Origin: Amoebidium appalachense
Lineage: Eukaryota > Protista > Ichthyosporea
NCBI GenBank assembly: GCA_963693365.1
Contig: CAVNZM010000012.1
Span: forward strand, 5,654,889 to 5,718,888
DNA length: 64,000 nt
Direction: 5' to 3'
The notes below the pieces were generated by a model. The model searched no databases. It was given only the letters and a program-made list of their open reading frames with translations, and was not told the origin of the DNA. Below are positions 1-64,000 of this stretch, one piece after another. The position numbers and the translations under genes are program-made. How positions within the stretch are numbered: the first letter of the stretch is position 1; every line of letters starts with the position of its first letter.

Positions 1-545
1 GTTGATGTGCAGCAAAAATTCCATTTTGGTAGATTTCATGGATTTGATAGGTTCTAAGTCTTTCTTCATATTTCCAGAGGCGAAAATGTGGGCCGCGCTA
101 TGTAATGAGTTTGCGCGGCCCCAGGGAGGTCAGTTGCGGCGCTACTGAGCGCGTTCAGGTCTCTTTAGGCCCAATCTTTTAGCTAAGTTTTTGCAACTCT
201 AGTCCCCGTTTTTCGCGCGGTTGTTCGTTTTTTCTCCAGTTTTTTTTGCCCAGGAGCGCGTGCGTAGCTTAGGCAGAGCATTTGGTAAGAATTTTGCGTG
301 CACGCCGTTGCGTTTTAGCTGGTGTTCGGACGTTTTTTGAGGTGTCGTTTTTCCCGCGTTTTTGTATTTTCCAGTCTTCGTTTTCAAGTTTTCGTGCTCT
401 AGTCTGGTTTTTGAGCATTGCAATGACCCCTCCTCCTGCTCTGGTCGCCAAGGGGGCCGCTCTCCTCGAAAAGCTTTTGGAGATCTCTATCGATGCGGAC
501 GACGCAAGTCTCAAAAGTCTGGCCGTTTTGCAGTGGGGTGGGTGG

Positions 546-1531
546 GCAAAAACTTAGCTAAAAAATTGGGCCTAAAGAGACCTAAACGCGCTCAGTAGCG
601 CCGCAACTGACCTCCCTGGGGTCGCGCAAGCTCATTATAGAGCGCGGCCCACATTTTTGCCTATGGAAATATGAAGAAATGACTTAGAACCTATCAAATC
701 CATGAAATCTACCAAAATTTTGCTGCACATCAACCAATGAAAAATTTTCACAAGTGGCTAAAACCCCTAGATCACAAAGACTAAATCAATTGCCGCCCAT
801 TTCGGACTAGATATAACTCAAACTCATCAATATATCCATATGGCATATCCCACAGAACATAAAAACAGCTACAGCTCCCTAAATAAAAATGCTAGCAGCC
901 TGAAACTTTGCACACACATCAAACACACCAAGGCCTACACCATGCTACTACTACGAACTTTACAGCACACCCGCAACACACAATTTCACTCCAACGGGGC
1001 TATCTAATTCTCCTGCAAAGAAAACACATTTACAAACTTAATATTCTTATGCCAACGTCGTCTTTACCAGCCCCAGCAAGGGGGTACATGAACCGGTGCC
1101 TGTGGATCAATCTCACAAGCAGGCACAGGTGTGCTCCACCACTCCCTACCTGGCACGGGAAGGAACGAACCATGCCGTGGGTGACTGACGCAGCGCTGCA
1201 GCCCGGGCAAGGAGCGACGCAGGCACGCGAATAGAAAGAACAAGAGACTGGCCGGCCTGCACATACCGGCGGAGGGAGGCATGCGATCTCCATCGACCAC
1301 GCAGAGCGATCGTCTCTACTGAAACACCCCTGACATAGTCTCTTGAGGCACCACCATGGCGAAGACTGTGAAGATGGAACCCATACTCGTTGAGGCCGAG
1401 GGAGTCACATGCCGCTTGGAACTTGGAACGCAGAACATCATACGAGAAAGGAAACAGCCGCGCAGAAGGGGGGGCGCCACGGAACCAGAAAGACAGGATG
1501 GCCAACAGGGACGGATCGGTGATGGGGACAA
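546..1531 (-). mobile_element. Family 1 3' fragment: YR C-terminus, B1 (1044-1139) and A2 (546-1043); repeated at ~10863-11849
   Basis: ORF 1146-1667 contains HLHSLRHGGA, RGRW and LRRYV; followed by the B|A junction CATAAGAA|TATTAAG. Confidence 0.9.
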
Positions 1532-3312
1532 TATTAAGTTTGTAATCGTGTTTTCTTTGCAGGAGAATTAGATAGCCCCGTTGGAGTGAAATTGTGTGTT
1601 GCGAATGTGCTGTAAACTTCGTGGTAGTATAATGCTGTAGGCCATGGTGTGTTTGATGTGTGTGCAAAGTTTCAGGCTGCTAGCATTTTTATTTAGGGAG
1701 CTGTAGCTGTTTTTATGTTCTGTGGGATATGCCATATGGATATATTGATGAGTTTGAGTTATATCTAGTCCGAAATGGGCGGCAATCGATTTGGTCTTTA
1801 TGATCTAGGGGTTTTAGCCACTTGTGGAAATTTTTCATTGGTTGATGTGCCGCAAAAATTCCATTTTGGTAGATTTCATGGATTTGATAGGTTCTAAGTC
1901 ATTTCTTCATATTTCCATAGGCAAAAATGTGGGCCGCGCTCTATAATGAGCTTGCGCGGCCCCAGGGAGGTCAGTTGCGGCGCTACTGAGCGCGTTTAGG
2001 TCTCTTTAGGCCCAATTTTTTAGCTAAGTTTTTGCAACTCTAGTCCCCGTTTCCAGCGGCGTTCTGACGGTGTAGACGTCCAAGAGCAGCTGCAGGCGCT
2101 TTCTGCCCAAGTGCAAGCCCTCTCTGTTGCCCAGTCTGGTCGCCCCAAGAAGCCCTCTGCCGGCGGCCTGCTGAGCACGCTGTCTGCGCGGGCAATGGGC
2201 AAGGAGCCTGTCTATGCGTACGACACCGGCAGTGAAGACACCCCATCGTCGAGTGAGGATTCTGATTCCAGCAGCAGTGGCTACGGTCTTTCCTCTCGCA
2301 GCCGTCGTTCCTCTGGCCGTTCCAAACCCAACCCCAGCCGTTATCTGCTCTCCAGCGGCGCCAAAGTCAACCTGCGCGTCAAAGAACGTCTGGCCCCTTC
2401 CTACCTCAAGAGCACCTTGGCTGACCAGGCCTCGGTCACTGCGGCTGTCCACACGGCGGATTGGGTCAGCTACCGCAACAAACGGGAGGCTCTGACGCCT
2501 GCCCGTATGCTGGATCTGCTGCTGGCCGCCGACCCTAAGGCCCGCAAGGAGTCACCTGCTGTGGAAGTTGGTGTGCGCCGTCTGCTGGCTGTGCAGACTG
2601 CTGATCAGTCCAACGGGGACTGGGCTGTTGCAGAGCAGTTTGAGGAGCTCCCTGCGCGCAGCCTGCCCCTGCCCCCTGCCTTGGCCACCCGGGCTGTTCG
2701 TCAAGCCAAGACCCTCGCCGAAGTCACCCGGGCTCGGCGCGGTCCCGGCAGTGGCCCATCCGGAGCCGGTCCATCGACCCCTCCGGGGACCGGTGGGCAC
2801 AGGGCCTAAACGGCCCTTTGGGGGTTCGGCACGCGGTTCGGTATATTATTTTCTTGTGGTTTCCTGCCACGTGCCCTTGATTAAATATGCCCCCTAATTT
2901 TTCTAAGGATTCCACAGCTATGCCACGTCATGTCTTTGCCGCCTCTGATTTGTTTCCTGTTCCGGCCATTCCTGTGCCGGACCGTTCTGGACAAGCCCGT
3001 CTACGGAGTCAACGCCGTCGGCAACGTCTGTCTCACCGCCTGAAGGGGGTTACCTTGGCTAACCGTTGTCTTGGTGCCCTCAACGAGCTGTGGGCAGGCG
3101 GCCCTTGCCCATTCCCGACCCGGTTGGTGACCAGTCACCACCATGCCCTGTGGACCTTTGTCCTTAGGGCCAGCTACGATGCTATACGCGCGGGTGTCTA
3201 CGACGCTCAGCCTGCGAGTAGTGTCTTGGCTGCGTTCCCCGCGGCCTACCCTGTATTGACTGGATGGCTACCTCTCACGGCGGCAAATGCCGCTTTGCCA
3301 CCCCCTGGGGTT
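1532..3312 (+). mobile_element. Family 1 5' fragment: A1 (1532-2035), 5'-deleted ORF1 and RT ORF start; repeated at ~11850-13630
   Basis: ORFs 2111-2809 and 2887 onward match ORF1 and the ORF2 N-terminus of the 24820-31109 copy. Confidence 0.9.
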
Positions 3313-4162
3313 TGGACCGGTCTTGGTGTCGGCCAGGCGGATGCCGCCTGTACCGGGTGGCATGTCGTGGGGAACGGGGTCGTCGGGCAAAATAAGATCC
3401 GCACGGGTGAGCATAAGCAGCTCACTGACACGAAAATAACACTCAAATCCAAGCAAAACAGCAATACCAAACAAGGGGCCAATTTTGGAATACAAATGAT
3501 GGCCAATGACGAGGACCAATGAAAACGGAAGCGGGGGCGTGGTCTTTGCTGGAACAAGCCGGTTCCATCCCTGCAGGCTCCGTTGGGCGGCCTGCAGGTG
3601 TGGACCCAGGCGTGGCATGAAATGCTTGATGCCGGCAGCTGTGTTGACACAGCGCTGACGCTGGCCACGCGATGGATCAATGGCATAACACTCCTCAAAA
3701 TACTCCACCAGGAGGTCGTCCAGTTCGGCGGGGGACTTGGTGTCGGTACCAGGGGGCAACCAATCCAGGAACTCAACAACAGCATCCCGGTAGGACTTGA
3801 GGGTTGGGGGCTTGGTCAGCCAGAAAACCGCGAGGGACCATCTGCAGGATTGTGGGCTGACGGCAGCCAGACACAATACAAACGAATGTTGAGGGCAAGC
3901 GTGTAGGCAGCCACCTGGCGGCATACACGGTTCAGGCGTCGGGATGCTGAACGACCCTTAGCAACAGCCCCAAGCAGCGCCGTCGAATCAAGGCCCCAAA
4001 GGTAGCGGGAGCCCCGGGCAGCCGTAGACCGACCTAATCGACGAAGCCCCAGGAGCAAGGCTTCTCCCTCCAGAATGTTGATGTGGTCGGAGTGGCGCCA
4101 ACGATGACTGATGTTGGTGGTCCACCGGCCACCAACAGCTGCCAGGATAGGTGCCGGGGGGG
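3311..4162 (-). pseudogene. RNase H C-terminus plus YR N-terminal half; repeated at ~13629-14480
   Basis: LDSTALLG...HNPADGPSR (3816-4058) and ECYFRVSEL...DTKTG (3268-3924). Confidence 0.88.
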
Positions 4163-4164
4163 TC

Positions 4165-5458
4165 CAAATTTTTTGCTAAGTTTTGCAACTCTAGTCCCCG
4201 TTTTTCGCGCTTTTGTTCGTTTTTTCTCAAGTTTTTTTTGCCCAGGAGCGCGTGCTTAGCTTCAGCAGCATCTGGTAAGAGTTTTGCGTGCGCGCCGTTG
4301 CGTTTTCGCTGGTTTTCGGACGTTTTTTGCGGTGTCGGTTTTCCCACGTTTTTGCATTTTCCAGTCTTCGTTTTCAAGATTTCGTGCTCTAGTCTGGTTT
4401 GTGAGCATTGCAATGGCCCCTCCTCCTGCTCTGGTCGCCAAGGGGGCCGCTCTCCTCGAAAAGCTTTTGGAGATCTCTATCGATGCGGACGACGCAAGTC
4501 TCAAAAGTCTGGCCGTTTTGCAGTGGGTGACTGCCGTGGGTGACTGACGCATCGCTGCAGCCCGGGCAAGGAGCGACGCAGGCACCCGAATAGAAAGAAC
4601 AAGAGACTGGCCGGCCTGCACATATCGGCGGAGGGAGGCATGCGATCTCCACCGACCACGCAGAGCAATCGTCTCGACCGAAACACCCCTGACGTAGTCT
4701 CTTGAGGCACCACCATGGCGAAGACTGTGAAGATGGAACCCATAATCGTTGAGGCCGAGGGAGTCACATGCCGCTTGGAACTTGGCACGCAGAACATCAT
4801 ACGAGAAAGGAAACCGCCGCGCAGAAGGGGGGGCACCACGGAACCAGAAAGACAGGATGGCCAACAGGGACGGATCGGTGATGGGGACAAACTGATTTGG
4901 ACCGGTCTTGGTGTCGGCCAGGCGGATGCCGCCTGTACCGGATGGCATGTTGTGGGGAACGGGGTCGTCGGGCAAAACAAGATCCGCACAGGTGAGCATA
5001 AGCAGCTCATTGACACGAAAAAAACACTTCTTATGCCAACGTCGTCTTTACCAGCCCCAGCAAGAGTTGCAAAAACATAGCTAATAAATTGGGCCTAAAG
5101 AGACCTAAACACGCTCAGTAGCGCCGCAACTGACCTCCCTGGGGAAGCGCAAGCTCATTATATAGTGCGGCCCACATTTTTGCCTATGGAAATATGAAGA
5201 AATGACTTAGAACCTATCAAATCCATGAAATCTTCCAAAATGGAATTTTGCTGCACATCAACCAATGAAAAATTTTCACAAGTGGCTAAAACCCCAAGAT
5301 CACAAAGACCAAATCGATTGCAGCCCATTCCGGACTAGATATAACTCAAACTCATCAATATATCCATATGGCATATCCCACAGAACATAAAAACAGCTAA
5401 AATAAACATGCTAGCAGCCTGAAACTTTGCACACACATCAAACACACCATGGCCTACA
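4165..5458. mobile_element. Mosaic: 5' leader/ORF1 start (+, to 4525), YR C-terminal half (-, 4526-5028), B end (-, 5029-5063), partial A (-, 5064-5458); repeated at +10318
   Basis: Direct sequence match of each piece to parts of the reference copy; ORF 4262-4999 carries the YR HSLR and RRY motifs. Confidence 0.85.
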
Positions 5459-8400
5459 ACCGCACGGGTGAGCATAAGCAGCTCACTGACACGAAAATAG
5501 CACTCAAATCCAAGCAAAACAACAATACCAAACAAGGGGCCAATTTTGGAAAACAAATGATGGCCAATGACGAGGACCAATGAAAACGGAAGCGGGGGCG
5601 TGGTCTTTGCTGGAACAAGCCGGTTCCAGGGCCTGCAGGCTCCGTTGGGCGGCCTGCAGGTGTGGACCCAGGCGTGGCATGAAATGCTTGATGCCGGCAG
5701 CTGTGTTGACACAGCGCTGACGCTGGCCACGCGATGGATCAATGGCATAACACTCCTCAAAATACTCCACCAGGAGGTCGTCCAGTTCGGCGGGGGACTT
5801 GGTGTCGGTGCCAGGGGGCAACCTATCCAGGAACTCAACAACAGCATCCCGGTAGGCCTTGAGGGTTGGGGGCTTTATAGCCTGGTCAGCCAGAAAACCG
5901 CGAGGGACCATCTGCAGGATTGTGGGCTGACGGCAGCCACACACAATACAGACGAATGTCGAGGGCAAGCGTGTAGGCAGCCACCTGGTGCCGGGGGGCG
6001 GACGGGCTTGGCTCGTGCACAGGACCAGACAGCTGGCTGTAGTGGCCACGCCGGTTGCAGTGAGGAAGCACTTCGCGGAGAAGCGTTGCTGGAAGCACCC
6101 GGGACAGCACTGCACCACCCAACAAGGAAGCATCAGTGCAGAACATGGTGCTAGCAAACCCAGAACGCAAATCACAACCCATCAAAGGGGCCAAAGCACA
6201 CATCGCCTGAAGCTCCCACACCACGGGCGGGGGAAGGGGCTGTTCCCGACCCCCCAGCTGCTCCACAAAACTGTAGACGGCACTCAGAACCGACAAAAGC
6301 GGCCGCTGCAGCAGTGCCGCCCACACCCAACCACCAAGCAACTGCTGCAAACGGAGCTGCGTGACGACACCACGACTCAACACGGCCTGGGTTTCCGCCA
6401 CCAGACGGCACAAGGAAGCGCCACACGGTCGTAATATCCCAGAGCGATGCATTTCCAGGCCTAGCAGCACCATAGAGGATGACGAACCAGCAGCCACATC
6501 TTGACATTGGAGGGAAGACCAGCCGGGCCGGTGACGCCATGATACGATTCACGCTGACGATGGATGGCGGTGGCATCTGTGCCGACCCAGCCACAGTCGT
6601 CCACATACAGGGCATGCTGCGTGGCCTCCACAGGCCGCAGCACTATCGCACAGAGGCGCTCAATGCGGGGCATGCCGGCTCGGTCAGCCAACTGCCCATG
6701 GACGTCTTGAGCCACAAGCACAGAATGCACCCAGCCCGTGGGCACGGTCTTGAGGGCCGGGTACACAAGCCGGTCGGGCCCAGAAATGCCAACAGCCTCC
6801 GAAGACACAGGCGGCAATCCGAAGTACCGCCACAGCCACTCCGGGGCAAGAAGACGATGGAACTGGTTGTCGATGTCCGACTTGCCAAAATAGAGGCAAT
6901 CCTCAGGCCCCAGCAACAGATCGGCAAAATCGGCAGGTTTGGGCAGGTGCACCTTGAGGGCAGGATGATCACGGGCAAAGAACAGGTTGCCACGGCAGCC
7001 GTCAAAAATGACGCGGGCTCTGGTGTCTTTGGGGACCCCAAACAGCCCATTCTTATGCCAACGTCGTCTTTGCCAGCCCCAGCAAGGGGATACATGAGCC
7101 GGTGCCTGTGGATCAATCTCACAAGCAGGCACAGGTGTGCTCCACAGGAGCAATGAAAAGAATGACAAATGTCATACAGAAACATGCTCAAAAAACGTAG
7201 CCTAGTGCCTAAATAGGCAAAGGGTGTGGTGGGTGGGCAAAAACTTAGCTACAAAATTGGGCCTAAAGAGACCTAAACGCGCTCAGTAGCGCCGCAACTG
7301 ACCTCCCTGGGGCCGCGCAAGCTCATTATAGAGCGCGGCCCACATTTTTGCTTATGGAAATATGAAGAAATGACTTAGAACCTATCAAATCCATGAAATC
7401 TACCAAAATGGAATTTTTGCTGCACATCAACCAATGAAAAATTTTCACAAGTGGCTAAAACCCCTAGATCATAAAGACCAAATCGATTGCCGCCCATTTC
7501 GGACTAGATATAACTCAAACTCATCAATATATCCATGTGGCATATCCCACAGAACATAAAAACAGCTACAGCTCCCTAAATAAAAATGCTAGCAGCCTGA
7601 AACTTTGCACACACATCACACACACCAAGACCTACAACATGTTACTACTACGAATTTTACAGCACACTCGCAACACACAATTTCACTCCAACGGGGCTAT
7701 CTAATTCTCCTGCAAAGAAAACACGTTTACAAACTTAATATTGATGGCCAGTGGTTTTTCCTTCGCCTCGAAATAGTGCACCATGCCGCAGTCTTGAAGC
7801 CGAAGAAGCAGGGGACCGTATTCCCCACTGGGAACGTGATGCGCCGGTCGGAAGCGGCGCAGCTCTGCAGGTGTCGGCGGAACAGGCTTGAGAAGGCCGC
7901 CGTCGCAGTTGGCCAAAAACGGCTCAGCGTAGGAGACAAAAACTGCAACACGTCCACTGTGGCTCCAACCCCAGGGGGTGGCAAAGCGGCATTTGCCGCC
8001 GTGAGAGGTAGCCATCCTGTCAATACAGGGTAGGCCGCGGGGAACGCAGCCAAGACACTACTCGCAGGCTGAGCGTCGTAGATTCCCGCGCGTATAGCAT
8101 CGTAGCTGGCCCTAAGGACAAAGGTCCACAGGGCATGGTGGTGACTGTTCACCAACCGGGTCGGGAATGGGCAAGGGCCGCCTGCCCACAGCTCGTTGAG
8201 GGCACCAAGACAACGGTTAGCCAAGGTAACCCCCTTCAGGCGGTGAGACAGACGTTGCCGACGGCGTTGACTCCGTAGACGGGCTTGTCCAGAACGGTCC
8301 GGCACAGGAATGGCCGGAACAGGAAACAAATCAGAGGCGGCAAAGACATGACGTGGCATAGCTGTGGAATCCTTAGAAAAATTAGGGGGCATATTTAATC

Positions 8401-9365
8401 AAGGGCACGTGGCAGGAAACCACAAGAAAATAATATACAGAACCGCGTGCCGAACCCCCAAAGGGCTGTTTAGGCCCTGTGCCCACCGGTCCCCGGAGGG
8501 GTCGATGGACTGGCTCCGGATGGGCCACTGCCGGGACCGCGCCGAGCTCAGCAGTCTGCACAGCCAGCAGACGGCGCACACCAACTTCCACAGCAGGTGA
8601 CTCCTTGCGGGCCTTAGGGTCGGCGGCCAGCAGCAGATCCAGCGTACGGGCAAGCGTCAGAGCCTCCCGTTTGTTGCGGTAGCTGACCCAATCCGCCGTG
8701 TGGACAGCCGCAGTGAACGAGGCCTGGTCAGCCAAGGTGCTCTTGAGGTAGGAAGGGGCCAGACGTTCTTTGACGCGCAGGTTGACTTTGGCGCCGCTGG
8801 AGAGCAGATAACGGCTGGGGTTGGGTTTGGAACGGCCAGAAAAACGACGGCTGCGAGAGGAACGACCGTAGCCACTGCTGCTGGAATCAGAATCCTCACT
8901 CGACGATGGGGTGTCTTCACTGCCGGTGTCGTACGCATAGACAGGCTCCTTGCCCTTTGCCCGCGCAGACAGCGTGCTCAGCAGGCCGCCGGCAGAGGGC
9001 TTCTTGGAGCGACCAGACTGGGCAACAGAGAGGGCTTGCACTTGGGCAGAAAGCGCCTGCAGCTTCTCTTGGACGTCTACACCGTCAGAATGCCGCTGGG
9101 GAGAGGGCGACCCAGGTGGGGGGGAGGCACGGCCGCTGCGAATAGTGCGACAGAGCAAGTGCAGCTGGTCGGCGACTTTCCAACCGACCATCTCAGGGTC
9201 ATCAAAAGCCACCGAGCGCGCCTTCAGGGCTGAAACCACACTGTTGACGGTTTCTGCCGGCAGGCTGTTCCAGGGGAGGGCATTGGACTGCAAAACGACC
9301 AGACTTTTGAGACTTGCGTCGTCCGCATCGGTAGAGATCTCCAAAAGCTTTTCAAGGAGAGCGGC
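5459..9365 (-). mobile_element. Large decayed family 1 copy (ORF1, RT/RNaseH, YR N-terminus) interrupted by a solo A-B unit; repeated at ~15777-19683
   Basis: ORFs 8382-9344 (ORF1), 7727-8392, 6461-7168 (YVDD), 5886-6497 (CTDAS) and 5504-6175 are collinear with the reference copy. Confidence 0.9.
7050..7740 (-). mobile_element. Solo A-spacer-B unit (691 bp) inserted in the RT ORF
   Basis: Flanks rejoin to the uninterrupted RT sequence GCCATCAA|TGGGCTG seen at ~27331-27346. Confidence 0.92.
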
Positions 9366-10013
9366 GTGGTCTTTGCTGGAACAAGCCGGTTCCAGCCCTG
9401 CAGGCTTCGTTGGGCGGCCTGCAGGTGTGGACCCAGGCGTGGCATGAAATGCTTGATGCCGGCAGCTGTGTTGACACAGCGCTGACGCTGGCCAGGCGAT
9501 GGATCAATGGCATAACACTCCTCAAAATACTCCACCAGTAGGTCGTCCAGTTCGGCGGGGGACTTGGTGTCGGTGCCAGGGGGCAACCAATCAGGAACTC
9601 AACAACAGCATCCAGGTAGGCCTTGAGGGTTGGGGGCTTTATAGCCTGGTCAGCCAGAAAACCGCCAGGGACCATCTGCAGGATTGTGGGCTGACGGCAG
9701 CCACACACAATACCTGCCTACACTATGCTAATCAGCACAGGGACTGGACGCACACAGCAGTCAAAAGGCTCTACATCCCCGAATATTCGCTACCAATATC
9801 ACCTGCATATCTCGCACACGGAGTCCTGTTACTCTGTCTCCGGTGCTGTCCAATGTTCTTGCAAAGAAAAAACGTTTACAAACTAATCATTATATTCGAA
9901 ACAAAATGTGTTCTTATGCCAACGTCGTCTTTACCAGCCCCAGCAAGGGGATACATGAGCCGGTGCCTGTGGGTCAATCTCACAAGCAGGCACCGGTGTG
10001 CTCCACAGGAGCA
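9361..10013 (-). mobile_element. YR N-terminus/RNaseH end (9361-9710), deleted family 2 A' repeat (9711-9889), 21-bp unique spacer, family 1 B2 (9911-10013); repeated at ~19684-20290
   Basis: Pieces match 28680-29710, 41110-41438 and 31014-31109 respectively. Confidence 0.8.
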
Positions 10014-10317
10014 ATTAAAAGAATATTTAATTTGCAGGAGAATTATATATAACCCCGTTGGAGTGAGATTGTGTGTTGCGAGTGTGCTGTAACATTCATA
10101 GTAGTTGCATGTTGTAGGCCTTGGTATGTTTGATGCGTGTGCAAAGTCTCAGGCTGCTAGCATTTTTATTGAGGGAGCTGTAGCTGTTTTTATGTTCTGT
10201 TGGATATGCCATATGGATATAATGATGTGTTTGAGTTATATCTAGTCCGAAATGGGCGGCAATTGATTTGGTCTTTGTGATCTAGGGGTTTTAGCCACTT
10301 GTGAAAAATTTTCATTG

Positions 10318-13300
10318 GTTGATGTGCAGCAAAAATTCCATTTTGGTAGATTTCATGGATTTGATAGGTTCTAAGTCTTTCTTCATATTTCCAGAGGCGA
10401 AAATGTGGGCCGCGCTATGTAATGAGTTTGCGCGGCCCCAGGGAGGTCAGTTGCGGCGCTACTGAGCGCGTTCAGGTCTCTTTAGGCCCAATCTTTTAGC
10501 TAAGTTTTTGCAACTCTAGTCCCCGTTTTTCGCGCGGTTGTTCGTTTTTTCTCCAGTTTTTTTTGCCCAGGAGCGCGTGCGTAGCTTAGGCAGAGCATTT
10601 GGTAAGAATTTTGCGTGCACGCCGTTGCGTTTTAGCTGGTGTTCGGACGTTTTTTGAGGTGTCGTTTTTCCCGCGTTTTTGTATTTTCCAGTCTTCGTTT
10701 TCAAGTTTTCGTGCTCTAGTCTGGTTTTTGAGCATTGCAATGACCCCTCCTCCTGCTCTGGTCGCCAAGGGGGCCGCTCTCCTCGAAAAGCTTTTGGAGA
10801 TCTCTATCGATGCGGACGACGCAAGTCTCAAAAGTCTGGCCGTTTTGCAGTGGGGTGGGTGGGCAAAAACTTAGCTAAAAAATTGGGCCTAAAGAGACCT
10901 AAACGCGCTCAGTAGCGCCGCAACTGACCTCCCTGGGGTCGCGCAAGCTCATTATAGAGCGCGGCCCACATTTTTGCCTATGGAAATATGAAGAAATGAC
11001 TTAGAACCTATCAAATCCATGAAATCTACCAAAATTTTGCTGCACATCAACCAATGAAAAATTTTCACAAGTGGCTAAAACCCCTAGATCACAAAGACTA
11101 AATCAATTGCCGCCCATTTCGGACTAGATATAACTCAAACTCATCAATATATCCATATGGCATATCCCACAGAACATAAAAACAGCTACAGCTCCCTAAA
11201 TAAAAATGCTAGCAGCCTGAAACTTTGCACACACATCAAACACACCAAGGCCTACACCATGCTACTACTACGAACTTTACAGCACACCCGCAACACACAA
11301 TTTCACTCCAACGGGGCTATCTAATTCTCCTGCAAAGAAAACACATTTACAAACTTAATATTCTTATGCCAACGTCGTCTTTACCAGCCCCAGCAAGGGG
11401 GTACATGAACCGGTGCCTGTGGATCAATCTCACAAGCAGGCACAGGTGTGCTCCACCACTCCCTACCTGGCACGGGAAGGAACGAACCATGCCGTGGGTG
11501 ACTGACGCAGCGCTGCAGCCCGGGCAAGGAGCGACGCAGGCACGCGAATAGAAAGAACAAGAGACTGGCCGGCCTGCACATACCGGCGGAGGGAGGCATG
11601 CGATCTCCATCGACCACGCAGAGCGATCGTCTCTACTGAAACACCCCTGACATAGTCTCTTGAGGCACCACCATGGCGAAGACTGTGAAGATGGAACCCA
11701 TACTCGTTGAGGCCGAGGGAGTCACATGCCGCTTGGAACTTGGAACGCAGAACATCATACGAGAAAGGAAACAGCCGCGCAGAAGGGGGGGGCGCCACGG
11801 AACCAGAAAGACAGGATGGCCAACAGGGACGGATCGGTGATGGGGACAATATTAAGTTTGTAATCGTGTTTTCTTTGCAGGAGAATTAGATAGCCCCGTT
11901 GGAGTGAAATTGTGTGTTGCGAATGTGCTGTAAACTTCGTGGTAGTATAATGCTGTAGGCCATGGTGTGTTTGATGTGTGTGCAAAGTTTCAGGCTGCTA
12001 GCATTTTTATTTAGGGAGCTGTAGCTGTTTTTATGTTCTGTGGGATATGCCATATGGATATATTGATGAGTTTGAGTTATTTCTAGTCCGAAATGGGCGG
12101 CAATCGATTTGGTCTTTATGATCTAGGGGTTTTAGCCACTTGTGGAAATTTTTCATTGGTTGATGTGCCGCAAAAATTCCATTTTGGTAGATTTCATGGA
12201 TTTGATAGGTTCTAAGTCATTTCTTCATATTTTCATAGGCAAAAATGTGGGCCGCGCTCTATAATGAGCTTGCGCGGCCCCAGGGAGGTCAGTTGCGGCG
12301 CTACTGAGCGCGTTTAGGTCTCTTTAGGCCCAATTTTTTAGCTAAGTTTTTGCAACTCTAGTCCCCGTTTCCAGCGGCGTTCTGACGGTGTAGACGTCCA
12401 AGAGCAGCTGCAGGCGCTTTCTGCCCAAGTGCAAGCCCTCTCTGTTGCCCAGTCTGGTCGCCCCAAGAAGCCCTCTGCCGGCGGCCTGCTGAGCACGCTG
12501 TCTGCGCGGGCAATGGGCAAGGAGCCTGTCTATGCGTACGACACCGGCAGTGAAGACACCCCATCGTCGAGTGAGGATTCTGATTCCAGCAGCAGTGGCT
12601 ACGGTCTTTCCTCTCGCAGCCGTCGTTCCTCTGGCCGTTCCAAACCCAACCCCAGCCGTTATCTGCTCTCCAGCGGCGCCAAAGTCAACCTGCGCGTCAA
12701 AGAACGTCTGGCCCCTTCCTACCTCAAGAGCACCTTGGCTGACCAGGCCTCGGTCACTGCGGCTGTCCACACGGCGGATTGGGTCAGCTACCGCAACAAA
12801 CGGGAGGCTCTGACGCTTGCCCGTATGCTGGATCTGCTGCTGGCCGCCGACCCTAAGGCCCGCAAGGAGTCACCTGCTGTGGAAGTTGGTGTGCGCCGTC
12901 TGCTGGCTGTGCAGACTGCTGATCAGTCCAACGGGGACTGGGCTGTTGCAGAGCAGTTTGAGGAGCTCCCTGCGCGCAGCCTGCCCCTGCCCCCTGCCTT
13001 GGCCACCCGGGCTGTTCGTCAAGCCAAGACCCTCGCCGAAGTCACCCGGGCTCGGCGCGGTCCCGGCAGTGGCCCATCCGGAGCCGGTCCATCGACCCCT
13101 CCGGGGACCGGTGGGCACAGGGCCTAAACGGCCCTTTGGGGGTTCGGCACGCGGTTCGGTATATTATTTTCTTGTGGTTTCCTGCCACGTGCCCTTGATT
13201 AAATATGCCCCCTAATTTTTCTAAGGATTCCACAGCTATGCCACGTCATGTCTTTGCCGCCTCTGATTTGTTTCCTGTTCCGGCCATTCCTGTGCCGGAC

Positions 13301-16300
13301 CGTTCTGGACAAGCCCGTCTACGGAGTCAACGCCGTCGGCAACGTCTGTCTCACCGCCTGAAGGGGGTTACCTTGGCTAACCGTTGTCTTGGTGCCCTCA
13401 ACGAGCTGTGGGCAGGCGGCCCTTGCCCATTCCCGACCCGGTTGGTGACCAGTCACCACCATGCCCTGTGGACCTTTGTCCTTAGGGCCAGCTACGATGC
13501 TATACGCGCGGGTGTCTACGACGCTCAGCCTGCGAGTAGTGTCTTGGCTGCGTTCCCCGCGGCCTACCCTGTATTGACTGGATGGCTACCTCTCACGGCG
13601 GCAAATGCCGCTTTGCCACCCCCTGGGGTTTGGACCGGTCTTGGTGTCGGCCAGGCGGATGCCGCCTGTACCGGGTGGCATGTCGTGGGGAACGGGGTCG
13701 TCGGGCAAAATAAGATCCGCACGGGTGAGCATAAGCAGCTCACTGACACGAAAATAACACTCAAATCCAAGCAAAACAGCAATACCAAACAAGGGGCCAA
13801 TTTTGGAATACAAATGATGGCCAATGACGAGGACCAATGAAAACGGAAGCGGGGGCGTGGTCTTTGCTGGAACAAGCCGGTTCCATCCCTGCAGGCTCCG
13901 TTGGGCGGCCTGCAGGTGTGGACCCAGGCGTGGCATGAAATGCTTGATGCCGGCAGCTGTGTTGACACAGCGCTGACGCTGGCCACGCGATGGATCAATG
14001 GCATAACACTCCTCAAAATACTCCACCAGGAGGTCGTCCAGTTCGGCGGGGGACTTGGTGTCGGTACCAGGGGGCAACCAATCCAGGAACTCAACAACAG
14101 CATCCCGGTAGGACTTGAGGGTTGGGGGCTTGGTCAGCCAGAAAACCGCGAGGGACCATCTGCAGGATTGTGGGCTGACGGCAGCCAGACACAATACAAA
14201 CGAATGTTGAGGGCAAGCGTGTAGGCAGCCACCTGGCGGCATACACGGTTCAGGCGTCGGGATGCTGAACGACCCTTAGCAACAGCCCCAAGCAGCGCCG
14301 TCGAATCAAGGCCCCAAAGGTAGCGGGAGCCCCGGGCAGCCGTAGACCGACCTAATCGACGAAGCCCCAGGAGCAAGGCTTCTCCCTCCAGAATGTTGAT
14401 GTGGTCGGAGTGGCGCCAACGATGACTGATGTTGGTGGTCCACCGGCCACCAACAGCTGCCAGGATAGGTGCCGGGGGGGTCCAAATTTTTTGCTAAGTT
14501 TTGCAACTCTAGTCCCCGTTTTTCGCGCTTTTGTTCGTTTTTTCTCAAGTTTTTTTTGCCCAGGAGCGCGTGCTTAGCTTCAGCAGCATCTGGTAAGAGT
14601 TTTGCGTGCGCGCCGTTGCGTTTTCGCTGGTTTTCGGACGTTTTTTGCGGTGTCGGTTTTCCCACGTTTTTGCATTTTCCAGTCTTCGTTTTCAAGATTT
14701 CGTGCTCTAGTCTGGTTTGTGAGCATTGCAATGGCCCCTCCTCCTGCTCTGGTCGCCAAGGGGGCCGCTCTCCTCGAAAAGCTTTTGGAGATCTCTATCG
14801 ATGCGGACGACGCAAGTCTCAAAAGTCTGGCCGTTTTGCAGTGGGTGACTGCCGTGGGTGACTGACGCATCGCTGCAGCCCGGGCAAGGAGCGACGCAGG
14901 CACCCGAATAGAAAGAACAAGAGACTGGCCGGCCTGCACATATCGGCGGAGGGAGGCATGCGATCTCCACCGACCACGCAGAGCAATCGTCTCGACCGAA
15001 ACACCCCTGACGTAGTCTCTTGAGGCACCACCATGGCGAAGACTGTGAAGATGGAACCCATAATCGTTGAGGCCGAGGGAGTCACATGCCGCTTGGAACT
15101 TGGCACGCAGAACATCATACGAGAAAGGAAACCGCCGCGCAGAAGGGGGGGCACCACGGAACCAGAAAGACAGGATGGCCAACAGGGACGGATCGGTGAT
15201 GGGGACAAACTGATTTGGACCGGTCTTGGTGTCGGCCAGGCGGATGCCGCCTGTACCGGATGGCATGTTGTGGGGAACGGGGTCGTCGGGCAAAACAAGA
15301 TCCGCACAGGTGAGCATAAGCAGCTCATTGACACGAAAAAAACACTTCTTATGCCAACGTCGTCTTTACCAGCCCCAGCAAGAGTTGCAAAAACATAGCT
15401 AATAAATTGGGCCTAAAGAGACCTAAACACGCTCAGTAGCGCCGCAACTGACCTCCCTGGGGAAGCGCAAGCTCATTATATAGTGCGGCCCACATTTTTG
15501 CCTATGGAAATATGAAGAAATGACTTAGAACCTATCAAATCCATGAAATCTTCCAAAATGGAATTTTGCTGCACATCAACCAATGAAAAATTTTCACAAG
15601 TGGCTAAAACCCCAAGATCACAAAGACCAAATCGATTGCAGCCCATTCCGGACTAGATATAACTCAAACTCATCAATATATCCATATGGCATATCCCACA
15701 GAACATAAAAACAGCTAAAATAAACATGCTAGCAGCCTGAAACTTTGCACACACATCAAACACACCATGGCCTACAACCGCACGGGTGAGCATAAGCAGC
15801 TCACTGACACGAAAATAGCACTCAAATCCAAGCAAAACAACAATACCAAACAAGGGGCCAATTTTGGAATACAAATGATGGCCAATGACGAGGACCAATG
15901 AAAACGGAAGCGGGGGCGTGGTCTTTGCTGGAACAAGCCGGTTCCAGGGCCTGCAGGCTCCGTTGGGCGGCCTGCAGGTGTGGACCCAGGCGTGGCATGA
16001 AATGCTTGATGCCGGCAGCTGTGTTGACACAGCGCTGACGCTGGCCACGCGATGGATCAATGGCATAACACTCCTCAAAATACTCCACCAGGAGGTCGTC
16101 CAGTTCGGCGGGGGACTTGGTGTCGGTGCCAGGGGGCAACCTATCCAGGAACTCAACAACAGCATCCCGGTAGGCCTTGAGGGTTGGGGGCTTTATAGCC
16201 TGGTCAGCCAGAAAACCGCGAGGGACCATCTGCAGGATTGTGGGCTGACGGCAGCCACACACAATACAGACGAATGTCGAGGGCAAGCGTGTAGGCAGCC

Positions 16301-19300
16301 ACCTGGTGCCGGGGGGCGGACGGGCTTGGCTCGTGCACAGGACCAGACAGCTGGCTGTAGTGGCCACGCCGGTTGCAGTGAGGAAGCACTTCGCGGAGAA
16401 GCGTTGCTGGAAGCACCCGGGACAGCACTGCACCACCCAACAAGGAAGCATCAGTGCAGAACATGGTGCTAGCAAACCCAGAACGCAAATCACAACCCAT
16501 CAAAGGGGCCAAAGCACACATCGCCTGAAGCTCCCACACCACGGGCGGGGGAAGGGGCTGTTCCCGACCCCCCAGCTGCTCCACAAAACTGTAGACGGCA
16601 CTCAGAACCGACAAAAGCGGCCGCTGCAGCAGTGCCGCCCACACCCAACCACCAAGCAACTGCTGCAAACGGAGCTGCGTGACGACACCACGACTCAACA
16701 CGGCCTGGGTTTCCGCCACCAGACGGCACAAGGAAGCGCCACACGGTCGTAATATCCCAGAGCGATGCATTTCCAGGCCTAGCAGCACCATAGAGGATGA
16801 CGAACCAGCAGCCACATCTTGACATTGGAGGGAAGACCAGCCGGGCCGGTGACGCCATGATACGATTCACGCTGACGATGGATGGCGGTGGCATCTGTGC
16901 CGACCCAGCCACAGTCGTCCACATACAGGGCATGCTGCGTGGCCTCCACAGGCCGCAGCACTATCGCACAGAGGCGCTCAATGCGGGGCATGCCGGCTCG
17001 GTCAGCCAACTGCCCATGGACGTCTTGAGCCACAAGCACAGAATGCACCCAGCCCGTGGGCACGGTCTTGAGGGCCGGGTACACAAGCCGGTCGGGCCCA
17101 GAAATGCCAACAGCCTCCGAAGACACAGGCGGCAATCCGAAGTACCGCCACAGCCACTCCGGGGCAAGAAGACGATGGAACTGGTTGTCGATGTCCGACT
17201 TGCCAAAATAGAGGCAATCCTCAGGCCCCAGCAACAGATCGGCAAAATCGGCAGGTTTGGGCAGGTGCACCTTGAGGGCAGGATGATCACGGGCAAAGAA
17301 CAGGTTGCCACGGCAGCCGTCAAAAATGACGCGGGCTCTGGTGTCTTTGGGGACCCCAAACAGCCCATTCTTATGCCAACGTCGTCTTTGCCAGCCCCAG
17401 CAAGGGGATACATGAGCCGGTGCCTGTGGATCAATCTCACAAGCAGGCACAGGTGTGCTCCACAGGAGCAATGAAAAGAATGACAAATGTCATACAGAAA
17501 CATGCTCAAAAAACGTAGCCTAGTGCCTAAATAGGCAAAGGGTGTGGTGGGTGGGCAAAAACTTAGCTACAAAATTGGGCCTAAAGAGACCTAAACGCGC
17601 TCAGTAGCGCCGCAACTGACCTCCCTGGGGCCGCGCAAGCTCATTATAGAGCGCGGCCCACATTTTTGCTTATGGAAATATGAAGAAATGACTTAGAACC
17701 TATCAAATCCATGAAATCTACCAAAATGGAATTTTTGCTGCACATCAACCAATGAAAAATTTTCACAAGTGGCTAAAACCCCTAGATCATAAAGACCAAA
17801 TCGATTGCCGCCCATTTCGGACTAGATATAACTCAAACTCATCAATATATCCATGTGGCATATCCCACAGAACATAAAAACAGCTACAGCTCCCTAAATA
17901 AAAATGCTAGCAGCCTGAAACTTTGCACACACATCACACACACCAAGACCTACAACATGTTACTACTACGAATTTTACAGCACACTCGCAACACACAATT
18001 TCACTCCAACGGGGCTATCTAATTCTCCTGCAAAGAAAACACGTTTACAAACTTAATATTGATGGCCAGTGGTTTTTCCTTCGCCTCGAAATAGTGCACC
18101 ATGCCGCAGTCTTGAAGCCGAAGAAGCAGGGGACCGTATTCCCCACTGGGAACGTGATGCGCCGGTCGGAAGCGGCGCAGCTCTGCAGGTGTCGGCGGAA
18201 CAGGCTTGAGAAGGCCGCCGTCGCAGTTGGCCAAAAACGGCTCAGCGTAGGAGACAAAAACTGCAACACGTCCACTGTGGCTCCAACCCCAGGGGGTGGC
18301 AAAGCGGCATTTGCCGCCGTGAGAGGTAGCCATCCTGTCAATACAGGGTAGGCCGCGGGGAACGCAGCCAAGACACTACTCGCAGGCTGAGCGTCGTAGA
18401 TTCCCGCGCGTATAGCATCGTAGCTGGCCCTAAGGACAAAGGTCCACAGGGCATGGTGGTGACTGTTCACCAACCGGGTCGGGAATGGGCAAGGGCCGCC
18501 TGCCCACAGCTCGTTGAGGGCACCAAGACAACGGTTAGCCAAGGTAACCCCCTTCAGGCGGTGAGACAGACGTTGCCGACGGCGTTGACTCCGTAGACGG
18601 GCTTGTCCAGAACGGTCCGGCACAGGAATGGCCGGAACAGGAAACAAATCAGAGGCGGCAAAGACATGACGTGGCATAGCTGTGGAATCCTTAGAAAAAT
18701 TAGGGGGCATATTTAATCAAGGGCACGTGGCAGGAAACCACAAGAAAATAATATACAGAACCGCGTGCCGAACCCCCAAAGGGCTGTTTAGGCCCTGTGC
18801 CCACCGGTCCCCGGAGGGGTCGATGGACTGGCTCCGGATGGGCCACTGCCGGGACCGCGCCGAGCTCAGCAGTCTGCACAGCCAGCAGACGGCGCACACC
18901 AACTTCCACAGCAGGTGACTCCTTGCGGGCCTTAGGGTCGGCGGCCAGCAGCAGATCCAGCGTACGGGCAAGCGTCAGAGCCTCCCGTTTGTTGCGGTAG
19001 CTGACCCAATCCGCCGTGTGGACAGCCGCAGTGAACGAGGCCTGGTCAGCCAAGGTGCTCTTGAGGTAGGAAGGGGCCAGACGTTCTTTGACGCGCAGGT
19101 TGACTTTGGCGCCGCTGGAGAGCAGATAACGGCTGGGGTTGGGTTTGGAACGGCCAGAAAAACGACGGCTGCGAGAGGAACGACCGTAGCCACTGCTGCT
19201 GGAATCAGAATCCTCACTCGACGATGGGGTGTCTTCACTGCCGGTGTCGTACGCATAGACAGGCTCCTTGCCCTTTGCCCGCGCAGACAGCGTGCTCAGC

Positions 19301-20594
19301 AGGCCGCCGGCAGTTGGCTTCTTGGGGCGACCAGACTGGGCAACAGAGAGGGCTTGCACTTGGGCAGAAAGCGCCTGCAGCTTCTCTTGGACGTCTACAC
19401 CGTCAGAATGCCGCTGGGGAGAGGGCGACCCAGGTGGGGGGGAGGCACGGCCGCTGCGAATAGTGCGACAGAGCAAGTGCAGCTGGTCGGCGACTTTCCA
19501 ACCGACCATCTCAGGGTCATCAAAAGCCACCGAGCGCGCCTTCAGGGCTGAAACCACACTGTTGACGGTTTCTGCCGGCAGGCTGTTCCAGGGGAGGGCA
19601 TTGGACTGCAAAACGACCAGACTTTTGAGACTTGCGTCGTCCGCATCGGTAGAGATCTCCAAAAGCTTTTCAAGGAGAGCGGCGTGTTGGGCGGCCTGCA
19701 GGTGTGGACCCAGGCGTGGCATGAAATGCTTGATGCCGGCAGCTGTGTTGACACAGCGCTGACGCTGGCCAGGCGATGGATCAATGGCATAACACTCCTC
19801 AAAATACTCCACCAGTAGGTCGTCCAGTTCGGCGGGGGACTTGGTGTCGGTGCCAGGGGGCAACCAATCAGGAACTCAACAACAGCATCCAGGTAGGCCT
19901 TGAGGGTTGGGGGCTTTATAGCCTGGTCAGCCAGAAAACCGCCAGGGACCATCTGCAGGATTGTGGGCTGACGGCAGCCACACACAATACCTGCCTACAC
20001 TATGCTAATCAGCACAGGGACTGGACGCACACAGCAGTCAAAAGGCTCTACATCCCCGAATATTCGCTACCAATATCACCTGCATATCTCGCACACGGAG
20101 TCCTGTTACTCTGTCTCCGGTGCTGTCCAATGTTCTTGCAAAGAAAAAACGTTTACAAACTAATCATTATATTCGAAACAAAATGTGTTCTTATGCCAAC
20201 GTCGTCTTTACCAGCCCCAGCAAGGGGATACATGAGCCGGTGCCTGTGGGTCAATCTCACAAGCAGGCACCGGTGTGCTCCACAGGAGCAATTAAAAGAA
20301 TATTTAATTTGCAGGAGAATTATATATAACCCCGTTGGAGTGAGATTGTGTGTTGCGAGTGTGCTGTAACATTCATAGTAGTTGCATGTTGTAGGCCTTG
20401 GTATGTTTGATGCGTGTGCAAAGTCTCAGGCTGCTAGCATTTTTATTGAGGGAGCTGTAGCTGTTTTTATGTTCTGTTGGATATGCCATATGGATATAAT
20501 GATGTGTTTGAGTTATATCTAGTCCGAAATGGGCGGCAATTGATTTGGTCTTTGTGATCTAGGGGTTTTAGCCACTTGTGAAAAATTTTCATTG
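10318..20594. repeat. Copy 2 of the 10.3-kb tandem repeat
   Basis: Near-identical to 1-10317 apart from a few substitutions, one extra G near 11790 and a 41-bp deletion near 19685. Confidence 0.95.
17368..18058 (-). mobile_element. Solo A-spacer-B unit (tandem-repeat copy of 7050-7740)
   Basis: Same sequence and same flanks as 7050-7740. Confidence 0.92.
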
Positions 20595-21060
20595 GTTGAT
20601 GTGCAGCAAAAATTCCATTTTGGTAGATTTCATGGATTTGATAGGTTCTAAGTCTTTCTTCATATTTCCAGAGGCGAAAATGTGGGCCGCGCTATGTAAT
20701 GAGTTTGCGCGGCCCCAGGGAGGTCAGTTGCGGCGCTACTGAGCGCGTTCAGGTCTCTTTAGGCCCAATCTTTTAGCTAAGTTTTTGCAACTCTAGTCCC
20801 CGTTTTTCGCGCGGTTGTTCGTTTTTTCTCTAGTTTTTTTTGCCCAGGAGCGCGTGCGTAGCTTAGGCAGAGCATTTGGTAAGAATTTTGCGTGCACGCC
20901 GTTGCGTTTTAGCTGGTGTTCGGACGTTTTTTGAGGTGTCGTTTTTCCCGCGTTTTTGTATTTTCCAGTCTTCGTTTTCAAGTTTTCGTGCTCTAGTCTG
21001 GTTTTTGAGCATTGCAATGACCCCTCCTCCTGCTCTGGTCGCCAAGGGGGCCGCTCTCCT
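20595..21060. repeat. Start of a third unit; the array ends inside A-repeat/ORF1 homology
   Basis: Matches 1-~470, then substitutions accumulate and ORF1 continues normally past 21128 instead of taking the junction seen at 533. Confidence 0.8.
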
Positions 21061-21686
21061 CGAAACGCTTTTGGAGATCTCTACCGATGCTGACGACGCA
21101 AGCCTCAAAAGTCTGGCCGTTTTGCAGTCCAACGCCCTCCCCTGGAACAGCCTGCCGGCAGAAACCGTCAACAGTGTGATTTCTTTCAGCCCTCAAGGCG
21201 CGCTCGGTGGCTTTTGATGACCCTGAGATGGTCGGTTGGAAAGTCACCGACCAGCTGCACTTGCTCTGTCGCACTCCTCGCAGCGGACGTGCCTTCCCCC
21301 CACCTGGGTCGCCCTCTCCCCAGCATCGTTCTAACGGTGTAGACGTCCAAGAGCAGCTGCAGGCGCTTTCTGTCCAAGTACAAGCCCTCTCTGTTGCCCA
21401 GTCTGGTCGCCCCAAGAAGCCCTCTGCCGGCGGCCTCCTGAGCTCGCTGTCTGCGCGGCCAAAGGGCAAGGAGCCTGTCCATGTGTCTGACACCGGCAGT
21501 GAAGACACCCCATTGTCGAGTGAGGATTCTTCTTCCAGCAGCAATGGCTACGGTCGTTCCTCTCGCAGCCGTCGTTCCTCTGGCCGTTCCAAACTCAATT
21601 CCAGCCGTTACCTGCTCTCCAGCGGCGCCAAAGTCAACCTGCGCGTCAAAGAACGTCTGGCCCCTTCCTACTCAAGAGCACCTTGG
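21017..21686 (+). pseudogene. Family 1 ORF1 5' two-thirds, frameshifted
   Basis: ORFs 20876-21217 and 21207-21764 match ORF1. Confidence 0.85.
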
Positions 21687-22140
21687 CCTGCAAACACCGG
21701 CGGAGGGAGGCATGCGATCTCCACCGACCACACAGAGCAATCGTCTCTACTGAAACACCCCTGACGTAGTCTCTCGAGGCACCACCAGGGCGAAGACTGT
21801 GAAGATGGAACCCATACTCGTTGAGGCCGAGGGAGTCACATGCCGCTTGGAACTTGGCACGCAGAACATCATACGAGAAAGGAAACAGCCGCGCAGAAGG
21901 GGGGGCACCACGGAACCAGAAAGACAGGATGGTCAACAGGGATGGATCGGTCTCAGCAGTCTGCACAGCCAGCAGACGGCGCACACCAACTTCCACAGCA
22001 GGCGACTCCTTGCGGGCCTTAGGGTCGGCAGCCAGCAGCAGCTCCAGCATACGGGCAAGCGTCAGAGCCTCCTGTTTGTTCCGGTAGCTGACCCAATCCG
22101 CCGCGTGGACACCCGCAGTGACCGAAGCCTGGTCAGCCAA
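21687..22140 (-). pseudogene. Fusion of ORF1 middle to YR C-terminal fragment
   Basis: ORF 21646-22140 reads ADQASVT...QTAE (ORF1) then TDPSLL...HSLRPGG (YR). Confidence 0.85.
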
Positions 22141-22832
22141 TATTAAGTTTGTGAACGTGTTTTTTTTGCAGGAGAATTAGATAGCCCCGTTGGAGTGAAA
22201 TTGTGTGTTGCGAGTGTGCTGTAAATTTCTTGGTAGTATAATGCTGTAGGCCATGGTGTGTTTGATGTGTGTGCAAAGTTTCAGGCTGCTAGCATTTTTA
22301 TTTAGGGAGCTGTAGCTGTTTTTATGTTCTGTGGGATATGCCATATGGATATATTGATGAGTTTGAGTTATATCTAGTCCGAAATGGGCGGCAATCGATT
22401 TGGTCTTTATGATCTAGGGGTTTTAGCCACTTGTGAAAATTTTTCATTGGTTGATGTGCAGCAAAAATTCCATTTTGGTAGATTTCATGGATTTGATAGG
22501 TTCTAAGTCATTTCTTCATATTTCCATAGGCAAAAATGTGGGCCGCGCTCTATAATGAGCTTGCGCGACCCCAGGGAGGTCAGTTGCGGCGCTACTGAGC
22601 GCGTTTAGGTCTCTTTAGGCCCAATTTTTTTAGCTGAGTTTTTGCCCACCCACCACACCCTTTGCCTATTTAGGCACTAGGCTACGTTTTTTGAGCATGT
22701 TTCTGTATGACATTTGTCATTCTTTTCATTGCTCCTGTGGAGCACACCTGTGCCTTCTTGTGAGATTGATCCACAGGCACCGGCTCATGTATCCCCTTGC
22801 TGGGGCTGGTAAAGACGACGTTGGCATAAGAA
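22141..22832 (+). mobile_element. Solo A-spacer-B unit (692 bp) inserted antisense in ORF1
   Basis: A 22141-22645, B 22737-22832; flanks GGTCAGCCAA|GATGCTCTTGAGG rejoin the ORF1 reverse strand. Confidence 0.92.
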
Positions 22833-22909
22833 GATGCTCTTGAGGTAGGAAGGGGCCAGATGTTCAAAGAACGTCTGGGCCAGATGTTCAAAGAACGTCT
22901 GGCCCCTTC

Positions 22910-23210
22910 ATCGGCTCATGTATTCCCTTGCTGGGGCTGGTAAAGACGACGTTGGCATAAGAAATGCCATTGATCCATCGCGTGGCCAGCGTCAACGCTG
23001 TGTCAACACAGCTGCCGACATCAAGCATTTCATGCCACGCCTGGGTCCACACCTGCAGGCCGCCCAACGAAGCCTGCAGGGCTGGAACCGGCTTGTTCCA
23101 GCAAAGACCACGCCCCCGCTTCCGTTTTCTTTGGTCCTTGTCATTGGCCATCATTTATATTTTAAAATTGGCCCCTTGTTTGGTATTGCTGTTTTGCTTG
23201 GATTTGAGTG
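22910..23210 (+). mobile_element. B-repeat end joined to a YR N-terminal fragment
   Basis: CATAAGAA then AIDPSRGQ...LLGFEC (ORF 22918-23358). Confidence 0.8.
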
Positions 23211-23216
23211 TTGCCG

Positions 23217-23623
23217 TTATGCCGATTTGCCGTTATGCTCAGCAAAGTCCCTTGCAGACCTGAGAACTTCAGCACGAGAAACCCCTAACCCCCTCCCAGC
23301 CAGGAACACCAGCCCACTAGCAAGGCCAATCCCTCATCTGCTGTTAGAATGGGCTTAGGGCCCGGTGTCTTGTTTCCATACTCAGGGTCTTTTGCGTGTC
23401 TGTAGAGGGTTGCAATGGAAAAGCCAGTGGTTGCAGCTACTTCGGCAACCCGTTGCTTGACTGAGCTTCTCTTCTTTAGCTGTCTAGTTGCCTGTTCCAT
23501 GAACATGAGATAATACTTGGGCCCGTACTTGTAACCCTGCTTTATTACACTAGGTTCACTGCGGGTGGGCCCTTTTTTGCGAAGCTCTGGCATAGGCTTG
23601 TTTTTTTGGGGAACCTTTGCCAT
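23217..23623 (-). pseudogene. pogo/Tigger-like transposase N-terminal DNA-binding fragment (tandem HTH, CENP-B-like)
   Basis: VAEVAATTGFSIATLYRH...PGPKPILTADE..LLVGWC, continuing after a frameshift as GLGVSRAEVLRSARDFA; this resembles the psq-type HTH plus CENP-B HTH pattern. No DDE domain is present. Confidence 0.6.
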
Positions 23624-24069
23624 TTCCTGACACGCAGTTAAAACAGTGCTGTACTATGCATACTAGTGTTGTGGTCAACTATGAAGGCCAACGCTATCCC
23701 GAGCATCACGTGCTCACACAGCTACCTACCCCTACAATATTACACCCAAAACAAAGGCCCAAGCTACTCAAAAACACCTATTCAGTTGAAAAGAAAGTGT
23801 TTGTGCCCGTTTATTATGTAGAAAACATGTCCAAAGGGTTTCGACCCGCAGCTCATGAGAGCTCACATTTCACGTTCTGGGTATCGGAGAAGCGCCGTTT
23901 TTTTTTCCGTTGCAGGTCTGAGTGTCAGTAACCGCCCCACCCAATTCCCCGCGCATATTCAAAATAACCAATGAGAAAAAAACGCATGAAGAAAGAAAAT
24001 AACCAAGTATGGGATCATAAGTTTCTCACGATATATCGGTCTCTCAAGATTCGTAGGATTGCCCCTACA

Positions 24070-24819
24070 CCATATGGATATATTGATGAGTGTGAGTTAT
24101 ATCTAGTCCGAAATGGGCGGCAATTGATTTGGTCTTTGTGATCTAGGGGTTTTAGCCACTTGTGAAAATTTTCATTGGTTGAGGTGCAGCAAAAATTCCA
24201 TTTTGGTAGATTTCATGGATTTGATAGATAGGTTCTAAGTCATTTCTTCATATTTCCAGAAGCAAAAATGTCGGCCGCGCTATATAATGAGCTTGCGCGG
24301 CCCCAGGCAGATCAGTTGAGGCGCTACTGAGCGCGTTTAGGTCTCTCTAGGCCCAATTTTTTAGCTAAGTTTTTGCAACTCTAGTCCCCGTTTTTCGCGC
24401 TGTTTTTCGTTTTTTCTCTAGTTTTTCTCATTTTTTCTAGTTTCTAGTTTCATCTAGTTTTTTTTTTTTCCTGAGGATTCCACAGCTATGCCACGACATG
24501 TCTTTCCCCCCTCTGATTTGTTTCCTGTTCCGGCCATTCCTGTGCCGGACCGTTCTGGGAAAGACCGTTTACGGAGTTGTCGGAAACGTTTGTCTCACCG
24601 CCTGAAGGGGTTATAGGAGTCAGTTGCGGCGCTACTGAGCGCGTTTAGGTCTCTTTAGGCCCCATTTTTTAGCTAAGTTTTTTGAAACTCTAGTCCCCGT
24701 TTTTCGCGCTGTTGTTCGTTTTTTCTCTAGTTGTTTTTGCCCAGGAGCGCGCGCATAGCTTCGGCAGCATCTGGTAAAAGTTTTGCGTGCGCACCGTTGC
24801 GTTTTAGCTGGGTTTCGGA
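24070..24819 (+). mobile_element. Two deleted family 1 5' ends (partial A, leader, RT ORF start)
   Basis: Match to the A repeat 3' half, the leader and GGATTCCACAGCTATGCC. Confidence 0.8.
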
Positions 24820-25322
24820 TATTTAGTTTGTAAACGTGTTTTCTTTGCAGAAGAATTAGATAGCCCCGTTGGAGTGCAATTGTGTGTTGCTAGTGTGCTG
24901 TAAAATTCGTAGTAGTAGCATGTTGTAGGCCTTGGTGTGTTTGGTGTGTGTGCAGAGTTTCAGGCTGCAAGCATTTTAATTTAGGGAGCTGTAGCTGTTT
25001 TTATGAACTGTGGGATATGCCATATGGATATATTGATGAGTTTGAGTTATATCTAGTCTGAAATGGGCGGTAATTGATTTGGTCTTTGTGATCTAGGGGT
25101 TTTAGCCACTTGTGAAAAATTTTCATTGGTTGATGTGCAGCAAAAATTCCATTTTGGTAGATTTCATGGATTTGATAGGTTTTAAGTCATTTCTTCATAT
25201 TTCCATAGGCAAAAATGTGGGCCGCGCTATATAATGAGCTTGCGCGGCCCCAGGGAGGTCAGTTGCGGCGCTACTGAGCGCGTTTAGGTCTCTTTAGGCC
25301 CAATTTTTTAGCTAAGTTTTGC
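24820..25322 (+). repeat. A1 split direct repeat (~503 bp)
   Basis: Direct repeat of 30415-30923. Confidence 0.92.
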
Positions 25323-25548
25323 AACTCTAGTCCCCGTTTTTCGCGCTGTTGTTCGTTTTTTCTCTAGTTTGTTTTGCACAGGAGCGCGCGCTTAGATTAG
25401 GCAGCATCTCATAAGAGTTTTGCGTGCGCGCGGCTGCGTTTTAGCTGGTTTTCGGACGTTTTTTGCGGTGTCGGTTTTCCCGCGTTTTTGCATTTTCCAG
25501 TCTTCGTTTTCAAGTTTTCGTGCTCTAGTCTGGTTTGTGAGCATTGCA

Positions 25549-26604
25549 ATGGCCCCTCCTCCTACTCTGGTCGCCAAGGGGGCCGCTCTCCTCGAAAAGC
25601 TTTTGGAGATCTCTACCAATGCGGACGCCGCAAGTCTCAAAAGATTCGCCGTTTTGCAGTCCAACGCCCTCCCCTGGAACAGCCTGCCGGCAGAAACCGT
25701 CAACAGTGTGGTTTCAGCCATCAAGGCGCGCTCGGTGGCTTTCGATGACCCTGAGATGGTCGGTTGGAAAGTCACCGACCAGCTGCACTTGCTCTGTCGC
25801 ACTCCTCGCAGCGGCCGTGCCTCCCCCCCACCTGGGTCGCCCTCTCCCCAGCGGCGTTCTGACGGTGTAGACGTCCAAGAGCAGCTGCAGGCGCTTTCTG
25901 CCCAAGTGCAAGCCCTCTCTGTTGCCCAGTCTGGTCGCCCCAAGAAGCCCTCTGCCGGCGGCCTGCTGAGCACGCTGTCTGCGCGGCCAAAGGGCAAGGA
26001 GCCTGTCCATGTGTCTGACACCGGCAGTGAAGACACCCCATTGTCGAGTGAGGATTCTGATTCCAGCAGCAGTGGCTACGGTCGTTCCTCTCGCAGCCGT
26101 CGTTCCTCTGGCCGTTCCAAACCCAACCCCAGCCGTTACCTGCTCTTCAGCGGCGCCAAAGTCAACCTGGGCGTCAAAGAACGTCTGGCCCCTTCTTCCC
26201 TCAAGAGCACCTTGGCTGACCAGGCCTCGGTCACTGCGGTTGTCCACGCGGCGGATTGGGTCAGCTACCGCAACAAACGGGAGGCTCTGACGCTTGCCCG
26301 TATGCTGGATCTGCTGCTGGCCGCCGACCCTAAGGCCCGCAAGGAGTCACCTGCTGTGGAAGTTGGTGTGCGCCGTCTGCTGGCTGTGCAGACTGCTGAT
26401 AAGTCCAACGGGGACTGGGCTGTTGCAGAGCAGTTTGAAGAGCTCCCTGCGCGCAGCCTGCCCCTGCCCCCTGCCTTGGCCACCCGGGCTGTTCGTCAAG
26501 CCAAGACCCTCGCCGAAGTCACCCGGGCTCGGCGCGGTCCCGGCAGCGCCCCATCCGGGGCCGGTCCATCGACCCCTCCGGGGACCGGTGGGCACAGGGC
26601 CTAA
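25549..26604 (+). CDS. ORF1, gag-position protein (351 aa), open
   Basis: ATG at 25549 within ORF 25420-26604; lies before the RT ORF; has a coiled-coil-like stretch and a Ser-rich linker; no CCHC knuckle seen. Confidence 0.8.
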   Translation: MAPPPTLVAKGAALLEKLLEISTNADAASLKRFAVLQSNALPWNSLPAETVNSVVSAIKARSVAFDDPEMVGWKVTDQLHLLCRTPRSGRASPPPGSPSPQRRSDGVDVQEQLQALSAQVQALSVAQSGRPKKPSAGGLLSTLSARPKGKEPVHVSDTGSEDTPLSSEDSDSSSSGYGRSSRSRRSSGRSKPNPSRYLLFSGAKVNLGVKERLAPSSLKSTLADQASVTAVVHAADWVSYRNKREALTLARMLDLLLAADPKARKESPAVEVGVRRLLAVQTADKSNGDWAVAEQFEELPARSLPLPPALATRAVRQAKTLAEVTRARRGPGSAPSGAGPSTPPGTGGHRA

Positions 26605-26681
26605 ACGGCCCTTTGGGGGTTCGGCACGCGGTTCTGTATATTATTTTCTTGTGGTTTCCTGCCACGTGCCCTTGATTAAAT

Positions 26682-28740
26682 ATGCCCCCTAATTTTTCTA
26701 AGGATTCCACAGCTATGTCACGTCATGTCTTTGCCGCCTCTGATTTGTTTCCTGCTCCGGCCATTCCTGTGCCGGACCGTTCTGGACAAGCCCGTCTACG
26801 GAGTCAACGCCGTCGGCAACGTCTGTCTCACCGCCTGAAGGGGGTTACCTTGGCTAACCGTTGTCTTGGTGCCCTCGACGAGCTGTGGGCAGGCGGCCCT
26901 TGCCCATTCCCGACCCGGTTGGTGAACAGTCACCACCATGCCCTGTGGACCTTTGTCCTTAGGGCCAGCTACGATGCTATACGCGGCGCGGGTGTCTACG
27001 ACGCTCAGCCTGCGAGTAGTGTCTTGGCTGCATTCCCTGCGGCCTACCCTGTATTGACAGGATGGCTACCTCTCACGGCGGCAAATGCCGCTTTGCCACC
27101 CCCTGGGGTTGGAGCCACAGTGGACGTGTTGCAGTTTTTGTCTCCTACGCTGCCAGCCGTTTTTGGCCAACTGCGACGGCGGCCTTCTCAAGCCTGTTCC
27201 GCCGACGCCTGCAGAGCTGCGCCGCATCCGACCGGCGCATCACGTTCCCAGTGGGGAATACGGTCCCCTGCTTCTTCGGCTTCAAGACTGCGGCATGGTG
27301 CACTATTTCGAGGCGAAGGAAAAACCACTGGCCATCAATGGGCTGTTTGGGGTCCCCAAAGACACCAGAGCCCGCGTCATTTTTGACGGCCGCCGTGGCA
27401 ACCTGTTCTTTGCCCGTGATCATCCTGCCCTCAAGGTGCACCTGCCCAACCCTGCCGATTTTGCCGATCTGTTTCTGGGGCCTGAGGATTGCCTCTATTT
27501 TGGCAAATCGGACATGGACAAGCAGTTCCATCGTCTTCTTGCCCCGGAGTGGCTGCGGCGGTACTTCGGATTGCCGCCTGTGTCTTCGGAGGCTGTTGGC
27601 ATTTCTGGGCCCGACCGGCTTGTGTACCCGGCCCTCAAGACCGTGCCCATGGGCTGGGTGCATTCTGTGCTTGTGGCTCAAGACGTCCATGGGCAGTTGG
27701 CTGACCGAGCCGGCATGCCCCGCATTGAGCGCCTCTGTGCGATAGTGCCGCGGCCTGTGGAGGCCACGCAGCATGCCCTGTATGTGGACGACTGTGGCTG
27801 GGTTGGCACAGATGCCACCGCCATCAATCGTCAGCGTGAATCGTATCATGGCGTCACCGGCCCGGCTGGTCTTCCCTTCAATGTCAAGAAGGAGGTGGCT
27901 GCTGGTTCGTCATCCTCTATGGTGCTGCTAGGCCTGGAAATGCATCGCTCTGGGATATTGCGCCCGTCTGGCGCTTCCGTGTGCTGTCTGGTGGCGGAAA
28001 CCCAGGCCGTGTTGCGTCGTGGTGTCGTCACACAGCTCCGTTTGCAGCAGTTGCTTGGTGGTTGGGTGTGGGCGGCACTGCTGCAGCGTCCGCTTTTGTC
28101 GGTTCTGAGTGCCGTCTACAGTTTTGTGGAGCAGCTGGGGGGTCGGGAACAGCCCCTTCCCCCGCCCGTTGTGTGGGAGCTTCAGGCGATGTGTGCTTTG
28201 GCCCCTTTGATGCGTTGTGATTTGCGTTCTGGGTTTGCTAGCACCATGTTCTGCACTGATGCTTCCGTGTTGGGTGGTGCAGTGGTGTCCCGGGTGCTTC
28301 CAGCAACGCTTCTCCGTGAAGTACTGCCTCACTCCAACCGGCGTGGCCACTACAGCCAGCTGTCTGGTCCTGTGCACCAGCCAAGCCCGTCCGCCCCCCC
28401 GGCACCTATCCTGGCAGCTGTTGGTGGCCGGTGGACCACCAACATCAGTCATCGTTGGCGCCACTCCGACCACATCAACATTCTGGAGGGAGAAGCCTTG
28501 CTCCTGGGGCTTCGTCGATTAGGTCGGTCTACGGCTGCCCGGGGCTCCCGCTACCTTTGGGGCCTTGATTCGACGGCGCTGCTTGGGGCTGTTGCTAAGG
28601 GTCGTTCAGCATCCCGACACCTTAACCGTGCATGCCGCCAGGTGGCTGCCTACACACTTGCCCTCGACATTCGTTTGTATTGTGTGTGGCTGCCGTCAGC
28701 CCACAATCCTGCAGATGGTCCCTCGCGGTTTTCTGGCTGA
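26682..28740 (+). pseudogene. Reverse transcriptase / RNase H (DIRS-type) with one +1 frameshift near 27153
   Basis: LFGVPK, RVIFD, KSDMDKQF, VPMGW, YVDD, CTDAS, HINILEGEA, LDS, HNPADGPSR. Confidence 0.93.
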
Positions 28741-30320
28741 AAAGGCCATTCTTATGCCAACGTCGTCTTTACCAGCCCCAGCAAGGGGATACATGAGCCG
28801 GTGCCTGTGGATCAATCTCACAAGCAGGCACAGGTGTGCTCCACAGGAGCAATGAAAAGAATGACAAATGTCATACAGAAACATGCTCAAAAAACGTAGC
28901 CTAGTGCCTAAATAGGCAAAGGGTGTGGTGGGTGGGCAAAAACTTAGCTAAAAAATTGGGCCTAAAGAGACCTAAACGCGCTCAGTAGCGCCGCAACTGA
29001 CCTCCCTGGGGCCGCGCAAGCTCATTTTAGAGCGCGGCCCACATTTTTGCCTATGGAAATATGAAGAAATGACTTAGAACCTATCAAATCCATGAAATCT
29101 ACCAAAATGGAATTTTTGCTGCACATCAACCAATGAAAAATTTTCACAAGTGGCTAAAACCCCTAGATCATAAAGACCAAATCGATTGCCGCCCATTTCG
29201 GACTAGATATAACTCAAACTCATCAATATATCCATATGGCATATCCCACAGAACATAAAAACAGCTACAGCTCCCTAAATAGAAATGCTAGCAGCCTGAA
29301 ACTTTGCACACACATCAAACACACCATGGCCTACAGCATTATACTACCACGAAGTTTACAGCACACTCGCAACACACAATGTCACTCCAACGGGGCTATC
29401 TAATTCTCCTGCAAAGAAAACACGTTTACAAACTTAATATAAAGCCCCCAACCCTCAAGGCCTACCGGGATGCTGTTGTTGAGTTCCTGGATTGGTTGCC
29501 CCCTGGCACCGTCACCAAGTCCCCCGCCGAACTGGACGACCTCCTGGTAAAGTATTTTGAGGAGTGTTATGCCATTGATCCATCGCGTGGCCAGCGTCAG
29601 CGCTGTGTCAACACAGCTGCCGGCATCAAGCATTTCATGCCATGCCTGGGTCCACGCCTGCAGGCCACCCAACGGAGCCTGCAGGGCTGGGACCGGCTTG
29701 TTCCAGCAAAGACCACACCCCCGCCTCCGTTTTCATTGGTCCTCGTCATTGGATATCATTTGTATTCCAAAATTGGCCCCTTGTTTGGTATTGCTGTTTT
29801 GCTTGGATTTGAGTGCTATTTTCGTGTCAGTGAGCTACTTATGCTCATCCGTGCGGATCTTCTTTTGTCCAACGACCCCGTTCCCCACGACATGCTACCC
29901 AGTACAGGCGGCATCCGCCCGGTCCAAATCAGTTTGTCCCCACCACCGATCCGTCACTGTTGCCCATCCTGTCTTTCTGGATCCGTGGTGCCCTTCTGCG
30001 CGGCTGTTTCCTTTTTCGTATGATGTTCTGCGTGCCAAGTTCCAAGCGGCATGTGACTCCTCGGCCTCAACGAGTATGGGTTCCATCTTCACAGTCTTCG
30101 CCATGGTGGTGCCTCGAGAGACTACGTCAGGGGTGTTGCGGCAGAGACGATTGCTCTGCGTGGTCGGTGGAGATCGCATGCCACCCTCCGCCGGTATGTG
30201 CAGGCCGGCCAGTCTCTTGTTCTTTCTATTCGGGTGCCTGCGTCGCTCCTTGCCTGGGCTGCAGCGCTGCGTCAGTCACCACGGCATGGTTCGTTCCTTC
30301 CCGTGCCAGAGAGGGAGTGG
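28715..30320 (+). pseudogene. Tyrosine recombinase, split by a solo A-B insertion and frameshifted
   Basis: MVPRGFLA..IKPPTLKAY, ECYFRVSEL, HSLRHGGA, RGRW, RRYV; the start overlaps the RT stop. Confidence 0.9.
28749..29439 (-). mobile_element. Solo A-spacer-B unit (691 bp) inserted inverted at the YR 5' end
   Basis: Flanks GGCCA|TAAAGCCC match the uninterrupted GGCTA|TAAAGCCC (reverse strand ~5869-5883). Confidence 0.92.
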
Positions 30321-31109
30321 TTGAGCACACCTGTGCCTGCTTGTGAGATTGATCCACAGGCACCGGCTCATGTATCCCCTTGCTGGGGCTGGTAAAGACG
30401 ACGTTGGCATAGAATATATAGTTTGTAAACGTGTTTTCTTTGCAGGAGAATTAGATAGCCCCGTTGGAGTGAAATTGTGTGTTGCGAGTGTGCTATAAAC
30501 TTCGTAGTAGTAATATGTTGTAGTAGGCCTTGGTGTGTTTGATGAGTGTGCAAAGTTTCAGGCTGCTAGCATTTTTATTTAGGGAGCTGTAGTTGTTTTT
30601 ATGTTCTGTGGGATATGCCATATGGATATATTGATGAGTGAGAGTTATATCTAGTCCGAAATGGGCGGCAATTGATTTGGTCTTTGTGATCTAGGGGTTT
30701 TAGCCACTTGTGAAAATTTTTCATTGGTTGTAATGTGCAGCAAAAATTCCATTTTGGTAGATTTCATGGATTTGATAGGTCCTAAGTCATTTCTTCATAT
30801 TCCATAAGCAAAAATGTGGGCCGCGCTATATAATGAGCTTGCGCGGCCCCAGGGAGGTCAGTTGCGGCGCTACTGAGCGCCTTTAGGTCTCTTTAGGCCC
30901 AATTGCTTAGCTAAGTTTTTTGCCCACCCACCACACCCTTGCCTATTTAGGCACTAGGCAACGTTTTTGCAGCATGTTTCTGGATGACATTTGTCATTCT
31001 TTTCATTGCTCCTGTGGAGCACACCTGTGCCTGCTTGTGAGATTGATCCACAGGCACCGGCTCATGTTTCCCCTTGCTGGGGCTGGTAAAGACGATGTTG
31101 GCATAAGAA
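30320..31109 (+). repeat. B1 (30320-30414), A2 (30415-30923), spacer and B2 (31014-31109)
   Basis: B1 and B2 are ~96-bp direct repeats; A2 matches A1. Confidence 0.92.
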
Positions 31110-31689
31110 AGAAATTTTTGTAGACTCTAGCTTAAACCCCTCAATCCCGAAACTTCTAAGCATTGAAGAGGTGCAATATATATATAAATTGAATTCACAG
31201 ATGGTTCGGCGACATTCTATTTCATCTATTGCTTATAATATTACGTTTATAATTTACATGTATTGCCAATGGATAGCTTATATGCTTTTTTGCAACCAAT
31301 GCTCGGAAAATTGTGCTGCAATCATTCTTCGGCGTCCTGGCTTATGCGCAGGTGACAGTGTGCTCTTGGGTGAACATTGCAGGCTCGATTAATTGGCTGA
31401 GCCATCTGGCACCTATGATCGCGTGACCGCAGCCACACGATTGGTGAGTTAAAATCACCCTGAGCCATGACTTATGTCTCCTGTCATAAAGAAAAAAACA
31501 CGTGTTTTTACTATCGGAGGTGACCTAAAATAACATGACGACGCCATGAAAATGAATTCGAAACTAAAAAATAATTATTTCAGTCACTGACAAAAATTTC
31601 AGAGTGTTATTTACAGCGGTTGCTGAAATATTAGAGAAAAACTGTGGTGACTCTGGGTCGTGGATACATATTAGACACCCTCACTGACT

Positions 31690-32057
31690 GGCAATGTTTC
31701 AATTTATGCCCTTCCGGCCTTCGGTTGTGCCATACCACCGTCACTTGTTTTTTCCATCCTTGGTGCCTCTTTTGTTTTGCGCCAGCCAAGTCTGTGGCAT
31801 AAACCTGCCGCCACCACGCCGTTCCTTTTCTTTTCGCGGTGCCTTGGTTTGGTGGCGCTGTTTCGTCCTCCTTATGTGGGTTGCTCGCCTACCCACCCCT
31901 TATCGTTCTCATCTTGTCTTGACTCTGGCCCCCCGCGGGCCACCGGCCCTCAAGCTTAGGTAGGCCTGGTTGGGGTAGTACACACGGGTTTTTCTTTCTG
32001 TTTGCGGTGCTTCCGCCAATGCCTTTCGTTGTCGTTGGTTATGGCCCCGGAAGTTCG
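31690..32057 (+). mobile_element. Family 2 5' leader fragment
   Basis: Similar to the reverse complement of ~40600-40980. Confidence 0.65.
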
Positions 32058-32974
32058 TTCTTGTGCCAACGTCGCCTTTACAAGCCCAAGCACGGAGATA
32101 CTTGAGGTGGTGCCTGCTGACCCTATGATCTCAGGCACATGTGTGCTCCACAGGAGCAATTCAAAGCCTTATGAGGCAAGCCTAATAAGGCAAGTGTTCA
32201 ATGCCTAATGAGGCAAGGGTTCAAAGCCTAATAGGCAAGGGTGGGTGGGTGGGGAAAAACTTGACTACAGGCAGTAACCTAAAAAGGCCTACACTCCGTG
32301 ACTTACACCGAAACAAGCAACCTAAGGAGGGCTACCTACACTATGCTAATGAGCATTGCGACTGAGACGCACACAGCAGCCAAAAGGCTCTAAACCAAAG
32401 CATCGGCATGCAAAAATTATTGCGGGCGGGATCGCCTCATGACTATAATTCAATCAAAACGTCTACATATGCAGGAACACATTCCTCTACATACTTTCAC
32501 CAATAAAAAGCTGAACTGCAAATCGTATACCAGCATACGTACATCACCGAATTTTCGCTACCACTATCACCTGCATACCTCGCACACGGAGTCCTGGTAC
32601 TCTGTCTCCGGTGCTGTCCAATGCTCCTGCAAAGAAAAAACGTTATCAAACTAATCAATCGTTCTTGTGCCAACGTCGCCTTTACCAGCCCCAGCTAGGG
32701 GATACCTGAGGTGGTGCGTGCTGCCCTATGATCTCAGGCACCATGTGGGCTCCACTCTTGCCTTGCTGGCATGCCGGGGAAAACGGGCGACGCGACATAG
32801 CACATGGGTGCAGGGAGCAAGACCCAACGAAAACAAAAAGAAATAAAATATACCCAAAATTCGAAGCTATAGACACGCACACGACGTGTGTGTGTGTGTG
32901 TGTGTACACACGTGTGTGTGTGTGTATGTGTGTGCGTGTGTGTAGGTGTGTTTGTGTATGATGTGTGGGTGGTT

Positions 32975-33013
<39 letters not shown>

Positions 33014-33287
33014 ATTAATAGGTGCAAAATTAAGACTCCCACAAGAATACAAAAAAAATACAACTCAAAATACGCGGGACGGACCATCGGCAGGTTTGCT
33101 GGCCGAAGGAAGCCAGAGCCAATAGAGACGGATGTCAAGGGCCAGCGAATGAGCAGCCACTTGGCGGCAGACACGATTCAGGCGATGGGAGGCCGAACGG
33201 CCCTTGGCCCTGTACAGCACCCAGGAGTGCAGTGAATCCAGACCCAACACGTAGCGGCGGCTGCGGGCTCAGCAGGAACGACCCAAG
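32058..33287 (-). mobile_element. Family 2 3' end: RNaseH end, (CA)n, B'1, A'2, B'2
   Basis: ORF 33065-33250 ends ...PADGPSRVF; GT tract 32886-33010; B' repeats at ~32058 and ~32662. Confidence 0.85.
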
Positions 33288-35262
33288 TGTGTCTTCGAAG
33301 GTTGTTGGCCTTTCTGGGCCCGACCGGCTTGTGTACCCGGCCCTCAAGACCGTGCCTATGGGCTGGGTGCGTTCTGTGCTTGTGGCTCAAGACGTCCATG
33401 GGCAGTTGGCTGACCGAGCCGGCATGCCTCGCATTGAGCGCCTCTGTGCAATAGTGCCGCGGCCTGTGGAGGCCACGCAGCATGCCCTTTATGTGGACGA
33501 CTGTGGCTGGGTCGGCACAGATGCCACCGCCACCAATCGTCAGCGTGAATCATATCATGGCGTCACCGGCCCGGCTGGTCTTCCCTCCAACGTCAAGAAG
33601 GATGTGGCTGCTGGTTCGTCGTCCTCTATGGTGCTGCTAGGCTTTGAAATGGATCACTCTGGGATTTTGCGCCCGTCTGGTGCTTCCTTGTGCCGTCTGG
33701 TGGCGGAAACCCAGGCCGTGTTGCGTCGTGGTGTCGTCACGCAGCTCCGTTTGCAGCAGTTGCTTGGTGGTTGGTTGTGGGCGGCACTGCTGCAGCGGCC
33801 GCTTTTGTCGGTTCTGAGTGCCGTCTACAGTTTTGTGGAGCAGCTGGGGGGTCAGGAACAGCCCCTTCCACCGCCCGTGGTGTGGGAGCGTCAGGCGATG
33901 TGTGCTTTGGCCCCGTTGATGCGTTGTGATTTGCGTTCTGGGTTTGCTAGCACCATGTTCTGCACTGATGCTTCCTTAAGGGTTGGGTGGTGCAGTGGTG
34001 TCCCGGGTGCTGCCAGCAGTGCTTCTCCGCCAAGTGCTGCCTCACTGCAACCGGCATGGCCACTACAGCCAGCTGTCTGGTCCCGTGCCCGAGCCAAGCC
34101 CGTCCGCCCCCCTGGCACCTATCCATCATTTGTCTCTCAATATTGGCCCCTTGTTTGGTATTGCTGTTTTGCTCGGATTTGAGTGTTATTTTCGTGTCAG
34201 TGAGCTGCTTATGCTCACCCGTGCGGATCTTGTTTTGCCCAACGACCCCGTTCCCCACGACATGCCACCCGGTACAGGCGGCATCCGCCTGGCCGACACC
34301 CGGTCCAAATCAGTTTGTCCCCATCACCGATCCGTCCCTGTTGGCCATCCTGTCTTTCTGGTTCCGTGGTTCCCCCCCTTCTGCGCGGCTGTTTCCTTTC
34401 TCGTACGATGTTCTGCGTGCCAAGTTCCAAGCGGCATGTGACTCCCTCGGCCTCAACGAGTATGGGTTCGATCTTCACAGTCTTCGCCATGGTGGTGCCT
34501 CAAGAGACTACGTTAGGGGTGTTTCGGTGGAGACGATTGCTCTGCGTGGTCGGTGGAGATCGCATGCCTCCCTCCGCCGGTATGTGCAGGCCGGCCAGCC
34601 TCTTGCTCTTTCTATTCGGATGCCTGCATCGCTCCTTGCCCGGGCTGCAGGGCTGCGTCAGTCACCCACGGCATGGTTCGTTCCTTCCCGTGCCAGGTAA
34701 GGAGTGGTGGAGCACACCTGTGCCTCCTTGTGAGATTGATCCACAGGCACCGGCTAATGTACCCCCTTGCTGGGGCTGGTAAAGACGATGTTGGCATAAG
34801 AATATTTAGTTTGTAAACGTGTTTTCTTTGCAGGAGAATTAGATAGCTCCCCCCGTTGGAGTGAAATTGTGTGTTGCGAGTGTGCTATAAAATTCGTAGT
34901 AGTAGTATATTGTGGGCCTAGGTGTGTTTGGTGTGTGTGCAAAGTTTCAGGCTGCTAGGATGTTTATTTAGGGAGCTGTAGCTGTTTTTATGTTCTGTGG
35001 GATATGCCATATGGATATATTGATGAGTGTGAGTTATATCTAGTCCGAAATGGGCGGCAATTGATTTGGTCTTTGTGATCTAGGGGTTTTAGTCAGTTGT
35101 GAAAAATTTTCATTGTTGATGTGCAGCAAAAATTCCATTTTGGTAGATTTCATGATTTGATAGGTTCTAAGTCATTTCTTCATATTTCCATAGGCAAAAA
35201 TGTGGGCCGCGCTATATAATGAGCTTGCGCGGCCCCAGGGAGGTCAGTTGCGGCGCTACTGA
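33288..35262 (+). mobile_element. Family 1 fragment: RT core, deletion into YR, B1 (34706-34802), A2 (34803-35262)
   Basis: ORF 33232-34182 has YVDD and CTDAS; ORF 33987-34700 has HSLRHGG; B|A junction at 34802/34803. Confidence 0.9.
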
Positions 35263-36030
35263 GTTTTTGGGTGAAGGGGCACCAATCCAACACCAAACGG
35301 TACGGTCAACAAAACAACGAGGCAGACAAGGCAGCCAATGCAGGCAGAGCCCTCTCCCCCCCTCCCCCTGGGGCCGGCTACGACTACAAGGGCACCGTGT
35401 CCCCGGCAACATTCCCGGAACACTGAACCGTTTGAACAAGGACGTCCTCACCGACATGGCCGGAAAGACAAAAGCTATGTCCATTCTAACCAACCCCAGA
35501 CTGATCCCAGCCAAACGTAACCCCCTCAAGCGTAATAAGGGACCAACACAGGCAACCATATATCCGGGCAGTCAAAAGCAACACTAGTAGCCGGCCCCTG
35601 GCATCGGCACCCTGCCTACCATGACCCGACTACACCGAGATCACCCCACTGTCGTCACACAGCCCACATGACCCCGGTGCACCCTGCACCAGGAGACCAT
35701 CACCCACCTCTGGGCCTGCCCGGCCCATGCCGGGGAGATCCTCACCCTGATCACGGTCATCACAGCCTGCATCCACAACCGTTCTGAACACCCCGCACCC
35801 AAAAACCCCCACGGTACAGCACCAACACACGCAGCCACGGTGGTAGACCAATGTGCATGGATAAACTGGATAGGAGGCAACCGGGCCCAGGAGACCCAAC
35901 AGACCCCGAGGACATCACATAGGTGGAAAGAGGGTTCTGCCCACAATCGGTGGGCCCACTACTTGCAGCCACCAGCACCACCGAGACCACCACCAGGGTC
36001 ATCTTAGACAAACCACTGTAGCATTGAAGT
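35263..36030 (+). pseudogene. Non-LTR retrotransposon 3' fragment (RNase H end and zinc-knuckle region)
   Basis: FWVKGHQ...NNEADKAAN at ~35265-35340; CTLHQETITHLWACP at ~35680-35722. Confidence 0.7.
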
Positions 36031-37524
36031 CTTTTTTCTTTTCTAAGATTTGGCAGCCACGTAACATCGCACTCCCCCCCACCCACCCCAAATTGCAAAA
36101 ACACCACCACACAACCACCACCCGTAAAAAAGAAAAGCAAGGCGCCCCCCAAAACCAAAACACACACAAAAACGCTCCCCCCACACACCCGGCCAGCCTG
36201 CCCTAACTGCCGGATCACACACAGACCAATTGTGCCATACAAAACACACCTTTTAGTTCACAATAGCATTGCCACAATGTATGTACCACATAATGTTAGG
36301 TAGAAACCCCGTCCCACCACCACCACCACACACCCCATCATCCACCCCTACCCACCGTAAACACAACACACAACACTTAGGACATTAATTAATATTCCAC
36401 TACTGTAGATCGACCAATGAGAGCAGGGGGTTAACGTTTATTACTAAGTTTGGAGTGGAGGGGATGACTGGTGCCTCCTGCCGGCGTCGCTGGGGTAGTA
36501 ATCCTGGGCAAAGTGTGTACTTCTAGTTAGGTTGTGAAGGATGGTTTAGCTTAGCTGAACTCATAGATAGCACCTTAGTTAGTGTACTGTCGGTGCTGTG
36601 TGGTAGAAGGCAATTTCCCTAGAGGGGCTGCAAAGTCCCTCGGGAACAAAACGTGATAATCTTTTAAAAAAAAAGTAAGAAAAAAAAACGTCCGTCTCAC
36701 GTATGAGCTCCTCCAACAGGGGCAGATTTACATTTCTTATGCCAACGTCGCCTTTACCAGCCCCAGCACGGGGATACTTGAGGTGGTGCCTGCTGACCCT
36801 ATGATCATGGCACATGTGAGCAATTCAAAGCCTTATGAGGCAAGCCTATTGAGGCAAGGATTCAAAGCCTAATGAGGCAAGGGTGGGTGTAACTTACTAC
36901 AGGCAGTAACCTAGAAAGGCCTACCTACTTACACCGAAACAGGCAGCCTAAGGAGGCCTACCTATACCATGCTAATGAGCACAGCGACTGAGACGCACAC
37001 AGCAACCAAAAGGCTCTAAACCAAATCATCGGCATGCAAAAACTATTGCGGGCGGGATCGCCTCATGATTATAATCCAATCAAAACGTCTACATATGCAG
37101 GAACACATTCCTCTACATACTTTCATCACTAAAAACCTAAACTGCAAATCGTATACCAGCATACATACATCACCATATTTTCACGACCACTATCACCTGC
37201 ATATCTCATCTCACACACGGAGTCCTGTTACTCTGTCTCCGGTGCTGTCCAATGCTCCTGCAAAGAAAAAACGTTTACAAACTAATCATTCTTATGCCAA
37301 TGTCGCCTTTACCAGCCCCCAGCACGGGGATACTTGAGGTGGTGCCTGCTGACCCTATGATCTCAGGCACATGTGTGCTCCACTCTTGCCTTGCTGGCAT
37401 GGGCGGGAAGAGACCATGCCAGGGAAAACGGGCTACGCGACATAGCACATGGGTGCAGGGAGCAAGACCATTGGACAACAAAAAGAAAGTAAACAAACCC
37501 AAAATTCGAAGCTATTAGACGCGC

Positions 37525-37802
<278 letters not shown>

Positions 37803-38295
37803 ACATTAACAGGTGCAACCTTAAAATTCCCACAAAACTACAATATCAAAATACAACTCAAAATACGCGGGACGGACCATCGGCAGGGTTGCTGGCCGAA
37901 GGAAGCCAGAGCCAATGGAGACGGATATCAAGGGCCAAAGAATAAGCAGCCACTTGGCGGCAGACACGATTCAGGCGGTCGCCTTTACCAGGCCCCAGGA
38001 CGGGGATACTTGAGGTGGTGCCTGCTGTACCTATGATCTCAGGCACATGTGCTCCATTCTTGCCGTGCTGGCATGGGCGGGAAGAGACCATGCCGGGGAG
38101 AAAACGGGCGCCGCAACATAGCACATGGGCGCAGGGAGCAAGAACCTTGGAAAACAAAAAAAAAGGAAATAAACATACCCAAAATTCGAAGCTATTAAAC
38201 GCGCACACCATTGTGTGTGCGTGTGTATGTATGTGTGTGTGCGTGTGTGTGTGTAGGTGTGTTTGTGTATGGTGTGCGGCTGTGTGGGTGTGTAG

Positions 38296-38333
<38 letters not shown>

Positions 38334-38390
38334 GTGTGTTTGTGCATGGTGTGTGTGTGTGTGTGTGTAGGTGTAGGTGTAGGTGTGTGT

Positions 38391-38445
<55 letters not shown>

Positions 38446-38554
38446 TGTGGGTGGGTGGGTGTGTGGGTGTGCGTGTGCGTGTGCGGTGTGCATGCACATT
38501 GGCGGTTGCAAAACTAAAATGCCCCACGAAACCGTTACTATACCAAAATACAAA

Positions 38555-40597
38555 TCAAAATACGCGGGATGACCATCGGCAGGGTTGCTGGCCGAAGGAA
38601 GCCAGAGCCAATAGAGACGAATATCAAGGGCCAACGAATAAGCAGCCACTTGGCGGCAGACAAGATTCAGGCGGTGGACGGTTGAGCGGCCCTTGGCTAT
38701 AGCACCCAGGAGTGCAGTTGAGTCCAGACCCCACACGTAGCGGCGCCTGCGGGCTGATCAGGAACGGCCCAAGGGGTGCAAGCCAAGCAGCAGACTCTCT
38801 CCTTCCAGAATGTTAATGTGGTCGTCGTAGCGCCAACGGTGGCTGATGCTGGTGCTCCAACGGCCCGGTTTTAGGGGCAGCCAAAACAGAGGCAGGGGGG
38901 GCAGGGACACAGGACTGGGTGTCTTGGGTGGAAGCCAGGGTGGTGTAGTGGCCACGACAGTTTCAGAAGGGCAGAACCTGAGTCCTGGAGAAGACCAGAG
39001 GGCAACACACGGGAAACAACGGCACCACCCACCTTGGAGGCGTCCAAGCAGAAAATGGTGGGTGCAAAGGCTGAGTGCAGGTCGCAGCGCAGGAGAGGGA
39101 CGAGGGCACATAGAGTTTCGAGCTCCCAAGCGACCGCGGGCGGAAAGGGGAGTGCCCTGGGACCAAGACGGGCGGGCACTCAGCTGGCAGGCAGCATCAA
39201 GAACGGAGAGGGCGGACCGCTGCAACAACAAAACCCACACCCACCCGCCAAGTAGCCGCTGCAGTTGAAGCTTGCTGATGGTGCCACGACGGAGCACAGC
39301 ACGAGTCTCCACCAGGTGGCGGGCTAGAGAAGCTGGGGCCGGCCGCACCAACCCAGAGCGGAGCATCTCCAAACACAACAGGCCCATGGCCCTGGAGGAA
39401 CCGGCAACAACATCTTTGGTGGGGTTGGCAGCCAAACCTGCCAGACCGGTGACGCGATGATAATCTCGCTGCTGCTCCCGGAGGGCACGGAGGTTAGTGC
39501 CCAAGCCACCCACAATCATCCACATACAACACATGCAGAGAGGAACCAATTTCTCGGGGAACAATAGCGCAAATGCACTCAAAGCGGGGCATTCCACCGG
39601 CGTCCGCTAGGTGATTGTGGACATCTTGCCCGACGAGAACAGAGTGCACCCAGCCCATGGGGACGGTTTCATGGGCAGAGTGCACAAGCCGGGGAGGGCC
39701 AGGCAATCCGACGGCTGTGGATAGTACCGGAGGGAGGCCAAAATATTTCCAAAGCCATGGCGATGCGCGCAGATGGTGGAACTGGTTGTCCATGTCGGAC
39801 TTGCCAAAGAAAATACACTCGTCGGGGCCCAGCAGGAAATCAGCGAAATCGGCAGGGTTGGGGAGATGCACCTGAAGCGCGGGATGGTCGTGTGCAAAGA
39901 ACAAGTTGCCGTGGCAGTCGTTGAAAATGACACGAGCACACGTGTCTTTGGGAACACCAAAAATCCCGTTGATGGCCACAGGCTTGTCCGTTGCCTCGAA
40001 GTAGTGCACCATGCCACACTCCTGCAGGCGCTGAAGCAAAGGCCCATATCCCCATTGGGAACAGAATGTGCCGGACGAATGCGGTGGAGCTCCGCAGCCG
40101 AGGGTGGGGAAGGCTTGAGAAGACCACCAGCGTGCAAAGACAAAAACTGGTGCAGCACAGGAGACACGTACTGCAACACGTCGACCGTGGCCCCTACCCC
40201 AGGGGGGTGGAATGGCGGCATTGGCAGCTGTAACCTGAGCAAACAACCTGTAAGGACAGGGTACGTTGAGGGGAGCGCGGCCCAGAAGCTGCTTTCCGCT
40301 GGCTGAGCATCTAGACACCTGCGCGTATAGCGTCGTGGCTTGCCCTCAGGACAAAGGTCCAGAAGGCTTCAAGTGGTTACTGTTCACCGACCGAGACGGA
40401 AAATGGGAAGGGCCACCTGCCCACAACTCGTTGAGGGAGTAAATACAGCGGTTAGTCAGCGTGACAGCAGACACACGGCGAGACAACGCTGCCTACGGCG
40501 CTGGCTGAAGGGAACCGGCTGCAGGGTCACGACGAGTAGGGACAGGAATGGTTGGGATGGGGAAGAGATCAGAGGTGGCAAAGGGCAGACATGGCAT
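38555..40597 (-). pseudogene. Family 2 RT/RNase H, frameshifted
   Basis: KSDMDNQF, VPMGW, YVDD, CLDAS, HINILEGE and LDST across ORFs 39494-40318, 38758-39597 and 37858-38736. Confidence 0.9.
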
Positions 40598-41438
40598 AGA
40601 ACGAGCTTCCATTGAAATTACCGGGGCCATAATTAACAACAACGAAAGATACGGGCGGAAGCACCGCAAACAGAAAGAAAAAACCGTGCGTAGGCCCTAA
40701 CCAGGCTATTTAAGCTGGAAGACCCGTGGCCCGCGGGGGGCCAGGGCCAAAACAAGATGAGCGCGATGATGAGCGGGTAGGGGAGCAACCCGCGGTAGGA
40801 GGACAAAACAGCTCCACCAAACCAAGACACCGCGGCGGCCAGAGAAGGAATGACATGGTGACGGCAGGGCTACGGCGGAGGCGGGGCTGGCGCAACACAA
40901 AAAGGGCACCAAAGACTGGAAAACCTAGCGGTGGGAAGGCACAACTGTAGGCCGAAAGGGCACAAATGGGAACACGGCCACTTAGCGAAGGTGGCTGGCT
41001 ATACAGGCGCAGCCACTGTATTGCAAAAACTTGACTGCAGGCAGTAACGACTGCAGGCAGTAACCTAAAAAGGCCTACTTACATACGCCCAACAGGCAGC
41101 CTAAGGAGGCCTACCTACACTGTGCTAAAGAGCACAGCGACTGAGACACACAGTAGCTGAAAGGCTCTAAACCAAAGCATCGGCATGCAAAAATTATTGC
41201 GGGCGGGATCGCTTCATGACTATAATCCAATCAAAAGGTCTACATATGCAGGAACACATTTGTCTACATACTTTCACCAGTAAAAACCTAAACTGCAAAT
41301 CGTATAGACCAGCATATGATGTACATCGCCGAATTTTCACGACCACTATCACCTGCATATCTCGCACACGGAGTCCTGTTACTCTGTCTCCGGTGCTGTC
41401 CAATGCTCCTGCAAAGAAAAAACGTTTACAAACTAATT

Positions 41439-41938
41439 AATGATTCGGTTCGGGGGGGGGGGGGGGGGGGGGGAGCCTGAGGGGGGGGGGAGGTCCATGT
41501 TGGGCCCCCATCGGTTGACTACTTCGAGGTTATCGAGCTTGATGTGGAGAGGAGTGGCGGTGGGGGTTAAGTATAACTGGGCTAGTAGCACCCCTGTGAG
41601 TTCGGCCTGGGTGGATGACAGGGCCGTATGGAGCGTGGCCTTGGCCGTCACCGGTGGTGCTTTCCAGTCCGTGATGTCCAGCACAGCCCCGGCTCCAGCC
41701 TGGGCTGTCCTCTTGCCTGGGTGGGTGAGACTGCCGTCCGTGTAGACGGTGATTGGTTGGTCTGGGGGAAGCAAGTTGATTTGCTGCTGCCACTCAGTCG
41801 TAGGTGGCCTGGGGCACTGACCAAGTCAGTGTATGTGAGCCTACGGAGGGTGGGTAGGCCCGGCAGGTCAGCCAGGTGGGCCGTGCACTTGTGTCCTGGT
41901 GGTGGCCCCACGGGTGATGGCTCCTCGGGTGGTCATGG
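41439..41938 (-). pseudogene. LINE RNase H domain (N-terminal part)
   Basis: VYTDGS...AGAGAV...SSTQAELTGV...IKLDN (ORF 41433-41774). Confidence 0.8.
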
Positions 41939-43315
41939 TGACATATACTAATCCGTCTCAGCAGATCAGCCTAAGTCTACGATCGAGATCGGGGGGGGGG
42001 GGGGTGGCCCGGGTCCACAGATCATCAAGATCAAGTCCGGGGCCTCAAGATAGCTGTACAGCTGCGTGCATCTTGCCTCTGCCGGCGCAGGGCAGGACCG
42101 TCAGCCGGGGCAGCCAACCAATAGAATTCTAATTAGTGTGTAGGATAGATCATAGAGGACTTTGGAATGTGATAAGTTCGGGCAGAAGCCCTTTGTAAAT
42201 ATTGGCAAGTTTTGATAGTGTATGCTGCCAAACGTATTTATATATTTCGATATAGAGGAAAGGGGGGAGGGAGGGGGGGGGGGATAGTATGAAATGTAGA
42301 ATTAGACTCTGCGGTGCCACTAGGGGAAGGGAGAGGGGTGAGACTTGGATAAATATATTAGTGTGAGCCGATCGACTTAGCTCGTGCAGGCGCACGATAA
42401 AGTTAGATCGGAATGTACGGAATGTGGCATCGTAGGGGGCCAGGTGATGATGATCTTGTAGGGCACGGCCTTGATGGCCGCAGTTGTGACTTAGCTTGAT
42501 CCCGTTCGGATCTAAGTTTGCCCGTCGGAGCCTGGTCATAATAAACTTTACCGTTTTTCAGTACACGTTCGTTCCTTTCCGTGTGTGTACACTTAGTAGA
42601 TGACATATACTAATCCGTCTCAGCAGATTAGCCTAAGTCTACGATCGAGATCGGGGGGGGGGGGGGGGGGGGGGGGGGGGCGGGTCCACAGATCATCAAG
42701 ATCAAGTCCGGGGCCTCAAGATAGCTGTACAGCTGCGTGCATCTTGCCTCTGCCGGTGCAGGGCATTGGACCACGTCAGCCGGGCAGCCGACCAATAGAA
42801 TTCTAATTAGTGTGTAGGATAGATCGTAGGAGGACTTAGGAATGTGATTGTTCGGGCAGAAGCCCTTTTGTAAGTATTGGCAAGGTTTGATAGTGTATGT
42901 TGCCAAACGTATTTATATAATTAGATGTAGAGGAAAGGGGGGGAGGGAGGGGGGGGGAGGATAGTATGAAATGTAGATTTAGACTCTGCGGTGCCACTAG
43001 GGGGAGGGTGAGGGGTGAGACACGGATAAATATATTAGTTGAGTAGATCGACTTAGCTCGTGCAGGCGCACGATAAAAGTAGATCGGAATGTTTGGAATG
43101 TGGCATCGTAGGGGGCCAGGTGATGATGATCTTTGAGGGCACGGCCTTGATGGCCTCAGTTGTAACTTAGTCTCATTCCGTACGGATCTAAGTTTGCCCG
43201 TCGGAGCCTGGTCTGAATAAACTTTACCGTTTTTCCGTACACGTTCGTTCCTTTTCGTGTGTGTACACTTAGTAGAGTGCCGCGTCTCTTAATACATACA
43301 CGTTAGGATACGACA
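41939..43315 (+). repeat. Two adjacent diverged LTR copies (41939-42600 truncated; 42601-43315 complete)
   Basis: Both start TGACATATACTAATCC; the second ends TAGGATACGACA. Confidence 0.85.
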
Positions 43316-44197
43316 AGCTACACCTTTTCTTTTAGTGCGGTTTTTCGCGCTAGGTAAATGCGGTGACAGTTCCTTCTGGGCTGTTGCTACACCTCAGAAA
43401 CACAACGGGAAAAAAAAAAAAAAAAAACACAAAAACAACCACACGAGTAGGGCACACACAACACCATGGCCAAGTTTATTAACGTAGATATGTTCTACGC
43501 GTTGGCAGCGGAGGATAGCTCTATACACACACAGATACCACAGGTTCACACACTAGACGTCAGAAACACAACAGCTTTTAGTTTACACTCAAACACCAGC
43601 GGTCGTGGGCGTGGTGGACGTAGCGGACAACAGCAGCAGTTCGACGAGGGGCATCGTCGTGGGTCCTCAAGACAGCGTCGAGGTGGTATGGCATGAATGT
43701 TTGTGAGGTGATTCTACCAAAGGTATGAATGGTGTGAATGTTTTGTGGTTGGGGGAGGTTCCCCAGCCACAAGTGGATGGTCTCAGTGTTTCTTGTCCCA
43801 ACCCGGTGTTTGTTCTAACCACACCGGAGGGGGTTTCTGTGCCAATGTTCCCGGGAGGGGGGGGGACACACACGAGTAAAGGGGGAAGGGGGGGAAGGCA
43901 CAGACACGTAGAAACACACCACCACAACAACATACGACGGTTACAGACACACCTACACCCACACACACACCCACACATACACCAAACACACACACACCAC
44001 CCACCCACACACCACACACACACACTCCACCACCACCCACGTCACATACACACCCCACCCCACCCGTGCAGGCACCACAGGTAGGTATGTTGCACGTAGG
44101 TATCGAGGGTGTGAGTCTTCGTGGGCAGGGTCTGGGTGTGAGTGATGATGTGTTGCTCGAATTGGAGGAGGATTTAGTTGGTTTTAGCCGGCATTAT

Positions 44198-46340
44198 ATG
44201 GACGTATGGTTAGCTGATGGTAAGTTGAAGGCTGTTGCTTTGCTCGATGGAGGGGCTCAGGTTAATTGTGTGCCTGCTTCGTTTATTCGTCGTTTTAATC
44301 AGGCCGGGGGGGGGGGAGATTCCTATTTTAGATGCTTCTAGCACGGCCTTAGGTAGTGCTAATAATAGTAGTATGTCTGTTGAAGGTGTTTGTGTGTTGC
44401 CGTGTGAGATAGGTGGCCAGGCTATGCATATTGCTTGTTATGTGGTTAAGGATTTAGCTCAAAGTGTTTTGTTGGGAGCCCCATTTTTCCGTAGACATGT
44501 GCATGCTTTGTTTGAACGTACGAATGTTTTAGAATTGCAGTCCGGCGTTAAAATTAAAACCCATGATGGGCTCGACGGTTATCAGTCAGGTGCTAGAACG
44601 GTAGCTGAAGTAGTAATCGAGCCTTATCAGTGCCAAACGGTACGTGTCCGGGCCGGCAATCACGTTAGGATAGGGGATTTAGGGGTTTTTACTCCGAAAA
44701 CCCCATTTCAGGAGGTGGCTCAATGGACCCTTAGTAGGGTATGGCCGGACTCGGATAAGACGATAGAAATAGAATTAGTGAATCCGGGCATCGAGCCTAT
44801 AGTGATTAGGTCAGGTGTTTCCGTCGGTAGTTTCACTAATGAGATTGGTAGTATAGAGGTCTCTCTTATTACCCAAAAGGAGGATGCCGGCTCAAAGGGT
44901 GACTCAGGAGGAGGGGGAACAACTTTATTTAACATTAGCCACCAAAATGTCACCCGACACGATGGGGGGGGGACCGGGACAGCACCGGTCCCACTCCCCC
45001 GACCCCCAAGAGGAAGGAGGGTCACCCCGGGTGTGAGAATGTGCAGGCAGGGGGGAGGTTGTTGGTCTAACCCGTGGATCTGACGGGTTAACCAACACCG
45101 TGGGGGGCAGGGTGGCCACAGACCTGGCCCCCCACATACATGCACTAACTCATCAGGAATTGCCCGGGGGCATTGGTATGCCGGGGGGAGGGGGGGGTGC
45201 TAATGGTGACCGCCTATATCCGGAGGTACCTCAAACTCACCCCGTGCAGCACGGATGTAATACAGGAGGTGAAATGTTAAGTGGCACTCCGGTGAATAAG
45301 GATGCATCCACTTGTGATGGGGGTAACCCGGACTTAGTATTGCCGTTTGGTATGAAGGAGGGGGATTGGACGGTGGAGCAGAAAAATTTATTAGCTAAGT
45401 TATTTGATAGGACTTGGTTTGCATTTCTGGCCGATGATAACGAAGTAGGCTTCGTTAAAGGGTTTGAAATGCAGATCGACACAGGTGATAATAAATAGGC
45501 CGGTAGTTATGCCTAGCTATAGAATGGAGCAGTATAAATTGTCGGATGCGCTAATTATAGTGAATGATATGTTAAAAAAGGGTCATGTGGAGCATAGTTC
45601 GAGTCCGTGGAGAAGTCCGGTGCTATTGGTTAAGAAGCCCGACGGGTCTTGGCGTCTAGTGAACGATTACAGGGCTCTGAATCGGGTCACTAAGGCAGAC
45701 CAATGGCCTCTCCCTAACATAGACGAGCAGCTTTCACAGCTGCACGGCTATACTCACTTTGCTAAACTTGATTTAAAAGCAGCTTTTTGGCAGATAAGGT
45801 TGGAGGAGAGCAGCAAGGAGAAGACTGCCTTTGCACTGGGTGACCAGCTGTTCCAGTACAAGGTGGTGCCGATGGGTTTGCTCTCCTCTCCAGCTATGTT
45901 GTGCCGGGTAATGTATAAAATTCTCCACCCTCATTTGGATGTATGCCACCCTTATTTGGATGATGTTTTAATTAAAGGTAGGTCGTTTGAAGAGTTAGTT
46001 AATAATTGTGAAAAAGTATTTTTAGCTTTGGGCGAGTCTGGTCTTCGTATTAGCGGTAGCAAGACTGTGATTGGTGTGCCGGAGGTTAAGTTTTTAGGTC
46101 ATATCGTGTCTAGTAATGGTCTTTCCCCCGATCCGGAGAAAATCCGGGCCATAGTTGAGTGGCCCCGTCCTCAGACTGTCACTCAACTTGAACTAAGGCA
46201 ATTTTTAGGTTTAACTAAATATCTTCGTCGTTATATTAATGATCATAGTATGCTTGCTTTGCCGTTAACTATTCAGACAGGGGGGGAGAAAAAGAATAGA
46301 ATAGATTGGAATGAAGTTGATGCTGTTTCTGCTTTCGAAA
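44198..46340 (+). pseudogene. Ty3/gypsy pol: aspartic protease and RT, frameshifted, truncated before RNase H/integrase
   Basis: ALLDGGAQVN; SPWRSPVLLVKKPDGSWRLVNDYRALN, LDLKAAFWQI, PMGL, YLDD, FLGH. Confidence 0.92.
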
Positions 46341-46358
46341 ATAGGATACGACACATGG

Positions 46359-48990
46359 TCTGGTGAGGTCCCCCGGCAGGGGTGTGGCCTCTTCGTTGGC
46401 TTGTAGGTGGAGCATTCGGGGTGATGCCTGTTGTTGTTGGGAAGATGCCGCCGAAAATGGTGTATCCTCCTCCACTGCTCGGCCGGGTCTGAGATATCCT
46501 TCAGTGAGATGACTTGGTGGATGTCAATACTGTCAGTGTCGATGAAGTCCTTGTGGTATTTCGGGACTACCGTGTGGGTGGTGATGTGGGTCTTGAAGGC
46601 CACGTAGGGGTCTGCCCGTATCACCTCCACGGCACGGGTCCACCCACACACTGCTTGTTGTGGGTGTGGTTGTCAGCTGGCTGGGCTCGGGGGACTCGTG
46701 TTGGCTGTTGGTGCTGTCGATGCTGGAGTCGTTGGAGTTGTCGCTGAACTCCGTAGGTTCCAATTCAGGCTCAGTGTCCCCCTCCCCCTCCGAGTCCCCG
46801 AGGCTGGAGGAGGGAATGTCCGGGGTGTAGGCCAGGTTCCACGGGAAATGACCATACTTGCAGTCTCCGGGGCAGAAAAGGAATTGGGCTGTACCGTTGG
46901 GATCATTCCACGTGGGTCGATGCCATCTCTGGCTCTCCTCCACTGTGTTGTCGTATGAGCTATTTTGACCCATGCCTCCCCATTGTGGGTGGTGTTGGCC
47001 ACCACCTGGCTGAGCTCGTATTGTCCGTTCTTGACTATTTCCACCACGAATGCACCTACGGGGTGGCTGGCTACGAGGTAAATGGTGTGGTGGGTGTGTT
47101 GTCTGGTCCTGGCCGTAGTTGGGCTGCAATGGGGATGGCCCCCCTGATGATGGACTGGTACCACTATGGGGCCTCCGGGTGTAGTAGATCTGGGGGGTGG
47201 GGTATTTCGGGGAAAGCCCGGAACACCCCTGGCCATACCAAGGTGTCCTCCACCGTGTAGAGACGGGGGCGGGTGTGGGGGGCAATATGGGCTGCAAAGG
47301 TGTGGTAAGACGGTGTTGATGGGGGTGCTTGTTGTTGCTGCTGCTCTCCCTCCTTCTCCTTGGGGGAGAGGGGGGGGGGAGGGAGGAGGGGTCTTGTGGT
47401 CGATGGGGGGTCTCCCCAATACCCGCTCATGGAGAATCCCCGTGATATGGGCCCAATAATTGTGGAGCTGCTTTCCCCCTCGCAAGGGAGGGTAGGGAGC
47501 CGGTCACGTGTTGCTGCTTCCAGGCTCGGCATCGGACCACGTCCCCTGCTGGACCTGGTGTTTCCAGCAGGGCACACAGTTCCGCTGGCGTAACCATGGT
47601 GCTGGCCGCTGATCCGACGATGCTGGTCAGTCTCCCTAGAGTGGGGTGGTGTAGCAGCCTGGACGGGGTGCTCCGGTGGAAACCACACTTCCAACGGAGA
47701 AGGTCTCTCCACTTGCTGAAACAGGCAGCTGCCAGTGACAGGCCACGGTCTGGATGGTCTGTGCAAGAGTGTGCTACTTTCAAACCACAGTGACTCCGAG
47801 AGTCTGCCTGGCACTGACCTTGACTGTGGACCCCCCTCCCCCCCCCCCCCCCCCCCCCCCCCCCCGCCACCACCAAGCTCCTCCCCCCGGGCCCTCCCCC
47901 CCCCCCAAAAAAGCCAGCGCCACCACCTACCACACCACAGCCCGCCTTACCTGCGCACCCGGGGCCACAACGGGCTGTAAAATGGGTAATTCCAAAAATC
48001 AACTGCCCACACGGCCGCTAACGTGGCTACCAGAATTTGCAAACTTAGCTCAAATTCCCAGCACCATCTGGCTCTGTATTCCCAACACCATCTACGCGAA
48101 CAGCAGTCAGGCCACACCGTGGCAGTACCAGGTGCACGGCAAGCGTAGCCATGGTTGGACCATCACGGCAACCACCCAACCAAACACAGCCGAGCCATCC
48201 TTAGTGCAAAGGTGACGGCGGCATGGAATCACAATGATTGGGACTTGTCCTCCCCCCCCCCTGGCCGGCATTAGACTGAATAGTTAGGCAGCAATAGGGA
48301 GTGGCCTGTCTTAGGCTCCCCCTACGCCAGCAAATTCCAAGTCCCCAACTCGAACAATTAGAGCCACATTGCCCACCTCTACCAAACACGGCAGGGCACC
48401 TCCACCCCATTTGGGTCAGGTCTACCAAACCGGCTCGAGCCAAGAGTCCCAGCCACTCCCAGGAACAACTACCTCAACCCCCTGCCCAGGGCCCCAGAGC
48501 ACTACCACCGCCCAACACTACCCACCAACCAGCACTACTTTGCCCCTGGCAGCATGATTGTGTCACCACCTGGGAGCCCTCGAACCCTATCTCTGGCCAC
48601 CAACCAAATGCCACGGCATGTAGGCTCAAGATGGCCACTGGCACACTCCCCACCGTGCACCGAGGCACCGCAGCCATCTAATGACGTGCCGTGTCCTGCA
48701 TACCCCCATTGCCAGGCAACCGGCGCAACCAAACTCCAGCTGCCCCTACACTCTGTGGCCCCCACCCAGCAGGCCCCATTAGAGGACACCATCCACTAGA
48801 CGGTGGCCCAGCACATGTCGAACACGGGCCGGACTCGGTGGCTGGACACACAGGCCACTCCCCAGCACACCATGGTCTGCTTCCAGTGGCCCTGTGCCAT
48901 CACCCAATCAGCCGGGCTGCAGGCAGCTACCCCCCCACCCAGGCCTGGGTCAGCACTGCAGGGGTTTGTGCTCTCGGCCACCCGGTCCCA
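46359..48990 (-). pseudogene. Decayed upstream part of the same LINE ORF2
   Basis: Continuous with 41439-41938 across the CATGG duplication; degenerate YVDD-like motif near 48785-48800 and GG.G motif near 48255; heavily frameshifted. Confidence 0.45.
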
Positions 48991-48991
48991 A

Positions 48992-50137
<1,146 letters not shown>

Positions 50138-50858
50138 AAACTAGCCCCCCAAGGCCCGAGACAAAATGCTGGCCACCATCTCTGCATGATAGTATCGGAA
50201 TTTTTCTTTGAATATATCCGGAAATCTGGATGTAGGGTACATTATCCAGACACCCAAACCAACCCAAGAAACAAACCACCCAAACCAAAACACAGCCAAT
50301 CATAAAAGAAACCAGGCACATGACACCCAGGCACAAACACCCCCATCACGACAAAGTCTTTGATTTGAGCTTTTTAATAGGGTCTTATTCAGCACCGCTG
50401 TCTGGGCACCAGCCGAAAGAGACCCATATGCCTACTGTCTAGCCTGCCCACATCAAGCAGACATAGCCGACCGACTGGACAGGCTGGATAAATTACACGA
50501 GGCTTGTGGCACGTCGTATGTTGTCAACGCTTGTAATCTAGGAGGGTCGGGTTTCACACGGCAAAGCCAAGCCTGCATGCCCGAAATGCGGGCACATCAT
50601 GACACCACCAGTGCAGCCCACACCACATACACAGACGGACAGCAGCCACCACCACACTGTACAATATGGAACTAAATGTGCAACTTCCAATTCAAACCCC
50701 ACGGCACCACCACACCATGCTGGAGCCCCCTGGCAGGGCACAGCCAAGTACCAGTCCTTATCCCCAGCCGTAGCACCGTAGTAGATCTGCGTAGTTGATG
50801 CCTCAGAACTTCATATGATGGTGTTCATAAGCCCGGTCACCCCATACTTCTCACACAT

Positions 50859-50859
<1 letters not shown>

Positions 50860-50944
<85 letters not shown>

Positions 50945-50973
50945 GCACACGTATACGCATACGACGCACACGC

Positions 50974-51021
<48 letters not shown>
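50860..51021. repeat. (CA)n microsatellite
   Basis: Visible dinucleotide array. Confidence 0.95.
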
Positions 51022-51025
<4 letters not shown>

Positions 51026-52523
51026 AGCACAAAGAAGCAGGTTGCCCCAATCAAAACTTGAAGCCTGGATGGAAACGAAGGTAAGAGGTGGTTGGGAGGC
51101 GGGAAAGGAGGGAGAAGTGCCTCGGGGGAAAACGCACCACGGGGGGAGGGGGGCGAGAGTGGAGGAGGGAACCCAACATCCCAGCGGACAGGTTGCCCTC
51201 CCCCCTCCCCCCCCCCCCCCCCCCCCCCCTCTCCCCCCCCCCCCCCCCCCCCCCCCCCCCCGAGCACTACACGCACACACCCATCGCCCGCGGTTAGCTT
51301 GGGGAATCCTCTCCACCGCCCAAATAATACCTCAGGACCCAGCTTGAATACCGGCAGCCATATCCCCCGAAGGCGGACGTCCCCGTGAAGCCACCAAGTG
51401 ACCTCCCCGCACTGACAACCCAAACCTTCAACCCGTGCCCTCAGCACTGCCTTCTTTTGTGCTCATCTGGGGAGGGCCCGGCGCACCTTAGGACATAGTT
51501 GCCCTGTAATGACCATAGAAGGCAAGGTTCCGACGACTCACTTCTGCCCAGAGCTAGGTAGGGTGCATAGTGCAGAAAAGGAGGAACAAGCGTCCGTGCT
51601 CTTGGTGTCTGCAAGACCGTGAACTGATTGCAAATCTCGCTGAGTGAACCAATTGCAAACTGTCTTTTTTAAATTTCATAATTTTACCACAGTCTGCGTG
51701 CAACTTGAACTGTTAGGAGTGGCTTGAACCTCCGGATGGCTAACTCATTACAAAAGCCCCTTCACAGCCGCTCACTCATTCACTCAACGCCAAACACAGG
51801 CGTCCTGCTGTCACCACTTCTCCCCAGGACACGTAGGGCCTACTTGCCATATTGTGCACGTTGCAAGCTCACGCACGTGCTGGTACCGGCCGCTAATATT
51901 GGTACTGTGCGGACCCAAAGTCTGGTGCACGCGGGCAGCCTCAGTGGCGCTCAACCTCTTCAGTGTGGTGACTCAAACCGGGGCCGTGTCGACCAGCTGA
52001 ATGTCAGTGCAGACGCGGCGTTACGCAACACTCACCTAGGCGCCAGCAGCAAAGCGTGACCTACAGCCACTCGTAGCATCACAAGCATTTTTAGATTTTC
52101 TAGTTTTTATACGCTATCTGTGATTGATTTGTAACGCATCTTAAATTCCAAGCATGAGCCACCACTGTCTACAACCAGAGCTCGCTTTCTCGCTTTCACT
52201 CCGAAAATCGTACCCTGGGAACCCTTTTTCCACAAAGCACCGAGCACGTGATAGCGCATGTACATAGCTAATAATAGCAGTATGAAACAAAGTACATACA
52301 CGCATACATATACATATATATGCATAAATATATGCATACATGCATGTATGTATATATATGCATGTCACAGTATGATATCTGTCAACCACCACTGCCAACT
52401 ATCGCCTATCTAGTACGCTGGCCCATTGGAGGGAGTGAGCACCGTTCCCACACCGTGCGAACGGCATGCAGGGTTTTGAGCAGCTGGCGGGCCCTTCTGC
52501 GGTCAGTCTTGCAGCATCCGACC

Positions 52524-53129
52524 ATGGCCGAGGCACACGCAGCTACGAGCAGCGCGGCGGAGACGCACCTGCTGGGCGTCGATGCCGACCACTTCGAGTA
52601 CATCAACGTGCGCTCACAGGTAGGCCTCGTGCCTACGTGTCTCATTGGGTTCGGCCTGGTGCACCATGACTGCATGATACATGAACTGCTGTGCATGCAT
52701 GGCGCGGGATTTTGTAATGAATTTGGGGGACACGATTGCACGGTGTACGAAAACATGAAAAGCGAACGGTAAATTACATAATCACATGAATGGCCGTGCC
52801 TAATACCAACGTGGCTGAGAAATTCGAAGCAAACATCTGGCCAAGGTCTTAGCATCAGCCGCGCTGCAGACATGTCACACAGCCACACACGATTACGTGC
52901 AAGTGGACACACAACACACACAATCAACCCCTCCCCCCCCCCCCCAACCACCACCACCACCACCACCACCACCTCCAGCACCACCACTGCAGCTGCCACC
53001 ACCACACACACACATGCGCACATACACACATACACACACGGTGTGGCAGCCACACACACTGTACGTTCGAAACATGGGGACCGTGCCGCACACGTGCACA
53101 CACACACACACACACACGCACACGAACAC

Positions 53130-53168
<39 letters not shown>

Positions 53169-55037
53169 TAGTCACACACACACACTGTCACATGCATCCA
53201 TACCAACACACACACACACACACTGACACGTGCGCGCTCACATACACACACACGACATGCATCACAGTATCACAAACCCTTTAGGCTTAACAACGGAAAA
53301 AGTGATTGCGGCACAAGACACACACCCCTTCCAGGTCCCCCCCCACACACAGCACACACACTCTCTGCTAACCTCAATCACAAATTCCCGATGGCCTAAC
53401 TAGCAGGACACAATGCTTAAAAGCTCCCCATCAATAAATATTTATGAACAAGGGAGGGACTGTGCAGATCATACATGGGTGTAGCATTCACGATCCCCCC
53501 CCCCCCCCCCCCCCCCCTCCTCCCCTCCCCCCGGACATCAAACTCAACCGCCTTCTGACCACACAAAAGCCTTGAAAGAAGAGGGCGAGAAGTAGTGACG
53601 ATGACACCACAAACACCGTCGAGCATCCACACACATAAATCGTGAGCTTTAAATTCATAGCTTCCTGATGTGAAAGTAGGTCTCAGATTGCAGGCTGCTG
53701 GGAGGCGGCCTGGAACCCCCGGTGTGTGTTGCACCGGGTGTCTTTGCAATGCAGGCCTCAACGGCCAGTGGACCTCTTGCGGTGCTTGTGGGGGCATGTG
53801 GGGCCATGGGCCAAGGCCCTGACGGTGGGGGCTGCAGGACTGGCATGTGTCATACACGCCGCAGGGCTTTGTGATCTTTGTGCCCCGCCCAAGGGTGCTG
53901 GGGCGGCGGTTGGCTCGGGGGCTGTACCGTCTGCGCAACCAGCTGGACAGTCTGCTCTACCCGCTGCCCCCCTGGCTGGCCGCCGCCATCTGCCTGGGTG
54001 GGTGACTGTGGCCGCATGCGCGGGGGGGGGGGGGGGGGGGGGGGGCAGGCCGGGGCTGACTGCCGGGCTGCAGGGTTTGTGGGGCTGGTGCTGGGCAGCG
54101 ATGAGGCGTCGGTGTGGCGCACGGGGGCCCTAGCCCATGGGCTGTGGACCATGGACGAGGCCCTCAACCCGTGGCACAGCACCCTGGCCCCGGAGATGCG
54201 CATAGCGTGCGTGCAGGGGGGAGGGGGGGTGGGGAGTGGGGGGTTGGGTGCCGGTGCTGACCGTGTGCTGCAGGTACCTGGCCTGCCTGATTGCCGGGCT
54301 GAGCCTGCTGCTGCTGGCGCATGTGCGGCGGGTGGCGCTGCGCATGCTGCTGGGCTACAAGGGCTGGATGCACGACCCTCCGGGCAGGCCGTCAGTGGCC
54401 ACCACGGCGTGGGCCGCCGTGCTCAAGGCTCTGTACCTGGGCGGCCGCCACCCCCTCACTTATGCCTTCCAGGCTTCCCTGCCCTCCCTGCCCGTAGGCT
54501 CCCTCTCCCCCCTCCCCCGCCCCCCCCCCCCCCAAACCAAAAAAAAAAACTATACAGGCATATGTGCACACTTTCTGTATACCCCATCACCCCAAGCAGC
54601 CCCCCCCCCCTCGCCCCCTTCCATATCCTTGCATTTCCCTTCATGCGCGTATGCTACCCCCACATCCCCCACATATGTGCATGGCCATGCCTCTGTGTGT
54701 CAGTGCATCATGGGCTGAGGTGCTGGGGGCAGGTGCCGGGGCTGGAGCAGACGGTGCAGCGCTATCTGACGTCGGTTGAGCACATCATGGCCCCGGCCGA
54801 CTTTGAGGCCATCAAGGCGGGGGCCCAGGCGTTTGTGCAGTCGGGGGGTGCGCGGCGGATGCAGTGGATGCTGTGGGCCAAGAGCTGGCTGACAAACTAT
54901 GTCAGCGACTGGTGGCTGCAGTATGTCTACCTGCGCGCACGCAGCCCCCTGCCCATCAACAGCAACTACTACGGCCTAGGCTTTGCCTTTGCAGACGCCC
55001 TGCCCACCCACAGCCAGACCGCACGTGCCGCCGTGCT

Positions 55038-55086
<49 letters not shown>

Positions 55087-58032
55087 GTGCGTGTGTTGAG
55101 GGGGCCTGCTGACCCTGTGCCCTGCAGACGCACCAGATGATGGTGCACCACCAGCGGCTGGACAAGGAGCTGCTGCCCCCCACCCTGCTGCGTGGCCTGG
55201 TGCCCATCTGCATGGCCCAGTACGAGTACGTCCCCCCTCCCTCCCCCCCCCCCACCCCAAAAAAACTCAAGGAAACACGTCTTAACGTGGCTAACCCCTG
55301 CATGCACGCTGGCAGGCACCTGTTCAGCAGCACCCGCATCCCCATGCGGGACACCGACCGGCTGCACAAGTACAGCAGCGGGGAGTCCCGCCACGTGGTG
55401 GTGACCTACAGGGGCCTGTTCTACCGCTTGGAGGTTCAATCCCCCTCCCTCTGCCCCCCACCCAGCCCTGCATGCAGACTCACGGGCGCTGCAGGTGTAC
55501 CAGGCCGACAGCAGCACGCTGCTGAGCCCCGCAGACCTTGCCCAGCAGTATGCCCGCATTGTGGCCCATGCTGACGCCCTGCTGGCCAGCCCAGACGCAC
55601 CCTCAATGGCCTCCCCCCCCCCCCCCCCCCCCCCCCCACACACACACCCCTCCAACCCAGACCATGCATACACCGCCATCATTCATAAACAACCAAGAAA
55701 CCGAAGGCTCCACAGTCGTTATGTTTCAGCGCTGGGGTGCCGGTATTCTGGTCAATATCCAATCAGGTTGCTGAATTCAAACCTGCTGAAGCTGACATGC
55801 ATAGATTAGTTAGGCCGTCATGCTTTGTGGGGACAACAGAATGCGAGCATTTTCCGGTTTCAAGTCTCACTGATGTCATATGGTCCAACACCTTCGTCAC
55901 TTTGATACTTCATACATACATACATAGAGCAGACTGGATCAAAACACCGCCTACGATTTGCAGCAGATCTTGCCGTGGTGGGGTAGCTGACTGTGGGGGT
56001 GCAGGTGGAGCGGCAGGTCGCAGCGCTCACCACCGAAAACAGAAGTGTTTGGGCCGAGGTCCGGGAGGCCCAATTCTCGGCCGGCCTCAATCGGTATGTG
56101 CCCGGCCAATCACAATGAAGCACATGGCCACGGCCTAGCATTGTGTGGTGCTGTGGGTGTGGGCCCCACCGAATGCCGGGCTGAGATGTGCCGGGATGCC
56201 AACACTACACGGGTGGCTGGCCTGGGTGCCACATGGTGGTGCCCAAGGTGGCAGGCCATTGGCGCATGTTACGAGGCAGTGCACTGGCACATGGCTGCTG
56301 GCTGCTGGGCCCATGCTGCATGCTGCGGTGGTGCATGGCTGACGGGACATACAGGGCGTCACTGGGGGTGGTGGAGAGTGCCATCATGCACGTGGCCCTG
56401 CTGCCCGACAGCCCCAGCAGCCTTACCGAACAGGCCCGCCAGAGCCTGCACTCAGATGGCACGGCCCTGTGGTGCGACAAGTCCTTCACAATGGTGCATA
56501 GGGGGGAGGGGGTGTCTGGGGGGGGGGGGGGGGGGGGGGGGATAGGGGCTGATGGCAAGGCTGCAGATAGTGTTTGGCAACGGCGTGTCCACGGTGCACG
56601 GTGAGCACTCGTGGGGGGATGCCCCGGCCCTGGCGCACATCTGGGAGTCGGTGGTGGCCGGTGGGTGGGCTGGGCCTGGCCGGGGGCACGGCAGGGGGCA
56701 ATGCTGACGGGGGCTGCAGGGGAGCTGAGCCAGCAGAGCCAACTGTACGACGAGAAGGGCCACGTGCTGGGCCGGCCAACAGCCAGCCTGCAGGCACCCC
56801 CCCGGCTGCAGTGGCGCATCAGCCCGGGCCTGGCTACGGCCATCACAAAGGCCGTGGCAAGGGCCCAGGAGGATCTTGCAGACCTGCAGCTGGTGCGGCC
56901 CCACAGCCCTTGGCAGGAGGAGGAGAAGGGGGAGGGAGGGGGGGAGGGGATATTCTGACCAGGGATATGCAGCAAGTGACCATGTTTGATGCGTTTGGCA
57001 AGGGCGCCATCAAGCGCGCAAAGACCAGCCCCGATGCCTTCATCCAGGTGTGTGCCCAGGCCAAGGCATGGCGGGCAGGGGGCATGGGCTGAAGGGCCGG
57101 GCCACAGATGGCGCTGCAGCTGGCCTACTACCGCGAATACGGGCGGCACCCCAACACCTACGAGTCCAGCATGACCCGGCTGTACCGCGATGGCCGCACA
57201 GAGACCATCCGCAGCTGCAGCGCCCAGGCCTGTGCCTTTGTGCGGGCCATGGACGATCCGGCCGTTGACGGCCCGACCCGTCTGGCCCTGCTGCAGGCCG
57301 CAGCCCGCCAGCACACGTGGCTGTCTCAGCAGGCCATGTGCGGTGCGTGTTACCGTGGAGTGAAGGGGGGGGAGGGGGGGAGGGGGGAAGCGGGCACAAT
57401 GGATCCCCAAAAGTTCACATGCGGGGCGAGTCATATGTGGGTAGCAGCGCATTTGCGATTTTCCAGTTTCGGGATTTAGGCCAAGTTGAGCTACAGAAAT
57501 AGGACTGGACTTTGTCCTACCATATGCAAACGTCTATAACTCAATGTACACTCAACCAGGGGATTCTGGTATAAAGAGGCTGCGTGCTCCACGGTTACTA
57601 GCTAGCCGAATAGAAATGGGGTCTCAAATTCTCGGGAGTGTGGTGTGGCACATAGAAACTATTTGGGGATGTGCACAATCTGACACGGGGCACAGGTGGT
57701 GGTGTGGACCGGCACATGTTTGCACTGTATGTGGTGGGCATGGGCCTAGGCATCGAGGCCCCGTTTCTGGAGCGCTACTTTGCCCTGCCGTGGCACCTGT
57801 CCACGTCCCAGATTCCCCACCGCCAGTGTGTACGTGCCCCCCTGCCCCCACGAGCCCGCTGTTTGGCCAACCGCTAACGGGTGGTGTGTGGGGCTGCAGC
57901 CGGAGCTGTGGCCCAAGGATGCGGTGGACAGCACGCGCTACATCACCCCCAGCGGCGGGTTTGGGCCTGTGGCCAGCGACGGCTACGGCGTGTCCTACAT
58001 GGTGGCCGGTGTGTGGCCTGGGGGGCAGTGCC

Positions 58033-58076
<44 letters not shown>

Positions 58077-58224
58077 GGGCTGACGGTTGGGCGCAGGGGA
58101 GGGCCACCTCTTCTTCCACATCAGCTGCCGCAGCGGCTGCGGGCACACCAGCAGCAGCAGGTTCACGGAGCGCATCTTCCAGGCGCTGCATGACATGCAC
58201 GCCCTGCTGCCCGCCGCACACTAG
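52524..58224 (+). CDS. CPT1: Carnitine O-palmitoyltransferase 1-like acyltransferase, about 17 exons
   Basis: MAEAH start (exon 52524-52619), [45 protein letters not shown], catalytic [60 protein letters not shown]; stop TAG 58222-58224; GT-AG introns. Confidence 0.92.
53000..53252. repeat. Degenerate (CA)n tract in CPT1 intron 1
   Basis: Visible array. Confidence 0.9.
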
Positions 58225-59675
58225 CCCGCACCACGGTGCTTGGCCAGCTGCACCCCGCCCAGCCGTGGCCCTGGTGGCTACGGCGTGTTGGTAGGTCAAT
58301 AAACAGGGCCATGGCCACATCAGTGGGCCTTATGTGCATGCATTATGGAGGGGTGGTACCAAGTTACTCACCATTAGGGCCGGCGGCTGGGGAGCGCTGT
58401 CCAGGCCGGGGCTGTCTGCAGGCCGGTCTGGTGTTGGCTCTTGGCCGGGCAGTAGGCTGCGCACCTGCAGGGCCCAGGGCCATCATCAGGTGGTCCGTGA
58501 TCTCTTTGGCATAAACGCGGGTCTATGGTGCTTTACTGGGGTGGATGGGAGCCAAAAGTCCGTAGCCTAGTCTGCATGCACGACCTTTGGTGAAGACTAA
58601 TATGCAAAGCAACACCATCTATTGTCTGGCATGATTTGGTCGACCGGCCCCTCATTCAATACTAGATCTAGTGCTAAGTGCAACATCTGGGGTGCATGCG
58701 AGATCCTGAGCCGCGGCGCTGTTCGGCTAACACGAGAGATGCTTTCTTTTACTTCTTAGCTATACTTACATCCGAAACCAATCGCATTTCCTATCTTCTA
58801 CCGTGCATCTGGCATGTATTCGTTGACTTGAGTATAATGAAACCTTGCGTGGGCAAGCTTGGAGGGTTGATAAAAACGCTAGCTAGGTTTGTTTGCCGGG
58901 ATAAAGAAAGACAATGCGTAAACCAACCATGTACTAGTCCATATTATTTACCCAAGTGATCGTATGTTAACCGATCGAATTCAGCCGTTGTTTTATATTA
59001 ATAATTTTCTATGATTGGATGCCGGCACCCAACTTTATCGGCCGGCCACCAGCCGGCCATGCATGGGCAAAGGCAATCATTGACCTCGGTGTCATTCAAT
59101 GGGTGGTGGCCAGCCGTTAATGCCAGGGCGGATGGAGTGACTGGGTGGCAACCATATTGCCGCCATCATAACCTCGACCGTGATGCAACCACAGCCGACA
59201 GTAAAGCATGTCCGTGTAAAGAGCAGGGGCATTTTGTAAGGTTTGATTAAGCAACGCCCTGTGGGGTGAGTACAGGCCCTAGATATTGCTGGCTGGTTTC
59301 TGCTTTGGCGTTGTCGTGCTTATGCAGTATGCCAAAACACAATAGTTTGTGTGTGGCACCGGAGTAGCCGCTGCAAGCTGAATGGCACCAGCCTCAGGCC
59401 GACTGGCCGCATAGCCATCACACCCAGCCCCCCAGCAATACCGTGCCTGTGACGTCACGGTGTTGCATCCCAGACAGCATGGTTGTGGTTTCTGGCAGTC
59501 ACTGCATGTAGGCCATGCCAGCCAACCGTCACTTTCCAATACTTTAGCAGCAGACGTCTTTGGTCTCTGGACCACGTGACCCAACATGACACAAAAAAGC
59601 TGGACGATGGAAGCAAGAAACATCTGCCTGCCCTGATTGGCTCAACTATCGGGCACAACTGAGATTGCCATTTGT

Positions 59676-60772
59676 TTAAGTCGCCTGAACATCTGCCCTA
59701 GTTTTGCCCTGGTGGGCCAACGCTATGCATACTCGGCCATGAATGGCCTGGTGGGCCATGCATTGTGGGGTCACCTTTGTGGCGCCGTGCACCAGCAGGC
59801 CCACTAGCAGGCCCAGCAGCAGCAGCAGCTGGCCCAGTCCCCCCAGCAGCTGGTCCCGCGCCCAGCGCCACGTCCCCCCCCTGGGCCCCAGCCCGGCCAA
59901 AGCTGCATGGCACCGTGCCACCTGCCCTCACCCCCTCAGCATCCCCCTTTTGGCCCCCTGTGTGTGCATTCAATGCAGGGCAGGCCCACCTCCTCGGTCA
60001 GGTCCCTGACGGCATCACCCGCATCGGCCTGTGCTGCCGCCATGCTTCTGAGGCCCGTGCGCACATCCGTATCCATCTGCAGCTGCAGCGCCCAGTCAGC
60101 CTGCCTGTGACCTGGGGGGGGTGGGGGGGTGCTGGCCCCAGTGCAGCCACGAGCACAGCACCAGGCAGCCGGCCATCCTGGCTGGTACCGGCTGAGCCCC
60201 AGCACCAGCAGCACCCCTGCCGGCTGGCTGCCATGCACAGCACGACCACCCCAGCAAAGCCCACAACACCCAACCACAGCCCAGCACACCCGAGCACACC
60301 CCAGGCGGCCGCCATTGCGTGGCCTATTGCTGCACCATGTGCCCCCCCTAGCAGCCAGTGTGCCCACGTGGCCGGTGCAGCCACTGCCTACCTGCTTCTG
60401 CTCCAGCCGGGCCGTGTACTCCCGCAGTGCCGCCAGGGCCAGGGCCTGGACCGCCACCAGCTGCTGCAGGGCCTGGGGCATGCATGACATGTGTGGGTGG
60501 GTGGGCCTACCAGGCTGGGCCCGGGCCGGGCTGCCTACCTGGTGCTGGGCCTGCAAGCTGGCCAGCTCGGCCTGCAGATCCTGCACCGTGGCCTCCACTT
60601 CTGCCTGCTGCTCTGCCTGCGCCGCCACCTGGCCCTGCAGCACCAGCACATGCCCCTCCAGCCCACCCTCCTCCTCCAGCCCACTGGCCTCCTCGCCGTT
60701 ATCATCCCCCCTGCTGCCGTCGCTGTGCCGTGCCCCATCTAGCAGGGGCTCGGACCTGGATGGGCCCGCCAT
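59676..60772 (-). CDS. Spliced gene for an uncharacterised coiled-coil protein with a hydrophobic C-terminal segment; ends uncertain
   Basis: Gln/Glu/Ala/Leu heptad-rich segments (VAAQAEQQAEVEATVQDLQAEL; ALQQLVAVQ; ADWALQLQ) separated by GT...AG stretches; last segment LLLLLGLLVGLLV. Confidence 0.5.
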
Positions 60773-62245
60773 GGCCCTGCCCAGCCATCAGCCCTCTGGC
60801 CCTGCTCCTGCCCCCCACGTGCATGCGGCCTACCCGGACTGCATGTGCGGGGCCATGGCTGGGGCCAGTGGGGCATGTGTGGCCTGGGGGGGTGCTGTGG
60901 CATAGCTGTGGCCAGAGGGCTGGCCCTGCAATGGGCCGTCAGCACCTGATGCAGGCACGGGCAGGCCCAACCCCAACACACCTGTGGCTGGGCCTGCACA
61001 GGCAGACTCAGTGCACCCAGCCTGGTGTGGCCCCCGCCTGCTGCTGGTCCCATGCTGCCGGCACCCCAGCCAGGCTGCCGGCCACCAAGGTGCTGGCCAG
61101 GCCCATCCCTGCCAGGCCCCCGAGTGAGTATGGCCGTGCCCCCAGCCCAAAGTGGGCAGATGGGGCCTCACTGTTGGCTGCTAGCATGTGGGGCCTGCGG
61201 GGCTGACCTCTTGTCCCTCTGCCTGAGAAACAGCCGGGATGGCTGCCTGGCTGGTGGCTGGGTGCTGTGGGCCACACCGTCAGCAAGCACACCTGCGTGG
61301 CATGGTAGAAAGGTGGAAGGTGCAAATGCGTGCCTGTGCTCGAGTTGTGTGTCTGCATGCCGGTAGGTTGGTGCACCACTCAGAGGTGGATACATGCCCA
61401 AGGCCACCATCCACACACGCACAGTCTGTGCACCATCCCTCAACCCATGGACACACGTTAGACTGGCCGCTTTGCTTGCAACATAGGGCCTTTGCACACG
61501 TCAGCCAAGTGTTTACCCTTTGGTGGCGCAATTTGGATTGAACGCAAAAAAGATCCACACTAATATTCGGCAATAGCACACCTGTCCTGCAACTAAGAGC
61601 TTACTCTCCTACAATGCGTGATCGATGGCATGCCTTGGTTTGGTTCGAATGAAACATTAACAGTCGCCGGCATGTAAAAAAATGTGTCACATTCGCCCAT
61701 TTTGCTTGCTTTGGCCCGTTTCGAGAGATACACACGGGTACCATCTCCGGTTTATTGAAAAAAAAAAAAAAATGATCGGGTTCGCCTATGTTTGCTTGCT
61801 TGGGCCCAGTTCGAATGGAGAAGTACACACCTCCGCAATACCCAGCCCATGAAAAACGAAGTGAGGTTGCCTGCTTTTACCTTCTGTAGAAGGCAACCAA
61901 GGAAGTATGTGGTTACAAATGCACAGTAGCTAAATGGGCCATACACCAGATGCTTGGTTTCCGACAGTGGCCGTGTGAAACGGCCATTGCCAGATGATGG
62001 CCGCGGGTCGTGGGTGCTGGCCCAGCAGCCACCAGCACACATGGTGGGCCATGCTGCGTTGCAGACATGCAATGCCCAGCCATACAATATCCCTTGCCTA
62101 CAAATATAAAAGGTGGCTTGCACTAGGCACATCTAGATCCTTCGATCGTGGCGGGTGGAATTTGGGGGGGCACATTTGGGTATCAATGGGAGGGGAAGAG
62201 GAGGGGGCATATTAAATATTAGGTTCCAATATGCCATGCCGACTT

Positions 62246-62362
62246 GGGGGGGCACATCTAGATCTAAATATGGCTGGTGGATTTGGTGGGGCGCATCTAG
62301 TTATAAATATGGCTGGTGGATTTGGTGGGGCGCATCTAGTTATAAATATGGCTGGTGGATTT
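62246..62362 (+). repeat. 39-bp minisatellite, three copies
   Basis: GGGGCGCATCTAGTTATAAATATGGCTGGTGGATTT repeated in tandem. Confidence 0.85.
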
Positions 62363-64000
62363 TGGGGGCCCCCGGAGGGAGGGGGGGGGGGGGGGGGAGG
62401 GGAGCAAATCGAGATGAAAGCACTGTTATGCAGGCCCAAGTATGCAGGCCTGAGTGTGGGTGGCCAGCAACATGGCTTCCATAGCACATCAATGAGCATG
62501 GGCCAACCCCCCCACACGTCCCCGTGTGCATCCATCCGGATGTTGGGATGTTGCGCTTTGGCCCGCTTCATGCTACCACTCGATCCAGTGCAGCCCGGAT
62601 TTGCCTTCAGGGTGTCAGGGCATGATAGTCCGTTTGGCTAGGCACACAGAAAGGGGTGCCTGGCCGACATGGAACCTCGGTCGGCCATAGACCATGGTGG
62701 TGCACACTTGGTGGACCAAGGTTATCAAAATGCATGCCACTCCTATCTGGCTCATATGTCTATGTGCCTCCATGCATGGCCTACATGTACACCAACTTCA
62801 GTGCCCTAAAACGAATATGTCGGCACTTTTCAATGGCATCCACGGAATTCCCCTTGTATGTCGATTGCCCAGGCGTGGACGTCCCATACACGGTAAAAAC
62901 AAAATTCTGCGCTAAACACTAACGGCAATATGACGTTACATCTAGGTTGCCAGGTTGCAGCGTGACTGTGACGTCATATTGGCACCAGGAAGGTGACAAA
63001 ATGACGTCGCCACACACCGCACCTATGACGTCACTGATTGGGCTGCCACTGTCACCGACCACTATGATTAGGTTTGCCTATATATGGGTTTGTCTTTTTT
63101 GGGAATCGCACGGCAGCACCAGGTCGGCCATCTCGACTATGACAAGTTAGTTAAGGTTTTGTGATGACATGGTGCAGCGGTCGACTCGGCTACCTTTTTT
63201 AGCCAGGTGTTGTTTTTCAAGATGAAACGATTGCAAAGCAACCAGAGTCAACTTGTTGGTATGTACTGTGGCAAGAGGGCCCAGCCAGGGTGTACTAGCC
63301 GTTCACCATACCTTTATCGCACAAAGGGGGCATGACTTGGTGGTTCAAGAGAAAAAAAGAAGAAACAAGGCAAGAAGAAGCTGGATGCGGGTTAGCCGGA
63401 GACCAGACTAGCAGCAAGGATGCATAACAAGCCTTCAGAAGGTGTTTTAATTGGTCTATAAAGCCACAGCTTGGATGGGATGCGAGTTGGGCAGGCGAAC
63501 GTGAAGGACCAGGTCTGACCCGGTGCGTGTGTGTACGTTTCAAAGCACTCTCCCAAAAAGGCTTGCCAGCGGGGTGGTAGGAAAGCAGTTTGAACTGGTG
63601 TGCGTGTGGCTGCACAAGCACAGCAAAAAATGGAACTATGCATGTGTGTTTCTGGCTCCAAGGGACCCGGTGTTGTGTAGCTGCACGTGCATACCATCAG
63701 ATCAGTGTGTGCTTGTGTTTGACACTGCATGATAACAGATAGCGCAGGTGTGGCTCACGTCTATAGCAGCAGGTAGGTGCAGGCATGTTCTTTGTGTGGG
63801 ACACGTCTATAACTGCAGGCAGGCGCAGGCAAGTTCTTTGTGTGCTGCACGTGTGCCCACCTGGTGTCGTCCGCACTGTCCTGTGTGGCCGCTTCCAGGC
63901 CTCCGTCTGCAGCCGGCAGCGGCCCACTCTGTGTGCGCCTGCCTCCCGGCCCCGTCAGACCACCTAGCTACACCCCCCCCCGAACACATCACCACACACA

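What the first reader, a model, noticed from the sequence alone, without database searches (positions are those of the whole stretch)
1..35262. Self-targeting YR-retrotransposon nest: ~35 kb built mostly from one element inserted into and rearranged with itself
Seen: apart from a pogo fragment (~23.2-24.0 kb), ~0.6 kb of unique DNA (31110-31690) and family 2 pieces, everything maps to one ~5.6-kb element. About 18 whole or partial A repeats occur in both orientations, and almost every intact element end sits inside another copy of the family. Established: Dictyostelium DIRS-1 inserts into itself and its clusters form the centromeres. Inference: this is an analogous self-assembling locus from an Ngaro-type family, a candidate centromere or heterochromatin/small-RNA domain.
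Basis: partly seen in the sequence, partly recalled or inferred. Interest (0 to 1): 0.85.

Follow-up and report, generated by a model that had tools for sequence, protein, structure and literature searches.

The report
Self-nested Ngaro retrotransposon cluster
About 35 kb of this eukaryote's DNA is a pile of one jumping gene (an Ngaro-type retrotransposon) inserted again and again into its own copies and partly duplicated in tandem; it likely lands here because of the local chromatin rather than by DNA matching, and a role as a centromere is possible but untested.

Summary
The nest is real: 90-91% of 1-35,262 tiles onto one 5.6-kb Ngaro-type element (split direct repeats, RT/RNase H, tyrosine recombinase, no methyltransferase ORF). 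There are 18 A-repeat pieces, and 10 of 12 independent free element ends lie in family DNA. Two corrections apply. First, 10.3 kb is a recent 99.5% tandem duplication, leaving 7 independent self-insertions, three of them solo A-B units. Second, targeting is not by sequence: sites are scattered over the element, in both orientations, and share about one 'A' with the circle junction. Run contigs suggest roughly 70-100 internal junction copies genome-wide (4 here), show further self-junctions outside the window, and also show AT-rich non-family flanks. Random insertion predicts 0.2-0.4 self-insertions. Family 2 is a co-nesting partner that encodes only RT/RNase H and shares family 1's termini. 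Best reading: recombinase integration likely steered to a chromatin domain, then remodelled by recombination. A centromere (DIRS-1/Zepp-like) is not excluded but has no direct support (about 20%). No genome was held, so a one-cluster-per-chromosome test could not be run.

The parts
24819..31110 (+). Most complete family-1 Ngaro-type element (A1-ORF1-RT/RH-YR-B1-A2-spacer-B2), interrupted by a solo unit; 5.6 kb without it
   Evidence: A1 vs A2 94.6%, so an older copy or a chimera
24819..25322 (+). A1 repeat; its start is inserted in the 5' leader (ref 25,456) of another copy
25549..26604 (+). ORF1, 351 aa, Gag-like by position only; conserved helical C-terminal domain (about residues 200-340)
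   Evidence: 127 homologues at E<=1e-3; no Pfam family at cut-off and no clear fold match
27058..28740 (+). RT/RNase H, open 560-aa frame (PMGW, YVDD, TDAS, NPADGPSR); stops directly after RNase H
   Evidence: profile hits retroviral RT weakly, best E 0.006
29441..30324 (+). Tyrosine recombinase, frameshifted in this copy (R, HSLRH, GRW, Y motifs read in the copy at 4,532-5,028)
   Evidence: PF00589 E 5.8e-5 and 0.007 in two other copies
30325..31110 (+). B1 (30,325-30,413), A2 (30,414-30,924), spacer, B2 (31,018-31,110); B1|A2 is the circle-junction copy
28749..29440 (-). Solo A-spacer-B unit in the RH-YR linker, opposite orientation
   Evidence: empty site present in copies at ~3,815, ~5,880, ~9,645
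22139..22832 (+). Solo A-spacer-B unit in a reversed ORF1 (ref 26,212)
   Evidence: 98.4% to the 28,749 solo
7050..7742 (-). Solo A-spacer-B unit in RT (ref 27,338); duplicated at 17,368-18,060
1531..2052 (+). A1 start inserted in a reversed YR (ref 29,934); duplicated at 11,849
5028..5460 (-). Deleted unit (part of A1 joined to the last 36 bp of B) whose B end lies in YR (ref 29,812); duplicated at 15,346
   Evidence: junction seen in run X1 at depth 89
22909..22963 (+). B end inserted in YR (ref 29,569)
533..21128 (.). Tandem duplication of a 10.3-kb mosaic unit (533-10,850 and 10,851-21,128); likely unequal crossing-over between two A1-leader-ORF1 stretches; the window starts inside the repeat, so more units may lie upstream
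   Evidence: 99.5%; 8 differences inside the unit, 5 at its end; unit junctions at depth 89-226 vs 37-54 for single pieces in X1
33288..35263 (+). Older, internally deleted family-1 fragment (RT, YR, B1, A2)
   Evidence: 92-94% to the reference copy
36734..41437 (-). Family 2: split direct repeats around RT/RH only, no YR and no ORF1; shares the last ~60 bp of B and first ~46 bp of A with family 1
31673..33287 (-). Second family-2 copy (RH end, CA tract, B1, A2, B2) with its B2 end in another family-2 leader
9714..9890 (-). Family-2 A piece 20 bp from a family-1 B2 end; duplicated at 19,991-20,167
   Evidence: junction depth 226 in X1
23211..24069 (-). Single non-YR insert, pogo-like DNA transposon fragment (label recalled)
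   Evidence: HTH-like frame, weak Pfam HTH hits, single copy in the window
31111..31672 (.). AT-rich (39% GC) non-repeated island flanking the B2 end
   Evidence: covered at single-copy depth in X1 and X4

Best explanation
This is a nest of one Ngaro-type retrotransposon whose copies sit inside each other with precise ends; each likely arrived as a circular cDNA that the element's tyrosine recombinase joined to the target at about one shared A, the site likely being chosen by the chromatin or a tether in this region rather than by DNA sequence. Shown: precise A starts and B ends at seven scattered sites in older copies, in both orientations; solo A-B units; deletions and inversions; a 10.3-kb tandem repeat; and a co-nesting family lacking YR and ORF1. 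Inferred: circle integration; solos arising by A1 x A2 recombination (or recombinase excision); the tandem arising by unequal crossing-over; family 2 borrowing family 1's recombinase and ORF1 through shared termini; and regional tethering, perhaps through ORF1. Whether the preferred domain is a centromere is open.
For: Three double-ended solos each leave one A on both sides of a site that has one A when empty. 9 of 12 examined junctions have a clear A core and 3 are ambiguous (0.22^9 = 1e-6). No further likeness to the circle junction (p=0.27, 10 sites). Orientation is 4 same and 3 opposite. All 4 B|A junctions in the window are ordinary YR-B1|A2 junctions, and B|A depth in X1 (3,878) matches body depth (2,900-3,900), so the cognate site is not a favoured target. 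7 self-insertions in the window and 6 more end-junctions in the rows shown for runs X1, X4 and X6, against 0.2-0.4 expected. The neighbouring 17 kb of other repeats (35.3-52 kb) holds no family-1 end (p 0.01-0.03). Family 2 nests here too, and a B end in X10 runs into family-2 RH. Best-partner identity falls from 93-99% (10.8-31 kb) to 78-95% (31-41 kb). Precedent for non-sequence targeting: DIRS-1 (PMC2665215 passages) and Cafeteria Ngaro, where ORF1 loss goes with lost preference (PMC8547959 passages).
Against: No tether was identified: ORF1 has no recognised chromatin-reading domain. One nest cannot separate targeting from survival bias. Many ends have non-family flanks: 10 contigs at the B end in X1, with 82 further loose-end rows hidden, and 5 in X6 and 2 in X10 among the rows shown. 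Junction detection in run contigs is incomplete (several window junctions are not among the rows shown), so no self:non-self ratio can be given. The extra self-junctions could all belong to this nest upstream of base 1. Copy numbers come from contig depths, which the tool says are not copy numbers.
Confidence: 0.62

Rival explanations
1. The nest is, or is the edge of, a transposon-type centromere: the element targets CENH3 chromatin and builds one cluster per chromosome, as DIRS-1 and Zepp-like elements do. This is a special case of the best explanation.
For: Young nested insertions of one family are the predicted signature of transposon centromeres (10.64898/2026.09.17.752431 passages). The nest is 90% one family, with younger copies toward the open left end. 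A family total of roughly 0.4-0.6 Mb could make 10-20 such nests. DIRS-1 centromeres are only 49% DIRS, so non-family flanks do not exclude this.
Against: No CENH3, Hi-C or chromosome data. A CPT1-like host gene lies 18 kb from the nest edge. Only 35 kb is visible, against 51-320 kb for Chlamydomonas ZeppL clusters and 81-187 kb of DIRS alone per functional Dictyostelium centromere. Four of 10 displayed X1 B-end flanks are long, probably unique DNA. Dictyostelium centromeres showed no repeated integration patterns from unequal crossing-over, whereas this nest does.
Confidence: 0.2
2. Passive refuge: the element inserts nearly at random, insertions elsewhere are purged, and a gene-free, silenced tract keeps them.
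For: Non-family flanks exist. The tract is gene-free and borders other transposons. C-T differences at CpG are 2.7-fold enriched between copies (119 of 1,527 vs 180 of 5,869), as expected under methylation.
Against: A refuge should collect all active families and the adjacent repeats should receive family-1 ends. Instead there is 1 non-YR insert against 7 self-insertions, and none in the next 17 kb. The host gene region is more CpG-depleted (0.51-0.53) than the element (0.73), so methylation is not nest-specific.
Confidence: 0.2
3. Homology-guided self-targeting: cDNA or recombinase recognises existing copies by sequence.
For: 10 of 12 independent free ends lie in family DNA. A review attributes DIRS-1 accumulation to such recombination (PMC5633606 passages).
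Against: Sites are non-homologous and scattered (leader, ORF1, RT, linker, YR, A), with no likeness to the junction beyond one A. No B2|A head-to-tail junction occurs in the window. Family 2, unlike family 1 outside its termini and RT, co-nests.
Confidence: 0.07
4. Assembly artefact from collapsed or chimeric repeats.
For: A 99.5% tandem repeat in a long-read-type assembly; no listed run contig spans it.
Against: Seven of the 8 differences inside the unit are substitutions or a 41-bp indel, not homopolymer slips. Five unit junctions stand in X1 contigs at 1.7-6 times single depth. The B2|unique junction is bridged in X4 and X6.
Confidence: 0.03

Closest known systems
Ngaro YR retrotransposons (e.g. 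Cafeteria burkhardae Ngaro1-4, PMC8547959; Xenopus DIRS-53_XT, PMC9210276)
   Same: A1-ORFs-B1-A2-B2 layout, ORF1-RT/RH-YR order, no methyltransferase ORF, solo AB units, non-random insertion.
   Different: Cafeteria types prefer endogenous virophages; nesting in their own copies is not mentioned in the passages read. No hydrolase ORF here. A partner family lacking both YR and ORF1 co-nests.
Dictyostelium DIRS-1 centromeric clusters (PMC2665215, PMC5633606, PMC7192593)
   Same: A YR retrotransposon found inside its own copies with no defined target sequence; fragmented nested copies.
   Different: DIRS-1 has inverted repeats, an ICR and a methyltransferase, is confined to one region per chromosome and co-localises with CenH3. 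None of that is shown here. The shared core here is about 1 bp, not a trinucleotide, and this nest shows unequal-crossover duplication.
Zepp/ZeppL LINE clusters and other transposon-cluster centromeres (PMC9940879; 10.64898/2026.09.17.752431)
   Same: One family dominating a nested cluster of young copies.
   Different: Different element class; larger clusters; one per chromosome, which could not be tested here.
Non-autonomous YR elements such as TOC1 (named in PMC9940879)
   Same: Family 2 lacks the recombinase and would need it in trans.
   Different: Family 2 keeps an RT/RNase H frame (72% aa to family 1 over 183 aa) while lacking ORF1 and YR.

Membership tests
Ngaro | Split direct repeats A1-ORFs-B1-A2-B2 | tested here: met
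   definition from PMC9210276 passages
Ngaro | RT/RNase H ORF | tested here: met
   motifs conserved in alignment A1; profile's best PDB hits are all retroviral RTs, though weak (E 0.006); Pfam RVT_1 did not hit
Ngaro | Tyrosine recombinase ORF after RT/RH | tested here: met
   PF00589 E 5.8e-5, below the curated cut-off; R, HxxRH, W and Y motifs; homologue P0007 carries RT/RH and PF00589 in one frame
Ngaro | No methyltransferase domain (separates it from PAT-like elements) | tested here: met
   the RT/RH frame stops right after RNase H and the YR frame follows at once in uninterrupted copies
Ngaro | Gag-like ORF1 | tested here: inconclusive
   351-aa ORF in the expected place with 127 unnamed homologues; no named family or fold
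Ngaro | RT groups with the Ngaro clade in a tree | not testable with these tools
   no named Ngaro RT sequences were returned
DIRS-1-like | Inverted terminal repeats with an internal complementary region | tested here: not met
   terminal repeats are direct; the inverted A at 28,936-29,440 is an inserted solo
Transposon-cluster centromere | Young nested insertions of one family | tested here: met
Transposon-cluster centromere | One cluster per chromosome, family confined to clusters | tested here: inconclusive
   no genome; run contigs show both self and non-family flanks, listings truncated
Transposon-cluster centromere | CENH3 occupancy or Hi-C centromere signal | not testable with these tools
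   no chromatin data available

The most novel reading that the evidence does not exclude
An Ngaro retrotransposon, with an RT-only helper-dependent partner, targets centromeric chromatin and builds this organism's centromeres. Solo formation and unequal crossing-over are turning the nest into a 10-kb higher-order tandem repeat: a second, independent origin of tyrosine-recombinase centromeres, caught at the step from transposon cluster to satellite.
Probability: 0.2. Interest if true: 0.82.

Novelty: new variant of a known kind. Interest (0 to 1): 0.5.

Why it matters
Why DIRS-1 lands in its own copies without a target sequence is described as unresolved (PMC2665215). This locus shows the same behaviour in a different YR superfamily and argues against sequence recognition: about a 1-bp core, scattered sites, and a co-nesting partner family. 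That points to a protein or chromatin tether that can be tested with ORF1 swaps and junction mapping. If the nests prove to be centromeres, it is a new centromere-building element in a lineage type where centromeres are often cryptic. If not, it is a well-resolved example of Ngaro nesting, solo formation and a YR-less partner.

Tried and rejected
Whole-genome mapping: no genome held. Metagenome scan for the B-end motif: 0 matches. Expression: no RNA holder listed, no verdict; X10 covers the element but not the unique flank, and its library type is only guessed, so nothing is drawn from it. ESM Atlas: five tries, none answered. ORF1 fold: model pLDDT 70.8, pTM 0.45; Foldseek gave no hit at E<=1e-3 and the best VIA Z was 6.2 among generic helical matches; Pfam found no chromodomain or PHD in 43 of 127 homologues scanned. 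None of this excludes a tether. Host lineage: a 78-aa CPT1-like exon gave 47-67% hits across animals, oomycetes and protist transcriptomes, so the host is unresolved. A guess at unicellular holozoans was not confirmed; none of the 20 listed papers holds the word Ngaro. Insertion into the B|A junction as the self-targeting route: rejected. Recombination from chromosomal B1|A2 junctions as the source of free ends: no free B end clearly preceded by YR in the window. Earlier scan notes: none. VIPER/TATE paper: none of six terms found. Literature searches for an Ngaro self-nest, an Ngaro centromere or a YR-less RT-only partner showed none in the listings or passages read. The founding Goodwin and Poulter papers were not read and may describe targets or such derivatives. 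No supplements were read. Frames at 35.5, 41.5, 44.1 and 46.4 kb were not scanned against Pfam, so the LINE-like labels there are recalled.
Full report
Observation. Self-comparison and tiling show that 32,014 of the 35,262 bases map to the element at 24,819-31,110; by class 90% is family 1, 5.6% family 2, 2.4% one pogo-like insert and 1.6% unique DNA. There are 18 family-1 A pieces in both orientations. The description is therefore right. It misses that 1-10,851 recurs at 10,318-21,128 with 99.5% identity. Inside the unit the copies differ at 8 places, only one a homopolymer slip; 5 more substitutions at the end mark the switch into a different copy. Both borders lie in A1-leader-ORF1 stretches, as unequal crossing-over would give (inference). 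In run X1, five junctions carried by the unit have contig depth 89, 117, 158, 200 and 226, against 37-54 for five pieces taken as single-copy. The duplication is likely real and may have more units upstream of base 1. Contig depth is only a rough guide.

The element. Order: A1 (504 bp), leader, ORF1 (351 aa), an open 560-aa RT/RNase H frame, a tyrosine recombinase (PF00589 E 5.8e-5 in another copy; catalytic motifs), B1, A2, spacer, B2. RT/RH relatives are 29-32% identical and unnamed; the motifs align and the profile's best solved matches are retroviral RTs. There is no room for a methyltransferase ORF. Split direct repeats without MT define Ngaro (PMC9210276 and PMC7192593, passages). A tree against named Ngaro RTs could not be made. 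ORF1 is Gag-like by position only.

Insertions. Of 17 free family-1 termini, 12 are independent; 10 lie in family-1 DNA and define 7 sites: leader 25,456, ORF1 26,212, RT 27,338, RH-YR linker 28,749, and YR 29,569, 29,812 and 29,934. Three are ~700-bp A-spacer-B solos with both ends intact. Solo AB units are known from Cafeteria Ngaros and ascribed there to repeat recombination (PMC8547959, passages). At all three solos the empty site has one A and the filled site has it on both sides, matching the single A at the B1|A2 junction. Six of 7 window sites and 3 of 5 run junctions examined show this clearly; 3 are ambiguous. Beyond that A, ten targets match the junction at 27 of 100 flank positions (24 expected, p=0.27; this set included two of the ambiguous sites). 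Orientation is 4 same, 3 opposite. The B|A junction itself is not a favoured target: all 4 in the window are internal, and its depth in X1 equals body depth. This fits the circle-integration model for YR elements (PMC7192593, passages) with a shorter core than the trinucleotides described there. The other tile joints are deletions and inversions, many with overlaps of 1-3 bases.

Genome-wide view, from run contigs only. No genome was held. Twenty of 22 listed runs hold part of the element; four were laid. In X1 the B|A junction depth implies about 72-105 copies and the spacer 125-181, so solos are common; X4 gives about 42 and 100. The window holds 4 such junctions. A family of 0.4-0.6 Mb in about 160 Mb would give 0.2-0.4 self-insertions by chance. 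Among the rows shown for a 1.67-kb part of the element, six end-junctions into family DNA are not in the window: 30,286|A, B|30,692 and 30,713|A in X1; B|30,745 in X4; 29,981|A in X4 and X6; and 29,834|30,411 in X6 (5 + 5 rows hidden). Against confinement: X1 shows 10 contigs whose B end runs into AT-rich non-family-1 DNA (6 with short, 4 with long flanks; 82 loose-end rows hidden; some may be family-2 ends), and X6 and X10 show 7 more. Of six loose-end strings looked up in the window (five from these termini), one matched family-2 RH and five matched nothing. Detection is incomplete, so no ratio is given, and the extra junctions may belong to this same nest upstream.

Family 2. At 36,734-41,437 and 31,673-33,287 lie copies of a second split-repeat element, 83-89% alike. 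RT/RH is 68% identical in DNA to family 1, but after RNase H comes a CA tract and then B1, and tblastn finds neither YR nor ORF1. It shares only the last ~60 bp of B and the first ~46 bp of A with family 1. It likely depends on family 1 in trans. It nests in itself and beside family 1, which favours regional over homology targeting. I found no such element in searches.

Mechanism. Shown: precise-ended nested copies, solos, a tandem duplication, clustering far above chance (P about 1e-12 under random placement), no family-1 ends in the next 17 kb of other repeats, and an age gradient toward the left. Inferred: circle integration at a minimal core, site choice by chromatin or a tether (ORF1 is the candidate, by analogy with Cafeteria), and later recombination. 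C-T differences at CpG are 2.7-fold enriched, suggesting methylation, but the host gene region is even more CpG-poor, so this does not mark the nest as heterochromatin.

Centromere question. DIRS-1 makes up 49% of Dictyostelium centromeres, is confined to them and has no defined target (PMC2665215, PMC5633606, passages). ZeppL clusters span 51-320 kb, one per chromosome (PMC9940879, passages). A centromere atlas predicts young nested single-family clusters for transposon centromeres and holds neither 'DIRS' nor 'Ngaro' in its main text (10.64898/2026.09.17.752431, passages). Zebra finch Ngaro annotations form small clusters on 56 of 80 chromosomes with no centromere link in the passages read (10.1101/2025.10.17.683159). 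The nest fits the signature but nothing here tests function, and a CPT1-like gene lies at 53.7-58.2 kb. I put a centromere at about 0.2.

Verdict. Observation confirmed; interpretation partly supported. A new Ngaro-type family showing DIRS-1-like nesting, with a YR-less partner: a new variant of a known kind, interest 0.5, rising to about 0.8 if CENH3 sits here. The host is unresolved, likely a unicellular eukaryote.

Noticed in passing
window 36734-41437 (-) and 31673-33287 (-): Family 2 has split direct repeats and RT/RNase H but no recombinase or ORF1, and shares only the terminal junction with family 1: a likely non-autonomous partner.
   Followed up: partly
window 37302-38675: A ~680-bp tandem duplication (85.5%) of the RH end, CA tract and B1 inside family 2.
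   Followed up: no
run X1, joint 28772>28937: A deleted 3' end (A joined to the last ~24 bp of B) at depth 470, about 9-13 times single depth and not in the window: an amplified deletion derivative.
   Followed up: no
window 9883-9911; run X4 joint 30411>30415: A B end and an A start separated by only 20-30 bp of AT-rich filler, seen twice: possibly two insertions into the same tiny island.
   Followed up: partly
window 534 and 4524: The same ORF1 breakpoint (ref 25,660) occurs twice at 93% identity: an older internal duplication in the nest.
   Followed up: partly
run X10: A 3.5-kb contig carries letters in YR that the window copy lacks at its frameshifts, so an intact family member likely exists elsewhere.
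   Followed up: no
window 43400-46370: Ty3/gypsy-like fragment (label recalled) with an RT domain, PF00078 E 3.9e-33.
   Followed up: no
window 41939-43276: Tandem pair of ~660-bp units at 91%; neighbouring 35.3-36.0 kb and 41.5-41.9 kb look LINE-like (recalled, not scanned).
   Followed up: no
window 53700-58220 (+): Intron-rich carnitine O-palmitoyltransferase 1-like host gene (PF00755), the first clear gene right of the repeat tract; a short upstream exon may start near 52,526.
   Followed up: partly
window 62244-62369 and 63748-63844: Minisatellites of 39 bp (3.3 copies) and 46 bp (2.1 copies).
   Followed up: no

What the first reader, a model, noticed from the sequence alone, without database searches (positions are those of the whole stretch)
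7050..29439. Solo A-spacer-B units: a solo-LTR equivalent, or mini-element, for split-repeat YR retrotransposons
Seen: three independent ~691-bp units (7050-7740 and its copy 17368-18058; 22141-22832; 28749-29439) have precise ends TATTAAG...CATAAGAA and no target duplication. Each cleanly interrupts a different ORF of the same family (RT, ORF1, YR), in either orientation. They look more uniform than the surrounding A copies. Inference: either A1xA2 recombination products of full insertions, or a non-coding unit mobilised in trans by the YR. Either way they disable autonomous copies.
Basis: partly seen in the sequence, partly recalled or inferred. Interest (0 to 1): 0.75.

Follow-up and report, generated by a model that had tools for sequence, protein, structure and literature searches.

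The report
Solo end-repeats of Ngaro-type retrotransposon
Three gene-less 691-base pieces match the tail end of a jumping gene and sit inside older, already broken copies of that same jumping gene; they are likely leftovers of full insertions whose middle was looped out, a kind of remnant already described in other organisms.

Summary
Four 691-692-bp units (three independent) equal the A2-spacer-B2 tail of an A1-ORF1-RT/RH-YR-B1-A2-spacer-B2 (Ngaro-type) retrotransposon. Their flanks rejoin into empty RT, ORF1 and YR sites with no added or lost base. An A precedes the cut at 6 of 7 junctions, solo or not. A self-propagating mini-element is not supported: no column is solo-specific, a full-type A1 is the nearest relative of two solos (1.4-2.0%), and solo monophyly is rejected (p-AU 0.029, n small). 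Contig depths in two related runs weakly suggest that solos are a minority. 'Disabling autonomous copies' is not supported, because all three hosts carry other lesions. Best reading: solo-LTR equivalents left by A1xA2 recombination (about 0.65). Direct integration of short A-B circles spun off full elements is not excluded (about 0.2). Solo AB repeats, and both origins, are already in print (Cafeteria Ngaro, PMC8547959; SIRE/VIPER, PMC6681497), and this scan noted such solos before on other genomes. New member of a known kind.

The parts
7050..7740 (-). Solo A-spacer-B unit (691 bp) inside an RT ORF copy, sense to host
   Evidence: empty site 27317-27360, 0 mismatches
17368..18058 (-). Identical copy of the 7050 solo in the 10.3-kb tandem duplication; not an independent event
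22141..22832 (+). Solo A-spacer-B unit (692 bp) inside a short ORF1 remnant, antisense to host
28749..29439 (-). Solo A-spacer-B unit (691 bp), 8 bp after the RT/RH stop, in the N-terminal part of the YR frame, antisense to host
   Evidence: the skip of 691 is seen in 4 of 4 runs
24820..25320 (+). A1 of the near-full reference copy; precise left end inserted in another copy's 5' leader
25549..26604 (+). ORF1 (Gag-like by position only; no Pfam hit)
27058..28740 (+). RT/RNase H frame (YVDD; DAS...HINILE...DS...NPADGPSR); carries a 1-base insertion near 27153 relative to the dominant contigs
29440..30321 (+). YR region of the host copy, with four indels relative to the dominant contigs
   Evidence: HSLRH...RW...Y motif in sister copy 33969-34700; weak Phage_integrase hits in sister copies
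30322..31109 (+). B1 (30322-30414), A2 (30415-30920), spacer (30921-31017), B2 (31018-31109): the tail whose A2-spacer-B2 part equals the solo
1532..3312 (+). Truncated full-type insertion (A1, leader, ORF1, RT start) inside a YR copy; its A1 is the nearest relative of two solos
5028..5460 (-). Collapsed remnant of another kind: A1 and the first leader bases joined by deletion to the last 37 bases of B, precise right end in a YR copy
1..35263 (.). Nested cluster of the family: 90% of 1-35263 and 95% of 1-31109 covered at 85% identity or more

Best explanation
The units are the A2-spacer-B2 tail of an Ngaro-type retrotransposon standing alone at clean insertion sites, likely left when a full copy, inserted by its tyrosine recombinase, later lost everything between A1 and A2 by homologous recombination. 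Step 1 (inferred from family knowledge; junctions shown): a cDNA circle with a ...ATAAGAA|TATTAAG... junction is recombined into a target at a shared A core, so nothing is duplicated or lost. Step 2 (inferred): A1 and A2, 502-bp direct repeats about 4.8 kb apart, recombine and leave one A, the spacer and B2 with the original flanks. The solos look uniform because they come from the younger subfamily, which full-type copies share (shown). They lie in family ORFs because the region is almost all family sequence (shown).
For: The unit equals A+spacer+B from first to last base, the exact product of A1xA2. Flanks rejoin exactly in 3 of 3 independent solos. Solo and non-solo ends follow the same junction rule: A before the cut at 6 of 7 junctions with a known empty site, binomial p=0.0009, pattern noticed after the fact. 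There are 0 solo-only columns, and A1_1532 shares the five linked states at columns 98-122 with two solos against the third. Solos form one side of a branch in 0% of 200 bootstrap trees; p-AU 0.029 (10 rows). No sign that the internal B1|A2 junction serves for integration: 0 of 5 independent spacer-B ends are followed by A, and 3 of 3 YR-B ends are. Rearrangement is common here: a 10.3-kb duplication, and a near-full copy whose left and right flanks do not belong to one target. Contig depth YR:spacer:A is 90:92:195 in X15 and 271:445:811 in X8, i.e. about 0% and 18% solos among tails (weak). The same origin is proposed for Cafeteria solo AB repeats (PMC8547959 section 11).
Against: No full allele at a solo's own site was seen, so the collapse is not observed. 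All 3 insertions with both ends intact in the window are solos, and solo 28749 is young (3 of 620 letters from the dominant X2 contig), so collapse would have to be quick. A1 and A2 have 0 fixed differences and no chimera is significant (best raw p=0.009 of 676 triplets, Bonferroni 1), so no crossover can be shown. The tree has no starred branch and only 3 solos. Depth in X2 allows 16-41% solos by my arithmetic and X3 could not be resolved; the tool warns that depth is no copy number; these runs may be other strains or species.
Confidence: 0.65

Rival explanations
1. Direct integration of short A-spacer-B circles spun off active full elements. The circle would come from a sub-genomic A2-spacer-B2 cDNA closed on another copy's B1|A2 junction, or from YR resolving the two B|A junctions of the full circle; the YR then inserts it in trans. 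Each solo would be a one-off product, so no solo clade is expected.
For: It predicts the same ends, exact flanks and interleaved tree. 3 of 3 insertions with both ends intact are solos, and at least one is young. Ribeiro et al. leave trans mobility open for SIRE (PMC6681497, passages).
Against: The partner products of resolution (YR-B1 ends not followed by A2, permuted copies) are absent: 0 of 3 and 0 of 5, though n is small. The solo lacks the internal B|A junction; the analogous internal region is essential for DIRS-1 transposition (PMC7192593, passages; analogy only). Solos look like a minority in depth (weak).
Confidence: 0.2
2. YR-catalysed precise excision between the left insertion junction and the internal B1|A2 junction of an integrated copy, leaving a solo that is wholly A2-derived.
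For: It gives the same product, and both sites carry the A|TATT arm. Inference only.
Against: A loosely specific YR acting on B1|A2 should also give A2-spacer-B2 tails with mismatched flanks; 0 of 3 solos have them. There is no A1/A2 marker to test it with.
Confidence: 0.08
3. A self-propagating non-coding mini-element lineage (solos copied from solos).
For: The three spacers are identical over 97 of 97 bases and the B parts differ at 1-2 sites.
Against: 0 solo-only columns in A, p-AU 0.029 against a solo clade. The solo-type spacer letters are those of the main spacer contig in X15, whose depth equals the YR depth. The lower divergence of spacer+B against A is not significant (Fisher p 0.08-0.30).
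Confidence: 0.07

Closest known systems
Solo AB repeats of Ngaro retrotransposons in Cafeteria burkhardae (Hackl et al. 2021, PMC8547959; passages and section 11 read)
   Same: A1-[ORF1, RT/RH, YR]-B1A2B2 parent; isolated AB units; ascribed to recombination of the 5' and 3' repeats and likened to solo LTRs.
   Different: Another family and host (kinship not tested by tree). Here a 97-bp spacer lies between A2 and B2, the solos sit inside their own family's ORFs with resolved empty sites, and a tree test against a solo clade was run. I saw no such test in the parts read.
SIRE of Trypanosoma cruzi VIPER (Ribeiro et al. 2019, PMC6681497, passages; restated in PMC12278014, passages)
   Same: A (about 185 bp) + unique spacer (about 30 bp) + B (about 220 bp) = the A2-B2 region; no TSD; remnant versus trans-mobile origin is stated as an open question.
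   Different: In VIPER the YR ORF is listed before RT/RH; here YR follows RT/RH. Sizes differ. High SIRE copy number is recalled, not read.
Solo LTRs of LTR retrotransposons (PMC8969392, passages)
   Same: Left by non-allelic homologous recombination between terminal direct repeats, with the insertion flanks kept.
   Different: No TG...CA ends and no TSD. The remnant is A+spacer+B, longer than the recombining repeat. Integration is by tyrosine recombinase.
DIRS-1 of Dictyostelium (PMC7192593, passages)
   Same: YR retroelement found in clusters and nested in its own copies; integration proposed at a short word shared with the circle junction.
   Different: DIRS-1 has inverted repeats with an ICR and a methyltransferase; this family has split direct repeats and no such domain after RNase H.

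Membership tests
Ngaro-like YR retrotransposon (parent) | Split direct repeats A1-[ORFs]-B1-A2-B2 | tested here: met
   copy 24820-31109; second subfamily copy 41439-36734
Ngaro-like YR retrotransposon (parent) | ORF order ORF1, RT/RNase H, YR | tested here: met
   7 of 22 relatives scanned (22 picked of 150 listed) carry Phage_integrase C-terminal to the RT-like part
Ngaro-like YR retrotransposon (parent) | RT domain | tested here: met
   YVDD motif. The window protein itself has no Pfam hit; 16 of 22 relatives hit RVT_1 at E<=0.01, 2 of them above the curated cut-off
Ngaro-like YR retrotransposon (parent) | YR with HxxR and catalytic Tyr | tested here: met
   HSLRH...RW...Y; Phage_integrase E=5.8e-05, below the curated cut-off
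Ngaro-like YR retrotransposon (parent) | No methyltransferase domain (unlike DIRS/PAT) | tested here: met
   The RT frame stops 3 residues after the RNase H end motif; no such Pfam hit
Ngaro-like YR retrotransposon (parent) | ORF1 is Gag-like | tested here: inconclusive
   no Pfam hit; position only
Ngaro-like YR retrotransposon (parent) | Groups with named Ngaro elements in an RT/RH tree | not tested
   The closest relatives looked up carry no informative names; no named references were in hand
Solo AB repeat (solo-LTR equivalent) | ORF-less A-B unit equal to the parent's tail, flanks from one target | tested here: met
   longest ATG frame 55 aa
Solo AB repeat (solo-LTR equivalent) | Derived from a full insertion at the same site | not testable with these tools
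   no genome held; only short contigs; chimera test not significant
Self-propagating non-autonomous mini-element | Copies form their own clade | tested here: not met
   (p-AU 0.029; 3 solos against 7 others)
Self-propagating non-autonomous mini-element | Amplified beyond the parent | tested here: inconclusive
   about 0% (X15) and 18% (X8) of tails; X2 16-41%; X3 unresolved; depth is not copy number

The most novel reading that the evidence does not exclude
Ngaro-type elements shed a 691-bp A2-spacer-B2 circle that their own recombinase integrates directly, so 'solo AB' units and SIRE-like elements would be primary insertions, not remnants. This nested cluster, with three base-resolved empty sites, would be a place to prove it.
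Probability: 0.2. Interest if true: 0.55.

Novelty: new member of a known kind. Interest (0 to 1): 0.22.

Why it matters
Modest. The existence of solo AB units is known. This case adds base-exact empty sites, a minimal A crossover core shared by solo and full-type ends, and a small test that goes against a solo-only lineage. It bears on the question left open for SIRE (remnant or mobile). If solos are remnants, the solo:full ratio measures how hosts purge YR retrotransposons. If they are direct circle insertions, that would be a new by-product of YR replication and would define the smallest substrate of the recombinase.

Tried and rejected
No genome is held for this window, so no genome-wide count or tree was possible. 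An exact 28-base B-end pattern found 0 matches in metagenome contigs. No RNA holder was listed; this says nothing on expression. Circle junctions cannot be phased in contigs because B is longer than the assembly word. A hairpin across the B|A junction was not better than shuffles in 3 of 3 folds (z 0.43, -0.35, 0.25). The chimera test over 676 triplets was not significant after correction. I first read a deep contig with another sequence upstream of B (X2, X3) as an internally deleted derivative; I dropped that because its letters resemble a variant B of a sister subfamily, which also confounds the X2/X3 depth arithmetic. A1_24070 was left out of the tree and the chimera test (short copy); the duplicated copies and the fragments at 1-194, 4161 and 24619 were not included. 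One search was in the wrong frame and was not used. Pfam found nothing on the window's own RT frame or ORF1. The Volvox kangaroo and nematode PAT papers were not held, so earlier descriptions of solos there could not be checked. Searches (solo with Ngaro-like, or with circular intermediate) returned 0 papers; subscription papers such as Goodwin and Poulter 2004 are outside the library, so absence in print is not shown. The host lineage was not resolved: a nearby carnitine acyltransferase piece is 55% identical to the best (MMETSP transcriptome) hit and 36-50% to most others, named ones being animals.
Full report
OBSERVATION. Self-BLAST and alignment confirm four units, at 7050-7740(-), 17368-18058(-), 22141-22832(+) and 28749-29439(-), of 691-692 bp with ends TATTAAG...CATAAGAA. 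The first two are identical and lie in a 10.3-kb, 99.5% tandem duplication, so three events are independent. The flanks rejoin exactly in uninterrupted copies: RT with 0 of 44 mismatches, ORF1 in 5 copies, the YR frame in 4 copies. The skip of 691 bases at 28747-29439 is present in contigs of 4 of 4 runs laid, as expected from other copies of the family. The longest ATG frame in the unit is 55 aa.

PARENT. The copy at 24820-31109 reads A1 (502 bp), leader, ORF1, RT/RNase H, YR, B1 (92), A2, spacer (97), B2. The solo is exactly A+spacer+B. The RT frame has YVDD and RNase H-like motifs (motif names recalled). It has no Pfam hit itself, but 6355 representatives match it at E<=0.001. Of 22 of these that I scanned, 16 hit RVT_1 and 7 carry a C-terminal Phage_integrase above cut-off. 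Window YR fragments show HSLRH...RW...Y and weak Phage_integrase hits. Repeat layout and ORF order match Ngaro as described in PMC8547959 (section 11) and PMC3783388 (passages). A tree with named references was not run. The family covers 95% of 1-31109, so landing in a family ORF is the default here and is no sign that solos target their parent; full-type insertions at 1532 and 24820 do the same.

JUNCTIONS. The internal junction is ...ATAAGAA|TATTAAG.... At 7 junctions with a known empty site (3 solos, 2 full-type left ends, 2 right-end remnants), 6 have A just before the cut (binomial p=0.0009, noticed after the fact). The site at 22963 does not fit. The solos overlap the junction by AAT, AA and AT. 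This fits strand exchange at a short shared core, as proposed for DIRS (PMC7192593, passages), and it does not separate solos from full copies. One search listed 18 B ends: 14 of this family (10 after collapsing the duplication) and 4 of a sister subfamily. Of the 10, the 5 preceded by spacer are never directly followed by A, the 3 preceded by YR always are, and 2 are truncated. So no permuted copy and no A1-ORFs-B1 copy was seen. The B|A junction does not fold better than shuffles.

IS THERE A SOLO LINEAGE? In the A alignment of 11 copies, 0 columns are solo-only and 0 are fixed between A1 and A2. Solos differ by 1.8-3.2%. The full-type A1 at 1532 is 1.4% from solo 28749 and 2.0% from solo 22141, and shares five linked states with them that solo 7050 lacks. 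In the ML tree (10 rows; the short copy 24070 left out) no branch is starred, solos are one side of a branch in 0% of 200 bootstrap trees, and the AU test gives p=0.029 against them as a clade and 4e-05 against A1 copies as a clade. The main contigs of 4 of 4 runs carry the solo-type letters at most of these sites and in the spacer. Uniformity therefore reflects the younger, dominant subfamily. Against this reading: spacers are identical in all three solos, though not significantly more conserved than A, and the sample is small.

ABUNDANCE (weak). Contig word depths, used only as ratios inside one run: X15 has YR 89.5, B1|A 89.8, spacer 92.4 and A 194.9, the 1:1:1:2 pattern of full elements with almost no solos. 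X8 has YR 271, spacer 445 and A 811, about 18% solos among tails. X2 allows 16-41% by my arithmetic; X3 could not be resolved. The tool warns that depth is no copy number, 60 records were not shown, and these runs may be other strains or species.

DO SOLOS DISABLE ACTIVE COPIES? Not shown. The host of 28749 has a 1-base insertion in RT and four indels in YR relative to the dominant contigs. It is 1.5% (ORF1-RT), about 4% (YR) and 3.5% (its own A2-spacer) from them, against 0.5% for the solo. The host of 7050 has a 1-base loss (by comparing), a 4-base gap and two larger deletions. The host of 22141 is a remnant of about 220 bp. The order of events is not known, but the solos more likely entered old, dead copies.

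MECHANISM. Shown: anatomy, exact flanks, shared junction rule, no solo clade, decayed hosts. Inferred: YR integration of a full circle, then A1xA2 recombination (0.65). The cluster shows such rearrangement: the duplication; the near-full copy with unmatched flanks; and a different collapsed remnant at 5028-5460, in which A1 and leader are joined to the end of B. No crossover can be demonstrated. Direct insertion of A-spacer-B circles from full elements predicts the same tree and ends and stays open (0.2). YR excision (0.08) and a solo lineage (0.07) are less likely.

KNOWN OR NEW. Hackl et al. report isolated AB repeats of Ngaro elements, ascribe them to recombination of the 5' and 3' repeats and liken them to solo LTRs (PMC8547959; passages; section 11). 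Ribeiro et al. show that SIRE is the A2-B2 region of VIPER and pose both origins (PMC6681497; passages); PMC12278014 restates this (passages). PMC8969392 (passages) was used for solo LTRs and SDR layout; PMC2685390 and PMC1636488 (passages) only for references. I read no supplements; the Ngaro table of PMC8547959 may bear on solo counts. Earlier scan notes describe such solos in other genomes, one nested in its own pol; none exist for this genome. Searches found no paper that tests a circle origin, within the library's limits. Verdict: real, well resolved, a new member of a known kind; interest 0.22.

Noticed in passing
window 1-21128: Tandem duplication with a 10,317-bp unit, 99.5% identical (7 substitutions over 8,766 compared bases); real or an assembly artefact is not known.
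   Followed up: partly
window 36734-41439 (-), 32058-33287 (-), 9713-9889 (-): A second subfamily with the same A1-ORFs-B1-A2-spacer-B2 layout, RT 65-72% identical, sharing the first ~45 bases of A and the last ~55 of B; the long copy holds microsatellite tracts and a duplicated B-containing block.
   Followed up: partly
window 24820 and 31109: The left and right flanks of the near-full copy do not belong to one target, and its A1 and A2 differ by 5.4%: likely a chimera of two insertions.
   Followed up: partly
window 28841-28937 (-): The 97-bp spacer folds better than 200 of 200 shuffles as RNA (z -3.4) and is identical in all three solos; a possible cis signal.
   Followed up: partly
window 28749-28845 (-), 37289-37385 (-), 32058-32155 (-): B starts with a GUGCCUG/CAGGCAC inverted repeat kept in both subfamilies around different loops; whole-B folding is weak (z -1.6, -0.4, -0.7).
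   Followed up: partly
window 22909-22963 and 9911-10024: Two further precise B ends whose left parts are lost; they may be former solos or full copies.
   Followed up: partly
runs X2, X3 laid on window 30363-30406: A deep contig shares the last ~44 bases of B but has a variant 5' part not seen among the window's B copies: possibly a third subfamily.
   Followed up: no
window 45449-46366 (+): An unrelated reverse transcriptase frame (RVT_1, E=3.9e-33), outside the YR cluster.
   Followed up: no
window 53875-55140 (+): Carnitine acyltransferase fragment (E=1.3e-22) in GC-rich, probably exonic host DNA; best hit 55% identical.
   Followed up: partly
window 41939-43276: Tandem pair of about 660-bp units, 91% identical.
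   Followed up: no
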